From: a virus
Taxonomy: Duplodnaviria > Heunggongvirae > Uroviricota > Caudoviricetes
IMG/VR virus record: IMGVR_UViG_2534681675_000019
Direction: 5' to 3' (one strand)
Length of the DNA: 41,266 bases
Part shown: one piece after another, positions 1 through 41,266 of the stretch
Position numbering within the stretch: the first letter of the stretch is position 1
Layout of the letters: each line of letters starts with the position of its first letter
Notes under the pieces: model-generated
Database searches by the model: none
Seen by the model: only the letters and a program-made list of their open reading frames with translations
Told to the model about the DNA's origin: nothing
Position numbers and translations under genes: made by a program

Positions 1-1257
1 GTGCTTACCGATACAAAATTAAAAAACCTCAAGCCGCAGGACAAACTGTACAAGGTCTCCGATCGTGACGGGCTGTATGTAGCTGTGCTTACGTCAGGCA
101 CGGTCTCGTTTCGCTATGACTACCGTATCAACGGTCGCCGCGAAACACTGGTAATCGGGCAGTATGGGCGTGACGGTATCAGCCTGGCAGAAGCGCGAGA
201 AGAACTGATTGCTGCAAAGAAGCTGCTTAAAGCAGGCCAGTCACCGGCTGCGGCTAAACGTGACGGTATCAAAAAGATTCGTGGTGCCGAGACGTTTACG
301 GTACATACCGACAGTTATATGAAACACGTCATCCTGGCTGACAGTACCCGCGCAATGAAGCAGGCGGTGATCGACCGTGACATACTTCCAGTTCTTGGCA
401 ACAAAATGATGACTGAAATTACCACATCGATGGTTCGTGATTTGTGTGACCGGATTGTCGAACGCGGTGGTCGGGCAACAGCAGTACAGGCAAGGGAGAT
501 CATCAGCAGCGTATACCGTCACGCCAATGACCGTGGTCATGGTTTGTTTAATCCTGCGGCTGACATTAAACCTTCGTCTATCGCCATATTTAAACCAAGA
601 GAGCGAACACTGACACCAGAAGAAATTGGCCTGTTCTTCCGCACGCTGGATGCCATTGGTGCTATGGGCACTATGAAAATGGCTTTAAAGCTGGTGCTTA
701 TCACTATGGTTCGTAAAGGCGAATTCACCAACGCAACGTGGGATGAAATAGATTTTAAAAAATGGACATGGACAATTCCTTCAGACCGCATGAAGGGAAG
801 CCGGGCGCACGTTATTTACCTGCCTAAACAGGCTCAGGATATATTGGTCGGGTTGCAGATGTGCGCTGGTGGAAGTGAATATCTGGTTCCTGGTCGTTAC
901 AATTTCCGGAAGCCATTATCTAATGCCGCGCTGAACTCTCTGATCGACAGAACGGTGAAAATAATAAATGAAGATGGTGAGCATATTCAGGGCTTCACCG
1001 TACACGATATGCGCCGTACAGCCAGTACGTTGTTGCATGAGGCTGGTTATCCTTCAGACTGGATTGAAAAGGCTCTGGCACATGAGCAGAAAGGTGTGCG
1101 CGCCGTATATAACAAAGCGGAATACGCCAGACAGCGCGCCTACATGTTGCAGCAGTGGGCCGATATGATTGATTCCTGGATTAACGGGGAGCATACGGAT
1201 CTGATTCCGTTCTCCCCGTCGAAGTTTGAGAGGTGGATGGAAGACAGTAATAAATAA
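1..1257 (+). CDS. Tyrosine integrase, P4-type
   Basis: 418-aa ORF starting with GTG at nt 1, so the N-terminus may be clipped by the window edge. N-terminal LTDTKLKNLKP...YKVSDRDGLY block typical of P4-like integrases; C-terminal HDMRRT...LAH...Y catalytic region. Confidence 0.85.
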   Translation: MLTDTKLKNLKPQDKLYKVSDRDGLYVAVLTSGTVSFRYDYRINGRRETLVIGQYGRDGISLAEAREELIAAKKLLKAGQSPAAAKRDGIKKIRGAETFTVHTDSYMKHVILADSTRAMKQAVIDRDILPVLGNKMMTEITTSMVRDLCDRIVERGGRATAVQAREIISSVYRHANDRGHGLFNPAADIKPSSIAIFKPRERTLTPEEIGLFFRTLDAIGAMGTMKMALKLVLITMVRKGEFTNATWDEIDFKKWTWTIPSDRMKGSRAHVIYLPKQAQDILVGLQMCAGGSEYLVPGRYNFRKPLSNAALNSLIDRTVKIINEDGEHIQGFTVHDMRRTASTLLHEAGYPSDWIEKALAHEQKGVRAVYNKAEYARQRAYMLQQWADMIDSWINGEHTDLIPFSPSKFERWMEDSNK

Positions 1258-1259
1258 TT

Positions 1260-1919
1260 CTATCCTTCCTGGACTTTGGTAAGCGTCAGATTTCCGCAGA
1301 ACACTGCGCCGGTGTCGATGTACATTTGGTTTGCATACACCAGTGGGTGATGTGCTGGCGTATGACCGAAGATGAACAAATCGGCACCGGTTATCTCCGA
1401 GACAATACCGTCCTGCGCGTCGCTAACCCGCTCACGATTCCATATCACCATTTCTTCCGGTACTGGCTTATCGAATGCGTATTCGTTGTGCGGGTAGTCT
1501 GCGTGGCAGATGACGACCTTCTTATTGCCGGTAACCAGTTCGATAATCATCGGGAGGTTGGTAACCTTTGGCAGAAGGTATTTGAGTTGCACATCCTGCT
1601 CAGAATCAAGTTGGTGCCACCATCCACCGCCGTTTGACATCCAATGTCCGAAACTTCCGCCGTTGACCAGTGCATCCAGCATCATCTGCTCATGGTTGCC
1701 ACGAACAGCTCGGAACCACGGCATAGTAATCAAATCCAGGCATTCGACGTTTTCAGCGCCGCGGTCAACAAGGTCACCAACGGAAATAAGCAAATCGCGC
1801 GCCGGGTCGAATGAAACTTTGTCGAGTTCGTTCATCAGCAGCGTGTAGCACCCATGCAGATCTCCGACGACGAAGATATTGCACCAGTCAGCGCCATTGA
1901 TGCGTTGATATAGGTTCAT
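1260..1919 (-). CDS. Ser/Thr protein phosphatase, PPP family (lambda-PPase/PrpA-like metallophosphatase)
   Basis: Motifs GDLHG, GDLVDRG and GNHE seen in the translation. Start placed at internal ATG 1919 (MNLYQRING...), which overlaps the stop of the upstream methylase; the ORF track extends to 2039. Confidence 0.8.
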
Positions 1920-2566
1920 GCTGCACGCTCCCGCCCCTGGTTGTCTGTTGGTGACAGCGGAGCATTGCTGAATGCATTTGTTAATCCGCCAATATCCAAC
2001 GCGTATCCAGGATGTAGTTGCACTGCCGGGTCTTCGCACTGATTACCCCAAACATCGAAACCATGAGACGACTGGCGGGCGAACAGTTCAATGCGAGAAA
2101 CATCGCCTAACAATTGCACAAGTTTTTCACGAACGACATCTGGTTTTCTTGAATGCTCAAGCCGCGGTGCGGTAAATGACTGAACGATCCCTGCATTAAT
2201 GCGTGGAGGTAGTTTTCCCTTTACTGCAAACAGGCAATCTTCACTATTGGCGCGAGTCATGTGTCCCATACCCATAACCAGTTTATCTGGTTGTCGACTA
2301 CCACATTTTATCCACGTGAAGCCCTTCATGGTCATCAGACGGAATCCCCAGGCTTCAACAACTTTTAGTGCTTCGAGTGGTTGTGTTGGCACCCACCACA
2401 TGGCCAACAGACAGTTTTCATCGGCCAAATCCCACACAGGAAGGCGGCAAATATCCAGCACACTCATAACCGGATATTTAAAACCGGCACCGCGATTACC
2501 ATCCGCGGCTTTGTCCCGGTATACCCAGGGTGGATCTGCATAGATTAGTGTGTATTTCTTAGTCAT
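1916..2566 (-). CDS. MT-A70 family DNA N6-adenine methyltransferase (orphan phage methylase)
   Basis: DPPW motif ([10 protein letters not shown]) near the N-terminus. ATG at 2566; alternative GTG at 2578. Stop overlaps the phosphatase start. Confidence 0.8.
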
Positions 2567-2858
2567 AAACCACCCCACAACATCCTATGCCGCTATAGTC
2601 GCCACGGCGAAGGCCGTTACCTTTTGTGATACATTGGTCCCTGCGAACCGCGATCCTTGCACGCTCAACATCACCAGAAGCAACATCCATACACTGAAGC
2701 CAAAGGTGGGCGGCAATGCGGAACTGCCCTTTTTTCTCTCTTTCAATCGCGCGTTTTTCGATCTCTATCGCCGCAGGAGTAACGGCAACAACCTTTGAAT
2801 GGCTGCGCATTGAAACCTTGTTCATGTGATATTTTTCAAGTCGGCTTAACTTTCTCAC
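2559..2858 (-). CDS. Hypothetical phage protein
   Basis: 99-aa ORF with GTG start at 2858 preceded by a GAGGG Shine-Dalgarno; same strand and tight spacing with the leftward operon. No family recognised. Confidence 0.4.
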   Translation of the reverse strand: MRKLSRLEKYHMNKVSMRSHSKVVAVTPAAIEIEKRAIEREKKGQFRIAAHLWLQCMDVASGDVERARIAVRRDQCITKGNGLRRGDYSGIGCCGVVYD

Positions 2859-2967
2859 TTAATCCAACCCTCTCTGAAAATTAATGCCAGCAGATAAAGC
2901 CATGCTGAAACAGAGGCCAGGAATAAGTACCATCCTGACCATTTGCTCCAGTGCCTTAGCAGCACAC

Positions 2968-3216
2968 TCATGCCGCGTTGCTCACAGGACGATATACACG
3001 TTGCTGAACAGGAGGTTTTTTACCCTGGAACTCTGCCGGGCTTGCTGCCTGACGTTCATCAAGCCAACGCTCAACTTCATCACGGTTCCATGCGCAGCGT
3101 TTGTCAGTGATATACCAGCGTTTAGGAAATTCCCCTGCGCGCTCCATACGGTCGATAGTGCTCCATGACAGTGGCACCACCGCCAGGAGTTCCTTCTTAC
3201 CTAATGCACCTTTCAT
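2968..3216 (-). CDS. AlpA-family DNA-binding protein (excisionase/regulator candidate)
   Basis: 82 aa; LSWSTIDRMERAGEFPKRWYIT...WNRDEVERWL resembles the AlpA/Xis-type helix-turn-helix; sits in the integrase-proximal early region. Confidence 0.6.
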   Translation of the reverse strand: MKGALGKKELLAVVPLSWSTIDRMERAGEFPKRWYITDKRCAWNRDEVERWLDERQAASPAEFQGKKPPVQQRVYRPVSNAA

Positions 3217-3265
3217 AAATACCTCTCTTGGTTGCAGTGCGGCGCGCGTGGCGCCGCGGTGGTGG

Positions 3266-4147
3266 TTACATAGATGTTTCGTTTAATTCTTCCCGACGAG
3301 CGCTGTAAACGTCGGTGGCTTTTGCCAGCAGTTCGTCATCATCTGAAAGTTTTTGTGCAATGTATTTGTAAGCCTTATCCAGTTCGGAGACAGTGCTGTA
3401 ATTCATCGCTGCGCTGGTAAAGGCCATCAGCATTTCTTCTGGATCACGGCTATCCGCTTTACGCGTTTGCTCATCATGCTTTTTCGCTGGTTTAGCGTTG
3501 ATCAGACTGTTCATTCCCGCAGCAGTAGTCGTTTGTGGAGTAATGTCTCGCTCAACGCGCGGTGCCGTTTCCTGTAATTCGTCAGGGGTGTAAACACCGA
3601 GAAGCACATCAGGAGCGTGCAGGCGAGCCCATCGTTTCGTGCAAAGATAGGCAAGCTGCTGGCGCGGATCCTGTTCCCACAATGGAGAGTTACGCACTCC
3701 GGCTTGCGCCATACTGATGGTAAGCTCACGGGGTTCTGCTTCTCCTTTAAGAACTGCTGACACAGTTACCGTCAGATTCGGTGATTTATCTGTTTTGCCG
3801 TTAACATTCGACCAGTCACCGCTCCAGCGATAATTCAGGCGTGTCGCCAGCAGGCTGGAAGAGGATACGACCGCGTTTACCAACTGTGCTTCGTAGCCTA
3901 ACGTTCCGTTTACCACATGCGTTTTCTGCGCCACGGCGAAAGGGTTCATTCCCCACTGTGCCGCCTGCATGGTCACCGCCAGGCAATCGGCAGGTTTGCC
4001 TTCAAGATGTTTCGGTACAGTCGCTTTGCTTTGTGACATCAACTCCGCGAAACGCACCAGTTGATTCATGCCCTCGGGGCTGAAGATTGCCGCAGCAGTG
4101 CCTACAGTTGCGCCTGGTTGTGATGTGATTGCGATATCATTGCTCAT
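3266..4147 (-). CDS. ssDNA-annealing recombinase, Bet/RecT-like
   Basis: 293 aa; ERDITP block and overall resemblance to Bet/RecT proteins (from memory); start overlaps the stop of the upstream exonuclease (ATGA), the classic exo-annealase pairing. Confidence 0.6.
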   Translation of the reverse strand: MSNDIAITSQPGATVGTAAAIFSPEGMNQLVRFAELMSQSKATVPKHLEGKPADCLAVTMQAAQWGMNPFAVAQKTHVVNGTLGYEAQLVNAVVSSSSLLATRLNYRWSGDWSNVNGKTDKSPNLTVTVSAVLKGEAEPRELTISMAQAGVRNSPLWEQDPRQQLAYLCTKRWARLHAPDVLLGVYTPDELQETAPRVERDITPQTTTAAGMNSLINAKPAKKHDEQTRKADSRDPEEMLMAFTSAAMNYSTVSELDKAYKYIAQKLSDDDELLAKATDVYSARREELNETSM

Positions 4148-4965
4148 ACGTACATATCCTGTTTACGTGCCCAGTCAGGGCGTTTAATAATTTCCACTCC
4201 GCCCCATTCATCGTTGATGCGGCATTCGTGATAGGTATTCAGATCCCGGCGGAACAGAGCGTGCCCGGCATCGACATCCGGCGCATCCAGCTCGAACACG
4301 CGTACCGGATACCGACCACAATCAATGCTTTCGCTCACGGCAAGAAAGAAAAAACCATGCGGCTGACCAGTAACCCTCATTGCGCCTTCGCGGTACATTG
4401 CGTCCTGCACGTGGTAGCGGAATTCCTCGATGTGGCGTGCAAAACGGTCCATATCTGCAACCTTTTTCACGTCGACGATCACGTTGTGCTCGTTCAGCCA
4501 TTTGTCTGGACGAATTCGGCACAACTCACCCGTATCTTCATCGTTCCAGTACATTGATGCTTCGCAGTAACCAGGTGCTTCCAACATCCAGCGTGCCGCC
4601 GGGTGAGCCATTGCGCTATCACGCATCAGCTCCAGTTTCCGCCACTGCTCGGCATCAAGTACAGTAATCCCCATATCCGCCACATCACGAAGAAATGCAT
4701 CTTCGTCAGCTTTACCTTGTTTCGTCCGACGATCGAATTTCGGCGAAACAATGAAGCGTTTGTCGAACTCTCCAGGCTCCAGAAGCAGACAGTGCAATGC
4801 GGTTCCCATATCCAGTGCAGACTTTTTCTCTTCGTCTTCTGGTGCTGCCTGAACCCATTTAAGAAGCGCCGGATTCTTGGCAACCATGTCCAGTTGCGAC
4901 TTACTCACGCCGTCCCCGGCGTGGTAGTCTTCGTTGCTGATGTCGAAATAAATTCCCGGTTTCAT
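4144..4965 (-). CDS. Phage exonuclease, PD-(D/E)XK-type partner of the annealase
   Basis: 273 aa, translationally coupled upstream of the Bet/RecT-like gene; acidic/aromatic blocks consistent with YqaJ/RecE-like nuclease folds. Assignment is mainly by synteny. Confidence 0.5.
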   Translation of the reverse strand: MKPGIYFDISNEDYHAGDGVSKSQLDMVAKNPALLKWVQAAPEDEEKKSALDMGTALHCLLLEPGEFDKRFIVSPKFDRRTKQGKADEDAFLRDVADMGITVLDAEQWRKLELMRDSAMAHPAARWMLEAPGYCEASMYWNDEDTGELCRIRPDKWLNEHNVIVDVKKVADMDRFARHIEEFRYHVQDAMYREGAMRVTGQPHGFFFLAVSESIDCGRYPVRVFELDAPDVDAGHALFRRDLNTYHECRINDEWGGVEIIKRPDWARKQDMYV

Positions 4966-5261
4966 GCCGCTTCCCTCTGCCCATCAATCCGATCCGCCAG
5001 ATCCCAGCGGGCGATAATTGCCATTGCCTCTCGCCGGTAGGCATCCATCAGTTCTTCGAACTCAGGGCTGTCTTTAGCAGCCTCCAGTACTTCCTGGCGA
5101 ACTCCTTTGCCTGTTACAGCGTCAAAAGTTGAGGCCAGTTGATGAAGCCGGATGCTATCGATCAGTTCAACTTGTCGGTCATATAGCTGTTCTGACAGGC
5201 GGTAGTCCTTGTCGAATGCCAGCATGATTTTTTGAAGATTTTTCTGCTGATTAACGTTCAT
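4962..5261 (-). CDS. Hypothetical early protein
   Basis: Start set at ATG 5261 (MNVNQQ...), which has a GGAGGG Shine-Dalgarno 7 nt upstream; the track ORF begins 5 codons earlier at 5276. Confidence 0.45.
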   Translation of the reverse strand: MNVNQQKNLQKIMLAFDKDYRLSEQLYDRQVELIDSIRLHQLASTFDAVTGKGVRQEVLEAAKDSPEFEELMDAYRREAMAIIARWDLADRIDGQREAA

Positions 5262-5263
5262 TA

Positions 5264-5416
5264 TCAGCCCTCCCATATCTCGTTATCGTTGGCCACATCG
5301 CGAGCTTCTTTGCTGACGAAAGCCCACTTAATGCCTTCCTGTAAGGTGCGGAACTTCCAGCTCATGAATCCGCATGCAGTAACGCAGTACCAACCGTTGA
5401 TGATTTTCCACTGCAT
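5264..5416 (-). CDS. Small hypothetical protein (50 aa), first gene of the leftward operon
   Basis: ATG at 5416 with a GAGGT Shine-Dalgarno; stop TGA sits 2 nt before the next start; below the ORF-track length cutoff. Translation MQWKIINGWYCVTACGFMSWKF... Confidence 0.3.
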   Translation of the reverse strand: MQWKIINGWYCVTACGFMSWKFRTLQEGIKWAFVSKEARDVANDNEIWEG

Positions 5417-5435
5417 AACTTGTTACCTCGGCTTG

Positions 5436-5512
5436 TTACCGTTGAGGTAATAATTATGCGTATTTGGTTTGGTGTCAATAGATATGAGTTAAAAAAATTA
5501 CCCGTAAGGTAA
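5436..5512. promoter_or_regulatory. Leftward early promoter region with two TTACC-N5-GGTAA palindromic sites (OL-like)
   Basis: Sites at 5436-5450 (TTACCgttgaGGTAA) and 5498-5512 (TTACCcgtaaGGTAA), between the repressor terminator and the first leftward gene. Confidence 0.5.
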
Positions 5513-5525
5513 TTAAATAGACAAT

Positions 5526-5552
5526 AAAAAAGCCGCCAAATGGCGGCTTACT
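5526..5552 (-). terminator. Intrinsic terminator downstream of the repressor gene
   Basis: GC stem AGCCGCCA/TGGCGGCT at 5531-5548; on the minus strand it is followed by a TTTTTTATTG tract. Confidence 0.55.
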
Positions 5553-5569
5553 TACTGAAAAATATGATT

Positions 5570-6154
5570 TTATTGTTTGTTTTTTTCGTTCTGGTTGATG
5601 ACAAATTCAATGTAACTTTCGATCTTTGCTTTCTCGGTTTCAGGTAACAATGCGTAGCGCGAGCGGTCATAGTTGATAGTTGCAGGATCGTGCGGGTGAA
5701 TCAGTAGTTCATATCCGTGACGCCCGAATGCAGATGCAACATTCTCCAGGGTGGAAATGGAAACGCTGACCTCATTGTTTAACAGGCGGCTGATTGTCAC
5801 CTGGGCGACGCCGGATGCGCGGTGAAGTTTTCCCTGTGTTGAAAGGTCGCGGCTTTCGCTCATCCAGCGTTCCAGGTTGTGAGCCGCTAGCTGACCAATG
5901 TCGCTTGGGCCGACAGGCTGAAAACCTTCCTGAGAAAGCGAGCGATCGATATCAAGCCAGTTACGGGGTTTATTGGCGGCAGCTTCAATTTTTCGCGCAA
6001 CCTGGTCGCCGATAACCTTCTTGCCAAGAGCCCAGCGGTTTACCAGATTTGCCTGAGTTCCAAGTTTTTCTGCCATCCGCGTCTGAACACCATTGAATTC
6101 ACGGTCGATCAAGTCGTTGAGATTTTGCCTGCGGACGTCCTGGATACTTTTCAT
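5570..6154 (-). CDS. Prophage repressor, CI-like, tandem HTH, no peptidase S24 domain
   Basis: 194 aa; two XRE-type HTH segments (QTRMAEKLGTQANLVNRW and ASGVAQVTISRLLNNE); divergent from a Cro-like gene across an operator-rich spacer; no Ala-Gly/Ser-Lys autocleavage module visible. Confidence 0.7.
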   Translation of the reverse strand: MKSIQDVRRQNLNDLIDREFNGVQTRMAEKLGTQANLVNRWALGKKVIGDQVARKIEAAANKPRNWLDIDRSLSQEGFQPVGPSDIGQLAAHNLERWMSESRDLSTQGKLHRASGVAQVTISRLLNNEVSVSISTLENVASAFGRHGYELLIHPHDPATINYDRSRYALLPETEKAKIESYIEFVINQNEKNKQ

Positions 6155-6209
6155 TTTCTGGAAAATCGCCTCATATATGAATCAGTAGATGATTCAATTT
6201 AAAGCAATA

Positions 6210-6272
6210 TTACCCAACAGGTAAATGCACCCCATAGGTAACTATCCTTGATTTTTGTTACCTTATGGGTGA
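6210..6272. promoter_or_regulatory. Divergent immunity promoter/operator region (OR-like) with three TTACC-N5-GGTAA-type sites
   Basis: 6210-6224 TTACCcaacaGGTAA; 6227-6241 gcACCccataGGTAA (half-degenerate); 6258-6272 TTACCttatgGGTGA; between repressor start (6154) and Cro-like start (6309). Confidence 0.55.
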
Positions 6273-6308
6273 ATATTTATTATCTGAAATAAATATCAGG
6301 CAATAGCT

Positions 6309-6539
6309 ATGAGCGATAACGGACATTTCGATTTCAAAAAGCACTGGCTTGCACTTACTCCGGATGAGCGTGAAGCCTTCGCACAGGAAGCCGGAACGAC
6401 GAGTCACTATATCCAGACTCACTTAACAGGTAAGCGCAAAATGCCAGGTAAGGTATTGATGGATGGGCTTTTTAAAGCCTGTAAATCAAGACAATGGCTG
6501 CGCTCAAAAGCAGAACTGGCATACTTCTTCTACTCATGA
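6309..6539 (+). CDS. Cro-like small HTH regulator
   Basis: 76 aa; HTH-like segment FAQEAGTTSHYIQTHLTGKR; first rightward gene opposite the repressor. Confidence 0.5.
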   Translation: MSDNGHFDFKKHWLALTPDEREAFAQEAGTTSHYIQTHLTGKRKMPGKVLMDGLFKACKSRQWLRSKAELAYFFYS

Positions 6540-6560
6540 TATCCAGCCACAACCCTCTGT

Positions 6561-6586
6561 AGACCGCCATCCGGCGGTCTTTTCAT
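6561..6586 (+). terminator. Intrinsic terminator after the Cro-like gene (tR1-like position)
   Basis: Stem AGACCGCC/GGCGGTCT (6561-6580) followed by TTTTC. Confidence 0.6.
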
Positions 6587-6689
6587 ATCTATTCGTACCT
6601 CAAAGGTAATAAAAAACCAAATATGGTTGATCTTTTTTTTGTGTCAGCACAAAATAACCGTAATCCCAATACTAATAACAGGGCTTACC

Positions 6690-6890
6690 ATGGAAATCAT
6701 TACACGTATTGATGCCGCAAAGCGCGGACTTAAACGCTACTACACCGGAAAACCATGTAAGCACGGACATGACAGTGAACGCTGGGTTTACAACGGACAC
6801 TGTGTTGAGTGCACCATGGAATCAAACCGTCGCATCAGGGCAGAGATTAAGCAGATCATGATTAATTCCTCCCCACAACACTCAAGCTGA
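6690..6890 (+). CDS. Small Cys/His-rich protein (possible zinc-binding regulator, CII-like position)
   Basis: 66 aa from ATG 6690 (MEIITRIDAAKRGLKRYYTGKPCKHGH...GHCVEC); the track ORF starts 21 codons earlier in hydrophobic read-through. Confidence 0.4.
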   Translation: MEIITRIDAAKRGLKRYYTGKPCKHGHDSERWVYNGHCVECTMESNRRIRAEIKQIMINSSPQHSS

Positions 6891-6905
6891 TAGCGGAGAT
6901 TAATC

Positions 6906-7697
6906 ATGAGCAGACATGCAACAGATTGGGCCTGGGAGACAGATCCAGGTAGCTCATCATTAAAGCTCATACTGCTCTCGATGGCTGACAGAGCCGATGA
7001 ATATAACCTCTGCTACCCCAGCATAGAACGCCTCGTTAAAGACACTTGCCTGAATAAAAAAACCGTGCAGGCCGGACTTATATCGCTCATGAAAATGGGG
7101 CTTATTTCAGATACCGGAGAGAGAAAGGGAGCGACGAAAAGAGTGCGGGTTTTCTCTCTTAATATAACCAAAAACGGGAACATTAAAGGCAACCGAGAAG
7201 GGGGTAATGAACCCGAAAACGGTAATGTTACCGAAAACGGGAATATACCCAAAAACGGGATGTTGAATGATCCCAAAAACGGGATCCAGAACCAGTCATA
7301 TAACCAGTCATTTAACCAAGAGAGGGAGAGCAGGACAAAAACCGGGGATTCTGTGCCTCATGACCCCGGCGCAAACAACGCCGTGATGAATAACTTTGTT
7401 CCTCCTGGTGGGCCAGGGCAATTAGGCAAATTTGTCATGCATGAACAATGGCAGCCATCAGATGACTTTCTTCGGAAAAGCTCATTGCAGGGAATCTACC
7501 TTGACAGTCTGCCAACGGCACAGGAACTTGCAGAGTTCAGAATTTACTGGATGGCTGAGGGTAAGGCATACCATCAGGCACAGTGGGAGCAGAAGCTGGC
7601 AAGGCGGCTGCAGATTAGCAGACAGAAGCTATCAACATTACCTGATAACAACGTTCCGCACTGGAACAGCCCTGAAGCATGGGAGGATTTCTTGTGA
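6906..7697 (+). CDS. Replication initiator, lambda O-like
   Basis: 263 aa; N-terminal winged-helix-like block; iteron repeats lie inside the coding sequence and encode an NG-rich linker; immediately upstream of a P-like gene. Confidence 0.65.
   Translation: MSRHATDWAWETDPGSSSLKLILLSMADRADEYNLCYPSIERLVKDTCLNKKTVQAGLISLMKMGLISDTGERKGATKRVRVFSLNITKNGNIKGNREGGNEPENGNVTENGNIPKNGMLNDPKNGIQNQSYNQSFNQERESRTKTGDSVPHDPGANNAVMNNFVPPGGPGQLGKFVMHEQWQPSDDFLRKSSLQGIYLDSLPTAQELAEFRIYWMAEGKAYHQAQWEQKLARRLQISRQKLSTLPDNNVPHWNSPEAWEDFL
7168..7286. repeat. Origin iterons: five direct repeats CC(A/G)AAAACGG(G/T)A
   Basis: Copies begin near 7168, 7213, 7231, 7249 and 7273; three consecutive copies are 18 bp apart; followed by an ACCAGTCAT x2 repeat. 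Confidence 0.6.
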
Positions 7698-8479
7698 ACA
7701 ACGTTTTTACCGCGATACAAAACCGTGACGGAGAAGCCCTTTCTCGCATGTCAGGTTATGAGCATCAGTACACCAACAATGACAACGTGGTGAACATGTC
7801 AGCAGAGAGGCTTGTTGATGCCCTTTTCAAACAGCTGAAACAACTGTTTCCGGCGGCAGTGGTAACCAACCTGAAGAGGCCAGAGCAGGAAGTCGCTGCA
7901 AAACAGCAGTGGATTGCTGCGTTTGCTGAAAGTGGGATCCGAACCCGTGAACAGGTTTCTGCTGGTATGCGCCACGCCCGCGCCAGTGAATCTCCGTTCT
8001 GGCCGTCGCCAGGGCAATTCATCAAGTGGTGTAAAGACAGCAAGATGGTTCTTGGCGTCACCATTGACGATGTGATGGCGGAGTTTCATCGGTACAGCAA
8101 GGAAAAAAGTTTATATCCTGGTGGTCCCGAAAGATTCCCGTGGCGACATCCGGTTATGTACTGGGTCGTATGTGATACCCGCCGTGCAATGTATCAGCGC
8201 CAGCTTAGCGAGATTGAGGTTGAGAAACACGCGCGCAGGCTGCTCGATGATTGGGCGAAAAAGGTGGCTTCCGGACAGCAGATACCCGATCCGGTGATCA
8301 GCATACAGGCAAAGCCAGAGCCCATGAGTACACCTCCGGACACAGGGAGAGACGTTTACCATCCACCAGGGCGAAGTTTCGGGTGCATGCCTAACGCCGC
8401 CACCCTTGGGGGAATAACACCGGCGCAGTGGCTGATGGAGGAATACAGGCGGGGAAAGGCGGCAGGATTTATCAAGTAA
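7679..8479 (+). CDS. Replication protein, lambda P-like (helicase loader)
   Basis: Central block ...WIAAFAESGIRTREQVSAGMRHARA...PFWPSPGQFIKWCKD resembles lambda P (from memory). Likely true start is GTG 7694, after a GGAGGA Shine-Dalgarno. Confidence 0.65.
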   Translation: MGGFLVNNVFTAIQNRDGEALSRMSGYEHQYTNNDNVVNMSAERLVDALFKQLKQLFPAAVVTNLKRPEQEVAAKQQWIAAFAESGIRTREQVSAGMRHARASESPFWPSPGQFIKWCKDSKMVLGVTIDDVMAEFHRYSKEKSLYPGGPERFPWRHPVMYWVVCDTRRAMYQRQLSEIEVEKHARRLLDDWAKKVASGQQIPDPVISIQAKPEPMSTPPDTGRDVYHPPGRSFGCMPNAATLGGITPAQWLMEEYRRGKAAGFIK

Positions 8480-8516
8480 TACCAGCGCGATAGCGCATTT
8501 TTTTACGCCTATATGA

Positions 8517-8593
8517 TTACCTTGTAGGTAATAAAATGTTCTAATTACTATTGATTTCATGTCTTATGTGGTTTTTAATTACCTAAGGGGTAA
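8517..8593. promoter_or_regulatory. Two TTACC-N5-GGTAA sites upstream of the nin-like gene block
   Basis: 8517-8531 TTACCttgtaGGTAA and 8579-8593 TTACCtaaggGGTAA; the second overlaps the ribosome-binding region of the 8597 gene. Confidence 0.5.
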
Positions 8594-8596
8594 ATC

Positions 8597-17580: not shown

Positions 17581-17873
17581 CAGATTACGAAGACGATCAA
17601 CTGAAAGAAGAAAACGCCCGTAAGCAACGTGACATGGCACAGCGTGAAATTGATGACATTCGCTTTGTCATGAGCAGTGAACATGGGCGTCGCGTTGTCT
17701 GGTCGGTGCTGGAGAAAGGCCGTGTGTTTTCCGCTATCTCACCGATGGACGCTATGGCAATGGCATTTAATGAGGGGCAACGCAATCTGGCGCTGGAACT
17801 GTTTCAGCGCGTTATGGCGCATTGCCCTGAACAGTATTTGAAGATGGCCAAAGAGGCCAGTGAACAGGAGTGA
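17577..17873 (+). CDS. Hypothetical head-assembly protein
   Basis: 98 aa, translationally coupled between portal and scaffold. Confidence 0.45.
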   Translation: MTDYEDDQLKEENARKQRDMAQREIDDIRFVMSSEHGRRVVWSVLEKGRVFSAISPMDAMAMAFNEGQRNLALELFQRVMAHCPEQYLKMAKEASEQE

Positions 17874-18571
17874 TCATGAATTTATTTGAGCGTTTGCTGT
17901 ATAGCCGTCTTTGCAATGAGCAACCAGTCGATGGTGGAGCAGCTCCGGCTGCGTCAGAACCGTCAGCGCCTGCAGGTGATAACCCTGCTCCAGTTGGTGA
18001 TCCATCACAACAGGAAGGTGATAAGCCACAACCTGTTGCTGATGGCGATAAACCTGCTGATGACAAAAAGCCTGAAAACGATAAGCAGGATGAAAAAAAG
18101 GACGGCGATAAACCAGAGGGTGCGCCTGAGAAGTACGAGTTTCAGGCTGCCGAAGGCGTAGAGCTGGATACAGAAGCGTTGAAGGAATTCGAGCCGGTGG
18201 CGCGAGAACTTAACCTGACCAACGAGCAAGCGCAAAAGCTGGTTGATGCTTATCCGAAGATTCTGGCAGGTGTTCAGCAGCGCCAGGCAGAAGCCTGGCA
18301 GAAAACAACCGAGCAGTGGGCTGAGGATGTAAAAGCTGACAAAGAAATCGGTGGCGACAAGTTGATTTCTAACCTTAGCGCCGCACAGCGTGCGCTTGAC
18401 CAGTTCGGGACACCTGAACTCAAAGAATATCTGAACACCACCGGGCTGGGTAATCACCCTGATCTGGTCAAAACGTTCGTGAAAATCGGAAAGGCGATGT
18501 CTGAAGATGGCATGGTCACCGGTGGTAATGAAGGCCAGCGTAGTGCGGCCGAAGTGCTCTATGGCAAATAA
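17870..18571 (+). CDS. Scaffolding protein
   Basis: 233 aa, highly acidic, Pro/Ala/Glu/Lys-rich; immediately upstream of the major capsid gene. Confidence 0.6.
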   Translation: MIMNLFERLLYSRLCNEQPVDGGAAPAASEPSAPAGDNPAPVGDPSQQEGDKPQPVADGDKPADDKKPENDKQDEKKDGDKPEGAPEKYEFQAAEGVELDTEALKEFEPVARELNLTNEQAQKLVDAYPKILAGVQQRQAEAWQKTTEQWAEDVKADKEIGGDKLISNLSAAQRALDQFGTPELKEYLNTTGLGNHPDLVKTFVKIGKAMSEDGMVTGGNEGQRSAAEVLYGK

Positions 18572-18579
18572 GAGAGGAA

Positions 18580-19572
18580 ATGACAATGTCTGTTAAAGGC
18601 TTAACTGCGCTAACGCTGGCTGACTGGGGTAAGCGCGTCGATCCAAACGGGAAAGTCGATAAGATTATCGAGCTTCTCGGTCAAACTAACCCGATCCTTC
18701 AGGATATGCCTTTTGTCGAAGGGAACCTTCCTACCGGACACCGAACCACCATTCGTTCTGGTTTACCTTCAGCTACCTGGCGTTTGCTGAACTATGGCGT
18801 ACAGCCAAGCAAATCAACCACAGTGCAGGTAACCGATTCCGTGGGCATGCTGGAAACCTATGCTGAAGTCGATAAGTCACTGGCTGATCTGAACGGCAAT
18901 ACCGCCGAATTCCGCCTGTCTGAAGACCGCGCATTTATTGAAGCGATGAATCAGCAGATGGCGCAGACGCTGTTTTATGGTGATTCCAGCGTTAACCCTC
19001 AGCAGTTTATGGGACTGTCCTCCCGCTATTCCAGCCTGTCTGCGGGTAATGCTCAGAACATCATTGATGCTGGTGGCACGGGTACAGATAACACCTCAAT
19101 CTGGTTAGTGGTGTGGGGCGAAAACACCGTGCATGGCATCTTCCCGAAAGGGCAGAAGGCTGGCATCCAGATGGAAGATAAAGGCCAGGTGACACTGGAA
19201 GATGCTAATGGCGGCAAGTACGAAGGCTATCGCACCCATTATAAATGGGATAACGGACTTGCTCTGCGTGACTGGCGTTATGTTGTTCGCATTGCAAACA
19301 TCGATGTCAGCAATCTTTCAGAACCTTCCTCTGCCGCAAATATTGCTAAGTTGATGGTTAAAGCACTGCATCGCATTCCAAACCGTGGCATGGGCCGCCC
19401 GGTGTTCTACATGAACCGCACTGTAGGCCAGGCTCTTGATCTGCAATCTCTGGAGAAAACATCTCTGGCTATCAGCGTAAAAGAGACTGAAGGCGAGTGG
19501 TGGACTTCATTCCGTGGTGTACCAATCCGTGAAACTGATGCGCTTCTGGAAACAGAAGCCCGCGTGGTGTAA
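18580..19572 (+). CDS. Major capsid protein
   Basis: 330 aa following the scaffold (alternative start ATG 18586); followed by small head genes and a terminator. Confidence 0.7.
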   Translation: MTMSVKGLTALTLADWGKRVDPNGKVDKIIELLGQTNPILQDMPFVEGNLPTGHRTTIRSGLPSATWRLLNYGVQPSKSTTVQVTDSVGMLETYAEVDKSLADLNGNTAEFRLSEDRAFIEAMNQQMAQTLFYGDSSVNPQQFMGLSSRYSSLSAGNAQNIIDAGGTGTDNTSIWLVVWGENTVHGIFPKGQKAGIQMEDKGQVTLEDANGGKYEGYRTHYKWDNGLALRDWRYVVRIANIDVSNLSEPSSAANIAKLMVKALHRIPNRGMGRPVFYMNRTVGQALDLQSLEKTSLAISVKETEGEWWTSFRGVPIRETDALLETEARVV

Positions 19573-19623
19573 CGCCTGTTATTAACCTGTGGGCCGCAAC
19601 AGGCACACTAATGGAGAAAGAAG

Positions 19624-20061
19624 ATGATCACCGACAAACTGTTGATGTTCTCCGAAGCACAGGCGGTAACTGATACCGCGGCTTCAACTGACGTAATCGA
19701 TCTCGGTCCAATTGACGGAAACCGTCGCGATATCGGTGTAGGTTACCCGCTTGAGTTTTGGGTGCTGGTTAACGAAGCCGCCACGGCAAGTGGTGAGGCA
19801 ACTGTAAACATCCAGTTGCAGACGAGTGAGAATAACAGCTCATGGTCCACTATTTATGATAGTGGCGCACTGGCAAAGGCTACCCTGACAGCAGGTAAAC
19901 GAGTTGTTTCTGCAAAGGTGCCTGCCGGTGTTCAGCGATATCTGCGTGTTAACTACTCCGTCGCAACTGGCCCACTAACGGCCGGCAAATTCACTGCGAG
20001 TATTAGTCTGGATGTTGATGCCAATACACCGTACCCGATCCGCTCAAAAGTAACTGGTTAA
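19624..20061 (+). CDS. Virion protein, possible capsid decoration
   Basis: 145 aa, GGAGAAAG Shine-Dalgarno, directly after the capsid gene. Confidence 0.4.
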   Translation: MITDKLLMFSEAQAVTDTAASTDVIDLGPIDGNRRDIGVGYPLEFWVLVNEAATASGEATVNIQLQTSENNSSWSTIYDSGALAKATLTAGKRVVSAKVPAGVQRYLRVNYSVATGPLTAGKFTASISLDVDANTPYPIRSKVTG

Positions 20062-20071
20062 GGTGATTTCG

Positions 20072-20407
20072 ATGTCAGGTGAGAAACCAAGATACCGCGT
20101 TCTGCGCCTCTCTCATATCCATAACACACTGTGGCCGGAGGGGGCAGAAATCGAATACGAAGGTGAGCCTGGTAGCGCACTGGAACCTGTTAACGATGCA
20201 GCCAGACAGGCAAAAGCAAAGGTAGTAGGAAAGGTGACTATGGCAGCAACCAGCACCAAAATCATCAACGATGTGTCAGATGATGGTGAACTGGATAAGC
20301 TCCGTGAAGAGTACGAATTGCTCTTTAACGAGAAGCCACACCATAACGCCAAAGCCGAAACGCTCCGCGAGAAGATCGCAGATAAGCGTAAAGAACTGGG
20401 CGTGTAA
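20072..20407 (+). CDS. Hypothetical virion protein
   Basis: 111 aa from ATG 20072 (AAGGTGA upstream). Confidence 0.4.
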   Translation: MSGEKPRYRVLRLSHIHNTLWPEGAEIEYEGEPGSALEPVNDAARQAKAKVVGKVTMAATSTKIINDVSDDGELDKLREEYELLFNEKPHHNAKAETLREKIADKRKELGV

Positions 20408-20423
20408 GCCTCGCGAATCAGAC

Positions 20424-20446
20424 AAGGGGCTTCGGCCCCTTTATTG
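20424..20446 (+). terminator. Intrinsic terminator after the head gene block
   Basis: Stem AGGGGC/GCCCCT with loop TTCG, followed by TTATT. Confidence 0.6.
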
Positions 20447-20457
20447 CAGGAGTGTAT

Positions 20458-20781
20458 ATGGAACTCGTAAACCTCAAAACCGGCACTGACAGCTACCAGG
20501 ATGAGAGCGGAGAAACCAGAACTCGCGATGAATACCCGTGGGGGCTGTGCATCACTCTTAATAACGACACATTGAATAAGCTGAAGGCACAACCTCAGGG
20601 CGTCGGAACAGAAGTGATGATAACTGCAAAGGCTGTTATTCGAGGCCTGTCTGCCAGAGAAACTGACGATGGTGTTAATCGCAGCGCCGATCTGCAGATC
20701 ACTGATATGGCGATCGCTCCTGTTTCCGGGGATGTAGAAAAATCAGCGGCTGAAACTCTGTACGGTAACGGAGGTGAGTGA
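20458..20781 (+). CDS. Virion structural protein
   Basis: 107 aa from ATG 20458 (GCAGGAG upstream). Confidence 0.4.
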   Translation: MELVNLKTGTDSYQDESGETRTRDEYPWGLCITLNNDTLNKLKAQPQGVGTEVMITAKAVIRGLSARETDDGVNRSADLQITDMAIAPVSGDVEKSAAETLYGNGGE

Positions 20782-21386
20782 TGGCCTCTGTAGTAGAGAT
20801 CTGTAATCGTGCGCTGTCCAATATTGGCAATAGCCGCAGCATTAACAGCCTGACGGAAGCCAGCAAGGAAGCGGGGGAATGTTCGCTGCACTTTGAGGCC
20901 TGCCGTGATGCTGTGCTTTCTGATTTTGACTGGAACTTTGCTACCAAACGCGTGGCGCTTGCAGATACGAGCAATCCACCGCCTGACTGGGAATATGCGT
21001 ACCAGTACCCGTCCGATTGTCTGCGCATTACTGAAATTATGCTTCCTGGTGTACGCAATCCAACAGCAGCAATGCGCGTTCAGTACGAAGTTGGTGCAGA
21101 CACCGACGGAACAGGAAAGTTGATCTACACAGACCAGCCGCAGGCATGGCTCAAGTATGTCTCTCGCGTTTCAGATGTGAACATGTTTGATGCCATTTTT
21201 ATGGAGGCGTTGGCCTGGCGTCTTGCGGCAGCCATTAACATGGCGCTGACTGGGAATGCGGATCTCGGTACATTTGCTCTCAATATGTACAATCGCGTGA
21301 TTCTTAGTGCTGGCTCGCATAGCCAGAATGAATCACAGGAACCACAGCCACCGGTTGACGAGTTTACCATTGCGAGGTTGTCCTGA
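20778..21386 (+). CDS. Tail tubular protein A-like (T7 gp11 position)
   Basis: 202 aa, coupled to a following ~800-aa protein, mirroring the T7 gp11/gp12 size pair; assignment by synteny. Confidence 0.4.
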   Translation: MMASVVEICNRALSNIGNSRSINSLTEASKEAGECSLHFEACRDAVLSDFDWNFATKRVALADTSNPPPDWEYAYQYPSDCLRITEIMLPGVRNPTAAMRVQYEVGADTDGTGKLIYTDQPQAWLKYVSRVSDVNMFDAIFMEALAWRLAAAINMALTGNADLGTFALNMYNRVILSAGSHSQNESQEPQPPVDEFTIARLS

Positions 21387-23827
21387 TGGCTATCAGTTGG
21401 ATCCAGCCCAGCTTTGCCGGTGGTGAGATTGGACCGTCGTTGTACGGTCGTATCGACATGGCGAAGTACCAGGTGGCATTGCGCAAGTGCGATAACTTTA
21501 TCGTGCGGCAGTATGGCGGCGTTGAGAATCGACCTGGTACGCGTTTTGTCGGTGCCGCCAAATACCCAAATCGGAAATGCCGCCTGATCCCGTTCCAGTT
21601 CTCGACGGTTCAGACCTACGCTCTGGAGTTCGGACACCAGTACATGCGCGTTATCAAAGATGGTGCGTTGGTGCTGAACAGCAGCAATGTTATTTATGAA
21701 ATTGCCACGCCATATACTGAAGCCGATCTGTTCCGAATTAAATTCACGCAAAGCGCCGACGTGCTTACGCTGGTTCATCCGGCATACCCGCCGAAAGAGC
21801 TGCGCCGCTATGCGCATGACAACTGGCAACTGGTTGATGTGGTAACGAAGAACGGGCCATTTGAAGATATCAATATTGATGAGTCAGTGACGGTTTATGC
21901 CAGCGCCAGCACCGGGACAATTACGTTAACGGCAAGCGCCTCTATTTTTGGCGCGGAGCAGGTAGGCAAATTGTTCTATCTGGAACAGCCTGCAGTGGAT
22001 TCAGTACCGGTATGGGAAACCAGTAAGAGTACGTCGATTGGCGATATTCGCCGTGCAGACAGTAACTACTATCGCGCCGTTACAGCAGGCAAAACAGGTA
22101 CTTTGCGCCCTTCGCATACAGAAGGCACATCATGGGATGGCTGGGGCGGATCCGGTGATGATGATACTGGCATTGAGTGGGAGTATCTGCACAGTGGTTT
22201 TGGCATTGCCCGTATCACTGCTGCAAATGGCACTACTGCAACTGCTGAGGTGATTTCCTATATCCCTTCGCAGGTCGTTGGCGAGGATAATGCCAGCTAT
22301 AAATGGGCTAAATATGCCTGGAACAGTGTTAATGGTTATCCTGGCACTGTTGTTTATTATCAACAGCGTCTTTACTTCGCCGCATCGACTGCGTTCCCTC
22401 AGACTATCTGGGCCAGCCGTACTGGGGATTATAAGGATTTTGGCAAAAGCAATCCTACGCAGGATGACGATAGAATTATCTACACCTATGCCGGGCGTCA
22501 GGTTAATGAGATCCGCCACCTGATTGATGTCGGTTCGCTGGTGGCACTGACTTCCGGAGGTGAGTACGTCATCACCGGCGACCAGAACAAAGTGTTAACC
22601 CCATCATCATTTGCATTCAGCTCTCAGGGATCAAATGGCTCAAGCAACGTCCCGCCAATTGCCGTGGCGAATATTGCTCTGTTCGTCCAGGAGAAAGGCA
22701 GCGTTGTCCGTGATCTGGCCTACTCATTTGATGTTGACGGCTATCAGGGGAACGACCTGACCATCCTTGCCAATCATCTTTTTCAGAAGCACAGCATTGT
22801 TGACTGGTGCTTCTCGATTGTCCCTTACTCCAGTGCCTTTTGCATTCGTGATGACGGTAAATTACTGGTGATGACCTATTTGCGTGATCAGCAGGTTTTT
22901 GCATGGGCACCACAATCCAGTACCGGAAAATATGAAAGCACATGCAGTATCAGCGAAGGCAATGAAGATGCGGTGTATTTCGTCGTTAACCGAACCGTTA
23001 ACGGGCAAACAGTGAGATACATCGAGCGACTGTCCAGCCGTTTATTTACCAGCGATGAAGATGCTTTCTTTGTTGATTCTGGCCTTAGCTATGATGGAAG
23101 AAATACGTCTGACAGAACGATGATCATCACTGGTGGTTCTGGCGAATGGGATTACCGCGCGGAATATACAATCAGTGTTTCTGGTGGTGCGTACTTCACC
23201 AGTAGTGATGTCGGCGCGCAACTACAGTTCCCTTATACCGGAACTGAATTACGTTGCGACATCATTTCTGTAACCAGCAATACCGCTGTAGTGGTTCGTG
23301 CTAACAGGAACGTCCCGCCATCCCTCAGGAATGTGGGCACCACGAACTGGCAGATGGCGCGCCGGACATTTGGAGGCCTGTCTCATCTTGAAGGCCAGAC
23401 CGTAAACATTCTCTCTGATGCGAACGTGGAACCACAGAAAGTAGTTTCCGGAGGTGCCGTCACGCTGGAATCTCCGGGGGCTGTGGTGCACATCGGCCTG
23501 CCAATAACTGCTGAATTCGAAACACTGGATATCAACATTAACGGACAGGAAACGCTGCTGGACAAAAAACAGGTGATCCCATCCGTTACTCTGGTTGTGA
23601 ATGCCAGTCGCGGCATCTGGGCGACTACGCCTGGCGGTAAATGGTACGAATATCCACAGCGTGAATTCGAGTTCTACGATGATCCTGTTGATGATGCTAC
23701 CGGAAAAGTAGAAGTGAAACTGGACAGTAACTGGGGCAAAAACGGGCGTGTAAAAATCCGTCAGCTTGACCCGTTGCCGCTGTCTGTTCTTGCCGTTATT
23801 CCTCGCCTTACTGTTGGGGGATTCTGA
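21386..23827 (+). CDS. Tail tubular protein B-like (T7 gp12 position)
   Basis: 813 aa; size and synteny only. Confidence 0.45.
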   Translation: MAISWIQPSFAGGEIGPSLYGRIDMAKYQVALRKCDNFIVRQYGGVENRPGTRFVGAAKYPNRKCRLIPFQFSTVQTYALEFGHQYMRVIKDGALVLNSSNVIYEIATPYTEADLFRIKFTQSADVLTLVHPAYPPKELRRYAHDNWQLVDVVTKNGPFEDINIDESVTVYASASTGTITLTASASIFGAEQVGKLFYLEQPAVDSVPVWETSKSTSIGDIRRADSNYYRAVTAGKTGTLRPSHTEGTSWDGWGGSGDDDTGIEWEYLHSGFGIARITAANGTTATAEVISYIPSQVVGEDNASYKWAKYAWNSVNGYPGTVVYYQQRLYFAASTAFPQTIWASRTGDYKDFGKSNPTQDDDRIIYTYAGRQVNEIRHLIDVGSLVALTSGGEYVITGDQNKVLTPSSFAFSSQGSNGSSNVPPIAVANIALFVQEKGSVVRDLAYSFDVDGYQGNDLTILANHLFQKHSIVDWCFSIVPYSSAFCIRDDGKLLVMTYLRDQQVFAWAPQSSTGKYESTCSISEGNEDAVYFVVNRTVNGQTVRYIERLSSRLFTSDEDAFFVDSGLSYDGRNTSDRTMIITGGSGEWDYRAEYTISVSGGAYFTSSDVGAQLQFPYTGTELRCDIISVTSNTAVVVRANRNVPPSLRNVGTTNWQMARRTFGGLSHLEGQTVNILSDANVEPQKVVSGGAVTLESPGAVVHIGLPITAEFETLDININGQETLLDKKQVIPSVTLVVNASRGIWATTPGGKWYEYPQREFEFYDDPVDDATGKVEVKLDSNWGKNGRVKIRQLDPLPLSVLAVIPRLTVGGF

Positions 23828-24291
23828 TGATTGATGTTCAAATTATTCCCGCTACCGAAGAGCATCTTCAGATGATTTTGCCGGATGTTCGTCAGGCTGA
23901 TATTGACGAACTGTATGCGGTATCGCTGATGACTACCGAAGATGCGCTGCGCGTTGGTCTTCGCACTGCGACTATGGCCTGGTCAGGGTTCGCGAACGGA
24001 GAACTGGTAACCATGTTTGGTGTATCTCCGGCGTCAATGATCGGTGGCAATGGTACGCCCTGGCTGGTAGGAACCAGCCGTATTGAAAAATATCAGAAGA
24101 CATTTCTTCGCCACTGCCACCCTGTATTGCGGCAGATGCTGGCAGTTTATCCGCGCCTGGAAAACTACGTCGACGAGCGAAACCATGTTGCCAAAGCATG
24201 GCTCCACTGGCTTGGATTCAGGCTTGAAGAAGCCGCGCCTTATGGTGCTCTTGGTCTTAATTTCCACAGATTTCACATGGAGAGAAAATAA
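23827..24291 (+). CDS. Internal virion protein (small)
   Basis: 154 aa, translationally coupled in the core gene block. Confidence 0.4.
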   Translation: MIDVQIIPATEEHLQMILPDVRQADIDELYAVSLMTTEDALRVGLRTATMAWSGFANGELVTMFGVSPASMIGGNGTPWLVGTSRIEKYQKTFLRHCHPVLRQMLAVYPRLENYVDERNHVAKAWLHWLGFRLEEAAPYGALGLNFHRFHMERK

Positions 24292-24836
24292 TGTGCGATC
24301 CGGTTATTGCTGGTGGCGCAATGCTCGCCATGAGTGGCATTCAGGCATACACCCAGTACCAACAGGGAAAGTATGCCTCGAAGGTTGCAGAAGCGAACGC
24401 AGATATAGCCACAGCTCAGGCAAATGATGCAATAAACAGGGGTAACGCTGAAGCTGAGCAACGGCGCAGAGAGACCCGACAGCGGCTTGGTACACAGGCA
24501 GCGACAATGGGGGCTACCGGCGCTGATTTATCTACAGGTAACGCGCTGGATATATTTGGCGACACTGCCCAGTTTGGCGCTCTTGATTCGCTGACGACGG
24601 TGAATAACGCGCAACGCGAGGCTTACGGTTATCAGGTTCAGGCTGCCAACTATAAAGCAGAAGCCAGTTCAGCCCGTAAACAGGGGAATGTGGGAGCAGC
24701 AACAACATTGCTCACTGCGCCTCTGAAGGCATACGGTGCGTACCAGATGTTTGGTGGGACGTGGAGTCCGTTTACTCAAAGCACCCCTGCGCCAATCGGG
24801 GCAGCAGCAGGAACCAGATTACCCGGAGGATTATAA
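24291..24836 (+). CDS. Internal virion protein (small, Ala/Gln-rich)
   Basis: 181 aa, translationally coupled. Confidence 0.4.
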   Translation: MCDPVIAGGAMLAMSGIQAYTQYQQGKYASKVAEANADIATAQANDAINRGNAEAEQRRRETRQRLGTQAATMGATGADLSTGNALDIFGDTAQFGALDSLTTVNNAQREAYGYQVQAANYKAEASSARKQGNVGAATTLLTAPLKAYGAYQMFGGTWSPFTQSTPAPIGAAAGTRLPGGL

Positions 24837-27349
24837 TGCCAGTCGTACCAACAGTATCCGGACGCCAGGTTGAGAGCCGTGGAGTTCAGTCAGCAGGCTT
24901 GCAGACGTTTTCTCAGCCAGGTATTGGTGATGCTTTTGTTCGGGCAGGGACAGAGGCAATTGATGTTTTGGGGCAGGCAAAACAGCGTGCCAATATCGCT
25001 CTGGCTCAGGAGGCATCTCTTAACCTCAGTCAGATAAGCAGTGATCTGCTGAATAACCCTGAAACAGGTTTGCTTAACCTGAAAGGGAAAAATGCTATTG
25101 GAAAAGGCCATGAGTATACGCAGCAGTTTGATGCTCAGGTCGAACAACTGGCTATGTCGCTGCCGGATGAACAGGCTCGTAATGCTTTCATGCAGCAGGC
25201 GCAGCAGCAGCGCATTCAGTTCACTACGCAGGCCGGGCGGCACGAGATAGGGCAAATTAATGCCTACGAAGAAGGTCAGTTTCAGGCGACGCTGCTGAAC
25301 AATGGTAAAAATGCCGCAGCATTGTATGGCGACAATGCCGCATACGTATTGGCTAATAAGCAAACTTTCCAGCAAATTGAGGAGTACGGTGCTGCACATG
25401 GCTGGAGCGACGAGCAAATACAGGCCAAGAAAATCGAGTTTAAAGAGAAGGTTGCTGATGCAGCATTGTCCCAGTGGTCGGCAAACAATGCGACCGCATT
25501 CATCCAAAGTAATGGCGAGTTAAGTGATACTGCTGCTGGAGCTCGCCGTGCTGTAACAGATAGTGGCTCTTCCGAGCGTGTCCGTGGCATACGCAACAAT
25601 AACCCCGGAAATCTCGAATACAGCAAAACTAATCCGTGGGTAGGCCAGACCGGTGATGATGGTAGATTTGCTAAATTCGAAACACCTGAACACGGGATTC
25701 GTGCATTAGGGCGGAACCTGATGTCGTATCAGCGGCAGGGTATTGATACCGTCAGCGAGATAATTAATCGCTGGGCACCGCCTACTGATAAAAATGACAC
25801 TATGTCGTATATCAAAGCAGTGTGCGAACAACTTGGCGTTTCTGCTGATGAGCCTCTCGATGCATCAAATCCTGATACCCTGAAGGCGCTTTGTGCAGCC
25901 ATTATCCATCATGAGAACGGTAGCCAGCCATACAGTGATCAGCAGTTAACTGCTGGTGTCAGTGCAGCACTTGGTTTATCAACAATTCCAACCAACACCA
26001 AACGCTATACCGGTAATGCAGCATTCGATGCGGCATCTCCTGAGGCTCAGGCAAGTTTTATGCGGCAGGCGGATCAACTGCGTCGGCAGCAGCAGGCTGA
26101 ATATAAAACGATGATTGACAGCCAGGTTCGCGATGCGACGGCTGCGTATATGCGTGGCGTTGAATTTCCTAACCCACCTGGTGAGGCTGATTTTATTGCA
26201 GCTTATGGAGTCAGAGAAGGAAACCTGCGATATACCGAGTTTAAGAATACGCAGATCGCCGGACAGTATATAGGCTCTTTCCGCAACATGCCGACAAGCA
26301 GCATTACAGCATATGTTGAGCAATTACGCCCGGATACTGGTGAGACAGGGGAGGGTTATGCGGCTCGCGCAGCTCTTTATGACAACGTTGTTTCGGCTGC
26401 AAATCAGGTGATAAAGCAGCGGCAGTCTGATCCTGTGCAGTTCTCTCTTGCCTCTGGACAGGCAAAGCCTATCGACATGAGCAATAAGGATAACTTTGGA
26501 CAGAGCGTTGCCTTGCGTGCCGCTCAGGTCAGTGACCTTGCTAAGTCATATGGCACTCCACTGACGTTCTTTTCCAAAGACGAGGCCAATCAGATCGGTG
26601 TTTTTTTTCGTGATGCTCCAGTTTCCCAACAGGCAGCATATCTCGATACCATCAGGCAGAGCACTGGTGGTGGGCAGGTGTATATGTCAGCACTACAGCA
26701 GATCAGTGCCAACGCTCCATCTGCTGCCGTTGCCGGGATACTGATGGACAAGCCTGGTGGTATTTTGGCAGAAAAAAACTGGTTTAATCCGGATGTTTCC
26801 GTGTCTCCTGAAACCGCTGCGCAGACAATTCTTACTGGCGCGGCGGCTCGTAAAGGTACTGATGATGCGAAAGGTATTCCGATGCCTAAAGATGCTGATC
26901 TTCGCCTTGAGTTTTCTGACATGGTGAAGGATGCATTTGCTGGTGATGCTCAGGGGGCATCAATGGCATACGAGATCGCAAAGGACTATTACGCTGGTGT
27001 GATGGCGAAAAAAGGCGTGATATCAGGCGAAATTGACACTGATATCTGGAAACAGGCTGTTAACGTAGCTACAGGTGGCGTGCATGACTATAACGGAATG
27101 GGGAATGTCCTTTTGCCGTGGGGAATGTCTGCAGAGCAATTCGATAAGCAGGTTAATCAGGCTTGGAATGAACAAGTTGTCGGCTCCGGGATAAAAACAC
27201 CGCCTGGTCAGTATGGTTTGCAAAGTTACGGCGATAGTCAGTACCTGGTGAAACTTGGTACTGGTTATCTGCTGAAAGATGATGGTTCTCCCGTTGTTCT
27301 TAATCTGACACAGAAACGTCAGAGATTCTCCGGAGATATTCCGCAATGA
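24836..27349 (+). CDS. Large internal virion/ejection protein
   Basis: 837 aa from ATG 24836 (overlaps the previous stop); contains a conserved-looking block GIRNNNPGNLEYS...FAKFETPEHGIRALGRNL...RWAPP of unknown function. Confidence 0.45.
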   Translation: MPVVPTVSGRQVESRGVQSAGLQTFSQPGIGDAFVRAGTEAIDVLGQAKQRANIALAQEASLNLSQISSDLLNNPETGLLNLKGKNAIGKGHEYTQQFDAQVEQLAMSLPDEQARNAFMQQAQQQRIQFTTQAGRHEIGQINAYEEGQFQATLLNNGKNAAALYGDNAAYVLANKQTFQQIEEYGAAHGWSDEQIQAKKIEFKEKVADAALSQWSANNATAFIQSNGELSDTAAGARRAVTDSGSSERVRGIRNNNPGNLEYSKTNPWVGQTGDDGRFAKFETPEHGIRALGRNLMSYQRQGIDTVSEIINRWAPPTDKNDTMSYIKAVCEQLGVSADEPLDASNPDTLKALCAAIIHHENGSQPYSDQQLTAGVSAALGLSTIPTNTKRYTGNAAFDAASPEAQASFMRQADQLRRQQQAEYKTMIDSQVRDATAAYMRGVEFPNPPGEADFIAAYGVREGNLRYTEFKNTQIAGQYIGSFRNMPTSSITAYVEQLRPDTGETGEGYAARAALYDNVVSAANQVIKQRQSDPVQFSLASGQAKPIDMSNKDNFGQSVALRAAQVSDLAKSYGTPLTFFSKDEANQIGVFFRDAPVSQQAAYLDTIRQSTGGGQVYMSALQQISANAPSAAVAGILMDKPGGILAEKNWFNPDVSVSPETAAQTILTGAAARKGTDDAKGIPMPKDADLRLEFSDMVKDAFAGDAQGASMAYEIAKDYYAGVMAKKGVISGEIDTDIWKQAVNVATGGVHDYNGMGNVLLPWGMSAEQFDKQVNQAWNEQVVGSGIKTPPGQYGLQSYGDSQYLVKLGTGYLLKDDGSPVVLNLTQKRQRFSGDIPQ

Positions 27350-29148
27350 GTTACTTTGGCCTTAATCCAGTAAACCAGAATCAGCAGCTTGACGAAGCAG
27401 CATCAAATCCAGCTGGCTTTAACAGCGATGTTGGTTTTTTCGACAATGCTGTAGGAGCGGCATTGTCTGGTTTGTACTCCGGGCTGGTGGCAAAGCCAGA
27501 TCAGTTGCTATGGGCAGGGATGGATAAAATCGTATCCCCGATTGCTCAGTTTGTTAACGAAAACACCTCGCTCAATGACACTTCAGTTTCATACATTGCT
27601 GAGCAGAGAAAACTAGCAGAGCAGCAGGTTAAGCGGCTGACGCCTGATGCCGCGACAACCGGAACCGCCGGGCAGGTCCTTTATGGGTTGTTCGATATGG
27701 GCGGGCAGGCTGTTGTTGGTACAACGCTCGGTGGTCCGGTCGGAGGTGCTGCGGCGGTAACTTCGCTACAGGGTTTTTCTGAGTTTGAACGGCTGACAGC
27801 ACAGGGTGTTGATTTCAGGACGGCGCAGGAAGCGGGATTAGTGCAGGGTATTACTGCTGGTGCCGGAACACTGATCCCTATGAGCCTCGGGTTACGTGCT
27901 GGTGGTGCGCTGGCGGAAGGTGTGGCGGCTCAGCTTGCGCGGACGGGTGAAAGTTCAGTGCGACGCGCCGCAGCAACAGCAGTACGTGCAACGCCAGATA
28001 TTGCCTATGCCGCAGGTACAAATATTGCGTTCGGTATGGCACAGCGTGGGCTTACTGCAAAAACGCTTCGTGATGGTGGCTATAGCGAAATGGCTAATCA
28101 GTATGATGTGTTGGATCGACAGGCAATTGCTATTGATGCTGTTCTTGGAGTGGCGTTTGGTGGTGTCGGCAGATTTATTAACTCTCGCGGCGAGTCTACA
28201 AGCGCACCAAATTTTTCACCAGTTGATGTCGATGCTGCACTGGCGGCGAATGCCGCTCATCATGCTGAAATTGATATTGCTCCCGGTGTGCCGATCAACG
28301 TGCTTTCGCGTAATTCGCACATTCAGGCTCTGCGAAAAGCCATGTCTGATGTTAGCCAGGGGAGACCTGTAGACGTTGCCAGCATTGTTGAGTCTGCATC
28401 TTTCAGTGAAATTCCTGGGCGCAAGAGTCTGCTTTCTCAGGCAGTTAATGAGGCTCTGTCATCTGTAGATGATGGAGTAACGGCGCGCGCTATAGAAAAT
28501 CGGTTGCTTGAAGAACAGGCCGCGCAGCTTTTGCCGCGTGGCGATAGACAGGTTTACCAGTCTGAAATCGCTAATAGCCAACGAATTATTGAAAATCTCA
28601 CTGAACAGCGCGCACAAATTCTTGCAGAAGAGCCAACCGGTAGCGGTAAGGCTTTATCTCGTGCTCGATCAGATAAACAGGCCAGACTTCGCGATATTGA
28701 CCAACGAATCCGGCAGGCACAAGAACGCCTGGAATTTTCTCGTAACGCGTTGGCACCGCATGAGCCTGGCGGTCAGTTTTTTGAAGCTCGAGCAGAACTG
28801 GCACGGCGACTGCAGGTAGAAAGTGAACTTAATGCTCAGGCTGTTTCATTCTATAAAACAGCAGAGGTCAGGACGCCAGACGAAGTAGCTCCTTTTGAGC
28901 CTGATAAAATATTGCAACAGGCAGAACAAAAAATGATGGCGGATCAGGCGGGAGATATTGATCTGCGCATAGCTGAAGACTCGCTGCTTGAATCACCTGA
29001 CATGATAATCACCGTGCTGGATGATGATGGTAATCCACAATCGCGCAGTGCGCGTGAAGTACTGGATGAAGCGAACAGGGAAAGTGAGCAGGCAATACAG
29101 GATTCCAGCCTGTTTGATGTTGCTGTGGCGTGTTTCTTGAGAGGTTAA
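27346..29148 (+). CDS. Large internal virion/ejection protein
   Basis: 600 aa, coupled; Gly/Ala-rich N-terminal half. Confidence 0.45.
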   Translation: MSYFGLNPVNQNQQLDEAASNPAGFNSDVGFFDNAVGAALSGLYSGLVAKPDQLLWAGMDKIVSPIAQFVNENTSLNDTSVSYIAEQRKLAEQQVKRLTPDAATTGTAGQVLYGLFDMGGQAVVGTTLGGPVGGAAAVTSLQGFSEFERLTAQGVDFRTAQEAGLVQGITAGAGTLIPMSLGLRAGGALAEGVAAQLARTGESSVRRAAATAVRATPDIAYAAGTNIAFGMAQRGLTAKTLRDGGYSEMANQYDVLDRQAIAIDAVLGVAFGGVGRFINSRGESTSAPNFSPVDVDAALAANAAHHAEIDIAPGVPINVLSRNSHIQALRKAMSDVSQGRPVDVASIVESASFSEIPGRKSLLSQAVNEALSSVDDGVTARAIENRLLEEQAAQLLPRGDRQVYQSEIANSQRIIENLTEQRAQILAEEPTGSGKALSRARSDKQARLRDIDQRIRQAQERLEFSRNALAPHEPGGQFFEARAELARRLQVESELNAQAVSFYKTAEVRTPDEVAPFEPDKILQQAEQKMMADQAGDIDLRIAEDSLLESPDMIITVLDDDGNPQSRSAREVLDEANRESEQAIQDSSLFDVAVACFLRG

Positions 29149-29153
29149 ATTAA

Positions 29154-31628
29154 ATGAGACAGGAATGTATACAAGCGGTCCAGCAGGCGGCGCAGCGCAC
29201 GTTAACGGCGCGAGAAATACAGAACATTGAAGACCGCATTTATCGAAATATGCGCTCCATTGCTCGTGATGACCCGATGTCGTGGCGACAACTTTCCGAA
29301 TCAGAACGGTTGTATCGTGCAGCACAATTGGCATCTGAAGAATTACAGCGAGAAGCGGCATTAAAGAAACGTCGTGTGGCCCTCACTATAGCCGCACGTC
29401 AGAGATTGGATAAATTTATCAATAGCTATCAAGGGGCTGATGGGAAACTTGGCGCTCTTAACCGTACTATTGCTTTTAATGCAGACGGTAAATCGAATTT
29501 CCTCTCTGTTGAATCCAGAACAAAAGCCACCCGTGATTATGCATTGAGTCAATTGCAGGAGGCATTCGAAGCAGTTGATCCTCGCTTTTTTGGTCTGTTT
29601 GAAGATGAAGCGGGCGTACGTGACCTGGTATATGAAATGCGGGGGCAAAATACTGGCAATGCTAAAGCAAGAAAAGGTGCTAAGGCGTGGAGAGAAGTTA
29701 CAGAGCTGCTGCGCCGCCGGTTTAATGATGCTGGTGGGGACATTGGCTATCTCGAAAACTGGGGGATCCCTCAACATCATTCTATGGAAAAGGTTGGGGC
29801 GGTATCAAAAGATAAATGGGTTAGCGATGTTATAGGTAAGCTGGATCGCAAATATTATACCCGAGCCGATGGACAACTGATGAACGATGCCGAGTTGTCT
29901 GCATTTCTTGGAGAGGCTTATAACACGATCGCTACTGGTGGGCTGAATAAGCTTACTGATACCGGAATGCGAATTTCCGGCGCACGTGCTAACCGTGGTA
30001 ATGCATCACGACAGATACATTTCAAAGATGCAGATTCCTATCTGCAATATCAGCAACTTTATGGCGATCGCTCTCTATGGGAAATCATGGTCGGTCACCT
30101 TGAAGGTATCAGTAAAGATATTGCACTGGTGGAAACATATGGCCCAAACCCCGATCATGTTTTCCGCTCTCTTCTTGATCAGGTGAAGGCAGAAACGGCA
30201 ACAGCTAACCCGAGTAAAACCGGTAAAGTCGAGCGGCTGGCGAACAACACAGAGAATCTGTACAACTTTATTTCCGGAAAGACACAGCCTGTAGCGAATC
30301 CGCACATCGCGCGATGGTCTGACAATATCCGCAACTGGCTGGTTGCCAGCAGACTCGGATCCGCGTTGCTGTCATCGTTCTCTGATCTTGGAACCATGTA
30401 TCTGTCTGCGAAGGTGACCAACCTTCCAATGAACCAGTTATTCCGCAACCAGCTTGAAGCTATGGACCCAACGAACCGTACAGAACTTGCGCGGGCGCGC
30501 CGCGCTGGTCTGGCGATGGAATCTCTACTTGGCAGCGTTAACCGCTGGGCGATGGATAATATGGGGCCGTCAGTGTCTCGTTGGGCGGCAAAGGCGGTAA
30601 TGCGTGCCAGTGGGCTTACAGCATGGTCAGATGCGCACAAGCGCGCCTATGGCGTAACCATGATGGGAAGCCTGGGAGAAGTAGTGTCACGGACACCAGA
30701 CCTTCGTAGCCTCGATGACTCTGATTTTCGTATCCTGAAAAGCAAAGGGATTACTGACACAGACTGGAGCGTATGGAAGCTGGCGCAACAGGAGGACTGG
30801 GGGAACGGTAATAATACGATGCTGACACCGGAAAGCATTATGCGTATCCCTGATTCAGCAGTTAAACATCTTGGTGAGCCTGAACGCGTGAAATTTGAGG
30901 CAATGCGTAAACTGCTCGGTGCCGTAACTGAAGAAGTTGATATGGCTGTTATTACACCGGGAGCACGTGAGCAACTGATAACCGGTTCTGGTATTCAGCG
31001 TGGAACATGGAAAGGTGAATTAACGAGAAGTGTTTTCCTGTTTAAATCGTTCCCTATCTCGGTGGTTATGCGTCACTGGTCACGCGCTATGGGTATGCCG
31101 TCTGCTGGTGGGCGTGCGGCATATATTGCGACGTTTATTGCCAGCACGACCATTCTTGGCGCTTTGTCTCAGCAACTTAACGACCTTGCGTCTGGTCGTA
31201 ATCATCGCGAGATGACAGGAGAAGATGCTGCTAAATTTTGGCTTGGTGCTCTACTGAAAGGTGGTGGTCTTGGCCTTTACGGTGACTTTTTATTGTCAGA
31301 TCACACTAGGTACGGAAGCGGCGCGCTGGCGTCGATGCTTGGCCCGGTAGCTGGTCTGGTTGATGACGTAGTGAAGATTGCTCAGGGCATACCGTTAAAT
31401 GCTGTGGAAGGGAAGAATGAGCAGACTGGTGGTGATCTGGTTAAGCTGGGGAAAGGTCTGATGCCAGGTGCGAATCTCTGGTACTTAAAGGCGGCTCTCG
31501 ATCACATGATCTTTAACCAGATGCAGGAGTATTTTTCACCAGGCTATTTGCGTAAAATGGAGCAACGTTCGAAGAAAGAGTTTAACCAGACATACTGGTG
31601 GCGACCTCAGGATGTCACTCCGCAATAA
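29154..31628 (+). CDS. Large internal virion/ejection protein
   Basis: 824 aa, GAGAGG Shine-Dalgarno; last large gene of the core block. Confidence 0.45.
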   Translation: MRQECIQAVQQAAQRTLTAREIQNIEDRIYRNMRSIARDDPMSWRQLSESERLYRAAQLASEELQREAALKKRRVALTIAARQRLDKFINSYQGADGKLGALNRTIAFNADGKSNFLSVESRTKATRDYALSQLQEAFEAVDPRFFGLFEDEAGVRDLVYEMRGQNTGNAKARKGAKAWREVTELLRRRFNDAGGDIGYLENWGIPQHHSMEKVGAVSKDKWVSDVIGKLDRKYYTRADGQLMNDAELSAFLGEAYNTIATGGLNKLTDTGMRISGARANRGNASRQIHFKDADSYLQYQQLYGDRSLWEIMVGHLEGISKDIALVETYGPNPDHVFRSLLDQVKAETATANPSKTGKVERLANNTENLYNFISGKTQPVANPHIARWSDNIRNWLVASRLGSALLSSFSDLGTMYLSAKVTNLPMNQLFRNQLEAMDPTNRTELARARRAGLAMESLLGSVNRWAMDNMGPSVSRWAAKAVMRASGLTAWSDAHKRAYGVTMMGSLGEVVSRTPDLRSLDDSDFRILKSKGITDTDWSVWKLAQQEDWGNGNNTMLTPESIMRIPDSAVKHLGEPERVKFEAMRKLLGAVTEEVDMAVITPGAREQLITGSGIQRGTWKGELTRSVFLFKSFPISVVMRHWSRAMGMPSAGGRAAYIATFIASTTILGALSQQLNDLASGRNHREMTGEDAAKFWLGALLKGGGLGLYGDFLLSDHTRYGSGALASMLGPVAGLVDDVVKIAQGIPLNAVEGKNEQTGGDLVKLGKGLMPGANLWYLKAALDHMIFNQMQEYFSPGYLRKMEQRSKKEFNQTYWWRPQDVTPQ

Positions 31629-31637
31629 GGAACAACA

Positions 31638-32051
31638 ATGAAGGAATTATTGCTGTTATCGGTATTTTTGATATCCGCTTGCTCGACATCCTATGATGTT
31701 TATGACGGTGTTGATAAGGCATATTGCGACAAGGTTAAAATGGATTTTTCTCTTGCCAAGACGGCGAAGGATAGTTGTATTGATCACTACGTCAAGACTT
31801 ATACCAAGTCAGCATCATCGGCATCTGATATTGCTGAAGGTGCTGTGTTTGAGTGTAACAAGGTGATATCCATCGCAGCGAGTTCTTCATACGATGCTGC
31901 TGTATGTGCAATGGCTGAAAGAAACGGCATGTCTGTGCAAAAAGTTAATAGCATGATAAACAGTAATGACGAAGCCAAAATAAGAACTGATATCAGCTCG
32001 GTGAAAAAAGATGCCATGAACAGAGTTGTAAAATATCAGTCATCTTTATAA
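31638..32051 (+). CDS. Lipoprotein (signal peptide with lipobox LISAC)
   Basis: 137 aa; MKELLLLSVFLISAC; AAGGAA Shine-Dalgarno; last gene of the late operon before a terminator. Confidence 0.6.
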   Translation: MKELLLLSVFLISACSTSYDVYDGVDKAYCDKVKMDFSLAKTAKDSCIDHYVKTYTKSASSASDIAEGAVFECNKVISIAASSSYDAAVCAMAERNGMSVQKVNSMINSNDEAKIRTDISSVKKDAMNRVVKYQSSL

Positions 32052-32054
32052 GTC

Positions 32055-32090
32055 GTGACATGTCACAGGCCGCTTTCGCGGCCTTTAAAT
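32055..32090 (+). terminator. GTGACATGTCAC palindrome (copy 3) plus intrinsic terminator
   Basis: Palindrome 32055-32066, then stem GGCCGC/GCGGCC with loop TTTC (32068-32083) followed by TTTAAATTT. Confidence 0.55.
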
Positions 32091-32348
32091 TTACCGGGTT
32101 TGTTTTCGTAATTGTTCGGCACAATAGTCGAGATGTGTTTGCAGATCCTGCATAGACATCTGTGAGCTGGTGACGTAGTTAATCAGTGCAGTCAGTTCGG
32201 CAAGTGGGCCATCGACATTAAATCCATCCTTATCGAGATCCCGGAGTAATTTCATCAAGTGCGATCCTTCCACCAGTGACCTGACGCCTCCCGGCGTGTG
32301 AATCCTTTCGGTAAATCCCTCTTCCAGTGGATAGTGATACTGCTGCAT
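32091..32348 (-). CDS. Small LexA-box-associated protein (antirepressor candidate)
   Basis: 85 aa from ATG 32348 (GGAG 8 nt upstream); a near-consensus LexA box lies 20 bp upstream. The 126-aa track ORF would contain the box and is rejected. Confidence 0.5.
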   Translation of the reverse strand: MQQYHYPLEEGFTERIHTPGGVRSLVEGSHLMKLLRDLDKDGFNVDGPLAELTALINYVTSSQMSMQDLQTHLDYCAEQLRKQTR

Positions 32349-32367
32349 CTTATCTTCTCCATGCAAT

Positions 32368-32387
32368 AACTGTATGTTTATACAGTA
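32368..32387. promoter_or_regulatory. LexA (SOS) box
   Basis: AACTGTATGTTTATACAGTA matches TACTGTATATATATACAGTA at 17 of 20 positions, with CTGT-N8-ACAG intact and an AT-rich spacer; overlaps a TATAAA -10-like hexamer on the minus strand. Confidence 0.65.
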
Positions 32388-32424
32388 GCAAATAATTTGT
32401 TTGCTATCCAGCACGTTTTGCGAA

Positions 32425-32439
32425 TCACCTGAAAGGTAA
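32425..32439. promoter_or_regulatory. TCACC-N5-GGTAA site in the divergent region between the small gene and the tailspike
   Basis: TCACCtgaaaGGTAAT; 37 bp from the LexA box. Confidence 0.45.
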
Positions 32440-32543
32440 TATCTGCTCACATTAACACTCTTTCCATCCATATATGGTTTTTCAGGTAATAGAATAACCA
32501 GATATGCGGCGCAACGGGTGCTGCGACTATCTGGAGATTTAAC

Positions 32544-34796
32544 ATGACGGTCTCAACCGAAGTTGACCACAACGAATACACAGGCAATGGCGTTACGACT
32601 TCATTCCCTTATACCTTTAGGGTTTTCAAGGAATCTGATCTGGTAGTGCAGGTGGTTGACCTTGACGAAAATATCGCTGTGCTGGCTCTTGATACTGATT
32701 ACACTGTCACTGGGGCTGGTGGATATAACGGCGGTAATGTAATTCTGTCGAAGGCGTTAGCTAACGGTTACCAGATTTCTATATCACGAGAGCTCCCGGT
32801 TACGCAGGAAACTGATTTGCGTAATCAGGGGAAGTTCTTTGCAGAAGTGCATGAGGATGCTTTTGATAAGCTAACGATGCTGATCCAGCAGGTTCGAAGT
32901 TGGTTTAGCTTGGCGCTGCGCAAGCCGTCATTCGTAGCAAATTATTATAACGCGCTGAACAACTATATTCGGAACCTGAAAGACCCGGTTAACCCGCAGG
33001 ATGCAGCCACAAAGAATTATGTGGACAGCACGGCTTTATCGAACATCAACCATACCATCCGAGTTCCTGACGCTTATATCGATCCGCTGCCACCACTCGC
33101 TCAGCTTGAAGGCAGCATTATCGGCATTCAAAACGGGAAGCCTGTTCCTTTCCCTGTGCCTTCAGGAACGGCGGCGGACGTATTCAACCAGTTGGCCAGC
33201 AGCGCTGACGGGAAAGGTGATGCGCTGATAACAGTGAAGCAGCCTTACCAGGGGGCAACTTCTCTTTCGCAGCATATAAAAAATGCACAGGCTATAAGTG
33301 TTGTTGATTTTGGAGCGACAATTGATGGATCTCTCCACCCTTTAAGTGAAGTTTTCTCAACACTCTCAGCGGCACAGATGGTATATCCATTTGTTACGTC
33401 TCTCACGCAATCGTTGGATTATGCGGCGCTGCAGGCCGCATGTAATACTGGTAAAAAGGTGCTAATCCCAAAAGGTCTTGGATATTATAATGCCACAATT
33501 ATATTTAATAATTCAGTCAGAATTGTTGGTGAAGGGACTGATGCAATAAACCGTTCTCAGTCTTTCATGTCAATTGTTGGGAATATATCAGCCTTCGCAT
33601 TAGCTCAGGGTAGCTCAACATCAACGAAAATGATCCAGATTTTCATTGATGGCCTTTATATCTTTTATAACCCTGGCTCTACCCCAACAAACTCATCAAC
33701 AGACGGCGGCAAGGTAGCTTTTAATTTCTACTCAACAGTCCCTAATTCTACTGGGCTGGAAATGTCAGAAATTAAAAATTGTACAGTTCATGGGGCGTGG
33801 TCGTGCTTTAATGACCAGACAGGAACCTATCTTACAAAGCTTACGAATGTGTGGGCCAGGAACTGTCATAATGGTTTTACCAAAGGAACTGGCACAACAA
33901 TCCTTCTGGAAAGATGTTATGCATCTGGTTGTATTTCTCCTTACCAGTTTGGTTCTGTCTTCGCGGTTACAATGATTAACTGCGCGATGGATGGATCAAA
34001 TATTTCATTAAGCGCCGGGACGCTTGGAGGGGCTGGAGTTCACATCCTTAACACGCACAGTTTCAATATTATTGGCTTTGATGCAGAGGGAAACACCATC
34101 TCTACGGATGGAGCTGGAGAAGCTGCGCTGTTCCATTTTGAGAATAGTAGTGGTGGCTTATCCGGGCTTACCGCACATCAGAACAGCATGCGAAGTGTTG
34201 CGCCAAGTGATGCTGGTGTAGTTTCCTACATCAGGGCGTCAGGTAGCAGCGATGTTAAAATTGAGTCATCAGAAGATGATTTATCTGACACCAACCCAGT
34301 TGCATATACTGGGTCTGGGTATCCCATTATGTTACATGCAATAGACACAGCTAAAATAAGTGTCTTTAATAGCCGGTTCAGAGCAACCACTACAGGAACT
34401 CCTGTTTTAAGTACGCTAAGTACTGGTGATGTATCATGGTATGACTGCCCTAAAAAAACAGGACTTATCGCCAATGGTTACTCGCAGACTACATCTCAGG
34501 AAGGGTTGCAAACATCATGCTTCTCTACCAGTAAAGGCTCTACTTCTGTGGCTGCAAATACCCCGACAACACTTTTTTCTCTGCCAAATTCTCAAGGCAC
34601 TTACATTATCAGCGTTTGGGGATCTGGTAGTGGGACAAACTATGCGTCAACGCAGTTAGCAATGTATGATGGAACTTTGTATCTTACGGCATTGAAAGCT
34701 GCAGCGTTCCTGACATTTACTGTAACCGGAAGAATAGTAACCCTGACGAGCCAGGGGGCTGGAACTTTTAGTTGGACTTACACGAAAATAGGTTAA
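32544..34796 (+). CDS. Tailspike/tail fiber with T7 gp17-like N-terminal adaptor domain
   Basis: 750 aa; N-terminal YTGNGVTTSFPYTF...TDYTV...RELPVTQETDL...AEVHEDAFDKL parallels the T7 gp17 N-terminus (from memory); the C-terminal two-thirds is visibly AT-rich and Ser/Thr/Gly/Asn-rich, consistent with a receptor-binding module. Confidence 0.7.
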   Translation: MTVSTEVDHNEYTGNGVTTSFPYTFRVFKESDLVVQVVDLDENIAVLALDTDYTVTGAGGYNGGNVILSKALANGYQISISRELPVTQETDLRNQGKFFAEVHEDAFDKLTMLIQQVRSWFSLALRKPSFVANYYNALNNYIRNLKDPVNPQDAATKNYVDSTALSNINHTIRVPDAYIDPLPPLAQLEGSIIGIQNGKPVPFPVPSGTAADVFNQLASSADGKGDALITVKQPYQGATSLSQHIKNAQAISVVDFGATIDGSLHPLSEVFSTLSAAQMVYPFVTSLTQSLDYAALQAACNTGKKVLIPKGLGYYNATIIFNNSVRIVGEGTDAINRSQSFMSIVGNISAFALAQGSSTSTKMIQIFIDGLYIFYNPGSTPTNSSTDGGKVAFNFYSTVPNSTGLEMSEIKNCTVHGAWSCFNDQTGTYLTKLTNVWARNCHNGFTKGTGTTILLERCYASGCISPYQFGSVFAVTMINCAMDGSNISLSAGTLGGAGVHILNTHSFNIIGFDAEGNTISTDGAGEAALFHFENSSGGLSGLTAHQNSMRSVAPSDAGVVSYIRASGSSDVKIESSEDDLSDTNPVAYTGSGYPIMLHAIDTAKISVFNSRFRATTTGTPVLSTLSTGDVSWYDCPKKTGLIANGYSQTTSQEGLQTSCFSTSKGSTSVAANTPTTLFSLPNSQGTYIISVWGSGSGTNYASTQLAMYDGTLYLTALKAAAFLTFTVTGRIVTLTSQGAGTFSWTYTKIG

Positions 34797-35104
34797 TGTT
34801 ATTTTAGGGGAGCGATGCTCCCCATCATCAATTAAAAAATAAACTGTCCATCATTTTTTAGTTTTTTACCAAACTCCCTTGAGCCTTCCAGAGTGAAATG
34901 GCTATTGTCAAAGTAAAGATAATCACCTTTCTTTGATAGAATGTCACAATTCATAGCCTTTCCGCACTGCTCGGCAAGCGTATCTATGTATTTATACGAA
35001 TGCTGGTTGCTACTAGACTGGCCCCCTGAATCTCCAGACAACCAGTATCACTTAAATAAGTGATAGTCTTAATACTAGTTTTTAGACTAGTCATTGGAGA
35101 ACAG

Positions 35105-35470
35105 ATGATTGATGTCTTAGGGCCGGAGAAACGCAGACGGCGTACCACACAGGAAAAGATCGCAATTGTTCAGCAGAGCTTTGAACCGGGGATGACGGTC
35201 TCCCTCGTTGCCCGGCAACATGGTGTAGCAGCCAGCCAGTTATTTCTCTGGCGTAAGCAATACCAGGAAGGAAGTCTTACTGCTGTCGCCGCCGGAGAAC
35301 AGGTTGTTCCTGCCTCTGAACTTGCTGCCGCCATGAAGCAGATTAAAGAACTCCAGCGCCTGCTCGGCAAGAAAACGATGGAAAATGAACTCCTCAAAGA
35401 AGCCGTTGAATATGGACGGGCAAAAAAGTGGATAGCGCACGCGCCCTTATTGCCCGGGGATGGGGAGTAA
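35105..35470 (+). CDS. insC: IS2 transposase OrfA (InsC)
   Basis: 121 aa, [24 protein letters not shown]...; HTH; ends just past the AAAAAAG frameshift site. Confidence 0.85.
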
Positions 35471-36333
35471 GCTTAGTCAGCCGTTGTCTCCGGGTGTCGC
35501 GTGCGCAGTTGCACGTCATTCTCAGACGAACCGATGACTGGATGGATGGCCGCCGCAGTCGTCACACTGATGATACGGATGTGCTTCTCCGTATACACCA
35601 TGTTATCGGAGAGCTGCCCACGTATGGTTATCGTCGGGTATGGGCGCTGCTTCGCAGACAGGCAGAACTTGATGGTATGCCTGCGATCAATGCCAAACGT
35701 GTTTACCGGATCATGCGCCAGAATGCGCTGTTGCTTGAGCGAAAACCTGCTGTACCGCCATCGAAACGGGCACATACAGGCAGAGTGGCCGTGAAAGAAA
35801 GCAATCAGCGATGGTGCTCTGACGGGTTCGAGTTCTGCTGTGATAACGGAGAGAGACTGCGTGTCACGTTCGCGCTGGACTGCTGTGATCGTGAGGCACT
35901 GCACTGGGCGGTCACTACCGGCGGCTTCAACAGTGAAACAGTACAGGACGTCATGCTGGGAGCGGTGGAACGCCGCTTCGGCAACGATCTTCCGTCGTCT
36001 CCAGTGGAGTGGCTGACGGATAATGGTTCATGCTACCGGGCTAATGAAACACGCCAGTTCGCCCGGATGTTGGGACTTGAACCGAAGAACACGGCGGTGC
36101 GGAGTCCGGAGAGTAACGGAATAGCAGAGAGCTTCGTGAAAACGATAAAGCGTGACTACATCAGTATCATGCCCAAACCAGACGGGTTAACGGCAGCAAA
36201 GAACCTTGCAGAGGCGTTCGAGCATTATAACGAATGGCATCCGCATAGTGCGCTGGGTTATCGCTCGCCACGGGAATATCTGCGGCAGCGGGCTTGTAAT
36301 GGGTTAAGTGATAACAGATGTCTGGAAATATAG
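35428..36333 (+). CDS. insD: IS2 transposase OrfB (InsD), DDE catalytic domain
   Basis: 301 aa, [30 protein letters not shown]...; overlaps orfA in the -1 frame at AAAAAAG (35422-35428). Confidence 0.85.
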
Positions 36334-38063
36334 GGGCAAATCCAGCTACCAAGATAGCCTTTTATCGTATTGTTAATTTCAACTCTACTATTGTCATAAT
36401 ACTTTTTAGAGTATTTATTTATCCCATCAATTGTGTTTACGCCAGATTTAAAAGCAGACTTAATTATTTCCATTGGCTGTGCCGTAAACTTCATCTTAGG
36501 CCCAAATACAATAACTTCTCCTTTAGTCCTCTCCTGTATTTTGCCTATAGAGTAAAGCATCCCGAACAGATCGCCAACGCCATAATCATCATGAAGGATT
36601 ATAATGTTAGCTTCAGCTATGGCTGGAGATGAGATCACGTCATTGAATATTTTTTTGCACTTTTCTACATAGGGCATGTCGTTTGGTGTATAACCAAAGT
36701 TTGAACATAAGTTTGTAGTTCTTATATAAGTTATATCACCCTTCATCCCATTTTCAGTAAGTGCATAAGTCAGATCTATGCCATGAGAATTACCGATTAT
36801 TACTATTTTTTTGTCACCTGTCTTCGGTACAGGGTGAGGCTTGTCTCCATCAACCCAATACCTGTTCATTTGTTCTTTTAGCTGTTCGGACGTCATTGTG
36901 GCAAACGAAAACCTTGATGGAATTCCAGATAGCAATAGTACAGCGAAGCACAAACCAACTACACCACCTACAGGTAGCACGATTGAAGTTAATTCATTCA
37001 AGGACCTGCCGTTTTTAAATTTTGAAAGTGCCTTTCTTGAAGGGTTTTCAATTAAATAAAATGATGCGGCACCAATAAGAATTGATAAGGCAACACCTGA
37101 TACTGTATAAACCATATCATCCATCTTATTCATTGACATATAGACAACTATGGGCCAGTGAACCAGATATACCGAGTATGAAATTTTCCCAACCCATTGA
37201 GATAATGCATTATCAAGTAACAGGTTATCTTTACATCCAAGATAAATGACAAAGAAAGTAGAAACGACTGGTATTAAGGCAAGATACCCAGGCCACTTCA
37301 TTAAGCTGTTAAGCAAGACTATCCCCGATACTGCAAAGGCTATGGCAATCCATCTAAATACAGCAGTGCGTTTTGAATTTTGTATAGTAGGAAGAAGGTA
37401 GGCAAGGCCGCCAGCCAGCATCTCCCAAGCTCTGCTTGACAGAAGATAAAATGCAGCCCCCTGATTATTATAAGAAAGATACACTGAGGCAGTAAATGAT
37501 ATAATTGCAAGGATGGCAACAACATACCTTATATGCTTAGCGCCCAATAGCTTTGCAATTGCCATCATTATGATTGGATATACCATGTAAAACTGCCACT
37601 CTACAGAAAGCGACCATGTATGAAGAAGCCATTTCTGCTTTGATGCAGTGTCAAAATAATCAATGCTATGGTAATACTCAACGTTTGAGAAAAATAAAAG
37701 GCTACTTCTTACGTGTTGAGCCAGGTATTCATATTCAGAAGGCAAAAGAATGAAGTAACCAACTATCAGAACAGCAACTGAAACTACAGTTAAAGCTGGT
37801 ATAATCCTTCTTGCCCTATCAAGATAAAATCCTAACAGTGAAAAGTTTCCATTAGATATCTTTGTGTAAATTATTCCAGTCATCAGATACCCTGATATAA
37901 CAAAGAATATATCTACGCCTGAAAACCCACCAGAAAACCCTTTGACTCCGAAGTGATAAAGGACAACTGCCATGACAGCAATAGCCCTGAGTCCGCCTAT
38001 ATCAGTTCTGTATTTTAAAGAAGACATAATCGCTATCGTTTTGAGTAAGATGCGTTAATGATA

Positions 38064-38078
38064 TCACCTTTAGGGTAA
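38064..38078. promoter_or_regulatory. TCACC-N5-GGTAA site in the divergent region between the acyltransferase and the lysis genes
   Basis: TCACCtttagGGTAAT. Confidence 0.45.
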
Positions 38079-38183
38079 TTTCGTTAAGAGTTATCCGATC
38101 AAAATTAATCCACATATGGTTTATTGTGTATGATGAACTCACCAACTAAGGGGGTTCTTTATGCACAATAAACGGTGGTCACT

Positions 38184-38585
38184 ATGGCGCATGTGCTGAC
38201 AACAGAGTCAGTAAATCAGGGGTTAAGCCTGACTGCACTGGCGTCCGTGTTCGTTGGTATACCGCCTGAGGTGGCTTTAGGTGCTCTTGCTGGTGCGGTA
38301 ATTTTTGTTACCTCTGCGGTAGAGTACCCAATTCATCGTCGCGTACTCTTATCGATGCTTAGCTTTCTCTGCGGACTTCTTTTCTATAAACCAGCAGCAT
38401 CAATTCTTATCGGCATAGCCAGCCTGATCCCTACCATCACGCAGGACTCTTTCGAGAAAGGGATTGTTTTCTCTGCTGGTGCATTCGTGTCAGCAATCGT
38501 TGCAGTTCGAATTGGCATCTGGCTCTATCACCGTTCCGATAATCCACGCGAGTTAATTCCGGGGAGAAAAGGCGATGGTAACTAA
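38184..38585 (+). CDS. Holin-like membrane protein
   Basis: 133 aa from ATG 38184; about four hydrophobic helices and a charged C-terminus; first gene of the lysis cassette. Confidence 0.5.
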   Translation: MAHVLTTESVNQGLSLTALASVFVGIPPEVALGALAGAVIFVTSAVEYPIHRRVLLSMLSFLCGLLFYKPAASILIGIASLIPTITQDSFEKGIVFSAGAFVSAIVAVRIGIWLYHRSDNPRELIPGRKGDGN

Positions 38586-38883
38586 TGAGCTTGTTTTGCT
38601 TATCACCAATGCACTTATTTGTACTGGCATAGCAATTCGTGTTGTCACATTCCGGCGTAACGGTTCACAACATCGAAGGTGGGGAGGGTGGCTTGCTTAT
38701 TTCCTTATTGTTGCTGCGGCCAGTATTCCTGTTCGTGTCGTCTATGCAATCTGGTTACGCACGCCAATGGCTGTGGATTTATCTGAGGTCATTATCAACG
38801 CTGTCATGCTTGCTGCGGTTCTTAAAACTCGCGGTAACGTCGTTCAGATTTTCAAAATAACGAGGTCTAAACATGGAGATTAA
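38575..38883 (+). CDS. Holin/antiholin-like membrane protein
   Basis: 102 aa with two to three hydrophobic helices; overlaps its neighbours; immediately upstream of the endolysin. Confidence 0.45.
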
Positions 38884-39499
38884 ACAATTCCAGCGAGCTG
38901 CTGGTATTAGCGAGGCGCTGGCCGCACGCTGGTTCTCGCATATAACTTCTGCGATGAAAGAGTTTGGTATCAGCAAACCAGAAGATCAGGCAATGTTTAT
39001 TGCTCAGGTCGGGCATGAGTCTGGAGGCTTCACCCGGCTGCAGGAGAACTTCAACTACAGCGTGACTGGGCTGGCGGGATTCGTCCGTGCCGGGCGCCTC
39101 ACTCAGGGCCAGGCCAACGCGCTGGGCCGTCGTGCTGGTGAGCCATCGTTACCGCTGGAGCGCCAGCGTGCGATCGCCAATCTGGTGTATAGCAAGCGCA
39201 TGGGGAACAACGGGCCGACTGACGGCTGGTTTTACCGTGGGCGCGGGCTTATCCAGATTACCGGTTTGAATAACTATCGTGACTGCGGAAACGGTCTAAA
39301 AGTGGACCTGCTGGAGAATCCTGAGCTGTTGACGCAGGACGAATACGCGGCCCGCAGCGCGGCGTGGTTCTTCGCCAGTAAAGGTTGTATGAAGTATCCA
39401 CGCGACCTGGTGCGCGTCACGCAGATTATCAACGGTGGCCAGAACGGTATCGACGACCGGCGATCGCGTTACGGTGCTGCCTGTAAGGCGCTGTTATGA
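38873..39499 (+). CDS. Endolysin, glycoside hydrolase family 19-type
   Basis: 208 aa; [10 protein letters not shown] and [15 protein letters not shown] blocks characteristic of GH19 lysozymes. Confidence 0.8.
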
Positions 39500-39978
39500 T
39501 CTGGGCATTTGTCAAAGCATACTGGAAACAGTTGCTTATCATGGCGATGCTTGCTGCGCTGGTTGTCATCGGTGTGGTTGCCTGGAATGTTCACGGTGAC
39601 CTGCAGTATGCCGCCGGCTATGAGCAGGCAAAGACAGACCGTAAAGCCCAAGATGATAAAGCTCGTCAGCACTACGAACAGGAGAAATCGATCAATGAAC
39701 GTGAAGTGCAGCAGAGGATCGACCAGGCGCGCAATGATGCTCTTGATGCTGCCGCTCGCGCTGGCCGGTTGCAGCAACAGCTCGTTGCCATCCGTGAGCA
39801 GCTCAGGCACTATAACGCCATTGTCGGCGCTGGGTCGTCAGCCGCAGATACCGGAGTTTTGCTTGCCGACGTGCTCAGCAAATCTCTCGAGAGAAACAGA
39901 CAACTGGCAGAGTATGCTGACCGGGCAGCCGAAGCCGGAAGAGTCTGCGAAAAACAGTACGACACCCTGACCAGATAG
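39496..39978 (+). CDS. Rz-like inner-membrane spanin
   Basis: 160 aa; N-terminal transmembrane helix then coiled-coil; start overlaps the endolysin stop. Confidence 0.6.
39734..39970 (+). CDS. Rz1-like outer-membrane lipoprotein spanin, embedded in Rz in the +1 frame
   Basis: 78 aa, [17 protein letters not shown] (lipobox LAGC), Pro-rich mature part, fully inside the Rz gene. Confidence 0.55.
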   Translation: MMLLMLPLALAGCSNSSLPSVSSSGTITPLSALGRQPQIPEFCLPTCSANLSRETDNWQSMLTGQPKPEESAKNSTTP

Positions 39979-40120
39979 CATGGCATTTTTCATGGTACTG
40001 ATTTCCGGTGACGGTATATAAAACGGTACGGGAAAAATTCATCTTTGGAAAAATGTTATCACTCAATTGGTTATGGTGTCCGTAAATAATTGAGTGGGAA
40101 TGATTTGATCCCTGCACTAT

Positions 40121-40150
40121 GAATTAGCAAAACCCTCTGTTACTACAGAG
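40121..40150. terminator. Bidirectional intrinsic terminator
   Basis: Perfect 10-bp stem AACCCTCTGT/ACAGAGGGTT with loop TACT, followed by TTTTTATA; lies between the convergent lysis operon and the 40196 gene. Confidence 0.7.
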
Positions 40151-40195
40151 GGTTTTTATACTCACGAATCATAGGATTGAAGTTACTGACATCGC

Positions 40196-40735
40196 TTAGT
40201 TAAACCAGCTGTCCGATTTGTTCTCTTCTGCTTTGCCCACGCTTTTCATCAGATCGCGACCGCCTTCAGTCATATTCCTGTTTGCGTCAGCTTCAGATTG
40301 CACCACATCGGTTTGCGCAGCTTTGTGCTTCAGTTCCTGATCGATAAATTCGTTTTCTCGCTTAACGCGGGCTTCTTCTTTCGCCAGCGCCAGTTTTTGT
40401 TTCTGAATCTCTAAGCTGCGTAGCTCATCTTCATAACTTTGATCGCGTTTCTTGTCCGCAGTGGCTTCGGCGTCCAGTTTATCCTGACGAGCTTTCTTAT
40501 TCGCCGCTGCCGTTGCCGCTCTTTTATTAGCCGCGGCCTGGGCGTTTGCGCGACGTTGCTTCTCTTGCTGGATTTCCCTGTTGCGCTCCGCGACCCATTC
40601 GTCATGCTGCCTTTGCTCTTCATTTTTACCTTGCTGTTCCGCTTCTGCGACAGCAGAGAGTTGATCCTGCAATGATGAGGCGATAGCCGGATAGCTTAAG
40701 GAGGCTAAGATGGCGCAAAGAAAAACTTTCTTCAT
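40196..40735 (-). CDS. Secreted Ala/Gln/Lys-rich coiled-coil protein (probable host or cargo gene)
   Basis: 179 aa with N-terminal signal peptide MKKVFLCAILASLSYPAIASS; GGAGGAG Shine-Dalgarno. Confidence 0.5.
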   Translation of the reverse strand: MKKVFLCAILASLSYPAIASSLQDQLSAVAEAEQQGKNEEQRQHDEWVAERNREIQQEKQRRANAQAAANKRAATAAANKKARQDKLDAEATADKKRDQSYEDELRSLEIQKQKLALAKEEARVKRENEFIDQELKHKAAQTDVVQSEADANRNMTEGGRDLMKSVGKAEENKSDSWFN

Positions 40736-40750
40736 GACTCCTCCTGATTA

Positions 40751-41266
40751 TTAGCTCTTTTCAGGACATTTGGTATTTGGCTGAATACGCGTTTCGTTAT
40801 ACGTCGTGGTAATAACAACGGCTAAACCTGTCGTAAACTGGCACTCTTTACCCACCTGGGTGGAGGTATACACTTTGGTGCCTTCCTTATACGTTAGAGA
40901 AACACCTTCCACTAAGGTTTTATCATTCACCATAGAACCTGCTGCCGCGCCAACAGCTCCGCCGCCAACTGCACCTGCCGTCGTTCCGGAATTGCTGCCA
41001 GACCCCACGTTGTGGCCGATAACACCGCCAGCGACTGCACCAATAAGCGCGCCGAAGGCTTGTGCGTTTCGTTTATTTTGGGAGTTGTCTACGGCAACTT
41101 TTGCGGGAAGAATGGAAATAATATTAACGGTTTTAGTTTCTTGTTTGGTATTCAGTTGATCGGTTTGATAAACATCGGCGGCATGATCATCAGCATTTGA
41201 CTGGCATCCTGCCAGAGTGAATGACGCTAACATTGCCACAGGCAGAAGACATTTTTTAAATTTCAT
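40751..41266 (-). CDS. Glycine-zipper outer-membrane lipoprotein (SlyB/YcfJ-like)
   Basis: 171 aa; lipobox LAGC; Gly/Ala zipper GALIGAVAGGVIGHNVGSG...; start at the window edge. Confidence 0.55.
   Translation of the reverse strand: MKFKKCLLPVAMLASFTLAGCQSNADDHAADVYQTDQLNTKQETKTVNIISILPAKVAVDNSQNKRNAQAFGALIGAVAGGVIGHNVGSGSNSGTTAGAVGGGAVGAAAGSMVNDKTLVEGVSLTYKEGTKVYTSTQVGKECQFTTGLAVVITTTYNETRIQPNTKCPEKS

Follow-up and report, generated by a model that had tools for sequence, protein, structure and literature searches.

Ends and integration site of the prophage

The window, meaning the whole 41,266-nt stretch of DNA that was analysed, holds a prophage at positions 1 to 40105, which adjoins the host genes yfgI and yfgH.

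1-1257 (+): P4-type tyrosine integrase, 418 aa (Pfam Arm-DNA-bind_3, Phage_int_M and Phage_integrase; NCBIfam PRK09692, E 2e-44)
40089-40105 (no strand): attR core ATTGAGTGGGAATGATT, a copy of the guaA 3' end, which closes the prophage on the right (FT130 attL and phiV10 attP compared)
40196-41266 (-): host genes yfgI and yfgH (RefSeq annotation; matching E. coli chromosomes)

The prophage is placed at the 3' end of guaA by an integrase whose three Pfam domains and PRK09692 match bear out its earlier assignment to the P4 type. In FT130 the same integrase gene follows guaA, and the core ATTGAGTGGGAATGATT and the guaA target have been published for phiV10, epsilon15 and ZX5 (PMC9782041). guaA remains intact because the phage brings its own copy of the final codons of the gene. 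The attL site is not within the window; going by FT130 and phiV10, it would be found about 190 nt ahead of position 1, where the integrase gene starts. A temperate podovirus-type prophage had been placed at 1-40000 in a previous, sequence-only reading; the element is indeed found there, but in fact ends on the right with the attR core at 40089-40105.

The lysogeny switch

5570-6154 (-): Rep, prophage repressor with HTH domains (Pfam HTH_3 only; full-length phmmer match to 5D50_A, 'Repressor' of SPC32H, E 4e-42)
6309-6539 (+): Cro-like regulator (phrog_35, transcriptional repressor)
32091-32348 (-): ant, 85-aa antirepressor (phmmer 5D50_E 'Anti-repressor protein', 1.6e-47; phrog_450)
32370-32389 (-): LexA box TACTGTATAAACATACAGTT (pattern search; homologous boxes in phiV10 and SPC32H)

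The solved Rep/Ant/LexA switch of SPC32H has its counterpart here in Rep, Ant and the LexA box. Ant is 85-89% identical to its counterparts in the Salmonella phages epsilon15 and SPC32H/SPN1S, whose Rep is homologous as well (5D50); in SPC32H, the one phage of these in which both features were checked, a LexA box precedes ant and TTACC-N5-GGTAA sites are present, as in the prophage. Rep has no S24 peptidase domain in Pfam. The LexA box stands 21 nt upstream of the ant start codon, with a Rep-type palindrome nearby (32425-32439). The role of LexA-controlled Ant has been described (PMC7380047), as has the breaking up of Rep tetramers by Ant (PMC9638917). Homology and position suggest that LexA and Rep bind these sites and that induction proceeds as experimentally shown for SPC32H: lysogeny would be held by Rep, a repressor presumably incapable of self-cleavage, DNA damage would cause LexA to leave the box before ant, and the 85-aa Ant would then strip Rep from its operators. 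This SOS-antirepressor circuit had been regarded as an addition to the epsilon15/phiV10 layout; it is present (LexA box and ant) but is not an addition, ant being found in all 35 phage records that matched, and in epsilon15, phiV10 and SPC32H.

Most transcription units are headed by a TTACC-N5-GGTAA palindrome. There are 13 copies in the window (0.78 expected), 14 in phiV10 (0.64 expected) and 18 in SPC32H (0.65 expected), a count reached in none of 100 shuffles in any of the three. Two sites, at 6210 and 6258, lie within the rep-cro intergenic region, and in the best candidates for the PL and PR promoters the -35 or -10 is overlapped by the palindrome. The palindrome is probably the Rep operator. 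Alternatively, it could be bound by another conserved regulator, for example the 113-aa phrog_536 protein (see below); the half-sites of the palindrome are the same in SPC32H even though the Rep of that phage is only about 50% identical. Rep operators at most units would explain why a Q-type antiterminator is not needed. As already proposed, no Q-like antiterminator came up when all ORFs lying between P and TerS were scanned with Pfam and PHROGs; the absence is common to the relatives checked, no Q being annotated in phiV10, PAS61 or SPC32H.

Replication module and early genes

1260-5276 (-): leftward early operon (Pfam matches; annotation of PAS61 and phiV10)
6906-7697 (+): replication initiator with N-terminal HTH_36 and C-terminal DnaT domains (Pfam; NCBIfam DnaT)
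7160-7285 (no strand): five iterons with core ACCNAAAACGGGA, putative origin within the initiator gene (repeat search, TRF, sequence)
7679-8479 (+): lambda-P-type helicase loader (Pfam Phage_lambda_P, 1.3e-56; 31% identity to lambda P, E 1e-35)
8597-12324 (+): accessory region with DUF1064, Ead/Ea22, DUF551 and others (PHROGs, Pfam)

The early operon encodes a NinI-like metallophosphatase (missing from phiV10), an MT-A70 methylase, PerC-like and AlpA-like proteins, RecT, a PD-(D/E)XK exonuclease and a 104-aa protein. The accessory region, on which PADLOC was negative, closes with the 113-aa 'transcriptional regulator' (phrog_536).

The replication genes had been read as a lambda-type O, with iterons, and P pair. 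Profile match and identity confirm P, and the repeat search recovered the iterons, five copies of 18-21 nt within the initiator gene. The initiator itself, however, is not a lambda O homologue: it joins HTH_36 to a DnaT C-terminal domain (the NCBIfam DnaT match covers profile positions 86-169), shows no similarity to lambda O and has no Phage_rep_O match in Pfam. It fills the place of O, and its likeness to O is confined to the iterons within its own gene. The prophage shares with the lambda module the P homologue and the presence of iterons inside an initiator gene directly upstream of P, but differs from it in an initiator that lies outside the Phage_rep_O family of O, with a DnaT-like C-terminal domain, and in that no marked AT-rich stretch was found behind the iterons. 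For replication SPC32H, unlike the prophage, has just one protein (271 aa), and no lambda-P homologue is annotated in it. Replication would start at the five iterons, the putative origin, inside the gene of the winged-helix/DnaT-C initiator, which may recruit DnaB via the lambda-P-type loader.

Accessory genes, lysis cassette and IS2

31638-32051 (+): predicted lipoprotein, 137 aa, lipobox LISAC (translation; phrog_8691)
35014-36344 (+): IS2 (IS3 family), 1331 bp (Pfam HTH_Tnp_1 and rve; inverted repeats; FT130 junctions)
36258-38027 (-): O-antigen acyltransferase (Acyl_transf_3), truncated (Pfam; intact 619-aa gene in FT130)
38175-39978 (+): lysis cassette of membrane protein, holin, GH19 endolysin and Rz-like spanin (RefSeq and phage annotations of homologues)

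IS2, with a 5-bp target duplication (GCTAC), truncates the acyltransferase, which loses its last 58 aa including the DNSH (DxxH) motif. This insertion, together with a nozzle ORF 10 aa below its 823-825-aa relatives and a window that shows no attL, could be taken as signs of a defective remnant and not an inducible phage. We consider such decay unlikely: IS2 strikes only a lysogenic-conversion gene, dispensable for growth; no ORF for structure, replication, lysis or regulation is broken, and their lengths are those found in the infectious phages PAS61 and phiV10; and the attR core is intact.

Relationship to sequenced phages

The prophage is an ordinary member of the genus Uetakevirus, whose short-tailed temperate phages are well described. 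The left part (1-25000) shows 97-98% nucleotide identity over 81-88% to PAS61, phiv142-3, HEMP4 and ZX5, all Uetakevirus, and to PH444, an unclassified record; in the right half of the window, identity to the same phages is about 96% over 66-69%. Similarity over the whole prophage is about 0.76 to both PAS61 and phiV10 (one-way BLASTN), a value that suggests another species within Uetakevirus. Synteny with these two phages is gene for gene. The Escherichia members of the genus (phiV10, vB_EcoP_PAS61, phiv142-3, ZX5, HEMP4, TL-2011b) agree throughout with the prophage in gene order and content, with 96-98% nucleotide identity to it where sequence is shared, and have in common with it the attP core, the guaA target, Rep, Ant and its LexA box, the DnaT-like initiator and P, tRNA-Arg, the T7-type tail genes and the lysis cassette. 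About 22% of the prophage lacks a counterpart in PAS61 or phiV10; this fraction includes the ea22/eae accessory block (9160-11706), the gene for the 137-aa lipoprotein (a variable accessory gene missing from both phages), the receptor-binding part of the tailspike, the IS2-disrupted acyltransferase and the NinI-like phosphatase that phiV10 lacks. With the Salmonella phages epsilon15 and SPC32H/SPN1S there is synteny at the genus level, but their tailspike and O-antigen conversion genes are unlike those of the prophage; the Salmonella Uetakevirus records that were aligned (65FD, PAT1) show about 78% nucleotide identity.

The resemblance to epsilon15/phiV10-type temperate podoviruses, initially noted from the layout, is one of genus membership. 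Profile and fold matches likewise uphold the core of the sequence-only reading, namely T7-like tail and core genes with a lambda-P-type loader and a P4-type integrase. Its framing as a new kind of mosaic, in which lambdoid replication, a P4 integrase and an extra SOS-antirepressor circuit had newly been brought together with a T7-like virion module, is very improbable. The affinities of the modules do differ (T7-type tail, lambda P, P4-type integrase), and PAS61 and phiV10 offer no match for the 22% just described. However, the same combination occurs in the same order in phiV10, PAS61, ZX5, TL-2011b and others at 96-98% identity, phiV10 and SPC32H already carry ant with its LexA box, epsilon15 carries ant, and what fails to match falls in the spots that usually vary (ea22/eae region, tailspike receptor-binding part, acyltransferase, IS2). 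Near-identical sequenced phages have in practice already refuted this idea.

A virion on the T7 plan

12346-14510 (+): terminase small and large subunits, not T7-type (phrog_51, phrog_2; phiV10 annotation: TerL similar to P1 PacB)
15901-19572 (+): T7-type portal (559 aa), 98-aa protein, prohead protease and epsilon15-gp7-type major capsid protein
20778-21386 (+): tail adaptor of T7 gp11 type, 202 aa (phmmer 8CK1_E, 1.6e-26; AF2 and Foldseek)
21386-23827 (+): tail nozzle of T7 gp12 type, 813 aa (phmmer 8CK1_A 'Tail Nozzle', 5.7e-220)
23827-24836 (+): two small internal virion proteins, gp13-like (154 aa) and gp14-like (181 aa) (Pfam, phrog_308, phrog_418)
24761-31628 (+): three large internal/ejection proteins of 837-862, 600 and 824 aa (PHROGs)
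32544-34796 (+): tailspike with a T7-gp17-type anchor (about residues 1-155) and a variable receptor-binding part

The portal matches Pfam Head-tail_con (PF12236) at 2.3e-186, the major capsid protein Pfam GP7 at 2.1e-149 and the prohead protease phrog_458. No pairwise BLASTP similarity links T7 gp11, gp12 or gp17 to proteins of the window; profiles and folds do. The AF2 model of the adaptor (pLDDT 88.7) resembles Carin-1 8ck1_E (Foldseek, TM 0.83) and T7 gp11 7box_N (E 4.6e-6, TM 0.57, prob 1.0), as expected from its earlier reading as gp11-like. The same holds for the proposed gp12-like protein: it is a full-length homologue of the nozzle of Carin-1, described as a T7-like virus (PMC12407071), and among 10 T7 proteins its family HMM picks out only gp12, over the same region of both proteins (E 6.9e-7, a match of only 17 bits that is significant only in this 10-protein search space). 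The gp14-like protein scores 31.2 bits with Pfam T7_gp14 (cut-off 27), and the gp13-like assignment is weak (Phage_T7_Gp13, E 0.047). The first ejection protein carries a peptidoglycan hydrolase domain, its residues 249-398 matching the N-terminus of E1004 Gp29 (4.9e-38); the second and third gave no relatives in the PDB. The tailspike anchor belongs to family PF03906, detected in 41 of 51 family members, although the window's own N-terminus scores 20.8 bits, below the Pfam gathering threshold of 25.2. Its fold matches the T7 gp17 N-terminus (Foldseek, prob 1.0), so that the parallel drawn previously between the two is justified; phmmer finds Carin-1 Dpo31 (1.7e-26) and LKA1 gp49 (2.8e-15).

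Portal family, adaptor fold, nozzle, gp14 family and fibre/spike anchor domain are shared with T7, Carin-1 (8CK1) and LME-1 (9EFK), and an ejection protein with a peptidoglycan hydrolase domain occurs in T7-plan podoviruses as in the prophage. The order portal-capsid-adaptor-nozzle-gp13-gp14-core-fibre is also the same, and sizes agree with those of T7 (T7/prophage: adaptor 196/202, nozzle 794/813, gp13 138/154 and gp14 196/181 aa), in keeping with the T7-like gene sizes and order noted between capsid and tailspike. Unlike T7, the prophage is temperate, has an unrelated terminase and lacks a phage RNA polymerase and DNA polymerase, ORFs of at least 300 aa being otherwise all accounted for; a prohead protease and an epsilon15-type capsid protein replace the gp9 scaffold and gp10, three core proteins are found instead of gp15 and gp16, and a tailspike instead of a fibre. 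Homology establishes a T7-plan virion with an epsilon15-gp7-type capsid, a prohead protease and a non-T7 terminase; the particle consists of portal, gp11-type adaptor, gp12-type nozzle, gp13/gp14-like proteins and three large ejection proteins, with six tailspikes anchored by the gp17-type N-terminal domain. That the block is instead P22-like or N4-like is scarcely credible: tailspike residues 212-276 resemble a segment of Sf6 and P22-type tailspikes and the adaptor has weak Foldseek matches to SU10, Moo19 and DEV tails (ranks 23-28), but for the portal, E is 3.6 with the P22 family and 2e-186 with that of T7, P22 gp4 appears in the adaptor search only at E 0.87, and the best adaptor and anchor folds (Carin-1, LME-1, T7, Kp7/Kp9, PhiM1, P-SCSP1u) are all from T7-plan tails.

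A structured RNA beside the tRNA gene

14601-14972 (-): N4 gp49/Sf6 gene 66 family protein (Pfam PF13876, 2.4e-35)
15176-15252 (-): tRNA-Arg(UCU) (ARAGORN; Rfam tRNA, 73 bits)
15308-15494 (-): unannotated structured RNA, about 175 nt (covariance model R1, 164 bits; covariation counts)

The tRNA-Arg(UCU) gene is kept in phiV10, PAS61 and SPC32H. Upstream of it, in the sense of transcription, lies an RNA with strong covariation and no match in Rfam. The arrangement in SPC32H is as in the prophage; in epsilon15 only a 27% stretch of the region was matched. P1-like and lambdoid phages have the RNA too, and 34% of complete E. coli genomes carry it.

Conclusions

With high confidence, the best overall explanation of the locus is a nearly complete Uetakevirus (epsilon15/phiV10-like) prophage of E. 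coli with a T7-plan virion and an SPC32H-type switch. No trait separates the prophage from its genus. Its mixture of T7-like, lambda-like and P4-like parts is real, yet already known; the sole novelty noticed is the unannotated folded RNA beside the phage tRNA gene.

A Uetakevirus prophage at the 3' end of guaA

Both halves of the window were compared by megablast with 50,697 phage records, and near-identical Escherichia phages of Uetakevirus were retrieved. vB_EcoP_PAS61 (PAS61) covers 88% of window positions 1-25000 at 97.8% identity; phiv142-3, HEMP4, ZX5 and TL-2011b show 79-85% coverage at 97-98% identity, and phiV10 is 95.8% identical over 69% of the right half. In one-way BLASTN, the prophage has an aligned fraction of 0.784 and an identity-weighted similarity of about 0.76 with PAS61 and with phiV10 each. 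This value exceeds the genus limit (ICTV criterion: a genome-wide nucleotide similarity of about 70% or more) and falls below the species limit of 95%, placing the prophage within Uetakevirus by this one-way measure. Comparison of the ORF map of the window with the annotations of PAS61, phiV10 and SPC32H revealed the gene order of the genus (int, early left operon, rep/cro, replication, terminase, tRNA, portal-to-tailspike, conversion, lysis), and the ORF list matches the PAS61 and phiV10 maps gene for gene. The main interpretation of the sequence-only reading, a temperate podovirus of the epsilon15/phiV10 type, is thus correct.

The left edge of the window coincides exactly with the integrase start codon, and two host genes lie at the right end.

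40196-40735, minus strand: yfgI
40751-41266, minus strand: yfgH

A related prophage occupies the same site in E. coli FT130, in which guaA is followed by the integrase gene. A 17-nt core, ATTGAGTGGGAATGATT, which includes the final guaA codons and the stop, is present at the guaA-int junction of FT130, in the phiV10 attP region and at positions 40089-40105 of the window (attR core). This shared core sets the end of the prophage at 40105 and attL just outside the window at the left. The same attP core and guaA target have been published for phiV10, epsilon15 and ZX5 (PMC9782041); integration at the 3' end of guaA through this core, with attL itself lying outside the window, is as found in Uetakevirus. 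The integrase is of the P4 type, as had been proposed: it has the CP4-57-like architecture of Arm-DNA-bind_3 (DUF4102), central and tyrosine recombinase catalytic domains (Pfam), its residues 2-392 match PRK09692 (2e-44, under the NCBI equivalog cut-off), and the phiV10 int gene is annotated cd00801 INT_P4.

The architecture of this prophage was already known, since the genomes, attachment site and Rep/Ant/LexA switch of epsilon15/phiV10-like phages have been published. The gain is a clean annotation for another prophage of the guaA site.

Variable segments

Three segments are unshared with PAS61 and phiV10 by BLASTN, and these are the usual variable spots.

9160-11706: ea22/eae accessory block
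31632-32053: small gene
33022-38109: from the receptor-binding part of the tailspike up to and including the O-antigen modification gene

The last segment carries an IS2 element of 1331 bp (35014-36344, target duplication GCTAC), whose insertion site is within the 3' end of the gene for the O-antigen acyltransferase (Acyl_transf_3).

36258-38027, minus strand: O-antigen acyltransferase, 3' end disrupted by IS2

The element replaces the final 58 residues of the acyltransferase, where the intact FT130 allele has a DNSH (DxxH) motif; because of this loss, the serotype-conversion gene is probably inactive. The tailspike and the acyltransferase gene, with its likely inactivation by IS2, are relevant to serotype conversion and to the engineering of phage host range. 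The small unshared gene contains a 137-aa ORF (31638-32051, plus strand) with a predicted lipoprotein signal, MKELLLLSVFLISAC. It is absent from PAS61 and phiV10, the latter having a Bro-N protein at this site, and its predicted product has no match in Pfam or PADLOC; it may be a superinfection-exclusion or conversion gene. PADLOC detected no defence-system protein among ten accessory ORFs.

A T7-type structural module

The sequence-only reading had attributed T7-like tail and core genes to this phage. Pairwise BLASTP of the 202-aa (adaptor), 813-aa (nozzle) and 750-aa (tailspike) proteins against T7 gp11, gp12 and gp17 gave nothing significant; the adaptor, the nozzle and the three large core proteins have no match in Pfam, nor do the nozzle and core proteins in NCBIfam. 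The T7 kinship of the 202-, 813- and 750-aa proteins is visible only by profile and fold. In the Carin-1 tail, the homologue of the 202-aa protein is the "Connector Protein" (8CK1; E 1.6e-26). The AlphaFold2 model of the 202-aa protein (pLDDT 88.7) superposes on that chain with a TM of 0.83; against T7 gp11 (7BOX_N) the model gives E 4.6e-6, probability 1.0 and a TM of 0.57, and its top 24 fold matches are all podovirus adaptors. The 813-aa protein is homologous along its full length to the Carin-1 "Tail Nozzle" (E 5.7e-220). When a nozzle-family profile built from 50%-identity representatives was searched against ten T7 structural proteins, gp12 was the sole match (17 bits; E 6.9e-7, in a small search space), and the alignment occupies the same position in both (351-468 versus 351-466). 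The nozzle ORF (21386-23827, plus strand) encodes 813 aa versus 823-825 aa in close relatives, probably owing to an in-frame 30-nt deletion.

Residues 1-155 of the tailspike match domain 1 of the Carin-1 spike (1.7e-26). Alone, this N-terminus scores under the Pfam Phage_T7_tail cut-off (20.8 versus 25.2 bits); the same Pfam model recognises 41 of 51 tailspike-family members (8.9e-10 for the best), and a structural model of the anchor, of moderate confidence, retrieves only T7-plan fibre anchors, T7 gp17 included (probability 1.0). The parallel with gp17 drawn earlier therefore holds. As for the remaining components, the portal belongs to the T7 gp8 family (PF12236 at 2.3e-186), a 181-aa protein exceeds the Pfam T7_gp14 cut-off (31.2 versus 27 bits), a 154-aa protein has a weak Pfam match to gp13 (E 0.047), and the first large core protein has a peptidoglycan hydrolase domain resembling the N-terminus of a gp16-type protein. 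The sizes and order of the T7 genes are mirrored. Altogether, profiles, folds, gene sizes and gene order support the T7-like tail and core.

These T7-type parts (gp8 portal, gp11 adaptor, gp12 nozzle, gp17 N-terminal anchor) reflect the sharing of a structural module and not membership in Autographiviridae. The single-subunit RNA polymerase of that family was not found, all ORFs of at least 300 aa being otherwise assigned (Pfam, PHROGs, PDB). Unlike T7, the prophage lacks a phage RNA or DNA polymerase and has a prohead protease, a capsid protein of the epsilon15 gp7 type (PF20911 at 2e-149) and a terminase of another type. Carin-1 is itself described as a T7-like virus (PMC12407071), and the T7-plan tail of epsilon15/phiV10-like phages is known from solved structures of such relatives.

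Replication genes

The proposal of lambda-type O/P replication stood in part. The P product is a lambda P homologue of the helicase-loader family (PF06992 at 1.3e-56; 31% identity in BLASTP, E 1e-35), and five iterons of 18-21 nt lie at 7160-7285, inside the initiator gene directly before P. What did not stand is homology to O: the initiator has no match to Pfam Phage_rep_O and no significant similarity to lambda O. In this gene, the iterons separate the coding sequence of the N-terminal HTH_36 domain from that of the C-terminal domain, which is homologous to the C-terminal half of host DnaT. The initiator, not itself an O-family member, probably takes the place of O and acts like it. E. coli members of Uetakevirus have the DnaT-like initiator plus P, whereas SPC32H, compared with window 6906-8479, has a single gene for a 271-aa replication protein (35116-35931 of its record) and no annotated lambda P homologue. 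The replication module thus varies within the genus.

The SOS-antirepressor switch

At 32370-32389 is a very good LexA box, TACTGTATAAACATACAGTT, which precedes the start codon of the minus-strand ant gene by 21 nt; the CTGTAT-N4-ATACAG core of the box (32370-32385) would provide a putative LexA operator at the ant promoter. Ant was taken as 85 aa, the 126-aa ORF in the mechanical ORF list reflecting a too-early start. It matches the "Anti-repressor protein" chain 5D50_E (1.6e-47), and the 194-aa HTH repressor Rep matches the "Repressor" chain 5D50_A (4e-42), 5D50 being the complex of Rep with Ant from SPC32H, an epsilon15-like phage. Rep has no S24 domain in Pfam, so that the pair is of the SPC32H type: a small Ant homologue and a Rep homologue without self-cleavage domain. 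Two articles that cite Kim and Ryu 2013 and later work (PMC7380047, PMC9638917) state that LexA self-cleavage allows Ant production and that the Ant tetramer breaks up the Rep tetramer.

Matches to ant were found in 35 phage records, with 85-99% identity in epsilon15, phiV10, SPC32H and other E. coli, Salmonella and Tyrion records and 59-78% in Klebsiella and BUCT554 records. The LexA box preceding ant is kept in position in phiV10 and SPC32H. The SOS-antirepressor circuit is thus a trait of the genus that this phage did not add, contrary to the earlier claim.

Another LexA-like box, CTGTACTGGTTTACAG, is situated at 15045-15060, within the tRNA unit's trailer, and is conserved in phiV10 and PAS61. 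A role of this box in controlling the 123-aa gene was rejected, because a terminator separates the two and SPC32H has a degraded version; the box is probably non-functional.

Late control and a dispersed palindrome

Pfam and PHROGs scans of every ORF from P to the terminase (8597-12324) detected no Q-family antiterminator; the last gene before the terminase encodes 113 aa, and its PHROG carries the label transcriptional regulator. The absence of Q had been read correctly. No Q is annotated in phiV10, PAS61 or SPC32H either, and neither of the two features said to set this prophage apart from the genus does so.

The palindrome TTACC-N5-GGTAA occurs 13 times in the window versus 0.78 expected, a number reached in none of 100 shuffles.

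Sites of the 15-nt palindrome TTACC-N5-GGTAA (position in the window)
5436, 5498, 6210, 6258, 6595, 8517, 8579
12410, 12428, 15575, 32425, 38064, 38308

These sites head nearly every transcription unit. Two sites separate the rep terminator from the leftward early genes, another two occupy the rep-cro interval, one follows the cro terminator, two follow P and two fall in the 5' end of TerS; single sites precede the portal block, adjoin the ant LexA box and precede the lysis genes. In the best candidates for the PL and PR promoters, the -10 or the -35 overlaps a palindrome. phiV10 (14 sites) and SPC32H (18 sites) share this enrichment and placement, which there include a site upstream of int. 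We infer that the palindrome is probably the Rep operator. Possibly, in these phages one repressor directly controls nearly all transcription units through such dispersed sites, with no antitermination cascade; if the operator assignment is right, direct repression of many promoters would replace the Q cascade.

A structured RNA beside tRNA-Arg

If anything in the window is new, it is a folded RNA and not the phage. A 430-nt gap upstream of the portal block, in which the tRNA-Arg(UCU) gene lies, is near-invariant among the window, phiV10 and PAS61. G-U pairs assign the RNA to the minus strand.

15308-15494, minus strand: structured RNA, about 175 nt, six helices, upstream of the tRNA by transcription
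15176-15252, minus strand: tRNA-Arg(UCU), conserved in phiV10, PAS61 and SPC32H
14988-15015, minus strand: rho-independent terminator GCCCGGTTCGCCGGGC followed by seven T residues, after tRNA-Arg

With that terminator behind the tRNA, the structured RNA would share with it a single short transcription unit that stops before the 123-aa gene.

Copies of the structured RNA at other loci (coordinates)
L008 (phage SPC32H): 2974-3148
L009: 2560-2745
L010 (Stenotrophomonas phage BUCT709): 2498-2663
L011: 1981-2170
L012: 2053-2238
L018-L041 (24 bacterial loci)

The RNA is unannotated in the public records checked (RefSeq, GenBank). Beyond Uetakeviruses, unannotated copies occur in P1-like plasmid prophages (between trnI and ban in P1, P7, D6 and SJ46), in lambdoid phages (cdtI, twelve Stx2c phages and mEp390), in SopranoGao and in two Stenotrophomonas phages. 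The element is present in 1840 of 5426 complete E. coli genomes (34%) and in two dozen other Enterobacterales species.

In ten diverse copies, the six-helix structure is 98.2% paired, versus 27-48% with partners slid; seven pairs show compensatory changes, and none of 500 shuffles reached the observed covariation score. A covariance model retrieved full-length copies, at 117-189 bits, from 34 of 35 sources searched. These included 23 of 24 species-representative Enterobacterales loci chosen by an invariant 19-mer, the one without a match being L026. An alignment of 31 distinct sequences has 99.1% of its cells paired and shows covariation at 10 of 28 pairs; it was fitted to the model and thereby favours the structure. 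The minimum-free-energy z-score of a single sequence is not significant (-0.62), so the case for the RNA rests on covariation. Searches of Rfam 15, permissive thresholds included, gave no match for the RNA in the window or six other loci, and a full-text search for its invariant 16-19-mers turned up none among the papers covered. In BUCT709, directly 3' of the structured-RNA copy, is a sub-threshold Rfam match to RprA (2355-2474, minus strand; 50 bits versus a gathering score of 70).

Adjacency to a tRNA was rejected as a general trait of the RNA, being seen at only about 4 of the 24 bacterial loci. Most often the RNA closely follows a prophage repressor gene of the same strand: at 9 of 27 RNA loci, the gene for a cI-type repressor (HTH plus S24) precedes it by 114-306 nt. 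Expression of the RNA would most likely take place in the lysogen. That it represents an undescribed prophage RNA family made in the lysogen, for example as a processed stable RNA, is a tentative view to which we give slightly less than an even chance. Possible targets of such an RNA are, for instance, the host, superinfecting phages or the lysis-lysogeny switch. This widespread, unannotated structured RNA of enterobacterial temperate phages would, if truly undescribed, be worth experimental study.

Follow-up and report, generated by a model that had tools for sequence, protein, structure and literature searches.

A palindrome repeated ahead of the transcription units of a phiV10-like prophage is the predicted operator of its own repressor

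The prophage, its repressor and the repeated palindrome

The window, which is the whole 41,266-nucleotide stretch of DNA analysed here, is a phiV10-like Uetakevirus (ε15/phiV10-type) prophage. A prophage covering at least 80% of the window's first 25 kb is present in about 370 of 5,426 complete E. coli genomes, and no identical prophage was found among these genomes. The following regulatory genes bear on this work.

5570..6154, minus strand: Rep, the prophage repressor, 194 aa, assigned by homology to SPC32H Rep and proposed to bind the motif
6309..6539, plus strand: Cro-like early protein, 76 aa, its function taken from position only; may bind the same operators
32091..32348, minus strand: Ant, antirepressor, 85 aa, 89% identical to SPC32H Ant

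Rep is 100% identical to the putative repressor of phiV10 and matches SPC32H Rep over its full length (PDB 5D50, E 4e-42). Performing Pfam searches, we find HTH_3 (residues 106-147) and, at residues 21-61, a weak YdaS-like match, which at 21 bits stays under the family's curated cut-off of 30 bits. Residues 89-190 align to the C-terminal construct 5D4Z (E 4e-20), the tetramerisation and Ant-binding domain; the oligomeric state is assigned by homology. Pfam returned HTH families only and no Peptidase_S24 or LexA/CI-like self-cleaving domain in Rep. Judged by its sequence, Rep is a two-HTH protein of the SPC32H type and not a self-cleaving repressor like CI or LexA. SPC32H Rep is reported to bind palindromic DNA as a tetramer, with the DNA-binding domain pairs coming from different dimers, and this tetramer is reportedly disassembled by tetrameric Ant.

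We scanned the window for the palindrome and compared the counts with those from shuffled sequence. Exact TTACCNNNNNGGTAA occurs at 7 sites against 0.02 expected and the pattern TYACC-N5-GGTRA at 10 sites against 0.14, bearing out the repeated palindrome of the original prediction. With up to one mismatch, TTACC-N5-GGTAA occurs at 13 sites against 0.78 expected. Twelve of these 13 are non-coding, while non-coding DNA makes up 6.2% of the window (binomial P=3.9e-14; the gene map and the non-coding intervals for this location test were curated by hand). The intergenic location claimed for the motif thus holds for every real site. The match at 38308 (TTACCTCTGCGGTAG) was rejected as an operator, as it lies within a gene, and about one such match was expected by chance. 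Matches with two mismatches behave as background, 24 of 25 falling in coding sequence, and the lone non-coding one is at 6227. Counting this one with the 12 non-coding sites of up to one mismatch gives 13 operators in eight regulatory regions. They are symmetric palindromes, often paired at 17-18 or 62 bp.

All ten sites named by the original prediction (5436, 5498, 6210, 6227, 6258, 8517, 8579, 15575, 32425 and 38064) are correctly placed; three more, at 6595, 12410 and 12428, had been omitted, and all three are kept in relatives. The extension of the right half to RGGTAAT, described as usual, is true for 7 of 12 sites.

Operators at the early and late transcription units

The operators are distributed as two at the early-left promoter, three between rep and cro, one at the replication unit, two at the nin-like unit, two at the terminase, and one each at the portal, ant/tailspike and acyltransferase/lysis units. 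Eight sites therefore lie beyond the PL and rep/cro clusters and head six other regulatory regions. In most operator regions, a terminator immediately precedes and a transcription unit follows. The sites are listed below without strand.

5436..5450: promoter-proximal PL operator (TTACCGTTGAGGTAA), exact match, kept in five phages
5498..5512: distal PL operator, exact match, some 20 bp ahead of the PL -35 and at a 62-bp spacing from 5436
6210..6224: operator nearest to rep in the rep/cro spacer ("OR3" slot, by analogy only), exact, slot invariant in five phages
6227..6241: middle operator slot, degenerate (GCACCCCATAGGTAA, GCACC), two mismatches, 17 bp from 6210
6258..6272: PR operator (TTACCTTATGGGTGA), in the PR spacer and -10, one mismatch
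6595..6609: operator heading the replication unit (GTACCTCAAAGGTAA, GTACC...GGTAA), one mismatch, just past the cro terminator at 6561-6580
8517..8531: distal nin-like operator, exact, immediately past the terminator behind the P-like replication gene
8579..8593: proximal nin-like operator, exact, 62 bp from 8517, its end 3 bp short of the ATG at 8597
12410..12424: operator ahead of the small-terminase gene, exact, with the terminator (12373-12390) on one side and the terS start (12445) on the other
12428..12442: degenerate site in tandem with 12410 (TTACCACGGTGGTTA, TTACC...GGTTA), one mismatch, 18 bp away
15575..15589: operator in the long spacer preceding the portal/structural operon, exact, overlapping a leftward promoter-like element that is conserved
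32425..32439: ant/tailspike spacer operator (TCACCTGAAAGGTAA), one mismatch, 14 bp upstream of the ant promoter -35 (manual reading)
38064..38078: operator in the acyltransferase/lysis spacer (TCACCTTTAGGGTAA), one mismatch

The rep gene is flanked by sites 5436/5498 on one side and by 6210/6227/6258 on the other. Predicted PL lies on the minus strand (TTGACA-17-AATTAT, 5478->5450), and its -10 ends on the last base of operator 5436, which spans about -7 to +8 of the promoter. The 62-63 bp spacing of the PL pair is common to ε15, SPC32H, Tyrion, BUCT711 and PAS61. At PR, the invariant TTGATT -35 stands 3-4 bp upstream of operator 6258; an alternative candidate from promoter prediction (TTGTTA-17-TATTAT, 6255-6283) overlaps the same operator. 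The middle slot at 6227 carries two mismatches in the window and in Tyrion, and in the same alignment columns it is a perfect TTACC-N5-GGTAA in ε15, SPC32H and BUCT711. Flanking rep and overlapping PL and PR, the immunity-region copies look like operators, as had been supposed.

Further rightward, the ACC-N5-GGTAAT core of site 6595 is kept in all five phages. Site 8517 follows a conserved hairpin, GCGC...GCGCATTTTTTT, and its slot is invariant; the 62-bp spacing of the nin pair is identical in six enterobacterial phages. By manual reading, the nin promoter is TTGATT(8550)-17-TTTAAT(8573), and the proximal operator begins at the last T of the -10. The core promoters of PL, PR and nin each share bases with the operator, and we propose that repression there would act by occlusion. 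The description of the sites as promoter-proximal is clear by consensus for PL and PR only and by manual reading for nin, and we infer it for the other units.

The remaining sites also occupy homologous positions in relatives. Site 12410 corresponds to the ε15 site 12-27, site 15575 to 2931-2947 and site 32425 to 19895-19911, each of which is annotated 'repressor' in ε15. The degenerate 12428-type partner is also present in Tyrion (85-99), PAS61 and ε15. A site identical to 38064 is found in SPC32H at 24782, and the slot is kept in Tyrion and ε15. The true Ant start is the ATG at 32348, so that operator 32425 is intergenic. A leftward promoter candidate facing the O-antigen acyltransferase gene has site 38064 within its spacer. 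Expression of the acyltransferase would be expected in lysogens, which counts against the repressor reading.

In the portal spacer, a minus-strand TTGACA (15611->15606) stands exactly 17 bp from a TACCTT inside the operator in five of five phages; promoter prediction gives TAGACA-18-AATTAT (15618->15589) as an alternative. The portal, tailspike and lysis operators do not overlap a recognisable rightward σ70-like promoter and are located 30-60 bp upstream of conserved promoter-like blocks. Lying off the rightward promoters, they do not support simple occlusion of the late promoters, and we infer that these three units are nevertheless silenced. An attempt to fit the portal, tailspike and lysis promoters and the second box described below into one σ70 register failed, and extended -10, σ54, σ32 and IHF readings of the late promoters were rejected by eye.

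A second conserved box, CCATATRTGGTT (yCAWATRTGGTT), is paired with the Rep operators, and its core CCATATATGG is itself palindromic. It occurs at five rightward units (replication, nin, portal, tailspike and lysis), with PR and terS excepted, and always on the rightward strand. Within each locus, the operator-to-box distance shows no indels throughout the genus; between loci it differs. The 8-mer ATNTGGTT is not long enough for genome-wide statistics. Tentatively, the late units may escape simple occlusion, with the second box as a possible site of a second phage regulator. The Cro-like protein or the PerC-like protein of the early-left operon could be this regulator. If so, middle and late expression would need the loss of Rep together with the gain of the second-box factor.

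We also observed TGGTT-N5-GGTAA downstream of the portal operator (by 62 bp) and of the tailspike operator (by 50 bp). It is a possibility that this sequence serves as a weak second operator, which fits the portal and tailspike units and not the lysis unit.

Conservation of the motif and the protein that reads it

A motif search in related prophages found the palindrome over-represented at homologous positions in every relative tested. There are 12 motif sites in ε15 (0.08 expected), 15 in Tyrion (0.51), 13 in BUCT711 (0.49) and 11 in a Serratia prophage whose Rep is 53% identical (0.31); in SPC32H and PAS61 the motif is likewise over-represented at homologous intergenic positions. In eight locus alignments the operator forms an invariant island amid diverged spacers, and phages of Escherichia, Salmonella, Klebsiella, Enterobacter and Serratia carry the motif in unchanged form.

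In the GenBank record of ε15 (AY150271.2), seven of these sites carry a protein_bind feature, 'repressor / lysogeny'; they are located at terS, the portal spacer, the tailspike spacer, PL and the nin/ruvC unit. The annotated sites coincide with our motif matches within 1 bp. The scan also finds sites that the record omits, namely the three at OR, the one at lysis and the second of the nin pair. In the phiV10 record, the window's close relative, no such sites are annotated within 30017-37053. The original prediction had considered the motif unusual at late, tailspike and lysis promoters; it is instead a conserved property of the genus, already annotated in ε15. The finding is therefore solid and already known, since the type phage carries the same annotation. 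A literature search for the motif and for genus-level operator work returned nothing relevant, and a paper on LF82 'Gally' was dropped because it concerns a P22-like phage.

We consider (A)TTACC-N5-GGTAA(T) to be the predicted operator of the prophage's own Rep, placed ahead of nearly every transcription unit, with a probability of about 0.85. The N-terminal Rep motif NL(V/I)(N/S)RW is essentially invariant in 15 Rep homologues, down to 42% overall identity, and this unchanged recognition motif matches the unchanged operator sequence. Relatives combining an altered Rep recognition helix with an altered motif were sought, and none emerged: the helix is invariant in 15 of 15 homologues and the Serratia motif is the same. 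The half-sites stand one helical turn apart, so paired N-terminal HTH domains could read one DNA face. We propose that Rep would bind at every site.

The Cro-like gene is divergent from rep and adjoins the three-site cluster, which raises the question of whether the Cro-like protein (6309-6539) is the main binder, either repressing during lytic growth or activating the rightward units, with Rep confined to the rep-adjacent sites. In λ, Cro and CI share operators. The Cro-like protein is 59-84% identical across five phages, against 43-78% for Rep, with an invariant AGTTSHYIQ.HLT and an invariant probable HTH motif. Being equally conserved, it cannot be separated from Rep as the binder by conservation. 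We nevertheless regard it as an unlikely main binder: the ε15 record gives the dispersed sites to the repressor, no Pfam match was found for the Cro-like protein, and the tandem pairs and the 62-bp pairs bracketing promoters suit a tetrameric Rep with two DNA-binding pairs. The operators are likely used by both Rep and the Cro-like protein. Such sharing is compatible with Rep as the repressor of all units; it is exclusive use by the Cro-like protein that competes with it.

Alternatively, the palindrome could belong to a common promoter or activator element by which the middle and late units are turned on. The sites do head nearly every rightward unit, the late-unit sites lie upstream of promoter-like blocks, which is the usual position of an activator, and a PerC-like activator gene is present in the early-left operon. 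Yet the identical motif overlaps the PL and PR cores and lies three deep between rep and cro, a classic operator geometry, and it is also found at leftward units. For such a common element, the separate conserved second box is the stronger candidate. We thus find an activator role for the palindrome very unlikely.

Still less credible is a site for a host transcription factor or nucleoid protein recruited at the phage promoters. A conserved host protein could explain why the motif is unchanged across five host genera; however, this constancy is paralleled by the unchanged recognition motif in the phage's own Rep, and the densest cluster of sites flanks rep. The ε15 record, moreover, annotates IHF sites separately from the palindrome sites. 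We know of no enterobacterial factor with such an inverted-repeat consensus; CpxR uses direct GTAAA repeats.

Among the three options of the original prediction, one repressor silencing every transcription unit is thus the best fit, and the ε15 record annotates the homologous sites likewise. Overall, nothing points to a shared activator or a host factor for the palindrome.

The predicted lysogeny switch and comparison with known systems

A LexA box overlies the promoter of ant, which runs divergently from the tailspike gene, as in the Rep/Ant switch of the SPC32H type. The box is invariant in five phages.

32370..32385, no strand: LexA box (CTGTATGTTTATACAG) over the ant promoter, perfect CTGT-N8-ACAG

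We propose that in the lysogen Rep would occupy all sites and keep each unit off directly, rather than through a single early promoter and an antitermination cascade. The 62-bp pairs bracket PL and the nin promoter, which suggests that both sites of a pair may be held by a single Rep tetramer or by two that cooperate. Upon DNA damage, LexA would leave the box at the ant promoter and Ant would be made. Ant would then dismantle the Rep tetramer, freeing all units together. This scheme would explain how a common family of E. coli and Salmonella prophages stays silent, with one guarding repressor and one SOS-controlled antirepressor, and it would be useful for annotating such prophages and for engineering reporter phages of the phiV10 type. 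The roughly 13 scattered operators may also have frozen the immunity specificity from Escherichia to Serratia, whereas lambdoid phages have many immunity types.

The ε15 genome was reportedly described by Kropinski and colleagues in 2007. The gp38 sites of ε15, a phage of the same genus, resemble those of the window, being 15-17 bp ATTACC-N5-GGTAAT sequences at homologous positions. However, the window Rep is only 42% identical to gp38, ε15 has three PL sites against two in the window, and the window's middle OR slot is degenerate. The SPC32H Rep-Ant switch (PDB 5D50, 5D4Z) is said to come from Kim and Ryu in 2013 and Kim and colleagues in 2016. SPC32H shares with the window the full-length Rep homology, an Ant of 89% identity, the LexA box over the ant promoter and the same operator positions, whereas the window Rep is 42% identical, with most of the divergence beyond the N-terminal DNA-binding region. 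For the close relative ZX5, a published study shows effects of the repressor and antirepressor on the life cycle and maps no operators.

Dispersed operators are known in other phages. In P1, C1 is a single immunity repressor with many genome-wide operators. Similarly, gp71 of mycobacteriophages L5/L1 is one immunity repressor with scattered sites that controls many units directly. The operators of P1 C1 and L5/L1 gp71 are asymmetric and their repressors belong to unrelated families, whereas the window has 13 symmetric, intergenic palindromes. Moreover, the L5 sites lie mostly inside transcribed regions and are oriented to block elongation; those of the window are not of this stoperator type.

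Phages with dispersed repressor sites are contrasted with lambdoid phages in PMC1934351. The window resembles the λ CI/Cro system in having three operator slots between divergent repressor and cro-like genes, with PL and PR overlapped. The likeness to λ half-sites noted in the original prediction is nevertheless superficial, as the cores are 5 bp apart here; in the λ consensus, the TCACC and GGTGA cores are 3 bp apart. In λ, operators are present only at OL and OR, late genes are under N and Q antitermination, and CI is inactivated by RecA-stimulated self-cleavage and not by an antirepressor. In contrast, the operators of the window are not confined to OL and OR, and its Rep has no self-cleaving domain.

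Palindromic sites in the prophage

The window is a phiV10-like prophage of the genus Uetakevirus (ε15 group). Its position 1 is exactly the integrase start codon, and it showed ~97% identity to PAS61, phiv142-3 and phiV10 across most of its length. Searching the complete E. coli genomes, we found ~370 in which a prophage spans 80% or more of the window's first 25 kb and none carrying an identical prophage. The 34797-36333 interval between the tailspike and acyltransferase genes holds ORFs not common to the closest phage records. In contrast, the tailspike gene of PAS61 is followed directly by the acetylase gene.

ORFs of the tailspike/acyltransferase interval
34832-35041, minus strand, ORF
35060-35470, plus strand, ORF
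35428-36333, plus strand, ORF

We scanned the window for the palindrome TTACC-N5-GGTAA, whose half-site centres are 10 bp apart, i.e. one helical turn, as read directly from the sequence. The exact form (TTACCNNNNNGGTAA) was found at 7 sites; dinucleotide-preserving shuffles predict 0.02. The relaxed form, TYACC-N5-GGTRA, gave 10 sites (0.14 expected), and allowing up to one mismatch gave 13 (0.78 expected). This strong excess confirms the repeated palindrome of the original prediction and slightly extends it: the coordinates listed there were all correct, and three operators were missing.

Operators added to the list
6595, GTACCTCAAAGGTAA
12410, exact match
12428, TTACCACGGTGGTTA, tandem neighbour of 12410

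The placement in intergenic DNA also held. On a gene map curated from the ORF list and the phiV10, ε15 and PAS61 annotations, 6.2% of the window is non-coding, and 12 of the 13 sites with up to one mismatch fell wholly within this fraction (binomial P = 3.9e-14). The sole coding match, 38308 within a lysis-cassette gene, fits chance, as about one chance match is expected at this threshold. Matches with two mismatches behaved like background (24 of 25 coding), 6227 being the only one outside coding DNA. The proposed likeness of the half-site to that of λ found no support.

Rep and the conservation of its probable operators

The prophage repressor (Rep), the Cro-like protein encoded divergently from it and the antirepressor (Ant) were located as follows.

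Regulatory genes and LexA box
5570-6154, minus strand, Rep
6309-6539, Cro-like protein
32091-32348, minus strand, Ant, 85 aa
32370-32385, perfect LexA box, CTGTATGTTTATACAG

Rep is 100% identical to the phiV10 'putative transcriptional repressor'. It aligns full-length with SPC32H Rep (PDB 5D50, E 4e-42), and its C-terminal half aligns with 5D4Z, the tetramerisation and Ant-binding construct. Citing papers describe SPC32H Rep as a tetramer binding palindromic DNA through paired DNA-binding domains from different dimers, and a tetrameric Ant that dismantles the Rep tetramer. The Ant of the window is 89% identical to SPC32H Ant; its true start is the ATG at 32348, and the 126-aa call of the ORF finder (32091-32471) is over-extended. 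The LexA box overlies the ant promoter, and its sequence does not vary among five phages. The Cro-like protein, with 59-84% identity across the genus, carries an invariant probable HTH and had no match in a Pfam search.

The ε15 record (GenBank AY150271.2) holds seven features labelled 'protein_bind, repressor, lysogeny'.

Repressor features annotated in ε15
12-27, before terS (small terminase)
2931-2947, before gp3/portal
19895-19911, gp19/tailspike spacer
32479-32494, left of the repressor gene
32554-32570, left of the repressor gene
32616-32632, left of the repressor gene
35906-35922, before ruvC

Scanning ε15, we found TTACC-N5-GGTAA exactly at all seven. Five further sites, beyond the annotation, bring the total to 12 (0.08 expected): three lie in the interval from the repressor gene to gp39, one precedes the lysis genes, and one joins the annotated site before ruvC. 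Enterobacter phage Tyrion (15 sites, 0.51 expected) and Klebsiella phage BUCT711 (13 sites, 0.49 expected) carry the motif at the same positions. It is likewise over-represented at corresponding positions in SPC32H and PAS61, and 11 sites (0.31 expected) occur in a Serratia ficaria prophage with a Rep of only 53% identity. Thus, all relatives scanned have the same motif at homologous positions.

Aligning eight loci one by one (portal spacer, ant/tailspike, rep/cro, PL, lysis, nin, terS and the cro-terminator region), we find the operator unchanged within spacer DNA that has otherwise diverged, with 6595, 12410 and 12428 kept in the relatives. Site 6227, rightly called degenerate, has two mismatches; in ε15, SPC32H and BUCT711 the same slot holds a perfect palindrome. 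A one-mismatch site, TTACCTTAAAGGTAT, is also conserved in the relatives ~43-57 bp upstream of the integrase start.

Integrase-upstream site in relatives
PAS61 (L006), 238-252
SPC32H (L003), 26960
Tyrion (L004), 28568
BUCT711 (L005), 12620

Since the window opens at the integrase start codon and this site lies upstream of it, a fourteenth operator is probably situated just left of position 1.

The Rep proteins of five phages share just 43-78% identity with that of the window, with an invariant N-terminal ANLVNRW..G.K.IG...AR.IE. The NL(V/I)(N/S)RW core is kept in 15 Rep homologues (P0005-P0081), out to Citrobacter, Raoultella and Serratia, which fits the unchanged operator sequence. The motif almost certainly serves the Rep-type repressor of the ε15-like phages as its operator. 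One repressor acting on every transcription unit, an option raised in the original prediction, is the supported reading, and the homologous ε15 sites carry the 'repressor' label. The arrangement had also been considered unusual; however, the dispersed layout is a conserved feature of the genus that was annotated before, and the finding is already known.

Predicted operators and promoters of the early and late units

The leftward early promoter PL is predicted as TTGACA-17-AATTAT (minus strand, 5478 to 5450). Operator 5436 starts at the last base of its -10, and 5498 lies ~20 bp upstream of its -35. The rep/cro spacer holds three operator slots with spacings of 17 and 31 bp, which we call OR slots by analogy only. 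Operator 6258 occupies the spacer of the rightward promoter PR and extends into its -10, and an invariant TTGATT precedes this operator by 3-4 bp. Reading manually, we placed a nin promoter at TTGATT(8550)-17-TTTAAT(8573), directly followed by operator 8579; the prediction tool did not call it because the -10 has no A at position 2. Operator 8517 lies 62 bp upstream of 8579, a spacing that is the same in six enterobacterial phages, and the PL pair is 62-63 bp apart in six phages. Terminators precede operators 6595, 8517 and 12410, and therefore most units look insulated and individually controlled.

At the three late regions (portal, tailspike and lysis), no rightward σ70-like promoter overlaps the operator, so we can only infer how Rep silences these units. 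Rep could bind cooperatively with a weak second site, could block upstream promoter contacts, or could mainly control the divergent leftward promoters. In all three, the DNA ahead of the rightward genes contains blocks of strong conservation, 30-60 bp downstream of the operator. Candidates for middle/late unit control are found in the early-left operon, which codes for a putative transcriptional activator of the PerC family and a regulator of the AlpA family (2559-2858 and 2968-3216, both minus strand).

Leftward elements accompany these operators. The 707-bp spacer ahead of the portal operon contains a leftward promoter-like element that operator 15575 overlaps: in 5 of 5 phages, TTGACA on the minus strand (15611 to 15606) is invariant and stands exactly 17 bp from TACCTT within the operator. 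Downstream of this element are a tRNA-Arg(UCU) gene (15176-15252, minus strand) and a terminator-like hairpin (15132-15097, minus strand). This tRNA, whose UCU anticodon decodes the rare AGA codon, is shared with PAS61, SPC32H and BUCT711, whereas ε15 and Tyrion lack it. The ant/tailspike operator is 14 bp upstream of the -35 of the ant promoter, TGGATA-17-TACTGT by manual reading. In the lysis spacer (38028-38174 region), a leftward promoter candidate, TTAACG-18-TATCAT, points towards the O-antigen acyltransferase gene (36258-38027, minus strand), and operator 38064 falls between the two hexamers of this candidate. We would expect this gene to be expressed in lysogens; the leftward promoter reading or the simple repression model would then be incomplete.

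A second box and comparison with known phages

At five loci, an operator is followed on its right by a second box, yCAWATRTGGTT (the CCATATRTGGTT box).

Second box
5459-5469, weaker copy
6617-6628, plus strand, replication unit, after the cro terminator
8562-8573, plus strand, nin
15630-15641, plus strand, portal
32468-32479, plus strand, tailspike
38110-38121, plus strand, lysis

The box is on the plus strand at every locus, and its core, CCATATATGG, is itself palindromic. Of the 15 plus-strand matches to the short form ATNTGGTT, 6 are non-coding. The operator-to-box distance shows no indels at each locus across 4-5 phages and varies between loci. A single σ70/promoter register was considered for the box and gave no common fit across the loci.

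The features peculiar to the window are minor. It has two PL sites where ε15 has three, its middle OR slot (6227) is degenerate while that of ε15 is a perfect palindrome, and the operators are unannotated in the stretch of the phiV10 record covered here (30017-37053). Of remaining interest are the late-unit mechanism, the second box and the retention of one operator specificity throughout the clade. From Escherichia to Serratia, where overall Rep identity is 42-54%, neither the putative recognition motif of Rep nor the operator changes. By this comparison the whole clade seems to share a single immunity specificity, unlike the lambdoid phages.

Follow-up and report, generated by a model that had tools for sequence, protein, structure and literature searches.

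The closest described counterpart of the repressor considered here is the Rep/Ant switch of the Salmonella phage SPC32H. From the 2013 work of Kim and Ryu, SPC32H Rep reportedly stays uncleaved in the SOS response, and LexA is said to repress the antirepressor gene ant from a site that overlaps the promoter of this gene. Changing one base of the LexA site is said to yield a constitutively lytic phage, SPC32N, and Ant is reportedly distinct in structure from Tum-type antirepressors. For Salmonella prophages, a review (citing Kim and Ryu 2013) gives the order of events as self-cleavage of LexA, synthesis of Ant and inhibition of the repressor. The structural literature divides SPC32H Rep into an N-terminal DNA-binding domain (DBD), a middle dimerisation domain (MDD) and a C-terminal CAD/TetDloop, the last of which both forms tetramers and binds Ant (PMC9986798). 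Rep is described as sitting on DNA as a tetramer whose DBD pairs are drawn from different dimers; Ant, itself a tetramer, breaks the Rep tetramer by binding two dimers of Rep (PMC9638917).

A repressor identical to the one under study is recorded in the phages phiV10 (Perry et al. 2009) and vB_EcoP_ZX5. The phiV10 GenBank record describes p40 as ‘putative transcriptional repressor; two helix-turn-helix motifs (PF01381); similar to putative repressor epsilon15p38’. Overexpression of ZX5 ORF21 abolished free phage and brought transcription of endolysin and holin down by 99.99% and 99.97%, respectively (Li et al. 2022, PMC9782041). Public records and papers already cover the Rep protein, its annotation with two helix-turn-helix (HTH) motifs, its action as a repressor and the antirepressor mechanism used in its family. 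What is still missing from public annotation is the link between the phiV10-type rep and ant genes and the solved Rep–Ant system.

The DNA analysed here, referred to as the window, is a stretch of 41,266 nucleotides (IMG/VR record IMGVR_UViG_2534681675_000019). It is collinear with phiV10 across most of its length, has an integrase gene at its start and carries at 40089–40105 the attachment core ATTGAGTGGGAATGATT, which phiV10, epsilon15 and ZX5 are reported to use as their attP/attB core (PMC9782041). These features mark the window as an integrated prophage of E. coli, of the phiV10/epsilon15-like (Uetakevirus) type. The rep gene is an ATG-started open reading frame of 194 aa on the minus strand (5570–6154, with the stop codon at 5570–5572), exactly where the earlier note had placed an immunity repressor divergent from a Cro-like gene. 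At the 3′ end of rep lies a hairpin resembling an intrinsic terminator (5530–5549, minus strand), in the same place as an annotated terminator of phiV10. The divergent cro-like gene encodes 76 aa (6309–6539, plus strand; PHROG 35 ‘transcriptional repressor’, E 8.7e-13) and is followed by its own terminator (6561–6580), and 3′ of it come a DnaT/O-like replication gene and a lambda-P-like helicase loader. This order of rep, cro-like and replication genes identifies the immunity region of a temperate phage. The DNA of the region is 97–98% identical to that of phiV10, the O157 typing phages 9 and 10, vB_EcoP_ZX5 and others, and the region occurs in 541 of 5426 complete E. coli genomes. At the protein level the identity is 100% with phiV10 p40, with the proteins of O157 typing phages 9 and 10, with the ZX5 repressor and with others. 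Because the identical ZX5 protein has been tested by overexpression, the gene can be assigned as that of the repressor, and the immunity function proposed earlier is upheld on two counts: identity to ZX5 ORF21, whose overexpression blocks lytic growth, and homology to SPC32H Rep. The product of 5570–6154, Rep, is the immunity repressor of the prophage and belongs to the SPC32H Rep family, for which structures have been solved.

Rep and SPC32H Rep are 42% identical over their full length (BLASTP E 2e-53). A phmmer search aligns aa 1–190 of Rep with 5D50, the Rep–Ant complex (5d50_A; E 4e-42), and 5D4Z, which holds residues 92–198 of SPC32H Rep, is aligned by the middle domain and C-terminus (E 4e-20). 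Taken module by module, identity is 54% in the N-terminal domain, 35% in the middle domain and 53% in the C-terminal module. The features of the SPC32H-type family that can be read from sequence are all present: full-length homology, a layout of three modules, an Ant with a LexA box, operators and synteny. Further homologues of Rep form 86 clusters found in enterobacteria, and since the full-length members are likewise ∼190–200 aa long, the short length of Rep and its lack of an S24 domain are native and not the outcome of truncation.

The earlier note had described Rep as a protein of two XRE-type HTH segments. Both segments are supported by Pfam: HTH_3 matches two stretches of Rep with 38.5 bits against a cut-off of 23, the best stretch being aa 106–147, which places the protein in the XRE/HTH_3 superfamily (PF01381) above the gathering threshold. 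A Cro/YdaS-type HTH (YdaS_toxin) is matched at aa 21–61, and PHROG repressor families cover aa 1–76. The N-terminal Cro/YdaS-type domain (aa 1–72; 5939–6154, minus strand) is the presumed operator-reading DBD. The middle HTH_3-like domain (aa 86–152; 5699–5899, minus strand) is the equivalent of the SPC32H MDD. The two-segment description left out a third module, at the C-terminus (aa 153–194; 5573–5698, minus strand), which is the equivalent of the CAD/TetDloop tetramerisation and Ant-binding domain. A cryptic S24 or other sensor domain had been named as the finding that would speak against the earlier note; S24 is absent, and these last ∼40 residues are in effect a sensor domain of the other kind. 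In the solved relative the second HTH is a dimerisation module and the third module receives the inducing signal, and by analogy the same division of labour is predicted for Rep.

An AlphaFold2 model of Rep, built from 34 family members (mean pLDDT 73), has the same architecture. Four helices form the N-terminal domain (aa 4–59, pLDDT 81–89), an acidic linker (aa 73–83) is disordered, five helices make up the HTH_3-like domain (aa 86–151), and a long helix (aa 172–193) closes the chain. When the model was compared with the PDB using Foldseek, the best twelve matches were to 5D50 and 5D4Z, followed by generic XRE-family HTH proteins, and the middle domain scored TM 0.65–0.73 (normalised to the target). 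An internal duplication was considered as the origin of the two HTHs and discarded: BLASTP of aa 1–72 against aa 84–152 returned no alignment at E ≤ 100. Lacking pairwise similarity, the two are therefore different HTH subtypes. Membership of the RstR family of CTXphi (NCBIfam NF041951) was likewise rejected, the score being 19.7 bits against a cut-off of 80 and confined to aa 106–192, which amounts to a distant resemblance.

Rep has none of the equipment of a self-cleaving repressor. Neither Peptidase_S24 nor any other peptidase domain has a Pfam match in the protein at E ≤ 1, NCBIfam gives none above its cut-offs, and there is no Ala-Gly or Cys-Gly dipeptide anywhere in the sequence. Both hallmarks of the S24 autocleaving family, the S24 domain with its Ser/Lys dyad and the cleavage site in the linker, are absent, and all 194 residues are accounted for by three non-S24 modules. 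The absence of the domain and of an AG/CG site means that Rep cannot be an autocleaving repressor of the CI/LexA type. The observation that there is neither an S24 module nor an Ala-Gly site, and the deduction that another mechanism of induction is needed, thus both stand as first put forward. No gene for an ImmA/COG2856-type protease adjoins rep.

It is conceivable that immunity is conferred by a different gene, with Rep a mere accessory regulator, or that RecA promotes cleavage of Rep at a non-canonical site. The Cro-like protein and other small HTH proteins in the neighbourhood leave some room for the former. Against this, overexpression of the identical protein of ZX5 stops the lytic cycle (PMC9782041), the gene occupies the canonical position, facing away from cro and flanked by the early-left operon on one side and the early-right operon on the other, and its homologue in SPC32H is the protein that bears the name Rep. 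As for cleavage, there is no known route to RecA-stimulated self-cleavage without an S24 catalytic domain. Either version is extremely improbable, and Rep is treated below as the immunity repressor, presumably uncleaved, in keeping with the missing S24 domain and AG/CG site.

The palindromes of 15 bp that the earlier note mentions throughout the prophage do exist, in numbers well above chance. Allowing up to one mismatch, TTACC-N5-GGTAA is found at 13 places in the window where 0.78 would be expected, and none of 100 shuffles reached 13. The count is 18 in SPC32H and 14 in phiV10, and the sites are syntenic across five phages. The consensus of 73 sites from these five phages is a 17-bp sequence, (A)TTACC-[A/T-rich 5]-GGTAA(T).

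The sites lie where the operators of a phage repressor would be sought. To the left of rep, the OL pair (5436–5512) consists of two perfect palindromes at 5436–5450 and 5498–5512, whose starts are 62 bp apart. The pair brackets a promoter-like site that points left, a short way past the end of rep, with a -35 element TTGACA from 5478 and a -10 element ending at 5450, and an OL pair with 62/63-bp spacing is found also in phiV10, Tyrion, SPC32H and BUCT711. The OR cluster in the gap between rep and the cro-like gene (6210–6272) comprises a perfect site at 6210–6224, one with two mismatches at 6227–6241 and one with a single mismatch at 6258–6272. The last overlaps the -35 element of a rightward promoter-like site at 6255–6283. 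The spacing in the cluster is 17 + 31 bp, compared with 17 + 30 bp in SPC32H.

Beyond the immunity region, a single operator-like palindrome lies past the terminator of the cro-like gene (6595–6609) and is syntenic in phiV10 and Tyrion. A pair in the gap between the P-like loader and the DUF1064 gene (8517–8593; sites at 8517–8531 and 8579–8593) again has starts 62 bp apart and is present in all four comparison phages. Two palindromes stand at the head of the packaging/structural operon (12410–12442; sites at 12410–12424 and 12428–12442); these are syntenic in phiV10 and Tyrion, and SPC32H has one site, upstream of terS. A palindrome upstream of the portal operon (15575–15589) is syntenic in the other phages, and one separating the acyltransferase gene from the lysis cassette (38064–38078) is syntenic in phiV10, Tyrion and SPC32H. 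Judged by position and synteny, TTACC-N5-GGTAA is likely the operator of Rep and not that of the Cro-like protein or another factor. Each of the 62-bp pairs, which span about six helical turns, could be bridged by one Rep tetramer. The conservation of the spacing fits the tetramer with two DBD pairs described in PMC9638917.

The tandem-HTH layout had also been taken to suggest that both HTH domains of each subunit touch DNA, the second helping to read the long palindromes or a motif beside them. Dimerisation and DNA binding can go together in HTH_3 domains, and the middle domain of Rep retains a canonical HTH_3 signature (Pfam 38.5 bits), with Q118 and R123 of its third helix invariant within the closer family. 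It also aligns weakly with stand-alone repressors of the RstR type from CTXphi (NCBIfam 19.7 bits) and with the stand-alone family phrog_13326 (E 3e-23), and given this likeness the ancestor of the domain may have bound DNA. The operators themselves point the other way. Position counts over the 73 sites revealed no second conserved motif beside the palindromes, the flanks and spacer being merely A/T-rich, so that only the 17-bp palindrome is conserved in the five phages, and half-site centres 10 bp apart fit one HTH per half-site. The third helix of the N-terminal domain, NLVNRW, is invariant in the Reps of the window, Tyrion, BUCT711 and SPC32H, all of which share the operator half-site, whereas in the same four proteins (42–100% identical) the third helix of the middle domain varies: QVTISRLL, QNTVSRML, QATVNRIL and PATVNRIM. 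Charge is distributed in the same sense, with a net +5 and a pI of 10.3 for the N-terminal domain (family mean +4.1) and a net charge of 0 for the middle domain of this Rep. In the solved homologue, the N-terminal domain is described as the DBD and the middle domain as serving dimerisation (PMC9986798).

Bipartite recognition of this kind is therefore unlikely, and the proposed tie between a tandem-HTH reading and the 15-bp palindromes finds no support, given the missing second motif and the contrast between the invariant and the variable third helix. The palindromes are ordinary symmetric operators which a pair of N-terminal domains can explain. An intermediate possibility, that the middle domain dimerises and still contacts DNA, for instance by clamping the A/T-rich DNA between operators spaced 62 bp apart, is about equally improbable. 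If it were true, each Rep tetramer would present eight HTH units to DNA, which would extend the published SPC32H model. The reading preferred here has the N-terminal domains alone on the operator and the middle domain as dimerisation module.

The candidate inducer of such a repressor is encoded ∼26 kb from rep within the prophage. A tblastn search of the window with SPC32H Ant gave one strong match (32097–32345, minus strand, 89% identical), corresponding to a gene, ant, for an 85-aa antirepressor (32091–32348, minus strand; 89% identical to SPC32H Ant). The product matches chain E of 5D50 (E 1.6e-47), has no Pfam family match, and is 96% identical to phiV10 p24, there annotated as hypothetical. 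A near-consensus LexA box, ACTGTATGTTTATACAGT, lies at 32369–32386, 20 bp upstream of the ant start codon, and the window has no other near-consensus LexA site, where chance alone would give 0.00. The region upstream of ant was aligned for the window, phiV10, the Enterobacter phage Tyrion, SPC32H and the Klebsiella phage BUCT711, which between them represent four host genera. The box is kept in phiV10, Tyrion and SPC32H and has one mismatch in BUCT711. A consensus promoter scan returned no promoter for ant; the conserved alignment suggests a -35 element TGGATA and a -10 element TACTGT that would overlap the LexA box. About 40 bp upstream of the box, in the intergenic region between ant and the tailspike gene, stands a Rep-type operator with one mismatch (32425–32439), kept in all five aligned phages. 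If this operator controls ant, Ant would derepress its own gene, making induction self-reinforcing.

The LexA box upstream of an ant homologue makes SOS-dependent induction, passing from LexA through Ant to Rep, the most likely route by analogy with SPC32H. It is in keeping with an SOS-linked route that a DNA-damaging microcin induced phiV10-species prophages 21- and 47-fold in gut E. coli isolates. The open reading frame at 31638–32051 (plus strand), at the position where a second antirepressor might have lain, proved unrelated to phiV10 p23 and Tyrion gp20 and was rejected as such.

Rep might instead be inactivated by another factor, such as an antirepressor of the Bro-N type or a dedicated protease, with the ant homologue irrelevant or serving another role. 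Related phages do have a second gene resembling an antirepressor: Tyrion gp20 combines Bro-N with an Ant-like C-terminal domain, and phiV10 p23/p22 is a frameshifted copy. In addition, overexpression of the Bro-N protein ORF4 of ZX5 lowered lysogeny (PMC9782041). The window, however, holds no Bro-N gene, since tblastn with phiV10 p23 and Tyrion gp20 matched ant only, and beside rep there is no gene for an ImmA/COG2856-type protease. The small ant with its LexA box is common to all five compared phages, and Ant is the experimentally established inducer in SPC32H, as the review and the PDB complex 5D50 attest. An inducer other than Ant is accordingly very unlikely, and the route through LexA and Ant is retained.

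Put together, the locus very probably encodes an SPC32H-type switch: a Rep of three modules, its operators, a LexA-controlled Ant as inducer and a repressor that is inactivated without being cleaved. The present analysis supplies the homology, the arrangement of domains, the lack of S24, the ant gene and its LexA box, and the statistics and synteny of the operators; repressor function, the tetramer, Ant binding and LexA control come from the literature on homologues or on the identical protein. In the proposed mechanism, the basic N-terminal Cro-type HTH domain would read the operator, the middle HTH_3-like domain would act as dimerisation module, and the short C-terminal domain would join two Rep dimers into a tetramer and offer the docking site for Ant. 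Pairs of N-terminal domains would bind the 15–17-bp palindromes at PL, at PR/PRM and before most other transcription units. LexA would meanwhile occupy the box that appears to overlap the ant promoter. Upon DNA damage LexA would cleave itself and Ant would be made; Ant would then bind Rep and take the tetramer off the DNA, opening the way to lytic growth with Rep uncleaved.

Several consequences would follow from the Rep–Ant link. It would explain how common phiV10-type prophages respond to DNA damage without a self-cleaving repressor. It also has value for annotation, as such prophages label ant a ‘hypothetical protein’ and rep only a ‘helix-turn-helix protein’. A further prediction is that operators, and perhaps cross-talk between antirepressors, are held in common with relatives in Salmonella, Enterobacter and Klebsiella.

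Among the known systems, the SPC32H Rep/Ant switch is nearest. The two share a homologous Rep of like length and three modules, an Ant that is 89% identical, a LexA box upstream of ant, the operator palindrome and its positions in the genome, and a genome architecture of the Uetakevirus type. They differ in host, E. coli here and Salmonella for SPC32H, in the central bases of the LexA box, and in Rep, which has diverged most in its middle domain. With Rep 42% and Ant 89% identical to their SPC32H counterparts, the fit between the two proteins in the E. coli phage is a prediction from sequence. The repressors of phiV10 (p40) and ZX5 (ORF21) are 100% identical to Rep, yet the records and papers on these phages draw no link between the repressor and an SPC32H-type Ant. 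The anti-repressor discussed in the ZX5 study is the Bro-N protein and not the small Ant, and neither SPC32H nor LexA is mentioned there (PMC9782041). The window departs from both phages in having no Bro-N gene.

The S24 repressors of the lambda CI/LexA type resemble Rep in role and in position within the immunity region, divergent from cro and with multiple operators at PL and PR, but Rep lacks their S24 domain, Ala-Gly site and Ser/Lys dyad. Rep would also oligomerise differently: by analogy with SPC32H Rep (PMC9986798), an HTH-like domain would make the dimers and a short further domain the tetramers. The coliphage 186 CI/Tum pair and the Salmonella prophages Gifsy and Fels-2 (Lemire et al. 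2011) share with the present locus a repressor that is not cleavable, a small antirepressor repressed by LexA and inactivation through protein–protein contact. Neither Rep nor Ant has detectable homology to the components of the 186 Tum, Gifsy or Fels-2 systems, so that the likeness is one of analogous mechanism, not of membership.

Operator palindromes of the form TTACC-N5-GGTAA are paired at two positions that are syntenic among five phages infecting four host genera, with a start-to-start spacing of 62 bp (63 bp once). The pairs lie at 5436-5512 and 8517-8593 in the window, 33604-33680 and 35972-36048 in Salmonella phage SPC32H, 31953-32029 and 35070-35146 in phiV10, 34195-34271 and 37265-37341 in Enterobacter phage Tyrion, and 4210-4286 and 7124-7201 in Klebsiella phage BUCT711. 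The 62 bp spacing corresponds to about six helical turns, and operators paired in this way would suit bridging by one tetramer of the immunity repressor, Rep. Nearly every transcription unit has its own palindrome, those for packaging, portal, lysis and integrase among them, and direct repression of late genes by Rep is thus possible.

At the packaging unit, the longest terS open reading frame in the window begins at 12346 and the start matching the phiV10 annotation is at 12365. Two palindromes (12410 and 12428) fall within 12346-12445. The equivalent palindromes of Tyrion are upstream of its annotated terS start, as is the single equivalent in SPC32H. In the window, translation of terS may instead begin from the ATG near 12445.

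The intergenic region between the tailspike gene and ant, the gene of the small antirepressor, holds a second block kept in all five phages: CATTCTATTACC…AAACC.TATATG. It lies at window 32485-32495 (minus-strand motif ATTCTATTACC) and includes one TTACC half-site, ∼50 bp from the full operator; the block may serve as a promoter for the tailspike gene or as a weak operator.

A 137-aa ORF (window 31638-32051, plus strand) occupies the place of the phiV10 Bro-N gene; it has no Pfam matches above threshold, its N-terminus carries a lipoprotein-like signal (…LISAC…), and the ORF may represent a moron or have a role in lysogenic conversion. An IS element at ∼35004-36334, with ends that we take to be those of IS2, sits between the tailspike gene and an oac-like acyltransferase gene and encodes an IS3-family transposase (rve, HTH_21). 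The acyltransferase ORF (36258-38027, minus strand, 589 aa) extends into the IS end, and the alignment of SPC32H Oac to its product stops at residue 531 of 620; the C-terminal end of this O-antigen acyltransferase has probably been cut off by the IS element. The window opens at the integrase start, with attL outside it. The attachment core ATTGAGTGGGAATGATT is at 40089-40105, and to its right are two minus-strand genes, DUF5384 (40196-40735) and a glycine-zipper/TraT-like gene (40751-41266), presumably host flank within the region 40089-41266.

Tyrion gp20 (20417-21121, minus strand), annotated ‘anti-repressor’, looks like a Bro-N/Ant fusion by sequence, because its N-terminal part is 73% identical to phiV10 p23 (annotated Bro-N) and the last ∼80 aa at the C-terminus share 38% identity with the small Ant. 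In phiV10 a frameshift splits the counterpart into p23 and p22 (19551-20230, minus strand), and the window is without any copy of this gene in either form. Between the window prophage and SPC32H, the antirepressor is far more conserved than its target: Ant (window 32091-32348) is 89% identical, whereas Rep (window 5570-6154) is only 42% identical (N-terminal domain 54%, middle domain 35%, C-terminal module 53%), which suggests that cross-induction is possible among Uetakevirus prophages of different hosts.

What the first reader, a model, noticed from the sequence alone, without database searches (positions are those of the whole stretch)
7168..7286. Replication origin iterons embedded in the O-like initiator gene
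Five direct repeats of CC(A/G)AAAACGG(G/T)A, three of them exactly 18 bp apart, lie within the initiator coding region and encode an Asn/Gly-rich linker, followed by a short ACCAGTCAT x2 repeat. This is the lambda arrangement (ori inside gene O) and supports theta-type, O/P-dependent replication using the host DnaB.
Basis: partly seen in the sequence, partly recalled or inferred. Interest (0 to 1): 0.45.

Follow-up and report, generated by a model that had tools for sequence, protein, structure and literature searches.

The report
Phage replication origin inside initiator gene
Five short DNA repeats inside the replication-initiator gene of this phiV10-like E. coli phage are very probably the initiator's own binding sites, the phage's replication origin; this is the textbook lambda layout, built around a different initiator protein.

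Summary
Five copies of CC(A/G)AAAACGG(G/T)A lie at 7168-7284, spaced 45/18/18/24 bp. They occur nowhere else in the 41-kb window. Two AACCAGTCAT 12-mers follow at 7290-7313.

All of these lie in the disordered-linker codons of a 263-aa initiator (6906-7697). A lambda-P-like helicase-loader gene comes next (7679-8479).

Comparative evidence favours a DNA-level element over a mere protein repeat:
- In 30 diverse homologous loci the exact 10-mer occurs 73 times in the linker region and 0 times in the other 83.5 kb.
- 14 of 72 coding-strand copies lie in other reading frames (spacings 17, 23, 25 nt).
- Synonymous sites of the adjoining domain are saturated (36% identity).
- The repeats follow the N-terminal winged-helix domain, not the C-terminal domain or the phage genus.
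- Copy number varies from 5 to 9 among near-identical phages.

The initiator is not a lambda O family member. It combines Pfam HTH_36 with a DnaT-like C-terminal domain, and no strongly AT-rich unwinding region is present.

Verdict: a probable lambda-style origin that the phiV10 reference record does not annotate. It is a new member of a known kind. Origin function itself remains untested.

The parts
6906..7697 (+). Replication initiator gene (263 aa). It has an N-terminal winged-helix domain, a repeat-encoding linker and a DnaT-like C-terminal domain.
   Evidence: ORF. Pfam HTH_36 (aa 18-67, 2e-10) and DnaT domain (aa 176-242, 2.5e-15). PHROG 1032 'replication initiation protein', 5e-102. Annotated as replication initiation protein in phiV10.
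6906..7169 (+). Codons 1-88: winged-helix domain, the presumed iteron-binding (origin-specificity) domain.
   Evidence: AlphaFold2 model has mean pLDDT 90.4, topology H-H-H-H plus a beta-hairpin wing, and residues 90-95 below 50. Foldseek finds winged-helix DNA binders, including plasmid Rep N-terminal domains 4pql, 4pt7 and 5kbj, with weak E-values (best 4.8e-3, Rep domains about 2-5e-2). The domain has 555 clusters (50% identity) at E<=1e-10.
7168..7179 (+). Iteron 1, CCAAAAACGGGA.
7213..7224 (+). Iteron 2, CCGAAAACGGTA.
7231..7242 (+). Iteron 3, CCGAAAACGGGA.
7249..7260 (+). Iteron 4, CCAAAAACGGGA, in context ATACCCAAAAACGGGATG.
   Evidence: This is the 24-bp unit that is duplicated in phiV10 and EC.W1-9.
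7273..7284 (+). Iteron 5, CCAAAAACGGGA. Its context GATCCCAAAAACGGGATC has perfect 6-bp inverted arms.
   Evidence: The dyad is read directly from the sequence.
7290..7313 (+). Two tandem 12-mers (AACCAGTCATAT, AACCAGTCATTT), proposed to be part of the unwinding/loading region.
   Evidence: In 15 of 16 related loci the element starts exactly 7 nt after the last iteron. Its period is 12 here and in L091 but 13 in six other lineages, so the second copy is read in another frame there. phiV10 has three copies. It is a local duplex-stability minimum at the 95th percentile.
7318..7341 (+). Purine-rich strand-asymmetric tract AAGAGAGGGAGAGCAGGACAAAAA. It stands where relatives have a very A-rich tract and lambda has its A+T-rich region.
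   Evidence: Lambda's A+T-rich region is strongly purine/pyrimidine asymmetric (PMC5043065).
7419..7676 (+). Codons 172-257: DnaT C-terminal-like domain, presumed to bind ssDNA.
   Evidence: phmmer against PDB: E. coli DnaT chains 9zbt, 6aep, 4ou6 and 2ru8 at E = 1.6e-20 to 6e-19, DnaT residues 85-170.
7679..8479 (+). Lambda-P-like helicase loader gene, overlapping the end of the initiator gene.
   Evidence: Pfam PF06992 at 1.3e-56, full model length. PHROG 109 'P-like helicase loader' at 8.5e-92.
6255..6283 (+). Promoter-like site upstream of the cro-like ORF. Rightward early transcription from here would cross the origin.
   Evidence: Consensus scan only. Gene order of repressor(-)/small ORF(+)/terminator/initiator/P matches the phiV10 annotation.

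Best explanation
The region 7168-7341 is the replication origin of a phiV10-like (Uetakevirus) temperate phage, embedded in its own initiator gene.

Proposed steps (inferred unless marked otherwise):
1. The N-terminal winged-helix domain of the 263-aa initiator binds the five CC(A/G)AAAACGG iterons. These carry short inverted CCC/GGG arms around an A5 tract. Binding assembles a multi-protein complex like the lambda O-some.
2. This complex, helped by early rightward transcription, destabilises the adjacent segment. That segment is the two AACCAGTCAT 12-mers plus the purine-rich tract (7290-7341).
3. The clustered DnaT-like C-terminal domains capture the single strand.
4. The C-terminal tail recruits the lambda-P-like protein encoded next door, which delivers host DnaB.

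Shown here:
- The repeats exist and are unique in the window.
- They are conserved as DNA, independently of reading frame.
- They are linked to the N-terminal domain.
- The domain identities are established.

Inferred, not shown:
- Binding of the initiator to the repeats.
- Unwinding.
- ssDNA capture.
- DnaB delivery.
- Origin activity itself.
For: (1) Uniqueness: 5 matches against 0.74 expected, all within 117 bp. These are the top tandem arrays in the window.

(2) DNA-level conservation: in 30 diverse homologous loci the exact 10-mer CCRAAAACGG occurs 73 times in nt 240-580 of the initiator genes and 0 times in the remaining 83.5 kb, counting both strands. The hosts include Escherichia, Edwardsiella, Vibrio, Pseudoalteromonas, Proteus, Acinetobacter, Burkholderia and Desulfovibrio.

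(3) Frame independence: 14 of 72 coding-strand copies lie in the two minority frames. Spacings of 17, 23 and 25 nt are common. Of 120 representative proteins, 29 and 46 show the shifted-frame translations PKT. and .QKR in their linkers. One locus has an inverted copy.

(4) Saturated background: third-codon-position identity at conserved residues of the adjacent N-terminal domain is only 36%.

(5) Non-conservative amino-acid changes keep the DNA pattern CCC-W6-GGG: KN, KI, KF, IY and EN.

(6) Co-inheritance with the DNA-binding domain: epsilon15, SPN1S and Tyrion share the genus and the DnaT-like C-terminus but have another N-terminus, and they have no such motif. GF-2 and AP22 have this N-terminus with other C-termini and partners, and they do have it.

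(7) Among 61 distinct near-identical genes, iteron cores are less polymorphic than the spacers (mean minor-allele frequency 0.0033 versus 0.031).

(8) The first iteron starts at codon 88, where the confident winged-helix model ends.

(9) A P-like loader gene follows. phiV10 has no annotated helicase, primase or polymerase gene and no other annotated origin.

(10) Precedent: lambda, P22 and L each carry their own iterons inside the initiator gene. Natural iteron-number variation (4 versus 6) is known in Stx phages.
Against: There is no experiment on any member of this initiator/iteron family in the literature I could search.

The window lacks a strongly AT-rich unwinding element. The 12-mer region is only at the 95th percentile of instability, and an equally weak minimum lies left of the array.

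In this particular phage all five copies are in one frame and arose by duplication, so the window alone cannot separate DNA-level from protein-level selection. The case rests on relatives.

The motif counts were partly conditioned on the CC/GG pattern.

The homology of the N-terminal domain to lambda O is not significant by hhalign (probability 2.8%).
Confidence: 0.8

Rival explanations
1. The repeats are only a by-product of a low-complexity Asn/Gly-rich protein linker. Replication slippage expanded the linker, and the repeats have no function as DNA.
For: In the window all spacings are multiples of 3 and all copies share one frame. Copy number changes in in-frame 18- and 24-bp steps among close relatives, with proteins of 263-311 aa. 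The linker is predicted to be disordered.
Against: The same 10-mer is kept in three reading frames and once inverted. It is kept while neighbouring synonymous sites are saturated. It is kept through non-conservative amino-acid changes. It is absent from homologues that have a different N-terminal domain.
Confidence: 0.03
2. The repeats are genuine binding sites of the initiator's winged-helix domain, but they serve regulation rather than marking where replication starts. Possible roles are autoregulation or roadblock of the early operon, titration, handcuffing or copy control, or exclusion of related phages.
For: Iterons in plasmids do both jobs (PMC5043065). No strong AT-rich DUE is adjacent. 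In Stx phages the distal iterons are bound weakly yet needed.
Against: No other repeat array or candidate origin exists in the window. The fixed 7-nt link to the conserved 12/13-mers, and the A-rich tract in relatives, reproduce the iteron plus unwinding-region layout of the mapped lambda origin and the annotated P22 origin.
Confidence: 0.1
3. The protein is a DnaT-type primosomal factor, as many records name it. In this reading it works with host PriA/PriB in recombination- or restart-dependent replication, fed by the phage RecE/RecT-like genes, and the repeats are not an origin.
For: The C-terminal domain matches E. coli DnaT residues 85-170 at 1e-20. The DnaT C-terminal domain docks on PriA/PriB and filaments on ssDNA (PMC13377028). 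phiV10 encodes a RecE/RecT fusion upstream.
Against: Only the C-terminal domain of DnaT is present, and the N-terminus is a winged-helix dsDNA-binding fold. Only 17 of 120 family representatives have the DnaT domain, while nearly all fetched loci have the repeats. The initiator's C-terminal tail and the N-terminus of the P-like protein are exchanged together in 10 of 80 contigs, which points to a partnership with P.
Confidence: 0.05

Closest known systems
Bacteriophage lambda origin (ori-lambda) with O initiator and P loader
   Same: The origin lies in the linker-coding middle of the initiator gene. It has several same-orientation repeats with inverted C-rich/G-rich arms around an A-tract. Lambda's ATCCCTCAAAACGAGGGA compares with ATCCCAAAAACGGGAT here. 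A strand-asymmetric purine-rich segment follows the repeats. The P-family loader gene comes immediately downstream and overlaps the initiator gene. The position in the early rightward operon behind a cro-like gene and a terminator is the same.
   Different: The initiator does not match Pfam Phage_rep_O (PF04492) or Phg_2220_C. It is HTH_36 plus a DnaT C-terminal domain. Iteron cores are 12-16 bp at 18/24-bp spacing, against 18 bp at 20-24 bp in lambda. The half-sites are about 3 bp closer. There is no 40-bp strongly A+T-rich tract. Lambda's origin is experimentally proven; this one is not.
P22 gene 18 and phage L gene 18 origins
   Same: Each phage has its own iteron sequence inside the initiator gene, identified largely by inspection. 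P22's annotated rep_origin has iterons followed by a tandem 14-mer (ACAAAAGACAATAT / ACAAAAGACAATAA) in the A-rich part. This is analogous to the tandem AACCAGTCAT 12-mers here.
   Different: P22 gp18 belongs to PF04492 (6.9e-38) and pairs with a phage DnaB-type helicase (gene 12), not a P-like loader. The iteron sequences are unrelated.
DopC/DopE of Cellvibrionales and Oceanospirillales (Brezellec et al. 2017, PMC5509034)
   Same: The two-gene architecture is identical: HTH_36 plus a DnaT C-terminal motif, followed by a lambda-P family protein.
   Different: DopCE are domesticated chromosomal genes, and the authors found no iteron-like sequences in dopC. Here the pair sits in a phage and carries iterons, so it looks like the undomesticated form. 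I did not compare the sequences directly.
E. coli DnaT (primosomal protein i)
   Same: The C-terminal three-helix ssDNA-binding domain is homologous (E about 1e-20).
   Different: No DnaT N-terminal domain is present. The protein has a sequence-specific winged-helix domain and cognate repeats instead. Many records name it 'primosomal protein I/DnaT', which describes only one domain.
Iteron plasmids (for example RK2, P1, F, pPS10)
   Same: They have an array of replicon-specific initiator sites next to an unwinding region that can consist of repeated 13-mers. The initiator has a winged-helix fold, and there are weak fold matches to plasmid Rep N-terminal domains.
   Different: Plasmid iterons are usually intergenic and bind monomers. 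Here the array is translated as part of the initiator itself.

Membership tests
Lambda O-type initiator (Pfam PF04492 N-terminus plus Phg_2220_C C-terminus) | N-terminal domain matches Phage_rep_O (PF04492). | tested here: not met
   Pfam scan at E<=0.01 gives only HTH_36 and DnaT. Lambda O and P22 gp18 score 5.7e-36 and 6.9e-38 on PF04492. hhalign of the N-terminal profile against lambda O gives probability 2.8%. The only link is indirect: both proteins hit PHROG 678 and 345 with their N-termini.
Lambda O-type initiator (Pfam PF04492 N-terminus plus Phg_2220_C C-terminus) | C-terminal P-interacting domain of the lambda O type. | tested here: not met
   The C-terminus is DnaT-like. Relative GF-2 does carry a lambda-O-like C-terminus behind the same N-terminus and iterons.
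Lambdoid 'origin inside the initiator gene' arrangement | At least 4 direct repeats in the inter-domain part of the initiator gene. | tested here: met
   Five copies at 7168-7284, starting at codon 88 where the folded domain ends.
Lambdoid 'origin inside the initiator gene' arrangement | Repeats conserved as DNA and specific to the DNA-binding domain type. | tested here: met
   73 versus 0 occurrences, three reading frames, and absence when the N-terminal domain differs.
Lambdoid 'origin inside the initiator gene' arrangement | Adjacent A+T-rich DNA-unwinding region. | tested here: inconclusive
   The 12-mer region is only a modest stability minimum (95th percentile), with a purine tract of 43% GC. 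Several relatives have a clear A-rich tract of 28-30% GC at that position.
Lambdoid 'origin inside the initiator gene' arrangement | Helicase-loader or helicase gene immediately downstream. | tested here: met
   PF06992 Replication protein P at 1.3e-56 and PHROG 109 at 8.5e-92.
Lambdoid 'origin inside the initiator gene' arrangement | The initiator binds the repeats, and the fragment supports initiator-dependent replication. | not testable with these tools
   Needs EMSA or footprinting and a replication assay.
HTH_36 / DnaT_C phage replication initiators (PHROG 1032) | HTH_36 N-terminus, DnaT C-terminal domain, and a full-length match to the PHROG profile. | tested here: met
   HTH_36 at 2e-10 and DnaT at 2.5e-15. 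PHROG 1032 at 5.4e-102 over residues 1-261.
E. coli DnaT (primosomal protein) | DnaT N-terminal oligomerisation domain and the PriB-docking linker. | tested here: not met
   Homology covers only DnaT residues 85-170. The N-terminus is a winged helix.

The most novel reading that the evidence does not exclude
The CCAAAAACGG iterons, the fixed-offset AACCAGTCAT 12/13-mers and an A/purine-rich tract together define one widespread origin type. It is shared by hundreds of phage and prophage lineages across Proteobacteria. Its winged-helix/iteron module is freely recombined with different helicase-recruiting C-terminal modules. In the phiV10 version the DnaT-like domains, brought together on the iterons, would form a filament on the opened 12-mer strand. 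The protein would then act like a minimal DnaA (dsDNA localisation plus ssDNA filament), and it would be the undomesticated ancestor of the bacterial DopC/DopE helicase-loading pair.
Probability: 0.25. Interest if true: 0.55.

Novelty: new member of a known kind. Interest (0 to 1): 0.35.

Why it matters
It gives the phiV10/Uetakevirus group a concrete, testable origin. The group includes prophages in about 8% of complete E. coli genomes, and the phiV10 reference record annotates no origin.

It corrects a widespread naming habit. 'Primosomal protein I/DnaT' describes only the C-terminal domain of what is an origin-binding initiator.

It provides a clean example of a DNA-binding-site code laid over a protein-coding sequence in several reading frames.

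It supplies the iteron-bearing phage counterpart to the DopC/DopE pair, which has been proposed as a third kind of bacterial helicase loader.

Practically, the array is a hotspot of copy-number change.

Tried and rejected
- Rfam scan of 6000-8600 at E<=1 gave no RNA family, so an RNA element is not supported.
- DnaA boxes: three in the whole window, which is the chance level, and none near the repeats. The nearest perfect box is at 8982-8990.
- Iteron-like sites with 3 mismatches (7193, 7316, 7335) are not distinguishable from chance.
- A terminator-like hairpin on the minus strand at 7275-7256 is simply the inverted arms of two neighbouring iterons. I do not take it as a terminator.
- Direct homology of the N-terminal domain to lambda O or P22 gp18 by hhalign is not significant (probabilities 2.8% and 14%).
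- The first genome-contig scan with a six-sequence alignment failed for lack of a conserved stretch. It was repeated with three sequences.
- The viral-contig scan returned only near-identical relatives. These were useful for copy number but not for divergence.
- Literature searches for this iteron family, or for an origin in phiV10/epsilon15-like phages, found nothing specific.
- An inverted repeat CCGGGG/CCCCGG (7342-7347 / 7364-7369) stands where lambda has a palindrome, but 6-bp arms are too short to weigh.

Full report
**1. What is there**

The window segment 7168-7284 holds five same-strand copies of CC(A/G)AAAACGG(G/T)A, starting at 7168, 7213, 7231, 7249 and 7273 (spacing 45, 18, 18, 24). 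Allowing one mismatch, these are the only matches in all 41,266 bp on either strand. Dinucleotide-preserving shuffles expect 0.74, and none of 100 reaches five.

Seven bases after the last copy come two tandem 12-mers, AACCAGTCATAT and AACCAGTCATTT (7290-7313). A purine-rich tract, AAGAGAGGGAGAGCAGGACAAAAA (7318-7341), follows. Tandem Repeats Finder ranks these two arrays as the best-scoring tandem repeats in the window.

With flanks, the rightmost copy reads GATCCCAAAAACGGGATC, which has perfect 6-bp inverted arms around an A5 tract. The copies to the left are progressively less symmetric.

**2. Context**

The repeats lie in ORF 6906-7697 (263 aa).
- Pfam finds HTH_36 (aa 18-67) and the DnaT DNA-binding domain (aa 176-242).
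- The C-terminal part matches solved E. coli DnaT structures over DnaT residues 85-170 at E about 1e-20.
- An AlphaFold2 model of residues 1-95, built on 62 diverse homologues, has mean pLDDT 90.4. It shows a winged-helix topology that ends at about residue 88, and residues 90-95 are disordered. The first repeat begins at codon 88.
- Fold matches are winged-helix DNA binders, including plasmid Rep N-terminal domains, at weak E-values.
- The next gene (7679-8479) is a full-length lambda-P family protein (PF06992, 1.3e-56; PHROG 109, 8.5e-92).

The window is a phiV10-like Uetakevirus; the initiator gene is 94-99% identical to those of phiV10 and its relatives.

The gene order is repressor (minus strand), small cro-like ORF, terminator, small ORF, initiator, P-like. 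This is the early-right-operon layout.

The complete phiV10 record annotates no origin and no helicase, primase or polymerase gene.

**3. DNA element or protein repeat?**

In this phage all copies share one reading frame, so the window alone cannot decide. Relatives can.

*Sampling.* tblastn against phage genomes and a scan of species-representative bacterial genomes gave about 30 loci. Their N-terminal domains are 44-87% identical to this one. The hosts include Edwardsiella, Vibrio, Pseudoalteromonas, Marinobacterium, Proteus, Providencia, Wohlfahrtiimonas, Acinetobacter, Burkholderia and Desulfovibrio.

*Result.* Nearly all carry 3-10 copies of the same motif 270-530 nt after the start codon. 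A typical layout is copies 17/18 nt apart followed by copies 24 nt apart.

The evidence, point by point:
- The exact 10-mer CCRAAAACGG occurs 73 times in nt 240-580 of these genes (10.1 kb). It occurs 0 times in the other 83.5 kb of the same loci, counting both strands.
- Of the 72 coding-strand copies, 58 are in one frame, 9 in the second and 5 in the third. Spacings of 17, 23 and 25 nt recur.
- One locus carries an inverted copy.
- Among 120 representative proteins of the family, 29 and 46 show the shifted-frame translations (PKT..QKR) in their linkers.
- Where the frame is kept, the encoded residues change non-conservatively (KN, KI, KF, IY, EN) while CCC-(A/T-rich 6)-GGG is preserved. Several variants are perfect palindromes, for example ACCCAAATTTGGGT in AP22.
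- Third-codon-position identity at conserved residues of the adjoining domain is only 36%, so those sites are saturated.
- Among 61 distinct near-identical genes, the iteron cores are about ten times less polymorphic than the spacers between them.

**4. Which part of the protein do the repeats go with?**

epsilon15, SPN1S and Tyrion belong to the same genus and share the DnaT-like C-terminal domain. They have a different N-terminal domain and no copy of either motif.

Conversely, two phages combine this N-terminal domain and these repeats with other C-termini and partners. Edwardsiella phage GF-2 has a lambda-O-type C-terminus and a P gene. Acinetobacter phage AP22 has another C-terminus and a DnaB-like helicase.

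Of 120 family representatives, all have HTH_36, only 17 have the DnaT domain and 2 have Phg_2220_C.

So the winged-helix domain and the repeats are inherited as one module. That is what is expected of an origin-specificity module.

**5. The second element**

AACCAGTCA starts exactly 7 nt after the last iteron in 15 of 16 loci that have it. It is repeated with period 12 in this window and in Superficieibacter, but with period 13 in six other lineages. In those lineages the second copy is read in another frame: NQSL then EPVI. Burkholderia phage Bcep176 has AACAGTAGG repeats with period 9-10 instead. phiV10 has three copies.

Several relatives follow this element with a very A-rich 60 bp (28-30% GC). 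Here the equivalent is a purine tract of 43% GC.

A nearest-neighbour stability profile shows only modest minima at 7149-7190 and 7290-7320 (95th-97th percentile of the window). No lambda-like A+T-rich block is present.

For comparison, lambda's A+T-rich region is strongly purine/pyrimidine asymmetric (PMC5043065). P22's annotated origin has a tandem 14-mer in its A-rich part. I therefore propose 7290-7341 as the opening/loading region, but this is the weakest step of the model.

**6. Mechanism proposed** (all steps inferred)

1. Initiator molecules bind the five iterons through the winged helix and bend the A-tracts.
2. Early rightward transcription crosses the site.
3. The adjacent 12-mer/purine segment opens.
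4. The DnaT-like domains bind the exposed strand. In E. coli these domains form a helical filament on single-stranded DNA (PMC13377028).
5. The P-like protein brings host DnaB.

In 10 of 80 near-identical contigs, the extreme C-terminal tail of the initiator and the N-terminus of the P-like protein are replaced together. This fits a tail-P contact, as in lambda.

**7. Variation**

Near-identical phages carry 5 to 9 iterons, with a mode of 6; five other contigs have the same five-iteron layout as this window. Both the 18-bp and the 24-bp units vary in number, and proteins range from 263 to 311 aa. Stx phages likewise have 6 iterons against lambda's 4 (PMC7466680). The gene is present in 424 of 5,426 complete E. 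coli genomes.

**8. Comparison with what is known**

It works like lambda's origin. It is not a member of the lambda O family, because PF04492 and the O-type C-terminus were tested and not met. The only link is that both N-termini hit PHROG 678 and 345. It is a member of PHROG 1032 (5e-102).

Its two-gene architecture equals that of DopC/DopE, for which the authors reported no iterons (PMC5509034).

Finding phage-specific iterons inside initiator genes is established practice (phage L paper). I found no paper describing this iteron family or an origin for phiV10-like phages, but the searchable library is limited.

**9. Verdict**

This is a new member of a known kind. Origin activity, protein binding, the site of opening and the replication mode remain untested.

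Noticed in passing
window 7290-7341; L007, L091-L093, L095, L099, L101-L103 downstream of their last iteron: A second conserved DNA element, AACCAGTCA(T), is repeated 2-3 times with period 12 or 13. It always starts 7 nt after the last iteron and is read in different frames in different lineages. An A-rich or purine-rich tract follows.
   Followed up: yes
L018, L021, L031, L035, L051, L056, L064, L082, L083, L087 (IMG/VR contigs); window 7600-7760 for the equivalent junction: In 10 of 80 near-identical contigs the last ~30 residues of the initiator and the first ~55 residues of the P-like protein are replaced together. The new initiator tail is ...LDWHNTDWIDEVW..., which resembles the lambda O C-terminus NTDWIYGV. 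This suggests a co-adapted tail-P contact and a recombination junction at the gene overlap.
   Followed up: partly
PP488543.1 (Escherichia phage BP9, L002) 133.4-137.2 kb; also PP350014.1 (phage PH444): A 138-kb record classified as Vequintavirus (a lytic myovirus group) carries this temperate-phage repressor/initiator/P module near its end, at 98.7% identity. A 115-kb unannotated record does too. These look like chimeric assemblies or contamination.
   Followed up: no
CP025713.1 (Escherichia phage YDC107_2, L004) 1501-2316: This record has single-base indels inside the A-runs of the iterons (CCCAAAAAACGGG). They break the initiator gene into fragments annotated as separate small proteins. This is likely homopolymer sequencing error in the repeat array.
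   Followed up: no
proteins P0271-P0378: Many database 'proteins' with this N-terminal domain are 90-160-aa fragments from very short contigs.
   Followed up: no
window 8982-8990, minus strand: A perfect DnaA box (TTATCCACA) lies about 1.7 kb downstream of the origin region. The window total of three boxes is at chance level.
   Followed up: partly
window 7256-7275, minus strand: The terminator scan reports a hairpin followed by a T-run. It is formed by the inverted GGGAT/ATCCC arms of neighbouring 24-bp-spaced iterons and their A-tract complement. It is probably not a terminator, though antisense transcripts would meet it.
   Followed up: partly
L107, L108 (Acinetobacter), L112 (Zoogloeaceae), L111 (Sphingobium): More distant family members carry different repeats at the same position. 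These are palindromic CCAACGTTGG/CCAATATTGG about 62 nt apart, TGCCAAAAGTGGCA twice, or only AACCAGTCA-like copies. They could be used to relate recognition-helix residues to iteron sequence.
   Followed up: no
window 5570-6154 (minus strand) and 6309-6539: The repressor-like protein has two HTH regions (HTH_3 at aa 106-147 and a weak YdaS-like match at aa 21-61). The divergent small ORF has no Pfam match. This resembles the epsilon15-type immunity region rather than lambda cI/cro.
   Followed up: no

Follow-up and report, generated by a model that had tools for sequence, protein, structure and literature searches.

A predicted lipoprotein in an exchangeable slot behind the ejection genes of a phiV10-like Escherichia coli prophage, possibly an accessory exclusion factor

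The prophage and the gene behind its ejection operon

By its sequence, the window (the whole stretch of DNA that was analysed, 41,266 nucleotides in length) is a prophage of Escherichia coli of the phiV10/epsilon15-like type (Uetakevirus). An open reading frame for a 137-aa protein lies between a gp17-like gene and a hairpin that is followed by a convergent gene. The features of this region, and the upstream gene that helps to place it, are:

24291..24836, plus strand: T7 gp14-family internal virion protein (PF24072, 31.2 bits against a cut-off of 27)
29154..31628, plus strand: gp17-like virion/ejection protein of 824 aa, the conserved left flank (PHROG 684; 99% identical to phiV10 p20)
31626..31631, plus strand: Shine-Dalgarno sequence TAAGGA (sequence; overlaps the TAA stop codon of the gp17-like gene)
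31632..32053, plus strand: exchangeable cassette (DNA alignment with phiV10 and PAS61; GC contrast)
31638..32051, plus strand: predicted lipoprotein gene, 137 aa, PHROG 8691 (profile match and dN/dS)
31638..31679, plus strand: predicted signal peptide, residues 1-14, with n-region K2 and h-region LLLLSVFLI (sequence; model pLDDT <50 for residues 1-16)
31668..31682, plus strand: lipobox L-I-S-A-C, with Cys15 the predicted lipidated residue (sequence and nine family representatives)
31725..31907, plus strand: twin CX16C motif, C30, C47, C73 and C90 (invariant spacing in the family; AF2 helices 24-55 and 62-96)
32067..32084, plus strand: putative hairpin terminator AGGCCGC-TTTC-GCGGCCT (between convergent genes, common to the four slot alleles)
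32091..32471, minus strand: epsilon15 gp19-like gene, convergent, the conserved right flank (PHROG 450; C-terminal similarity to antirepressors)

The open reading frame, which starts with ATG, is a real, functional coding sequence. Its 28 copies comprise 10 DNA alleles, and comparison with the two that have diverged most gives dN/dS values of 0.05-0.07, a sign of strong purifying selection. Its G+C content is 39%, compared with 49% for the whole window. The strong ribosome-binding site that an earlier note on this DNA had placed right after the virion gene is borne out by the sequence: TAAGGA is a six-base match located 6 nt ahead of the ATG, and it shares bases with the stop codon (31626-31628) of the gp17-like gene. 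The distance from the gp17-like stop codon to the start of the next open reading frame is 9 nt in all allele classes (112 loci). The lipoprotein gene thus appears to be translationally coupled to and co-transcribed with the gp17-like gene.

Three large genes on the 5' side are 98-99% identical to p19, p20 and neighbouring genes of phiV10. The gp17-like protein belongs to PHROG 684, annotated as 'virion structural protein', and the T7_gp14 family gene is located three genes 5' of the gp17-like gene. In a Cedecea relative, the gp15-like protein has an SLT domain. Together, the T7_gp14 member, the SLT-bearing Cedecea protein and the PHROG 684 assignment indicate that the operon encodes a T7-type ejectosome. 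That the lipoprotein gene directly follows the gene of the last internal virion protein, as had been claimed, is a reasonable reading of homology and gene order, not a result of proteomics.

The gp15-like protein of the window (862 aa, 24761-27349) is listed with a GTG start that overlaps the gp14-like gene; its true start is likely to be the ATG at 24836 (MPVVPTVSGRQ...). It contains a segment of the RGIRNNNPGNLEY type. No muralytic or SLT domain was matched in it by Pfam, unlike its Cedecea and metagenomic counterparts.

On the 3' side are the convergent gp19-like gene, a tailspike gene (32544-34796), an O-antigen acyltransferase gene and a lysis cassette. The lysis cassette is complete, with two holins, a GH19 endolysin and a DUF2514 i-spanin (39496-39978) that has an o-spanin embedded in its +1 frame; the o-spanin is proline-rich with the lipobox LALAGC, and is listed only within a longer TTG-started open reading frame (39509-39970). 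An o-spanin or other lysis lipoprotein was considered for the 137-aa protein and rejected, since the lysis cassette, approximately 7.5 kb away, has its own embedded o-spanin; the mature lipoprotein contains no proline in the allele of the window.

Two further features of the prophage are an insertion sequence and a tRNA gene. A copy of IS2 (1330 bp, 35015-36344, with InsC/InsD open reading frames at 35060-36333) is flanked by an intact 5-bp target duplication, GCTAC, at 35010-35014 and 36345-36349. It splits the O-antigen acyltransferase gene into a main part (36258-38027, minus strand) and a C-terminal piece (34832-35041, minus strand), and lysogenic conversion by O-acetylation has probably been inactivated in this strain. 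A tRNA-Arg gene with anticodon TCT is found inside the prophage at 15176-15252 on the minus strand (ARAGORN; 73 bits with Rfam).

Transcription and termination

A 56-nt segment that includes the hairpin at 32067-32084 folds with a predicted minimum free energy of -16.5 kcal/mol. The phiV10 annotation marks the same hairpin as a terminator, and it is conserved on the 3' side of all four alleles described below. Its U-tract is interrupted (UUUAAAUUU), so that the terminator that was said to follow the gene is plausible rather than textbook.

The lipoprotein gene is co-directional with the late operon. No sigma-70-like promoter was detected on the plus strand at 31000-31637, approximately 640 nt upstream, by a scan for the consensus sigma-70 sequence, which would miss weak or non-sigma-70 promoters. 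Silent changes are not depleted over the final 150 nt of the gp17-like gene, and the synonymous-site test thus gave no sign of a conserved embedded promoter in this low-divergence set, in which most sequences are more than 96% identical and power is limited. Because neither a promoter nor synonymous constraint was detected upstream, expression in the lysogen is unsupported; the gene arrangement suggests that the lipoprotein may be expressed only late.

Sequence features, fold and family of the lipoprotein

The N-terminus, MKELLLLSVFLISAC, consists of a charged n-region (K2), a hydrophobic core and the lipobox L-I-S-A-C ending at Cys15. It fits the lipobox pattern [LVI][ASTVI][GAS]C, in which the cysteine falls in approximately the first 15-35 residues. 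Read by eye, it conforms to the PROSITE-type lipoprotein rule, and the charged n-region, h-region and lipobox that characterize bacterial lipoproteins are kept in all nine family representatives. The description of this lipobox as canonical holds: the cysteine (codon 31680-31682) is retained in every homologue down to 26% identity. As the motif persists over this range, in the forms ISAC, LSGC, IVGC and LFGC, it is no chance match. The homologue P0020 scored 17.9 bits against Pfam LPAM_1, below the cut-off of 20. Under the Lol rules, aspartate at position +2 is a Lol-avoidance signal, and serine or threonine leads to sorting to the outer membrane. The residue at +2 after Cys15 is serine, and serine or threonine occupies this position in nine of nine family representatives; with no Asp avoidance signal, the lipoprotein is expected to reside in the outer membrane.

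The protein matches PHROG 8691, a family without an assigned function, over residues 1-137 of 137 (E 7.5e-91). The independently built PHROG 8691 profile also finds the homologues P0020, P0024 and P0022 (E 1e-8 to 1e-11). The family is small: 17 clusters were obtained from a search of 5.8 billion proteins, and six matches from an exhaustive HMM search of 1.8 billion representatives. Scanning of GTDB genome contigs with degenerate patterns yielded zero confirmed loci. Identity falls to 26% among the remote members (P0018, P0020, P0021/P0024 and P0022), and the members keep a length of 137-142 aa, the lipobox, Ser or Thr at +2 and four cysteines. The cysteines have an invariant spacing, C-X16-C-X24/25-C-X16-C, across the family, for which the term twin CX16C is used here; in the window their codons are 31725-27 (C30), 31776-78 (C47), 31854-56 (C73) and 31905-07 (C90).

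The window protein (pLDDT 85) and P0020, which is 26% identical to it (pLDDT 86), were modelled independently with AF2 and have the same helical topology. Past the lipid-bearing cysteine come a linker of 7-8 residues and a helix of approximately 32 residues; the second helix is long and kinked, the third short, and the fourth forms the C-terminus. Beyond the signal peptide the protein lacks hydrophobic segments, and pLDDT exceeds 90 in the soluble helical domain. The cysteines are in register, residue numbers 30 + 90 being equal to 47 + 73, from which we infer that disulfides C30-C90 and C47-C73 would staple antiparallel helices 1 and 2. Given the short tether, the geometry of the model implies that the domain would have to act close to the periplasmic face of the outer membrane.

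Neither Pfam nor NCBIfam nor PADLOC has a model for this family. Matches to linker histone, T4_Spackle, TrkA, MTase_II and EexN were rejected, all being far below threshold. With PADLOC-DB v2, the window protein had only a spurious MTase_II match (E 0.0094, 12.8 bits), and its homologues and the proteins of the other slot alleles had none. Fold searches found no structural relatives, and a profile search of PDB sequences yielded nothing beyond designed helical repeats and matches of the signal peptide to TraN and Llp.

An exchangeable slot with four envelope-protein alleles

Homology between the window and phages phiV10 and PAS61 runs through ...GCAATAAGGA (TAAGGA) and resumes at CGTGACATGTCACAGGCC, just 5' of the hairpin. 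In the same interval, these two isolated phages encode a 46-aa protein with two transmembrane helices. The slot was surveyed at 112 loci, including 80 IMG/VR contigs anchored solely on the gp17-like C-terminus, and genomes were counted among 5426 complete E. coli genomes, of which 320 have the 3' end of a gp17-like gene. Four alleles, all encoding envelope proteins (membrane proteins or lipoproteins), account for 315 of these 320:

Allele A: 46-aa two-helix peptide; 54 of 5426 complete E. coli genomes
Allele B: 57-aa two-helix protein and 98-aa multi-helix membrane protein (PHROG 3075); 205 genomes, the commonest
Allele C: 137-aa lipoprotein of the window; 22 genomes, the rarest
Allele D: 41-aa membrane peptide and unrelated 126-aa lipoprotein (MRKVFLIFGFMLLVGC..., PHROG 3716), of the APEC O1 type; 34 genomes

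Examples of the other cassettes are L030 3838-4429 (E. coli APEC O1), L034 5612-6095 and L001 4239-4379. The lipoprotein of allele C is also encoded on 26 IMG/VR contigs, and tblastn found no copy of it in 50,697 deposited phage records.

Between the gp17-like proteins of the window and of phiV10, an allele-A phage, identity is 99%, and over the C-terminal 200 aa the window protein matches allele-A contigs such as L032 at 100%. With the gp17-like proteins of most other lipoprotein carriers it shares only 96-97% identity. This closer relationship to allele-A backbones indicates that the cassette has moved between backbones by means of flanking homology. A second point of variation between the ejection genes and the tailspike is indicated by additional genes in some carriers: most other lipoprotein carriers have approximately 2-5 kb of reverse-strand genes between the terminator and the gp19-like gene, whereas in the window and in NZ_OZ547033.1 the terminator directly adjoins the gp19-like gene. 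In L013, the additional genes (8414-10394, compared with 32051-32091 of the window) encode an unannotated 211-aa protein and a 281-aa antirepressor of the Bro-N type.

The earlier note had offered cargo, as distinct from a structural component, as one identity of the gene, and this part of its proposal stands. Because the cassette is precisely swapped with the 46-aa gene, has four alleles, is AT-rich and is found in 0 of 50,697 phage records, the assignment of the lipoprotein gene to a cargo cassette, and not to the virion genes, is well supported by sequence comparison. Deviant base composition and patchy presence (22 of 320 genomes) are shared with morons; the scan for an own promoter found none, and the terminator is common to all slot alleles. 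The position of the gene, last in the virion operon and coupled to the gene of a virion protein, might otherwise have suggested a minor virion or ejectosome component packaged with the gp14-17-like proteins. This is very improbable: a lipoprotein exported by Sec and processed by Lgt leaves the cytoplasm, where heads are assembled; isolated phages that do not have it are viable; unrelated proteins replace it in 93% of related prophages; and homologues are found on plasmids. A virion role was thus rejected on topology and allelic replacement.

Another explanation is that the lipoprotein assists the lytic cycle of its own phage, as a modulator of lysis or envelope breakdown, or by conditioning the envelope and debris so that progeny are spared futile ejection, while live cells are not protected. 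The gene points the same way as the last virion gene and begins 2-9 nt from it, with overlapping Shine-Dalgarno sequence and stop codon and with no promoter detected, and the four envelope-protein alleles are placed identically, one of their proteins having a weak holin-like Pfam match (E 0.047). All of this would suit such a helper. The interchange of proteins that are unrelated to one another, among them a two-helix peptide, a multi-helix membrane protein and two lipoproteins, argues against a defined role, the lysis cassette is already complete, and the plasmid and island homologues described below have no lytic cycle. On balance, a lytic helper is quite unlikely.

Homologues in other phages, islands and plasmids

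Close homologues (95-99% identity) occupy the same slot in E. coli, Citrobacter and Enterobacter. A Cedecea homologue (54%) starts 2 nt past the gp17-like gene. P0022 (26%) and P0018 (44%) are also found on the 3' side of gp17-like genes, and these share just 26-27% identity with the gp17-like gene of the window; in the P0022 phage, a secreted 191-aa protein is encoded between the gp17-like gene and the homologue. The retention of a gp17-like neighbour at 26-27% identity indicates that linkage to the ejectosome has persisted over deep divergence. In the metagenomic phage contig L122, an array of approximately seven copies of (CCATAAA) was observed at 2170-2226, right past the stop codon of a homologue 26% identical to the window protein.

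In Providencia and Morganella, P0020 and P0023 are stand-alone genes in integrative islands of the int-AlpA-DUF3987-YfjJ type. These Morganellaceae homologues are just 25-26% identical to the window protein, and their link to defence is guilt by association. Their island neighbours include by PADLOC the Gabija protein GajB (E 5e-121) with an OLD/TOPRIM ATPase, type I restriction-modification with PDC-S11, type III restriction-modification, a DruE-like helicase with NERD/UvrD, and E1-E2/mad3-like genes. In six island contigs (L113-L115 and L123-L125), the homologue is located at 8001-8420, at the edge of variable cargo, and remnants of insertion sequences are often found immediately upstream.

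Col3M is the replicon type that carries qnrD. P0024 (29% identical) is a backbone gene of Col3M small plasmids in Proteus and Providencia. On NZ_CP135992.1 (L126, 2428 bp) the homologue, at 263-691, is one of two annotated open reading frames, the other encoding 146 aa; on NZ_CP066834.1 (L127, 4044 bp) it is located at 365-793. Among the plasmid relatives, one is accompanied by a Wzz/GNVR-like gene and another by a Qnr-like gene. In papers on qnrD plasmids, the plasmid open reading frames are labelled hypothetical. The literature searched contained no mention of WP_000661386, of the slot after the gp17-like gene or its four alleles, of the family in defence islands or on 2.4-kb plasmids, or of exclusion by Uetakevirus beyond O-antigen modification.

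The distribution of the family bears on the further explanation that the protein is an envelope conversion or immunity factor with no link to phage entry, carried because the host benefits, for instance a periplasmic protein that inhibits, or confers immunity to, toxins that degrade peptidoglycan (bacteriocins, T6SS effectors), or a lipoprotein of the Bor/TraT kind for resistance to serum or stress. Its presence on three unrelated mobile elements (prophages, integrative islands and Col3M plasmids) suits a generic benefit to the host. The small periplasmic domain, predicted to be disulfide-stabilized, and the Wzz/GNVR-like or Qnr-like genes beside the plasmid relatives also speak for a conversion factor. 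Against this, the phage copies are tied to the ejection operon across deep divergence, apparent late expression would be odd for a gene that benefits the lysogen, and the searches that were run found no similarity to known immunity or inhibitor families. A conversion factor is therefore considered unlikely.

Comparison with known exclusion and accessory proteins

Several phage proteins resemble the window protein in location, position or design. T5 Llp and Cor (phi80, N15 and HK022) are, like it, small phage lipoproteins predicted to be at the inner leaflet of the outer membrane, accessory and dispensable for virion formation, with a disulfide-containing periplasmic domain expected. T5 Llp is reported to be a lipoprotein of the inner leaflet of the outer membrane that blocks FhuA, and is argued to act in lytically infected cells and debris. 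Profile and fold searches found no similarity in sequence or fold between the window protein and Llp, Spackle, SieA or Ltp, and homology to the mature domain of T5 Llp in particular was absent.

The P22 gene sieA directly follows the ejection genes and is near antirepressor-type, tailspike and O-antigen conversion genes (7-20-16, sieA, antirepressor, tailspike, O-antigen conversion on the P22 map), a neighbourhood like that of the window gene. SieA proteins comprise several unrelated sequence types; they act on the ejection proteins gp16 and gp20, to which escape from them maps (PMC10883804). In contrast to the predicted outer-membrane lipoprotein of the window, P22 SieA is a multi-pass inner-membrane protein; it is encoded on the opposite strand, has its own promoter and is expressed in the lysogen, whereas the window gene is co-directional with the late operon and no promoter was detected for it.

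T4 Spackle is likewise a small, exported, helical, disulfide-containing periplasmic phage protein, and relatives of the prophage have an SLT domain in an ejection protein that could in principle be inhibited by such a protein. However, Spackle is soluble and unlipidated, and the window protein scored 11.1 bits against T4_Spackle (PF25676), for which the threshold is 27 (E 0.61), in a match that includes the signal peptide. Ltp of Streptococcus phage TP-J34 is a prophage lipoprotein with an all-helical domain that is reported to block DNA injection by acting on a protein of the incoming phage's delivery apparatus (PMC3952083). It differs from the window protein in having a Gram-positive host, in being surface-exposed, in its unrelated fold of helix-turn-helix repeats, and in its location in the lysogeny module with expression from the prophage.

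Like the morons HK97 gp15 and lambda bor, the gene is an accessory gene that differs in base composition from the late structural genes around it and is present in some close relatives and absent from others. A classical moron, however, is transcribed independently from a promoter of its own, whereas the window gene is an allelic cassette in a fixed slot, with a shared terminator and coupling to a virion gene.

Proposed role in the exclusion of related phages

The superinfection-exclusion reading suggested in the earlier note is plausible on circumstantial evidence: linkage to the ejectosome, a sieA-like neighbourhood, defence-gene neighbours and the precedent of Llp favour it. It is proposed tentatively, at a little less than an even chance, that the lipoprotein is an outer-membrane-anchored periplasmic accessory protein that blocks the entry of related phages. 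Several considerations weigh against this. Classical exclusion genes such as sieA are marked by expression in the lysogen, which is unsupported for the window gene. The searches revealed no resemblance to Llp, Spackle, SieA or Ltp and no PADLOC model, and the homologues beside defence genes are remote. Uetakeviruses already exclude by O-antigen modification, so that a second layer would be unneeded a priori.

As deduced from its sequence, the precursor would be exported by Sec and lipidated at Cys15, displaying a compact helical domain of approximately 13 kDa, built on a helix-turn-helix stapled by two disulfides of the twin CX16C motif, on a tether of 7-8 residues. If exclusion is the function, this domain would act at the periplasmic face of the outer membrane to keep phages of the same kind from delivering their DNA. 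It might interfere with the T7 gp14/15/16-type ejection conduit as it emerges through the outer membrane, following the logic of SieA, or it might lock an outer-membrane component needed by the phage, following that of Llp and Cor. The four interchangeable envelope cassettes would be consistent with diversifying exclusion specificities. Since the gene is apparently co-transcribed and coupled with late ejection genes, action may occur mainly in lytically infected cells and their debris, where it would protect the infection and its progeny rather than the resting lysogen.

A broader and more speculative form of the proposal is that twin-CX16C lipoproteins are a portable, unrecognized class of anti-injection proteins, anchored in the outer membrane, directed against the T7 gp14/15/16-type ejectosome of epsilon15/phiV10-like podoviruses and distributed across prophages, defence islands and 2.4-kb plasmids, with the slot maintaining a balanced four-allele polymorphism of distinct, late-expressed exclusion specificities. 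In its full extent this is improbable.

Implications for short-tailed phages and their hosts

The twin-CX16C lipoproteins represent an undescribed sequence and fold family that would act like a known kind of protein, the accessory envelope proteins with which phages exclude competitors. Should the protein have no such role, it would be one more small prophage open reading frame without an assigned function. The conduit by which short-tailed phages pass DNA across the cell envelope is still poorly understood. If exclusion is confirmed, the lipoprotein would be an outer-membrane-side counterpart, for short-tailed phages, to P22 SieA, and escape mutants would offer a way to identify the ejection protein that contacts the outer membrane from the periplasm. 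The four-allele slot, found in approximately 6% of complete E. coli genomes, offers a natural experiment on the diversification of envelope genes in temperate podoviruses. That the family is also found on Col3M plasmids and in defence islands, in Proteus, Providencia and Morganella, points to a trait that can be transferred and may be relevant to phage therapy and phage typing.

Follow-up and report, generated by a model that had tools for sequence, protein, structure and literature searches.

How can a prophage whose repressor has no recognizable self-cleavage domain answer the SOS response of its host? The question is raised by an 85-aa minus-strand gene, ant, in a 41,266-nt stretch of viral DNA (IMG/VR record IMGVR_UViG_2534681675_000019; hereafter the window, meaning the whole stretch). 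The original prediction for this locus was a LexA-repressed antirepressor directed against a non-cleavable repressor. Our analysis supports it, the locus being orthologous to the Ant/Rep system of the Salmonella phage SPC32H. The features on which the argument draws are collected in Table 1.

Table 1. Features of the ant and rep loci, with related genes of other phages (window positions unless another sequence is named).
Feature	Sequence	Coordinates	Strand	Basis or remark
rep, 194-aa prophage repressor, presumed Ant target	window	5570..6154	-	PDB and HTH matches
ATTACC-N5-GGTAAT copies	window	5435-5451, 5497-5513, 6209-6225, 6594-6610, 8516-8532, 8578-8594		
ATTACC-N5-GGTAAT copies, continued	window	12409-12443, 15574-15590, 32424-32440, 38063-38079		
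OL-like operator copies, two (5435-5451, 5497-5513)	window	5435..5513	.	downstream of rep, upstream of leftward early operon
OR-like operator copy	window	6209..6225	.	rep / cro-like intergenic region
G+C-rich hairpin AGGCCGC-TTTC-GCGGCCT	window	32067..32084	.	terminator scan; between convergent late operon and ant
ant, 85-aa antirepressor, SPC32H Ant (SPC32H_020) orthologue	window	32091..32348	-	homology
Ribosome-binding site GGAGAA	window	32355..32360	-	6 nt before ATG, read from sequence
LexA (SOS) box AACTGTATGTTTATACAGTA; ant-sense TACTGTATAAACATACAGTT	window	32368..32387	.	unique in window; arms conserved
Inferred extended -10, TGc TACTGT	window	32382..32390	-	TG and TACTGT conserved in all orthologues
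Inferred -35, TGGATA	window	32405..32410	-	CTGGATAG invariant; CTGGAAAA in Klebsiella phages
Rep-type operator ATCACCTGAAAGGTAAT	window	32424..32440	.	between ant promoter and tailspike gene; invariant in alignment
Tailspike gene	window	ATG at 32544		divergent from ant, sharing its intergenic region
Bro-N antirepressor, Tyrion gp20	L005	2073-2777		Ant-like C-terminal domain
Bro-N antirepressor	L009	2070-2759		Ant-like C-terminal domain
Bro-N antirepressor, ZX5 ORF4	L012	2374-3069		Ant-like C-terminal domain
Bro-N antirepressor, phiV10 p23	L003	2071-2655		only first ~30 residues of Ant-like domain

The ant gene and its setting

DNA matches to phiV10, TL-2011b, ZX5 and others place the window with the phiV10/epsilon15-like podophages of the genus Uetakevirus, as an Escherichia coli prophage. 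The chromosome of E. coli AF5 carries a near-identical prophage, whose PGAP annotation we compared. Annotated there are an integrase, RecT and a replication module, the terminase, portal and capsid genes, injection proteins and tailspike, and an acyltransferase and lysis genes; the host genes yfgI and yfgH come next. In the window the acyltransferase gene is split by IS2 at about 35030-36360 (ORFs 35060-35470 and 35428-36333; NCBIfam IS2 TnpA, E=4e-83, and TnpB, E=1e-219), leaving minus-strand fragments at 34832-35041 and 36258-38027, and the AF5 copy is intact. If this acyltransferase modifies the O-antigen, that function is probably inactivated in the IS2-bearing lysogen.

The isolated minus-strand position that had been claimed for ant holds, with the gene lying between a terminator hairpin and the divergent tailspike gene. 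The hairpin is a probable bidirectional terminator; an identical one stands 3′ of ant in SPC32H, and in epsilon15 this hairpin bears a terminator annotation. In the window as in SPC32H, a large injection-protein gene comes first, then a short variable slot, ant on the other strand and finally the tailspike gene; in both, ant stands alone on its strand with the end of the late operon on one side and the tailspike gene on the other. A 12-bp palindrome, GTGACATGTCAC, occurs in three exact copies in the window (12321-12332, 14585-14596 and 32055-32066) and one near copy (17629-17640), where 0.13 would be expected. The copy at 32055 sits between the stop codon of a 137-aa gene and the terminator hairpin, and the palindrome is also found 3′ of the ant terminator in SPC32H.

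The gene had been called unannotatable, which was wrong because its product is 89% identical to a named and crystallised protein. Ant shares 74 of 83 residues with SPC32H Ant (E=2e-57), whose database label is 'ant: anti-repressor protein'. Its match to PDB 5D50 chain E ('Anti-repressor protein', 86 aa in the crystal) has E=1.6e-47. The homology extends over the whole length of the protein. Residues 2-85 are also covered by phrog_450 (E=1e-47), a family without an assigned function. Profile searches of Pfam and NCBIfam returned no model for Ant, and a Pfam DUF724 match was dismissed as noise (17.6 bits against a cutoff of 38.4). The absence of a model from Pfam and NCBIfam accounts for the label 'hypothetical protein' that the gene carries in phiV10, epsilon15, ZX5 and RefSeq E. 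coli genomes. On this homology, the gene is the E. coli copy of a characterised antirepressor, SPC32H Ant.

The slot between the injection-protein gene and ant, downstream of the latter, varies among these phages. SPC32H has a 46-aa membrane protein there and the window a 137-aa predicted lipoprotein; in phiV10, Tyrion, ZX5 and one Klebsiella phage the slot holds a Bro-N 'anti-repressor' gene on the ant strand. The 137-aa ORF (31638-32051, plus strand, opposite to ant) starts with a lipoprotein-like signal, MKELLLLSVFLISAC. Its product belongs to phrog_8691, of unknown function, all of its Pfam matches fell below cutoff, and NCBIfam gave no model; it may be a cargo or superinfection-exclusion gene.

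The Bro-N proteins were examined in ZX5 (ORF4), Tyrion (gp20), Klebsiella phage ST11-OXA245phi3.2 and phiV10 (p23, truncated). In their last 75-80 residues they are homologous to Ant over its full length (38-42% identity; phrog_450, E about 1e-35), and an N-terminal Bro-N domain, about 145 aa long, sets them apart from Ant. Because these genes directly follow ant on the same strand and encode an Ant-homologous C-terminal domain, the relatives have two Ant modules in tandem. The 85-aa protein of the window matches the C-terminal module only. A phmmer search of the six-frame segments of the window with Tyrion gp20 as query recovered the ant ORF and found neither a second Ant module nor a Bro-N domain.

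The LexA box and the ant promoter

The claimed match of AACTGTATGTTTATACAGTA to the E. coli LexA consensus at 17 of 20 positions was reproduced, and its claimed position upstream of the ATG at 32348 stands, with 19 nt between box and ATG. It is the sole site in the 41-kb window within three mismatches of the consensus TACTGTATATATATACAGTA, and 100 dinucleotide-preserving shuffles contained none. With a symmetrised matrix built from 20 classical E. coli SOS boxes, which gives approximate scores, the box reached 26.2 bits (heterology index about 2.6), comparable to umuDC and dinD. With the same matrix, the runner-up in the window reached 10.4 bits and the highest-scoring site of 200 shuffles 18.1 bits. 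The motif CTGT-N8-ACAG occurs three times in the window; the two other occurrences (15045 and 19587) were rejected, having G+C-rich spacers, lying inside genes and scoring at most 10 bits.

We aligned the tailspike-ant intergenic region of ten phages of E. coli, Salmonella, Enterobacter and Klebsiella and compared positions in eleven. Phages of E. coli, Salmonella and Enterobacter retain both arms, CTGT and ACAG, and in the Klebsiella phages one arm reads ATGT, not CTGT. The eight central bases vary among the phages (ATAAACAT, GTATTTAT, ATGTTTAT, ATAAGCAT and ACATATAT), and fixed arms around a drifting centre are the pattern that a LexA site should show. In the sense of ant the box reads TACTGTATAAACATACAGTT in the window and TACTGTATGTTTATACAGTG in SPC32H; the 16-nt core is identical in opposite orientation, with the central 4 nt inverted relative to ant (ATAAACAT in the window versus ATGTTTAT in SPC32H). 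Compared with its sibling SPC32H, phage SPC32N has ACAG changed to AAAG in the right arm, at a consensus-critical C, at a cost of about 6.5 bits. According to Kim & Ryu 2013, this mutation of the SPC32N box reportedly makes Ant constitutive and the phage lytic.

The TATAAA hexamer that had been proposed as a -10-like element is present inside the box (ant strand, 32382..32377), but it is not conserved in the orthologues; it falls in the variable centre, and we rejected it as the -10. The conserved elements are TGGATA, at -62 from the ATG in all 11 phages, and TGn-TACTGT, separated from it by a 17-nt spacer; the last four bases of TACTGT form the left arm of the box. Because a strict sigma-70 scan of 31900-32650 called no promoter, we infer from conservation alone that these elements are the -35 and extended -10 of ant, and the LexA box overlaps the promoter so defined. 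The spacer between them is filled by a 10-nt inverted repeat, TAGCAAATAA / TTGTTTGCTA (32386-32406, 90% complementary, 1 nt apart), which is present in the window, phiV10 and ZX5 and absent from SPC32H and epsilon15.

The repressor, its operators and the proposed switch

The presumed target of Ant is the repressor Rep, which matches PDB 5D50 chain A, 'Repressor', over residues 1-190 of 194 (E=4e-42). It had been described as having two HTH domains and no autocleavage domain, and both statements held: HTH_3 was matched at residues 106-147 and a second, weak HTH-type match at 21-61, and a Pfam profile search, which could have overturned the description, gave no Peptidase_S24 match at E<=0.1. The PGAP annotation of the near-identical AF5 prophage likewise lists no S24 protein. 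The genome that carries ant therefore also carries a cognate Rep-family repressor without S24. Rep is 100% identical to the Rep proteins of phiV10 and ZX5 and 42% identical to that of SPC32H, a figure that rises to 52% in the N-terminal DNA-binding half and falls to 38% in the C-terminal Ant-binding half.

Allowing up to two mismatches, the inverted repeat ATTACC-N5-GGTAAT occurs in 14 copies in the window, where 1.03 would be expected. Nearly all copies are intergenic and stand before operons, namely the early left and right, replication, terminase, portal, tailspike/ant and lysis operons. The repeat also clusters around rep in SPC32H, and epsilon15 has three annotated repressor sites at the OL-like position. 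These copies are probably the operator set of Rep. Repressor sites spread over a whole genome recall the 'stoperators' of mycobacteriophage L5. With one operator consensus in common, the Uetakeviruses of E. coli and Salmonella have Ant proteins that are 89% identical and Rep proteins that are 42% identical, and the contrast in divergence raises questions about Ant specificity, cross-induction and cross-immunity.

The proposed switch would work as follows. In the lysogen, host LexA would occupy the box at 32368-32387 and, because the box overlaps the extended -10, block transcription of ant. DNA damage would activate RecA and lead to the self-cleavage of LexA, upon which the 85-aa Ant would be made. 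Ant would bind Rep, which has no self-cleavage domain of its own, and strip it from the ATTACC-N5-GGTAAT operators, so that the early and late operons would be derepressed and lytic development would begin. In view of what it has in common with SPC32H, namely both proteins, the box, promoter geometry and gene order, the locus is very probably the SOS-sensing arm of the lysis-lysogeny switch, orthologous to SPC32H Ant/Rep/LexA, with the same pathway operating here.

In SPC32H, the SOS response and LexA self-cleavage lead to Ant synthesis and inhibition of the repressor (PMC7380047, citing Kim & Ryu 2013), which Ant inactivates by protein-protein contact (PMC7380047, PMC9638917). Rep binds DNA as a tetramer, and tetrameric Ant binds two Rep dimers and breaks the tetramer (PMC9638917, PMC9986798); the C-terminal domain of Rep serves both tetramerisation and Ant binding (PMC9986798). 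By analogy with these results, we infer that LexA binds at the box studied here and that Ant inactivates the Rep of the window. The weakest link is the Ant-Rep contact, an extrapolation from SPC32H Rep, whose Ant-binding half shares only 38% of its residues with that of the window Rep. Overexpression of ZX5 ORF4 lowered the number of lysogens about 1000-fold (PMC9782041); the C-terminal module of ORF4 is 42% identical to Ant over 74 residues, and, the ZX5 Rep being identical to that of the window, this result lends the contact some indirect support.

Two other readings concern the step from SOS to Rep. Ant could be LexA-controlled without inactivating the resident Rep, or without doing so alone, and act chiefly in trans, cross-inducing co-resident prophages through other repressors of the Rep family, or hit a different target. 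The contrast between the conservation of Ant and the divergence of the Ant-binding half of Rep would fit such a role, as would the second Ant-module protein (the Bro-N fusion) that adjoins ant in relatives, and the antirepressors of Gifsy prophages are documented to act in trans (PMC3121763). However, every Uetakevirus examined has both ant and a Rep-family repressor, and an Ant-module protein countered lysogeny in ZX5. Moreover, because this prophage has no other Ant module, Bro-N gene or S24 domain, it would still need a route from SOS to Rep, and we regard a mainly trans-acting or partial role as unlikely. Rep might instead be inactivated by RecA-stimulated self-cleavage as in lambda, the commonest mechanism in temperate enterobacterial phages, with the small gene as an accessory SOS gene. 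This is highly improbable: a lambda-type C-terminal S24 domain was not found in the Pfam search, and the alignment with the crystallised SPC32H Rep takes in the 194 residues from one end to the other, all accounted for by the Rep fold; in SPC32H Rep the C-terminal part is the tetramerisation and Ant-binding domain.

The other two readings concern the box itself, and to each we give scarcely any credence. The palindrome could have arisen by chance, or it could act on the divergent tailspike gene; in favour are the intergenic region that the two genes share and the failure of the strict sigma-70 scan to call a promoter. Yet its 26 bits exceed a shuffle maximum of 18, its distance to the ant ATG is a constant 37 nt in 11 phages, the tailspike ATG being 157 nt away, and the boxes of SPC32H and SPC32N differ precisely at the consensus-critical C. 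The box would fall inside a coding region if the real product were a 126-aa ORF starting at 32471, a frame that is indeed open upstream in the window, ZX5 and SPC32H. In epsilon15, Tyrion and BUCT554, however, a stop codon closes this frame 6 codons before the shared ATG, and in the Klebsiella phages one does so 13 codons before it, which speaks against the longer ORF as the real product; the upstream region also evolves as non-coding DNA with islands of conserved motifs. The ATG of ant (CAT on the plus strand) occupies 32346-32348 and its ORF ends at 32091, the extent called by PGAP in the AF5 prophage; it is preceded by a GGAG that is invariant in 10 aligned phages, and the crystallised protein has 86 aa. 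The 85/86-aa product is thus the real one.

A Rep-type operator, ATCACCTGAAAGGTAAT, has its centre about 57 nt upstream of the start inferred for ant transcription and suggests an additional level of control for which the simple model has no explanation. In epsilon15 the orthologous site, next to gp19/ant, is annotated 'protein_bind repressor'. The operator could repress the tailspike promoter, ant or both. Because a Rep-type operator stands at a fixed distance in all relatives, a double lock of LexA and Rep on ant is conceivable, and if it were true, a fall in Rep would feed back positively on ant. Likewise, because Ant is 89% conserved across Rep proteins that are 42% identical and is also fused to Bro-N, the Ant proteins of E. 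coli and Salmonella Uetakeviruses might cross-induce prophages of the other group. We hold this extended model, with a double lock, positive feedback and Ant as a portable Rep-binding module, only tentatively and consider it rather less probable than its absence.

Comparison with known systems and significance

The SPC32H switch was reportedly described by Kim & Ryu in 2013 (J Virol) and its structure by Kim et al. in 2016 (PDB 5D4Z/5D50). The system studied here resembles it in belonging to the same genus, in its 89% identical Ant and its full-length Rep homologue, in the distance between box and ant start and the arms of the box, in the divergent position by the tailspike gene and in the ATTACC-N5-GGTAAT operator family. 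It differs in its E. coli host, in a Rep that is less conserved overall and most divergent in its C-terminal half, and in the gene that fills the slot downstream of ant (a 137-aa lipoprotein gene versus the 46-aa membrane-protein gene of SPC32H).

The original prediction had likened the locus to Gifsy-type phages and 186 Tum; the mode of working is the same, but the direct relative is SPC32H Ant. Searches with Pfam, PHROGs and NCBIfam profiles placed Ant and the Gifsy/Tum antirepressors in no shared family. Ant is also said by Kim & Ryu to be structurally distinct from Gifsy GfoA/GftA and 186 Tum. The antirepressors of Gifsy-1/-2/-3 and Fels-1 (GfoA, GftA, GfhA and FsoA) are likewise small and expressed from a LexA-repressed promoter (Lemire et al. 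2011, PMC3121763), and they likewise bind non-cleavable repressors and are encoded far from the immunity region (PMC3121763). Unlike ant, the Gifsy genes are preceded by a dinI homologue within an operon under LexA control, and their repressors belong to the DicA/RacR group (PMC3121763). 186 Tum and N15 AntC are also LexA-controlled antirepressors that bind the repressor; Tum has 146 aa with a DinI-like second half (PMC3121763), whereas profile searches found no DinI-like part in Ant. The P22 Ant of immI is another late-region antirepressor near the tailspike of a short-tailed phage, but it is a far larger protein, under the control of the phage repressors Mnt and Arc rather than of LexA (PMC7380047). 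Because the P22 c2 repressor is cleaved, P22 Ant is dispensable for SOS induction (PMC7380047).

Antirepression by Ant, Rep and LexA is thus already known from SPC32H: that phage of the same genus was shown to be induced in the SOS response by way of an antirepressor that LexA represses (PMC7380047), and the Rep-Ant complex has been solved (PMC9638917, PMC9986798). The E. coli copy is nevertheless still labelled 'hypothetical protein' in databases. In the epsilon15 record the repressor is linked to 5d50_A, gp19 (Ant) is hypothetical and no LexA site is annotated. A 2022 study of the ZX5 switch names the Bro-N protein alone as anti-repressor and mentions neither the small ant gene nor LexA nor SPC32H (PMC9782041). 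The LexA/Rep double control and the Ant-centred wiring may be absent from the literature.

Still of interest are the annotation gap, the possibility that ant is under double control, the use of Ant as a module and a possible cross-reactivity between phages. The practical value lies in annotating the gene in phiV10, epsilon15, ZX5 and the RefSeq E. coli genomes that label it hypothetical. With the region 31600-32560 as query, 539 of 5426 complete E. coli genomes gave a match, most of them to the ant-to-tailspike half only. For the engineering or induction of phiV10-type phages, ant is the gene to delete or express, and its recognition extends the SOS regulon of E. coli by a gene carried on a prophage.

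Follow-up and report, generated by a model that had tools for sequence, protein, structure and literature searches.

Nested exchange of a tailspike body and IS2 interruption of an O-antigen-type acyltransferase gene in a phiV10-like prophage

The window analysed here, the whole 41,266-nucleotide stretch of IMG/VR record IMGVR_UViG_2534681675_000019, is a complete phiV10-like (Uetakevirus) prophage, i.e., a phiV10/epsilon15-like temperate podovirus of E. coli. It is integrated between guaA and yfgI, with the integrase at its left end and host yfgI/yfgH at its right. We consider it highly probable that the region in Table 1 forms the end of this phage that carries its host-range and serotype-conversion functions, comprising a tailspike built by nested exchange and an AT-rich O-antigen acetylase gene broken by IS2, with the holin genes lying outside the exchanged part.

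Comparison with relatives delimits this region. The core (12325-31631, ~19 kb of structural genes) is 98.0% identical to phiV10 at the nucleotide level, and similarity to phiV10 extends over 32091-33025 (88.6%), drops out at 33026-38056 and returns over 38057-40105 (85%). TL-2011b is likewise interrupted, with breaks at 33035 and 38105, such that neither phage shows any similarity across 33026-38056 although the flanks are 85-98% identical. The same junctions occur in seven independent assemblies, making it unlikely that these breakpoints are assembly artefacts. The right arm, from 32054 to the attachment site and including the lysis genes, is nearly unchanged on both phiV10-like and TL-2011b-like backbones (99.4-99.97% identical on the latter). 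The 85-aa gene forms the left boundary of the arm also found on TL-2011b-like backbones, and the 137-aa ORF is a variable accessory ('moron') gene absent in phiV10, FT130 and MFDS1019527.

Table 1. Coordinates of the features in the right-hand part of the window.
Feature	Position	Strand	Remarks
ORF of unknown function, 137 aa (phrog_8691)	31638..32051	+	GC 0.39; left edge of the low-GC block
85-aa gene, homologue of phiV10p24 / epsilon15 gp19	32091..32348	-	ORF extendable to 32471
Tailspike residues 1-160, genus-specific virion anchor	32544..33023	+	homology to Uetakevirus spikes
Tailspike residues 161-249, neck/linker	33024..33290	+	holds the nested graft junctions
Tailspike residues 250-750, receptor-binding body	33291..34796	+	predicted right-handed beta-helix and C-terminal beta domain
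GC-rich hairpin GGGGAGC-GAT-GCTCCCC	34807..34823		between the convergent tailspike and acyltransferase genes
Acyltransferase, severed 3' fragment (residues ~562-619 and stop)	34832..35013	-	SGNH block V (Asp595, His598)
IS2 (IS3 family), 1331 bp	35014..36344	+	orfA 35060-35470 and orfB 35428-36333, overlapping
Acyltransferase, 5' part (residues 1-561)	36345..38027	-	full AT3 membrane domain; SGNH domain through Ser414
Holin-like membrane protein (PF16931, phrog_198)	38175..38585	+	probable start 38184
Holin (PF05449, phrog_217)	38575..38883	+	lower-GC (0.44) of two allele types among relatives

Base composition and codon usage

A first-pass annotation, based on counts in 60-bp samples, had proposed that the distal tailspike, the acyltransferase and the first holin form an AT-rich cassette. 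These counts are exact (0.300 at 33481-33540, 0.317 at 37081-37140 and 0.367 at 38581-38640), except that the third sample, assigned to the first holin, lies in the second. As single 60-bp tiles are noisy (window mean 0.493, SD 0.075), we placed weight only on whole-gene tests. Against a core GC of 0.508, the acyltransferase (36345-38027) deviates strongly, its GC of 0.377 (z = -7.5; GC3 = 0.341) being below that of every same-length window elsewhere. The tailspike deviates modestly: GC is 0.465 for residues 1-160 (z = -1.4, within the normal range), 0.528 for residues 161-249 and 0.434 for residues 250-750, and the span 33026-34796 (0.448, z = -3.35) is matched or undercut by 0.9% of same-length windows in 1-31631. 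The first holin-like gene is not AT-rich (0.491, z = -0.4), and the second holin gives a weak signal (0.443, z = -1.8). GC is 0.576 in the endolysin, whereas the capsid gene has 0.507 and not the ~55% quoted for it.

At a coarse scale the low-GC block is real. A likelihood change-point scan returned a single block at 31501-38889, compared with 0.503 for 1-31500, broken by IS2 (0.436, IS2 0.554, 0.401) and ending at the stop codon of the second holin. The AT-rich variable zone begins at 31632, and the block starts some 1.8 kb before 33300, the previously proposed start of the cassette. Within the block, the anticipated shift in GC and codon usage is uneven, and only the acyltransferase carries a clearly foreign signature: its dinucleotide distance (delta* 124) exceeds all null samples (maximum 94) and its codon distance has a z of 6.7. 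The tailspike body is marginal (dinucleotide p ~0.04; codon z 1.8-1.9), and both holins are normal in dinucleotide signature and codon usage.

Low GC might instead reflect protein composition, in a hydrophobic membrane enzyme and a Ser/Thr/Asn-rich beta-helix, or local fluctuation in genes that were always in the lineage. From its amino-acid composition alone, the acyltransferase would indeed be expected to have a GC of 0.439 instead of 0.509, such that about half of its deficit comes from its hydrophobic residues, and amino-acid composition fully accounts for the 0.465 of the tailspike anchor; the noise of short tiles and the small codon z of the tailspike body point the same way. However, with amino acids held fixed and core codon usage applied, a codon-level deficit remains in the acyltransferase (-0.064) and the tailspike body (-0.051), as well as in the second holin (-0.048), compared with ~0 in tailspike residues 1-160 and -0.013 in the first holin. 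Moreover, the extreme GC and dinucleotides of the acyltransferase, the homology gap in phiV10 and TL-2011b, and the occurrence of the tailspike body on unrelated anchors all contradict this explanation, which we regard as very unlikely. Because the tailspike body deviates only modestly and nearby virion genes are also low in GC3 (0.41-0.46), composition alone is no proof that the body is foreign, and the case for its import rests on homology. Among ten relatives, GC ranges from 0.30 to 0.40 in the modification gene and from 0.37 to 0.45 in the tailspike body. Genes related to the O-antigen are typically AT-rich, and the signal is strong here only in the acyltransferase.

Tailspike exchange and the lysis genes

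Tailspike residues 1-160 match Uetakevirus spikes only (90-100% aa), with identities of 90.6% to phiV10, 89.4% to TL-2011b and 99-100% to FT130, MFDS and SCU-116. This anchor, which resembles the N-terminus of the Dpo31/Dpo36 depolymerases in the PDB, attaches the tailspike to the virion. An AF2 model of the tailspike (pLDDT 83) found its best Foldseek matches in the phi297, LKA1, Sf6, HK620 and CBA120 tailspikes, at probability 1.0 but low TM-scores (0.3-0.46). An O-antigen is the most likely target that the body would bind and cleave.

In contrast to the anchor, residues 216-750 cross genus boundaries. From residue ~216 onward, we found an 88% aa match to a spike with a P22-type head-binding anchor, and over residues 216-750 a prophage spike of P22 type, with the PF09008 head-binding domain, is as close (82-97% aa) as the nearest Uetakevirus spikes. 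Drexlerviridae, Lederbergvirus and Kayfunavirus spikes also match, those of Drexlerviridae and Kayfunavirus more distantly, and the database search recovered the body in 750-aa spikes of Uetakevirus type, in spikes with PF09008 or PF18668 and in Drexlerviridae spikes of 842-860 aa. FT130 (Uetakevirus) and ETEC1730 (P22-like, PF09008 anchor) share body DNA that is 99-100% identical while their anchors are unrelated, and anchor and body trees, tested on 11 spikes, are not congruent. These homologies indicate that the sugar-binding body is swapped between unrelated phages, in agreement with the proposal of a conserved adaptor carrying an exchanged distal part, and comparison with relatives bearing other distal domains confirmed it, phiV10 and TL-2011b diverging past residue ~160. 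The single split suggested at residue 250 gives way to several junctions: at residue ~160 against phiV10/TL-2011b (similarity stops at 33025-33035), ~216 against P22-type spikes (33204) and ~247 against FT130, the closest Uetakevirus relative (near-identity stops at ~33282).

Compared with the allele shared by FT130 and ETEC1730, the body is itself a mosaic, diverged at residues 248-545 and 646-750 and near-identical at 546-645. Against FT130, dS is 0.006 (residues 1-247), 1.51 (248-545), 0.014 (546-645) and 1.12 (646-750). Rapid diversifying selection within one lineage, without recombination, could in principle explain such divergence, given that receptor-binding proteins are classic arms-race targets and that it is in the body that the amino-acid differences (11-17%) cluster. 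Yet dN/dS in the diverged patches is 0.04-0.09 with saturated dS (1.1-1.5), the neighbouring near-identical patches are sharply bounded, and one diverged tract extends past the hairpin between the two genes and reaches into the acyltransferase 3' end; neither dN/dS > 1 in the diverged patches nor a gradual change in dS was seen against FT130. Low dN/dS together with stepwise dS points to the import of DNA that diverged long ago and has been under purifying selection, and diversifying selection in place is hardly credible. As for the hairpin, a candidate bidirectional terminator, its fold z-score is just -1.8 and the terminator scan did not call it.

The first-pass annotation had the tailspike body, acyltransferase and holin moving as a single block with one history. 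Consistent with this are the one low-GC block reaching the second holin's stop, the codon-level deficit of that holin, and the right arm common to TL-2011b-like backbones with its lysis genes. Nevertheless, both holins have homologues at 70-100% nucleotide identity in every relative examined, phiV10 similarity restarts at 38057, upstream of both, and the first holin-like gene is core-like in GC, dinucleotides and codon usage. By homology, both holins belong to a conserved lysis module outside the exchanged cassette. Nor do the remaining two genes stay linked: the acyltransferase is 99-100% identical to that of FT130 whereas tailspike patches exceed a dS of 1, which implies separate histories; ETEC1730 carries the same body without an adjoining acyltransferase; and in other Uetakeviruses different bodies are combined with different modification genes, which may lie on either strand, or have no such gene. 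Since comparing FT130, the window and ETEC1730 is enough to break the linkage, single-block transfer appears unlikely.

We instead favour nested recombination, in which 1) the whole right arm is common to two kinds of backbone, 2) 33026-38056 has been exchanged as a whole in comparison with phiV10, 3) the body alone moves among Uetakevirus, P22-like, Drexlerviridae and Kayfunavirus anchors, and 4) patches of an anciently diverged allele have recombined into the body. IS2 was then inserted after acyltransferase codon 561.

The acyltransferase and its interruption by IS2

We reconstructed the acyltransferase in silico by removing IS2 and one GCTAC copy. The resulting 619-aa protein matches PF01757 (2.8e-31) and PF19040 (8.6e-13), and R14, H25, G34, D39, R71/R74, S114, E327, S414, D595 and H598 are invariant in 25 homologues. 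In OafA, mutation of the residues corresponding to this set abolishes activity (PMC7448272). A sequence search of PDB chains with the acyltransferase gave no match. Judging from these domains and residues, the uninterrupted gene probably coded for an OafA/OafB-type O-antigen acetylase, so that the expectation of a receptor-modifying gene of foreign composition beside the tailspike is borne out. By analogy with phiV10 Oac, Sf6 Oac and BTP1 GtrC, such an enzyme would pass acetyl groups across the inner membrane of the lysogen to the O-antigen, and the altered receptor would keep phages that share its specificity from adsorbing. The phiV10 O-acetyltransferase Oac (Perry et al. 2009, cited there) and Sf6 Oac are described in PMC9558356.

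IS2 was correctly placed inside the cassette, and lies precisely within the acyltransferase gene, which it splits after residue 561. On either side of it stands a copy of the duplicated 5-bp target GCTAC (one at 35009-35013), and the empty site is preserved in GCA_017172955.1, an otherwise identical prophage with a single GCTAC and one mismatch in 13.4 kb. The present ORF continues for 28 codons within IS2 before stopping at 36258. Because the insertion removes Asp595 and His598 of the catalytic triad, O-antigen modification has most likely been lost in the IS2-bearing lysogen, as the OafA point mutants would suggest.

Comparison with known systems

phiV10 shares with the window its backbone (98% nt over 19 kb), its anchor (90.6% aa over residues 1-160), an AT-rich modification gene (0.309 in phiV10) and gene order: virion protein, small minus-strand gene, tailspike, convergent minus-strand acyltransferase, two holin-type genes, GH19 endolysin and Rz. 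In contrast, the phiV10 tail fiber gp25 (875 aa, O157-specific) is unrelated to the window tailspike past residue ~160, and its Oac is a 338-aa, AT3-only protein, whereas the window enzyme is a 619-aa AT3-SGNH fusion without nucleotide similarity, its gene interrupted by IS2. The IS2 copy is ordinary (99.3-99.85% identical to IS2 in thousands of E. coli genomes); only its target, codon 561/562 of a prophage acyltransferase, is notable.

Salmonella OafA/OafB (PMC7448272, PMC9833829) have the same PF01757 + PF19040 architecture, and their essential residues are all in the reconstructed protein (R14, H25, G34, D39, RxxR, S114, E327 and the triad S414/D595/H598). The sequences are nonetheless distant, with phage-borne Salmonella homologues ~30% identical to the window acyltransferase, and the window copy lacks block V owing to IS2.

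Sf6/P22-like phages (Lederbergvirus) likewise place a beta-helix tailspike before an O-antigen seroconversion gene (oac or gtr) at the end of the late region. Residues 20-77 and 117-186 of the Sf6 tailspike align with the window's neck and body start, and in 611R6 an OafA/YrhL-type acetylase comes after a tailspike whose body is related (41-60% aa), but these phages differ in their PF09008 head-binding anchor, backbone and integration site. The tailspike/modification-gene architecture is already published. Within Uetake- and Lederbergviruses, anchors are conserved in each genus, whereas the C-terminal receptor-binding domains pass between genera and group according to O-serogroup, and some of these phages carry a gene for O-antigen modification behind the receptor-binding protein (PMC10408124, Virol J 2023). 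The window repeats this pattern, with a body common to Uetakevirus and P22-type anchors, while its intragenic mosaic (dS ~0.01 alternating with >1) is finer than the anchor/domain swap stressed there.

Homology bounds of the exchanged stretch

The window (41.3 kb) comprises an entire phiV10/epsilon15-type temperate podovirus (genus Uetakevirus) integrated at guaA-yfgI, a site also used by the related prophages of E. coli FT130, MFDS1019527 and SCU-116. Its core, the terminase-to-virion block at 12325-31631, shares 98.0% identity with phiV10 across 19.3 kb, and the tailspike gene has the genes for the large virion/ejection proteins on one side and the lysis cassette on the other, in the order of the phiV10 annotation. 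An early region of ~2.5 kb (9175-11712) has no nucleotide match to phiV10 between flanks that are both 96-97% identical, and is a further mosaic replacement within the early genes. The FT130 prophage (L005) is a deleted remnant: it has no counterpart of 6711-15821 (early/replication genes through terminase), its portal gene lies directly 3' of the early region, and its tailspike, acyltransferase and lysis cassette are intact.

Features of the prophage, with GC content and z-score against equal-length windows from 1-31631
Feature	Position	GC	z	Remarks
Tyrosine integrase	1-1257			left end of window
137-aa accessory ORF, phrog_8691	31638-32051	0.39		no known function; inside the leftward extra stretch of low GC
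Tailspike gene	32544-34796			750 aa
Tailspike residues 1-160		0.465	-1.4	anchor
Tailspike past residue 160	33026-34796	0.448	-3.35	
IS2 (IS3 family)	35014-36344			1331 bp; next after tailspike; HTH orfA PF01527, DDE (rve) orfB PF00665/PF13683
Acyltransferase gene	36345-38027	0.377	-7.5	minus strand; lower than all null windows
Holin-type gene, PF16931	38175-38585	0.491	-0.4	first holin-like gene
Holin-type gene, PF05449	38575-38883	0.443	-1.8	second holin
GH19 endolysin		0.576	+3.0	3' of the two holin-type genes
Rz-like gene		0.547		follows endolysin
Host genes yfgI and yfgH	40196-41266			right end of window

Homology provides the decisive evidence on what was exchanged, and composition is a hint only. 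Similarity to phiV10 falls from 98% to none at 31632, returns at 32091-33025 (88.6%), is absent over 33026-38056 and is back at 38057-40105 (85%); TL-2011b follows the same pattern with breaks at 33035 and 38105. What has been replaced therefore starts at tailspike residue ~160, includes the acyltransferase and stops short of the first holin-like gene. Together with the discordant relationships of the two tailspike parts, these breakpoints bear out the central reading of the first-pass annotation, namely an exchanged receptor-binding and receptor-modifying region on a conserved anchor. The 137-aa ORF, which FT130 and MFDS1019527 lack, stands in place of the small membrane-protein and Bro-N genes of phiV10 and has at its 3' side a GC-rich hairpin (32067-32084), a candidate terminator. 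Scanning 31500-38700 for promoters and terminators gave counts not above shuffled expectation (13 vs 15.2; 7 vs 5.7).

A holin had also been counted in the cassette, which our results contradict. The PF16931 gene is ordinary in GC and core-like in its dinucleotide and codon statistics, both holins share 70-100% nucleotide identity with those of every relative, and phiV10 similarity has resumed upstream of them. The eight aligned relatives all have homologous lysis genes (mostly 70-100% nt), with alleles shuffled patchwise and no non-homologous replacement; thus, the holins are members of a conserved, mosaic lysis module outside the swapped cassette. The PF05449 holin occurs as two allele types, one with GC ~0.44 (window, FT130, TL-2011b, SCU-116, EC.W1-9, PAS61) and one with GC ~0.51-0.55 (phiV10, MFDS1019527, E15, Tyrion), the window copy being 100% identical to that of FT130 and merely 61-70% to that of MFDS1019527.

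Base composition of the low-GC block

Three 60-bp GC counts had led to the proposal of an AT-rich cassette at 33300-38900, and all three were exact (0.300, 0.317, 0.367). Tiles of 60 bp across the window have a mean GC of 0.493 with an SD of 0.075, and whole segments were therefore tested instead. A likelihood change-point scan found a single low-GC block at 31501-38889 (1-31500 has 0.503), which IS2 divides into parts of 0.436, 0.554 and 0.401, indicating that the AT-rich block is real at a coarse scale, with its true start ~1.8 kb further left than proposed. The compositional shift is strong for the acyltransferase and nowhere else: this gene alone stands out by dinucleotide signature (delta* 124 vs a null maximum of 94), and its codon distance reaches a z of 6.7, with the tailspike body marginal and the holins ordinary in dinucleotide and codon usage.

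We isolated the codon-level part of each GC deficit by holding amino acids fixed and applying core codon usage. Amino-acid composition accounts for roughly half of the acyltransferase deficit and codon choice for the other half (-0.064); in the tailspike anchor, amino-acid composition explains the low GC completely (codon-level residue +0.006), and codon-level deficits of -0.051 and -0.048 were found for tailspike residue 250 onward and the second holin, respectively. Within the tailspike, the codon-level shift begins almost exactly where the first-pass annotation had set the start of its cassette. The endolysin and Rz-like genes (38873-39978) are GC-rich relative to the core; because the endolysin is unusually so, part of the strongest contrast in the window, that of the acyltransferase with the endolysin, stems from this neighbour. 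Ten relatives share the compositional pattern of the window: GC spans 0.30-0.40 in the modification gene, 0.37-0.45 in the tailspike body and 0.54-0.58 in the endolysin.

Separate histories of tailspike and acyltransferase

The anchor (residues 1-160) matches Uetakevirus spikes only (FT130 100%, MFDS1019527 and SCU-116 99.4%, phiV10 90.6%, TL-2011b 89.4%), being homologous to phiV10 gp25 and epsilon15 gp20, and also resembles the N-terminal part of Dpo31/Dpo36, depolymerases of solved structure. From residue ~216 onward, the match switches to the 652-aa spike of ETEC1730, a P22-like prophage (Arc, Ant) whose spike has a P22-type head-binding domain at its N-terminus and no neighbouring acyltransferase; amino-acid identity to this spike is 88% over residues 248-545, 97% over 546-645 and 82% over 646-750. 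The body (residues ~250-750) was also found in the Drexlerviridae tail spikes SU57, 2725-N35 and JeanPiccard (41-61% aa), in Lederbergvirus 611R6 (41-60% aa, with an OafA/YrhL-type acetylase after it), in Kayfunavirus Pectobacterium phage LET1 (30-42% aa) and, in a large protein database, in PF18668-anchored forms. Body DNA is 99-100% identical between FT130, with its Uetakevirus anchor, and ETEC1730, with its P22 anchor, which points to a recent cross-family transfer. This FT130-type body is also that of MFDS1019527, whereas assemblies GCA_000194175.2, GCA_017172955.1, GCA_032506505.1, GCA_041162845.1 and GCA_012485955.1 have the body type of the window. A single phylogeny for distal and proximal tailspike, the alternative against which the exchange had been set, is therefore clearly refuted by bodies on unrelated anchors.

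The tailspike yielded no family matches in Pfam and NCBIfam. An AF2 model of residues 217-750 (pLDDT 83.2) is nearly all beta, and its best Foldseek matches in the PDB are the phi297, LKA1, Sf6, HK620 and CBA120 tailspikes (probability 1.0, TM 0.3-0.46). The model is consistent with an O-antigen-binding right-handed beta-helix spike with a putative enzymatic activity and target sugar. The sole serogroup hint is the record label 'Escherichia coli O2' of P0124, an FT130-type tailspike homologue with a 90% identical body.

Compared with FT130, the tailspike is a patchwork, with dS of 0.006 over residues 1-247 (dN/dS 0.31), 1.51 over 248-545 (0.044), 0.014 over 546-645 (0.61) and 1.12 over 646-750 (0.091). 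The last diverged tract spans the intergenic hairpin and the final ~30 acyltransferase codons, beyond which the acyltransferase is 99-100% identical to that of FT130. The cassette was thus not exchanged as one block, as had been proposed, given highly diverged tailspike patches beside a near-identical acyltransferase. Diversifying selection as the source of the divergence is ruled out by dN/dS values of 0.04-0.09, and the diverged patches are imported, anciently diverged DNA under purifying selection. The hairpin itself (34807-34823) is not among the terminators called by the scan and has a fold z-score of just -1.8.

Four other assemblies have, on a TL-2011b-like backbone, a right arm (32054/32091 to the attachment site) that is 99.4-99.97% identical to that of the window; its position behind different virion genes implies that two types of prophage have recombined at the level of the arm. 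These assemblies (L019, L020, L021, L023) have virion genes 95.9% identical to those of TL-2011b, occupy the same chromosomal site and carry in the arm the small minus-strand gene, the identical 750-aa tailspike, an intact acyltransferase and the lysis genes. The 571-aa acyltransferase of L021 was considered as a second independent disruption and rejected: a single substitution separates its DNA from that of the intact gene, and the product is shorter only through another start-codon call.

Acyltransferase disruption by IS2 and comparison with known systems

Querying E. coli genomes with the 5.9-kb stretch returned 7663 records dominated by IS2, and the tailspike body and acyltransferase were then used as separate queries. 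As the first-pass annotation had stated, IS2 lies inside the cassette: flanked by a GCTAC target duplication (35009-35013 and 36345-36349), it interrupts the acyltransferase gene after codon 561, splitting off codons 562-619. Removing IS2 and one GCTAC copy in silico restores an uninterrupted 619-aa frame with an AT3 membrane domain (PF01757, E = 2.8e-31) and an AT3-fused SGNH domain (PF19040, E = 8.6e-13, residues 402-611), so that the ancestral protein is predicted to be an AT3-SGNH carbohydrate O-acetyltransferase of the OafA/OafB type. In an alignment of 25 homologues with identity down to 32%, R14, H25, G33-G34-F35, D39, F41-F42-x-I44-S45-G46 (FFxISG), R71/R74, S114 and E327 and the SGNH triad S414, D595 and H598 are invariant, and the PF01757 motifs R/K-X10-H, FFxISG and RxxR are all present. 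These residues map one-for-one onto those essential by mutagenesis in Salmonella OafA (R14, H25, G34, D39, R69/R72, S112, E325 and triad S412/D587/H590; PMC7448272). A PDB sequence search with the acyltransferase returned nothing even at E ≤ 1, and the catalytic assignment therefore rests on Pfam, the invariant columns and the OafA literature. Intact 619-aa copies are found in FT130, MFDS1019527, L017, L019, L020 and L023; the nearest intact homologues, at 99% identity, come from E. coli prophages, and the next, in Citrobacter, Enterobacter, Aeromonas, Providencia and Cronobacter, reach only ~50%.

The insertion leaves the triad Asp and His on a severed fragment (34832-35013), and the remaining 589-aa ORF, without D595 and H598, loses its PF19040 match. 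Considering that OafA D587A retains 10% and H590A under 1% of activity (PMC7448272), the acyltransferase is most likely dead in the lysogen of the window. The window, IS2 included, is matched at 100% identity by assembly GCA_000194175.2; GCA_017172955.1 shows one mismatch over 13.4 kb and, at its empty site, only one copy of GCTAC. Hence, IS2 inserted recently, in a strain-specific manner. The window IS2 is 99.3-99.8% identical to many other copies. A second, 99.85% identical copy lies in the MFDS1019527 prophage (L004, 3005-4336; window-equivalent ~29616-29621), where it breaks the homologue of an 824-aa virion protein gene (window 29154-31628), an independent event by which this prophage family has been struck by IS2 at least two times, at different sites.

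By analogy with phiV10 Oac, Sf6 Oac and BTP1 GtrC, and given where the gene lies, the acceptor would be the LPS O-antigen, whose modification would block phage adsorption. It is conceivable, although we consider it improbable, that the body allele of the window, anciently diverged in two patches from the body usually found with this acyltransferase, differs in fine specificity, recognizing for example acetylated O-antigen or a sister serogroup. If so, the acyltransferase would give the lysogen no protection against its own phage type, its knock-out by IS2 would be neutral or even favoured, and the receptor-binding and receptor-modifying pair would be decoupled, caught mid-turnover.

The region represents a clean, well-bounded case of host-range change in E. 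coli temperate podoviruses, displaying nested recombination units (right arm, tailspike-plus-modifier stretch, tailspike body and sub-body patches). The catalogue used to predict serogroups and to engineer the specificity of phages and tailocins gains from it one AT3-SGNH acetylase and one uncharacterised, putative O-antigen-binding body, and the IS2-inserted and empty-site prophages provide a natural knock-out/intact pair for the acetylase. The layout is that of phiV10, in which a convergent oac lies 3' of the tail fibre gene; its product acetylates O157 antigen and makes the host immune to superinfection (PMC9558356). The same slot holds AT3-only acetylases on either strand in phiV10 and TL-2011b, AT3-SGNH fusions in FT130, SCU-116, PAS61 and Tyrion, an O-antigen polymerase/ligase-family gene in E15 and no modification gene in EC.W1-9. 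A 2023 study of Uetakevirus and Lederbergvirus receptor-binding proteins describes the anchors as genus-level, and the receptor-binding domains as serogroup-level and horizontally exchanged (PMC10408124). Because the principle is already published, current understanding is unchanged, and the points of note are modest: a 99-100% identical body across phage families, a patchwork within the body, and the IS2 pair.

Follow-up and report, generated by a model that had tools for sequence, protein, structure and literature searches.

Our analysis indicates that IS2 has very probably knocked out the O-antigen-type AT3-SGNH acetyltransferase of a phiV10-like prophage, leaving an enzyme that is most likely inactive and a lysogen that most likely lacks the acetylation this enzyme would provide. 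The gene lies in a 41,266-nt stretch of viral DNA (hereafter the window), and all positions are counted from its first nucleotide. By analogy with characterized enzymes, we infer the acceptor (O-antigen), the inactivity of the present product and the resulting phenotype. The insertion is made up of the following features:

35014-36344, + strand: complete IS2, whose transposase genes run in the opposite direction to the acyltransferase (comparison with K-12 IS2A)
35105-35470, + strand: IS2 orfA (insC), 121 aa (HTH_Tnp_1; identical to K-12 InsC1)
35428-36333, + strand: IS2 orfB (insD), 301 aa, with the DDE/rve catalytic domain (rve, rve_3, HTH_21; identical to K-12 InsD1)
35009-35013: left GCTAC copy of the target-site duplication (one GCTAC in the empty site of L001)
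36345-36349: right GCTAC copy of the target-site duplication (K-12 IS2A also has a 5-bp duplication)

All coordinates of the 1331-bp element and of the two GCTAC copies between which it lies were confirmed. This copy matches IS2A of K-12 MG1655 at 1329 of 1331 nt, termini included, and is 99.3-99.8% identical to IS2-annotated copies among the matches listed. Its length of ~1331 bp and its ends (TAGACTGG... at one, ...CAAATCCA at the other) are those of IS2, and its InsC and InsD proteins do not differ from those of K-12. Pfam places HTH_Tnp_1 in InsC and rve, rve_3 and HTH_21 in InsD, and an A6G -1 frameshift site at 35422-35428 joins the overlapping orfA and orfB. The preliminary description of this DNA, which had called the element a complete IS2 and the perfect GCTAC repeat its target duplication, thus holds: the element is two nucleotides away from K-12 IS2A with identical transposase proteins, and both repeat copies lie where it had placed them. 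K-12 IS2A is likewise flanked by a 5-bp duplication, ATTAC.

The acyltransferase gene is now divided as follows:

36345-38027, - strand: 5' part of the acyltransferase, native codons 1-561, comprising the AT3 membrane domain (aa 10-319), TMH11 and linker, and SGNH as far as helix 546-559; it holds Ser414 (codon 36786-36788) and Cys441/Cys457 (Pfam; conserved residues; AlphaFold model of P0001)
36258-38027, - strand: ORF as now encoded, 589 aa, with its stop codon within IS2 (ORF translation; in databases as WP_024166204.1, on one contig only)
34832-35013, - strand: severed 3' remnant, restored codons 560/561-619 plus stop, with Cys576, Cys582, Asp595 (34907-34909), His598 (34898-34900) and the C-terminal helix (excision; alignment; AlphaFold)

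In silico deletion of 35014-36349 produced a continuous, in-frame ORF of 1860 nt encoding 619 aa, in which Pfam recognizes both an Acyl_transf_3 domain (PF01757, E=2.8e-31, aa 10-319) and an SGNH domain (PF19040, E=8.6e-13, aa 402-611), as the preliminary description had anticipated. The restored protein is the same as an intact E. coli protein (P0127) at 619 of 619 residues, and the excised junction reproduces the unoccupied site of E. coli MFDS1019527 (L001), in which GCTAC occurs once, at 100 of 100 nt. Because the odds of a 5-bp match at the exact ends of an insertion sequence are ~1/1024, and because the empty-site junction and the restored protein match completely, chance is excluded as the source of this pattern.

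IS2 entered directly after codon 561, and the present ORF consists of these 561 native residues followed by 28 aa translated from the antisense strand of the right IS2 end, the composition that had been proposed. As had also been proposed, the insertion falls between the GNSH block (residues 412-415) and the DNSH block (residues 595-598). Ser414 is retained, while Cys576, Cys582, Asp595 and His598 are cut off, so that two of the three catalytic residues of the enzyme are removed. Alignments of 38 and 73 sequences show no variation at S414, D595 and H598, and the four cysteines C441, C457, C576 and C582 are either invariant or conserved to at least 90%; D595 and H598 align with the DxxH motif of OafA and OafB, bearing out the claim that the product lacks the catalytic His and Asp. 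A complete Ser-Asp-His triad (block I GxS, block V DxxH) is thus present in the 619-aa allele and missing from the protein encoded in the window. The public gene call for the remnant has a weak PF19040 SGNH match. In the structural model of P0001 described below, the truncation is predicted to remove a core strand, the last β-strand of the SGNH fold, together with the C-terminal helix. The window gene is therefore a disrupted member of the AT3-SGNH family, that is, a pseudogene. In OafA, triad substitutions leave little activity (S412A 0.36%, D587A 10%, H590A 0.87%; PMC7448272), and fused AT3-SGNH enzymes cannot do without their SGNH domain (PMC9558356). Because OafA triad mutants lose activity, the truncated enzyme is most likely inactive.

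To place the uninterrupted protein among solved structures, we used an AlphaFold model of P0001 (619 aa, 99% identical to the restored protein; pLDDT 93.3) as a stand-in for the restored sequence. In this model a helix at 342-365 follows the AT3 core and leads into an alpha/beta domain, consistent with a predicted topology in which an eleventh transmembrane helix and a linker put SGNH in the periplasm. The best Foldseek match of the model was 6SE1, the periplasmic domain of OafB (E=7.3e-5, probability 1.00, TMt 0.60). A single-sequence phmmer search of the PDB with the restored protein returned no match at E<=1, and 6SE1 could be reached by sequence only with a profile built from the alignment of 38 homologues (E=1.9e-14); here GNS lies opposite GDS and DxxH opposite DxxH. 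Nearly all of the homologues among the 120 matches listed are 600-680 aa long with both domains, and D595 and H598 are invariant among homologues; the natural ends of these proteins thus do not fall near the insertion point. Their names are generic ('acyltransferase family protein', 'OafA/YrhL'), none with an experimental basis among the matches listed.

The closest characterized relatives in architecture are Salmonella OafA and OafB (GtrC family II; gtrC of prophage BTP1), which have the same two-domain AT3-SGNH organization. The window protein shares with OafA the motifs R14/H25, GG-F-xGVD, RxxR and the glutamate after TMH10; the residues essential to the OafA AT3 domain (R14, H25, G34, F35, D39, RxxR, S112, E325) correspond here to R14, H25, G34, F35, D39, R71/R74, S114 and E327. 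R14, H25, R71 and R74 are conserved or invariant in the homologue alignment, and the domain carries both R/K-X10-H and RxxR. The triads lie at 414/595/598 and 412/587/590, and the cysteine pairs at 441-457/576-582 and 439-453/567-572, in the window protein and OafA, respectively. Because the essential AT3 residues of OafA have conserved counterparts, the gene appears to have been functional in design before the insertion. Like the window gene, oafB of BTP1 is prophage-borne, and its product protects against the tailspike of its own phage. Unlike OafA and OafB, the window protein belongs to another host species, has ~30% identity to Salmonella phage homologues over partial lengths, and is encoded by a gene that has been inactivated by an insertion sequence rather than switched epigenetically. 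The Dam/OxyR phase-variation signature found upstream of gtr and oafB was not detected in 38028-38174, which contains a single GATC, and we rejected phase variation by this route on that ground.

The prophage that carries the gene is a full-length phiV10-like element (Uetakevirus) integrated beside yfgI/yfgH in E. coli GCA_000194175.2. Prophage and phiV10 are collinear, with 95-98% nt identity; all core genes of the prophage are full length, and its repressor and the phiV10 repressor are 100% identical. The acyltransferase sits between the tailspike and the holin, convergent with the tailspike, and the same layout occurs in L001 and L005. Its neighbouring features are:

32544-34796, + strand: tailspike, convergent with the acyltransferase; residues 1-220 form a phiV10/epsilon15-type head-binding domain and residues 212-750 a different receptor-binding domain (PHROG tail families)
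34807-34823: stem-loop GGGGAGC-GAT-GCTCCCC between the two convergent stop codons (read from the sequence)
38058-38087, - strand: candidate sigma-70 promoter, TTAACG-18-TATCAT with TG, upstream of the acyltransferase ATG (consensus match only)

The tailspike has 75% identity to phiV10 over residues 1-220 and ~52% identity to siphophage tailspikes over residues 212-750. Its receptor-binding part and the acyltransferase form one low-GC module (33022-38057) that has been swapped together. The stem-loop is a possible bidirectional terminator; having no T tract, it was missed by our consensus scan. As the promoter and terminator sites found by that scan were no more numerous than expected from shuffled sequence, the promoter assignment is tentative. 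We also considered a polar effect of IS2 and rejected it, as the acyltransferase is last in its transcription unit and convergent with the tailspike, which leaves no gene beyond it that could be silenced. Transcription leaving IS2 in the direction of the lysis genes would need to traverse 1.7 kb of antisense gene.

The gene order in phiV10 (tail fibre on the + strand, oac on the - strand, holin) agrees with the earlier claim that this gene class adjoins the tailspike in temperate podoviruses. PhiV10 Oac (PhiV10p26, YP_512280.1) is an O157-antigen O-acetyltransferase and superinfection-immunity protein, annotated as one that 'acetylates the host O-antigen; functions in superinfection immunity' (PMC11854483, PMC9558356). 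The window gene resembles phiV10 oac in its slot and orientation, between tail fibre and holin on the opposite strand, in encoding a protein of the AT3 family (PMC9558356), and in its probable role, lysogenic conversion of the receptor of the tailspike. However, phiV10 Oac is an AT3-only protein of 338 aa, whereas the window protein has 619 aa and both AT3 and SGNH domains, and a tblastn search of the window with phiV10 Oac found no match at E<=1e-5. The window gene thus shares its slot and function class with phiV10 oac without being its orthologue. Since the receptor-binding domain of the tailspike differs from that of phiV10, a different O-antigen is expected, and, unlike phiV10 oac, the window copy is broken by IS2.

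Among public assemblies we found the insertion in GCA_000194175.2 only, and the 5,426 complete E. coli genomes searched all lack it; 7,625 records in 4,863 of these genomes matched the query, in nearly every case by way of the IS2 portion. When GTDB representative genomes were searched for an exact match to a 40-nt sequence of the left junction, none was found either, a result of little weight with one genome per species. On the basis of its restriction to one public assembly, we conclude that the insertion is recent and strain-specific; the intact IS2 and clean duplication had led the preliminary description to the same view of its age. A megablast search of 50,697 phage records with the acyltransferase gene found no match, and the gene is absent at the DNA level from sequenced phages; its protein relatives in phages have at most 30% identity over their full length. 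We found nothing relevant in the literature on AEZI..., GCA_000194175, MFDS1019527, FT130 or the WP_ numbers.

Taken together, these data are best explained by a model in which a phiV10-like temperate podovirus carries, as low-GC cargo, a gene for a 619-aa acyltransferase made of AT3 and a periplasmic SGNH domain. As in other proteins of this class, the AT3 domain would carry the acetyl group of cytoplasmic acetyl-CoA through the inner membrane, and the Ser-His-Asp triad of SGNH would then move it onto an O-antigen sugar. Acetylation would alter the receptor of the phage's own tailspike, resulting in seroconversion and superinfection exclusion. An intact IS2 has transposed into codon 561 with its usual 5-bp duplication, and the product, with a nonsense tail in place of one Cys pair, Asp595, His598, the last β-strand and the C-terminal helix, keeps Ser414 of the triad. 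The lysogen would then most likely be without O-antigen acetylation by the prophage gene, in line with the loss of modification that the preliminary description had proposed. This model assumes that the gene is expressed in the lysogen, and the promoter match is weak.

We weighed this model against other readings of the same data. The source, AEZI02000018.1, is a draft assembly and IS2 is multicopy in E. coli, two facts that would fit a repeat misplaced during assembly. Yet both junctions are exact IS2 termini with a 5-bp duplication whose sequence occurs just once in the empty site, target duplications are not produced by mis-assembly, and a 1.25-Mb contig runs through both junctions, so we give an artefact next to no credence. 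The truncated protein might instead keep useful activity, with its AT3 domain acetylating the acceptor alone and IS2 changing little. The same phage lineage has AT3-only O-antigen acetyltransferases such as phiV10 Oac; the Tyrion and PAS61 acetylases match aa 5-318 only (45-48% identity); the stand-alone AT3 proteins Sf6 Oac and phiV10 Oac work without SGNH; and AT3 domains are able to function alone according to a review (PMC9558356). That review, however, also describes SGNH as essential in AT3-SGNH proteins, and fused enzymes such as OafA need the triad, as the H590A and S412A variants demonstrate (PMC7448272). R14 and GG-F-xGVD, motifs specific to fused AT3-SGNH proteins, mark the AT3 domain here as SGNH-dependent, and loss of a core strand and the terminal helix would likely misfold the periplasmic domain. 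Residual activity is thus very unlikely.

A different acceptor is unlikely as well, by a somewhat smaller measure. If the enzyme modified peptidoglycan, enterobacterial common antigen or capsule, its loss would be unrelated to seroconversion or to the receptor; the AT3-SGNH family does have many acceptors, including peptidoglycan, capsules and lipo-oligosaccharide (PMC9558356), and the generic database names offer no experimental guide. Against this, the gene occupies the exact slot of phiV10 oac and was swapped with the receptor-binding part of the tailspike, the solved structure closest to its own is that of the O-antigen acetyltransferase OafB, and the phage relatives found are annotated as O-antigen acetylases. 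O-antigen therefore remains our preferred acceptor. We also asked if loss of the acetyltransferase was selected for, rather than accidental, in a tug-of-war between lysogen and phage. In the same 90%-identity protein cluster, other E. coli isolates have at least two further lesions of independent origin: one allele stops after codon 456, and another is broken at codons 288-301, where contigs also end. The intact gene occurs in only two complete genomes, both times within a degraded prophage, and the full-length prophage analysed here has a broken gene. Under selection, a host whose phage had died would keep the acetyltransferase, now domesticated as a means of defence or an antigenic trait, and lysogens of a live phage would gain by O-antigen reversion. 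We regard this proposal as doubtful, if a little less so than a different acceptor.

The event itself is ordinary pseudogenization, by an insertion sequence, of a known gene class in one strain. In K-12, yaiX::IS2A (b4579; insC1/insD1) presents the same element, with a 5-bp duplication, splitting a putative acyltransferase gene in two; yaiX lies elsewhere, on the chromosome, and has no evident tie to the family of the window gene; the parallel is coincidental and illustrates how routine such events are. In public databases, both the 589-aa chimera (WP_024166204.1) and a remnant of 69 aa pass for genuine proteins, a small annotation error. For the strain, the O-antigen is probably without prophage acetylation, which could change serological fine-typing, and the cell could adsorb phages with the same tailspike; as the repressor is identical to that of phiV10, repressor immunity would still protect it. 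For phiV10-like phages more broadly, the AT3-SGNH gene and the receptor-binding domain of the tailspike form a clear recognition and modification module that is exchanged as a unit, which is not new in principle and is useful for predicting phage host range.

The minus-strand acyltransferase gene of this prophage is interrupted at 35014-36344 by a 1331-bp element that begins with TAGACTGGCC, ends with GGCAAATCCA and is flanked by the 5-bp repeat GCTAC (35009-35013 and 36345-36349), at the coordinates given in the preliminary description. Base-for-base alignment with the IS2A annotated in E. coli K-12 MG1655 shows mismatches at 2 of 1331 positions, confirming the element's earlier assignment to IS2. 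Its InsC (121 aa) and InsD (301 aa) proteins, in which Pfam detects HTH_Tnp_1 and rve/rve_3 domains, respectively, are identical to those of K-12, and its A6G frameshift site lies at 35422. As the K-12 IS2A is also flanked by a 5-bp duplication (ATTAC), a duplication of this length is what IS2 makes. That K-12 copy (L004, the yaiX::IS2A locus, 1345-3373) interrupts yaiX, annotated as a putative acyltransferase; its likeness to the window case is coincidental. IS2 is ubiquitous in E. coli, and an IS2-containing query found matches in 4,863 of the 5,426 complete E. coli genomes, almost always via its IS2 part.

Deletion of 35014-36349 in silico joins the two minus-strand pieces of the gene into a continuous ORF of 1860 nt encoding 619 aa, as had been predicted. 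All 100 bp spanning the healed junction match the empty site of E. coli MFDS1019527, which has a single GCTAC and an acyltransferase gene (1860 nt) 98.1% identical to that of the window. All 619 residues of the restored protein are identical to those of P0127, an intact protein of other E. coli isolates. From these junction and protein controls, we conclude that the excised form is the true ancestral state. Because both flanks of IS2 are otherwise unchanged and the element itself is intact, the insertion is recent, in agreement with the earlier suggestion. It is also rare; all 5,426 complete E. coli genomes lack it, two of them carrying the intact gene, and the resulting 589-aa chimeric product is recorded on a single contig (AEZI02000018.1, assembly GCA_000194175.2, the source of the window). 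This fusion (36258-38027, minus strand) appears in public databases under WP_024166204.1 as an ordinary 'acyltransferase family protein', and the 69-aa remnant (34832-35041, minus strand) as a separate gene, with no pseudogene flag on either product in the gene calls retrieved.

The restored protein contains an Acyl_transf_3 (AT3) membrane domain (Pfam, aa 10-319, E=2.8e-31) and a C-terminal periplasmic SGNH domain (PF19040, SGNH fused to AT3 domains; aa 402-611, E=8.6e-13). Homologues do not terminate around the insertion site: at E<=1e-10 a protein database search gave 7,970 scoring proteins, and nearly all of the 120 matches listed are 600-680 aa long with both domains. Two homologue alignments (38 and 73 sequences, down to ~33% identity) show G412, S414, C457, D595 and H598 of the periplasmic domain to be invariant in each. 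Of the other cysteines, C441 is invariant among the 38 sequences and has at least 90% conservation among the 73, while C576 and C582 reach at least 90% in each alignment. The alignment profile matches the crystal structure of the periplasmic domain of Salmonella OafB, an AT3-SGNH O-antigen acetyltransferase (PDB 6SE1; E=1.9e-14), with IIGdS opposite IIGDS and yfDssH opposite AVDWGH. The same structure is the best match among solved structures (probability 1.00, TMt 0.60) to the confident AlphaFold model (pLDDT 93.3, pTM 0.84) of P0001, a protein 99% identical to the restored one. The residues of the related OafA that correspond closely to the catalytic and cysteine positions are as follows.

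Catalytic residues and conserved cysteine pairs of the window protein and OafA
Catalytic triad: window protein S414 / D595 / H598; OafA S412 / D587 / H590
Conserved Cys pairs: window protein 441-457 and 576-582; OafA 439-453 and 567-572

The AT3 residues essential in OafA (R14, H25, G34, F35, D39, R69/R72, S112 and E325) also have conserved counterparts in the window protein (R14, H25, G34, F35, D39, R71/R74, S114 and E327). All the features expected of a functional AT3-SGNH acetyltransferase were present in the gene before IS2 inserted.

IS2 lies after codon 561, and the current product consists, as described previously, of 561 native residues followed by a 28-residue tail, an antisense read of the IS2 right end. 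In this product the AT3 domain and the eleventh helix remain, as does most of the SGNH domain with the nucleophile S414. Mapped on the P0001 model, the missing parts are strand 567-569, helix 571-576 carrying the second cysteine pair, the D595-x-x-H598 block and terminal helix 601-614. As the D595-x-x-H598 block lies beyond codon 561, the catalytic His and Asp are gone, as the preliminary description had proposed. O-antigen acetylation falls to 0.87%, 0.36% and 10% in the OafA mutants H590A, S412A and D587A, respectively (PMC7448272). The remnant ORF lacks an export signal of its own and cannot plausibly complement the loss. Given the weakness of the OafA triad mutants and the implausibility of complementation, loss of acyltransferase function is very probably the outcome.

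The window is essentially one prophage, with the integrase start codon at one end and yfgI/yfgH at the other. Over almost its full length it aligns collinearly with Escherichia phage phiV10 (genus Uetakevirus), at 95-98% nucleotide identity, and it has full-length counterparts for every phiV10 core gene (terminase, portal, capsid, tail, internal virion proteins, lysis, replication and integrase); IS2 aside, the prophage looks intact. The repressor protein (5573-6154, minus strand) is 100% identical to that of phiV10 (p40), from which we would expect repression to make the lysogen immune to phiV10-type phages even if its receptor is not modified. Besides the large segment described below, three segments not common with phiV10 lie at 1260-2039 (minus strand), 9174-11713 and 31638-32051 (plus strand). 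A NinI-like Ser/Thr phosphatase takes the place of phiV10 p32, the part of the early region around phiV10 p46-p53 has diverged or been replaced, and a 137-aa ORF (phrog_8691, a PHROG without assigned function) stands where phiV10 has p21-p23, including a Bro-N antirepressor-like gene. The recombination genes (3266-4965, minus strand) form two overlapping ORFs of 273 aa and 293 aa; the phiV10 annotation instead has one 586-aa RecE-RecT fusion, of which the best HSP spans aa 1-268 only. A tRNA-Arg (anticodon TCT; 15176-15252, minus strand; ARAGORN; Rfam 73.3 bits) lies between the terminase and portal genes, and tRNA-Arg is annotated in related O157 typing phages too.

The largest segment unmatched in phiV10 (33022-38057, no nucleotide match) comprises the receptor-binding part of the tailspike (aa ~160-750; the C-terminal 530 residues) and the acyltransferase, with G+C of 0.44 and 0.37 compared to ~0.50 in the backbone. 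The tailspike is a mosaic: its residues 1-220 share 75% identity with the head-binding domain of phiV10, and its residues 212-750 share ~52% with tailspike/lateral-fibre proteins of unrelated siphophages (SU57, JeanPiccard and RobRod40). Receptor recognition and receptor modification seem to have been exchanged as a unit. The 35-bp gap between the convergent tailspike and acyltransferase stops contains a perfect 7-bp stem-loop, GGGGAGC-GAT-GCTCCCC (34807-34823), a possible bidirectional terminator; it has no T tract, and a terminator consensus scan did not report it.

Previously, it had been proposed that this gene class sits beside the tailspike and modifies the O-antigen. Both features hold as in phiV10 oac, which occupies the same slot, is annotated 'acetylates the host O-antigen; functions in superinfection immunity' and, when expressed, renders O157:H7 refractory to phiV10 (PMC11854483; PMC9558356). 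The correction concerns descent. phiV10 Oac is a 338-aa, AT3-only protein, whereas the window gene encodes AT3 plus SGNH, and a tblastn search of the window with phiV10 Oac gave no match at E<=1e-5. The window gene is a probable functional analogue of phiV10 oac, sharing its slot and broad family, but it is not an orthologue. By architecture it groups with OafA and OafB, among them the OafB (GtrC) carried by prophage BTP1, which shields Salmonella from the tailspike of that phage (PMC9558356). We saw no sign of regulated switching for the window gene; it has a single GATC upstream, in contrast to the gtr/oafB operons, which are under Dam/OxyR control.

We consider it likely that a recent IS2 transposition knocked out a receptor-modifying lysogenic-conversion gene. 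An acceptor other than the O-antigen is unlikely, given that the gene occupies the slot of phiV10 oac, appears co-swapped with the tailspike receptor-binding domain and has OafB as its nearest structural relative. Residual activity of the truncated enzyme is quite improbable, as OafA triad mutants lose activity and part of the fold is removed here. That the IS2 copy is an assembly artefact is barely credible, since mis-assembly cannot create a target duplication. None of the components is new: IS2, the AT3-SGNH family, the conversion slot next to the tailspike in epsilon15/phiV10-like phages and the inactivation of genes by IS elements are all known. What the knock-out adds is an instance only, an uncharacterised AT3-SGNH member in Uetakevirus with a disrupted allele in one strain.

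Further, independently broken alleles from other E. coli isolates occur in the 90%-identity cluster of P0001. P0130 (456 aa, aa 1-456) and P0126 (a 156-aa piece, aa 465-619) are adjacent genes with adjacent accession numbers, implying a stop after codon 456. P0129 (a 288-aa partial, aa 1-288, that stops where its contig does) and P0131 (a 318-aa piece, aa 302-619) place a break at codons 288-301. Breaks that coincide with contig ends are typical of IS elements, and this one suggests another IS. P0128 is a 233-aa C-terminal piece covering aa 387-619 only.

The intact gene was found in two complete E. coli genomes only, each time within a degraded prophage that also sits at yfgI. MFDS1019527 (L001, 1-3175) has a p20-like virion gene truncated by another IS2, and FT130 (L005, 1-1100) lacks the replication-to-terminase block, its repressor region leading straight into the portal gene. 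The full-length window prophage has the gene broken, whereas these degraded prophages have it intact, a pattern that, with three genomes and a few fragments, is an anecdote. The broken alleles can be read in two ways, as the result of selection or of ordinary prophage decay.
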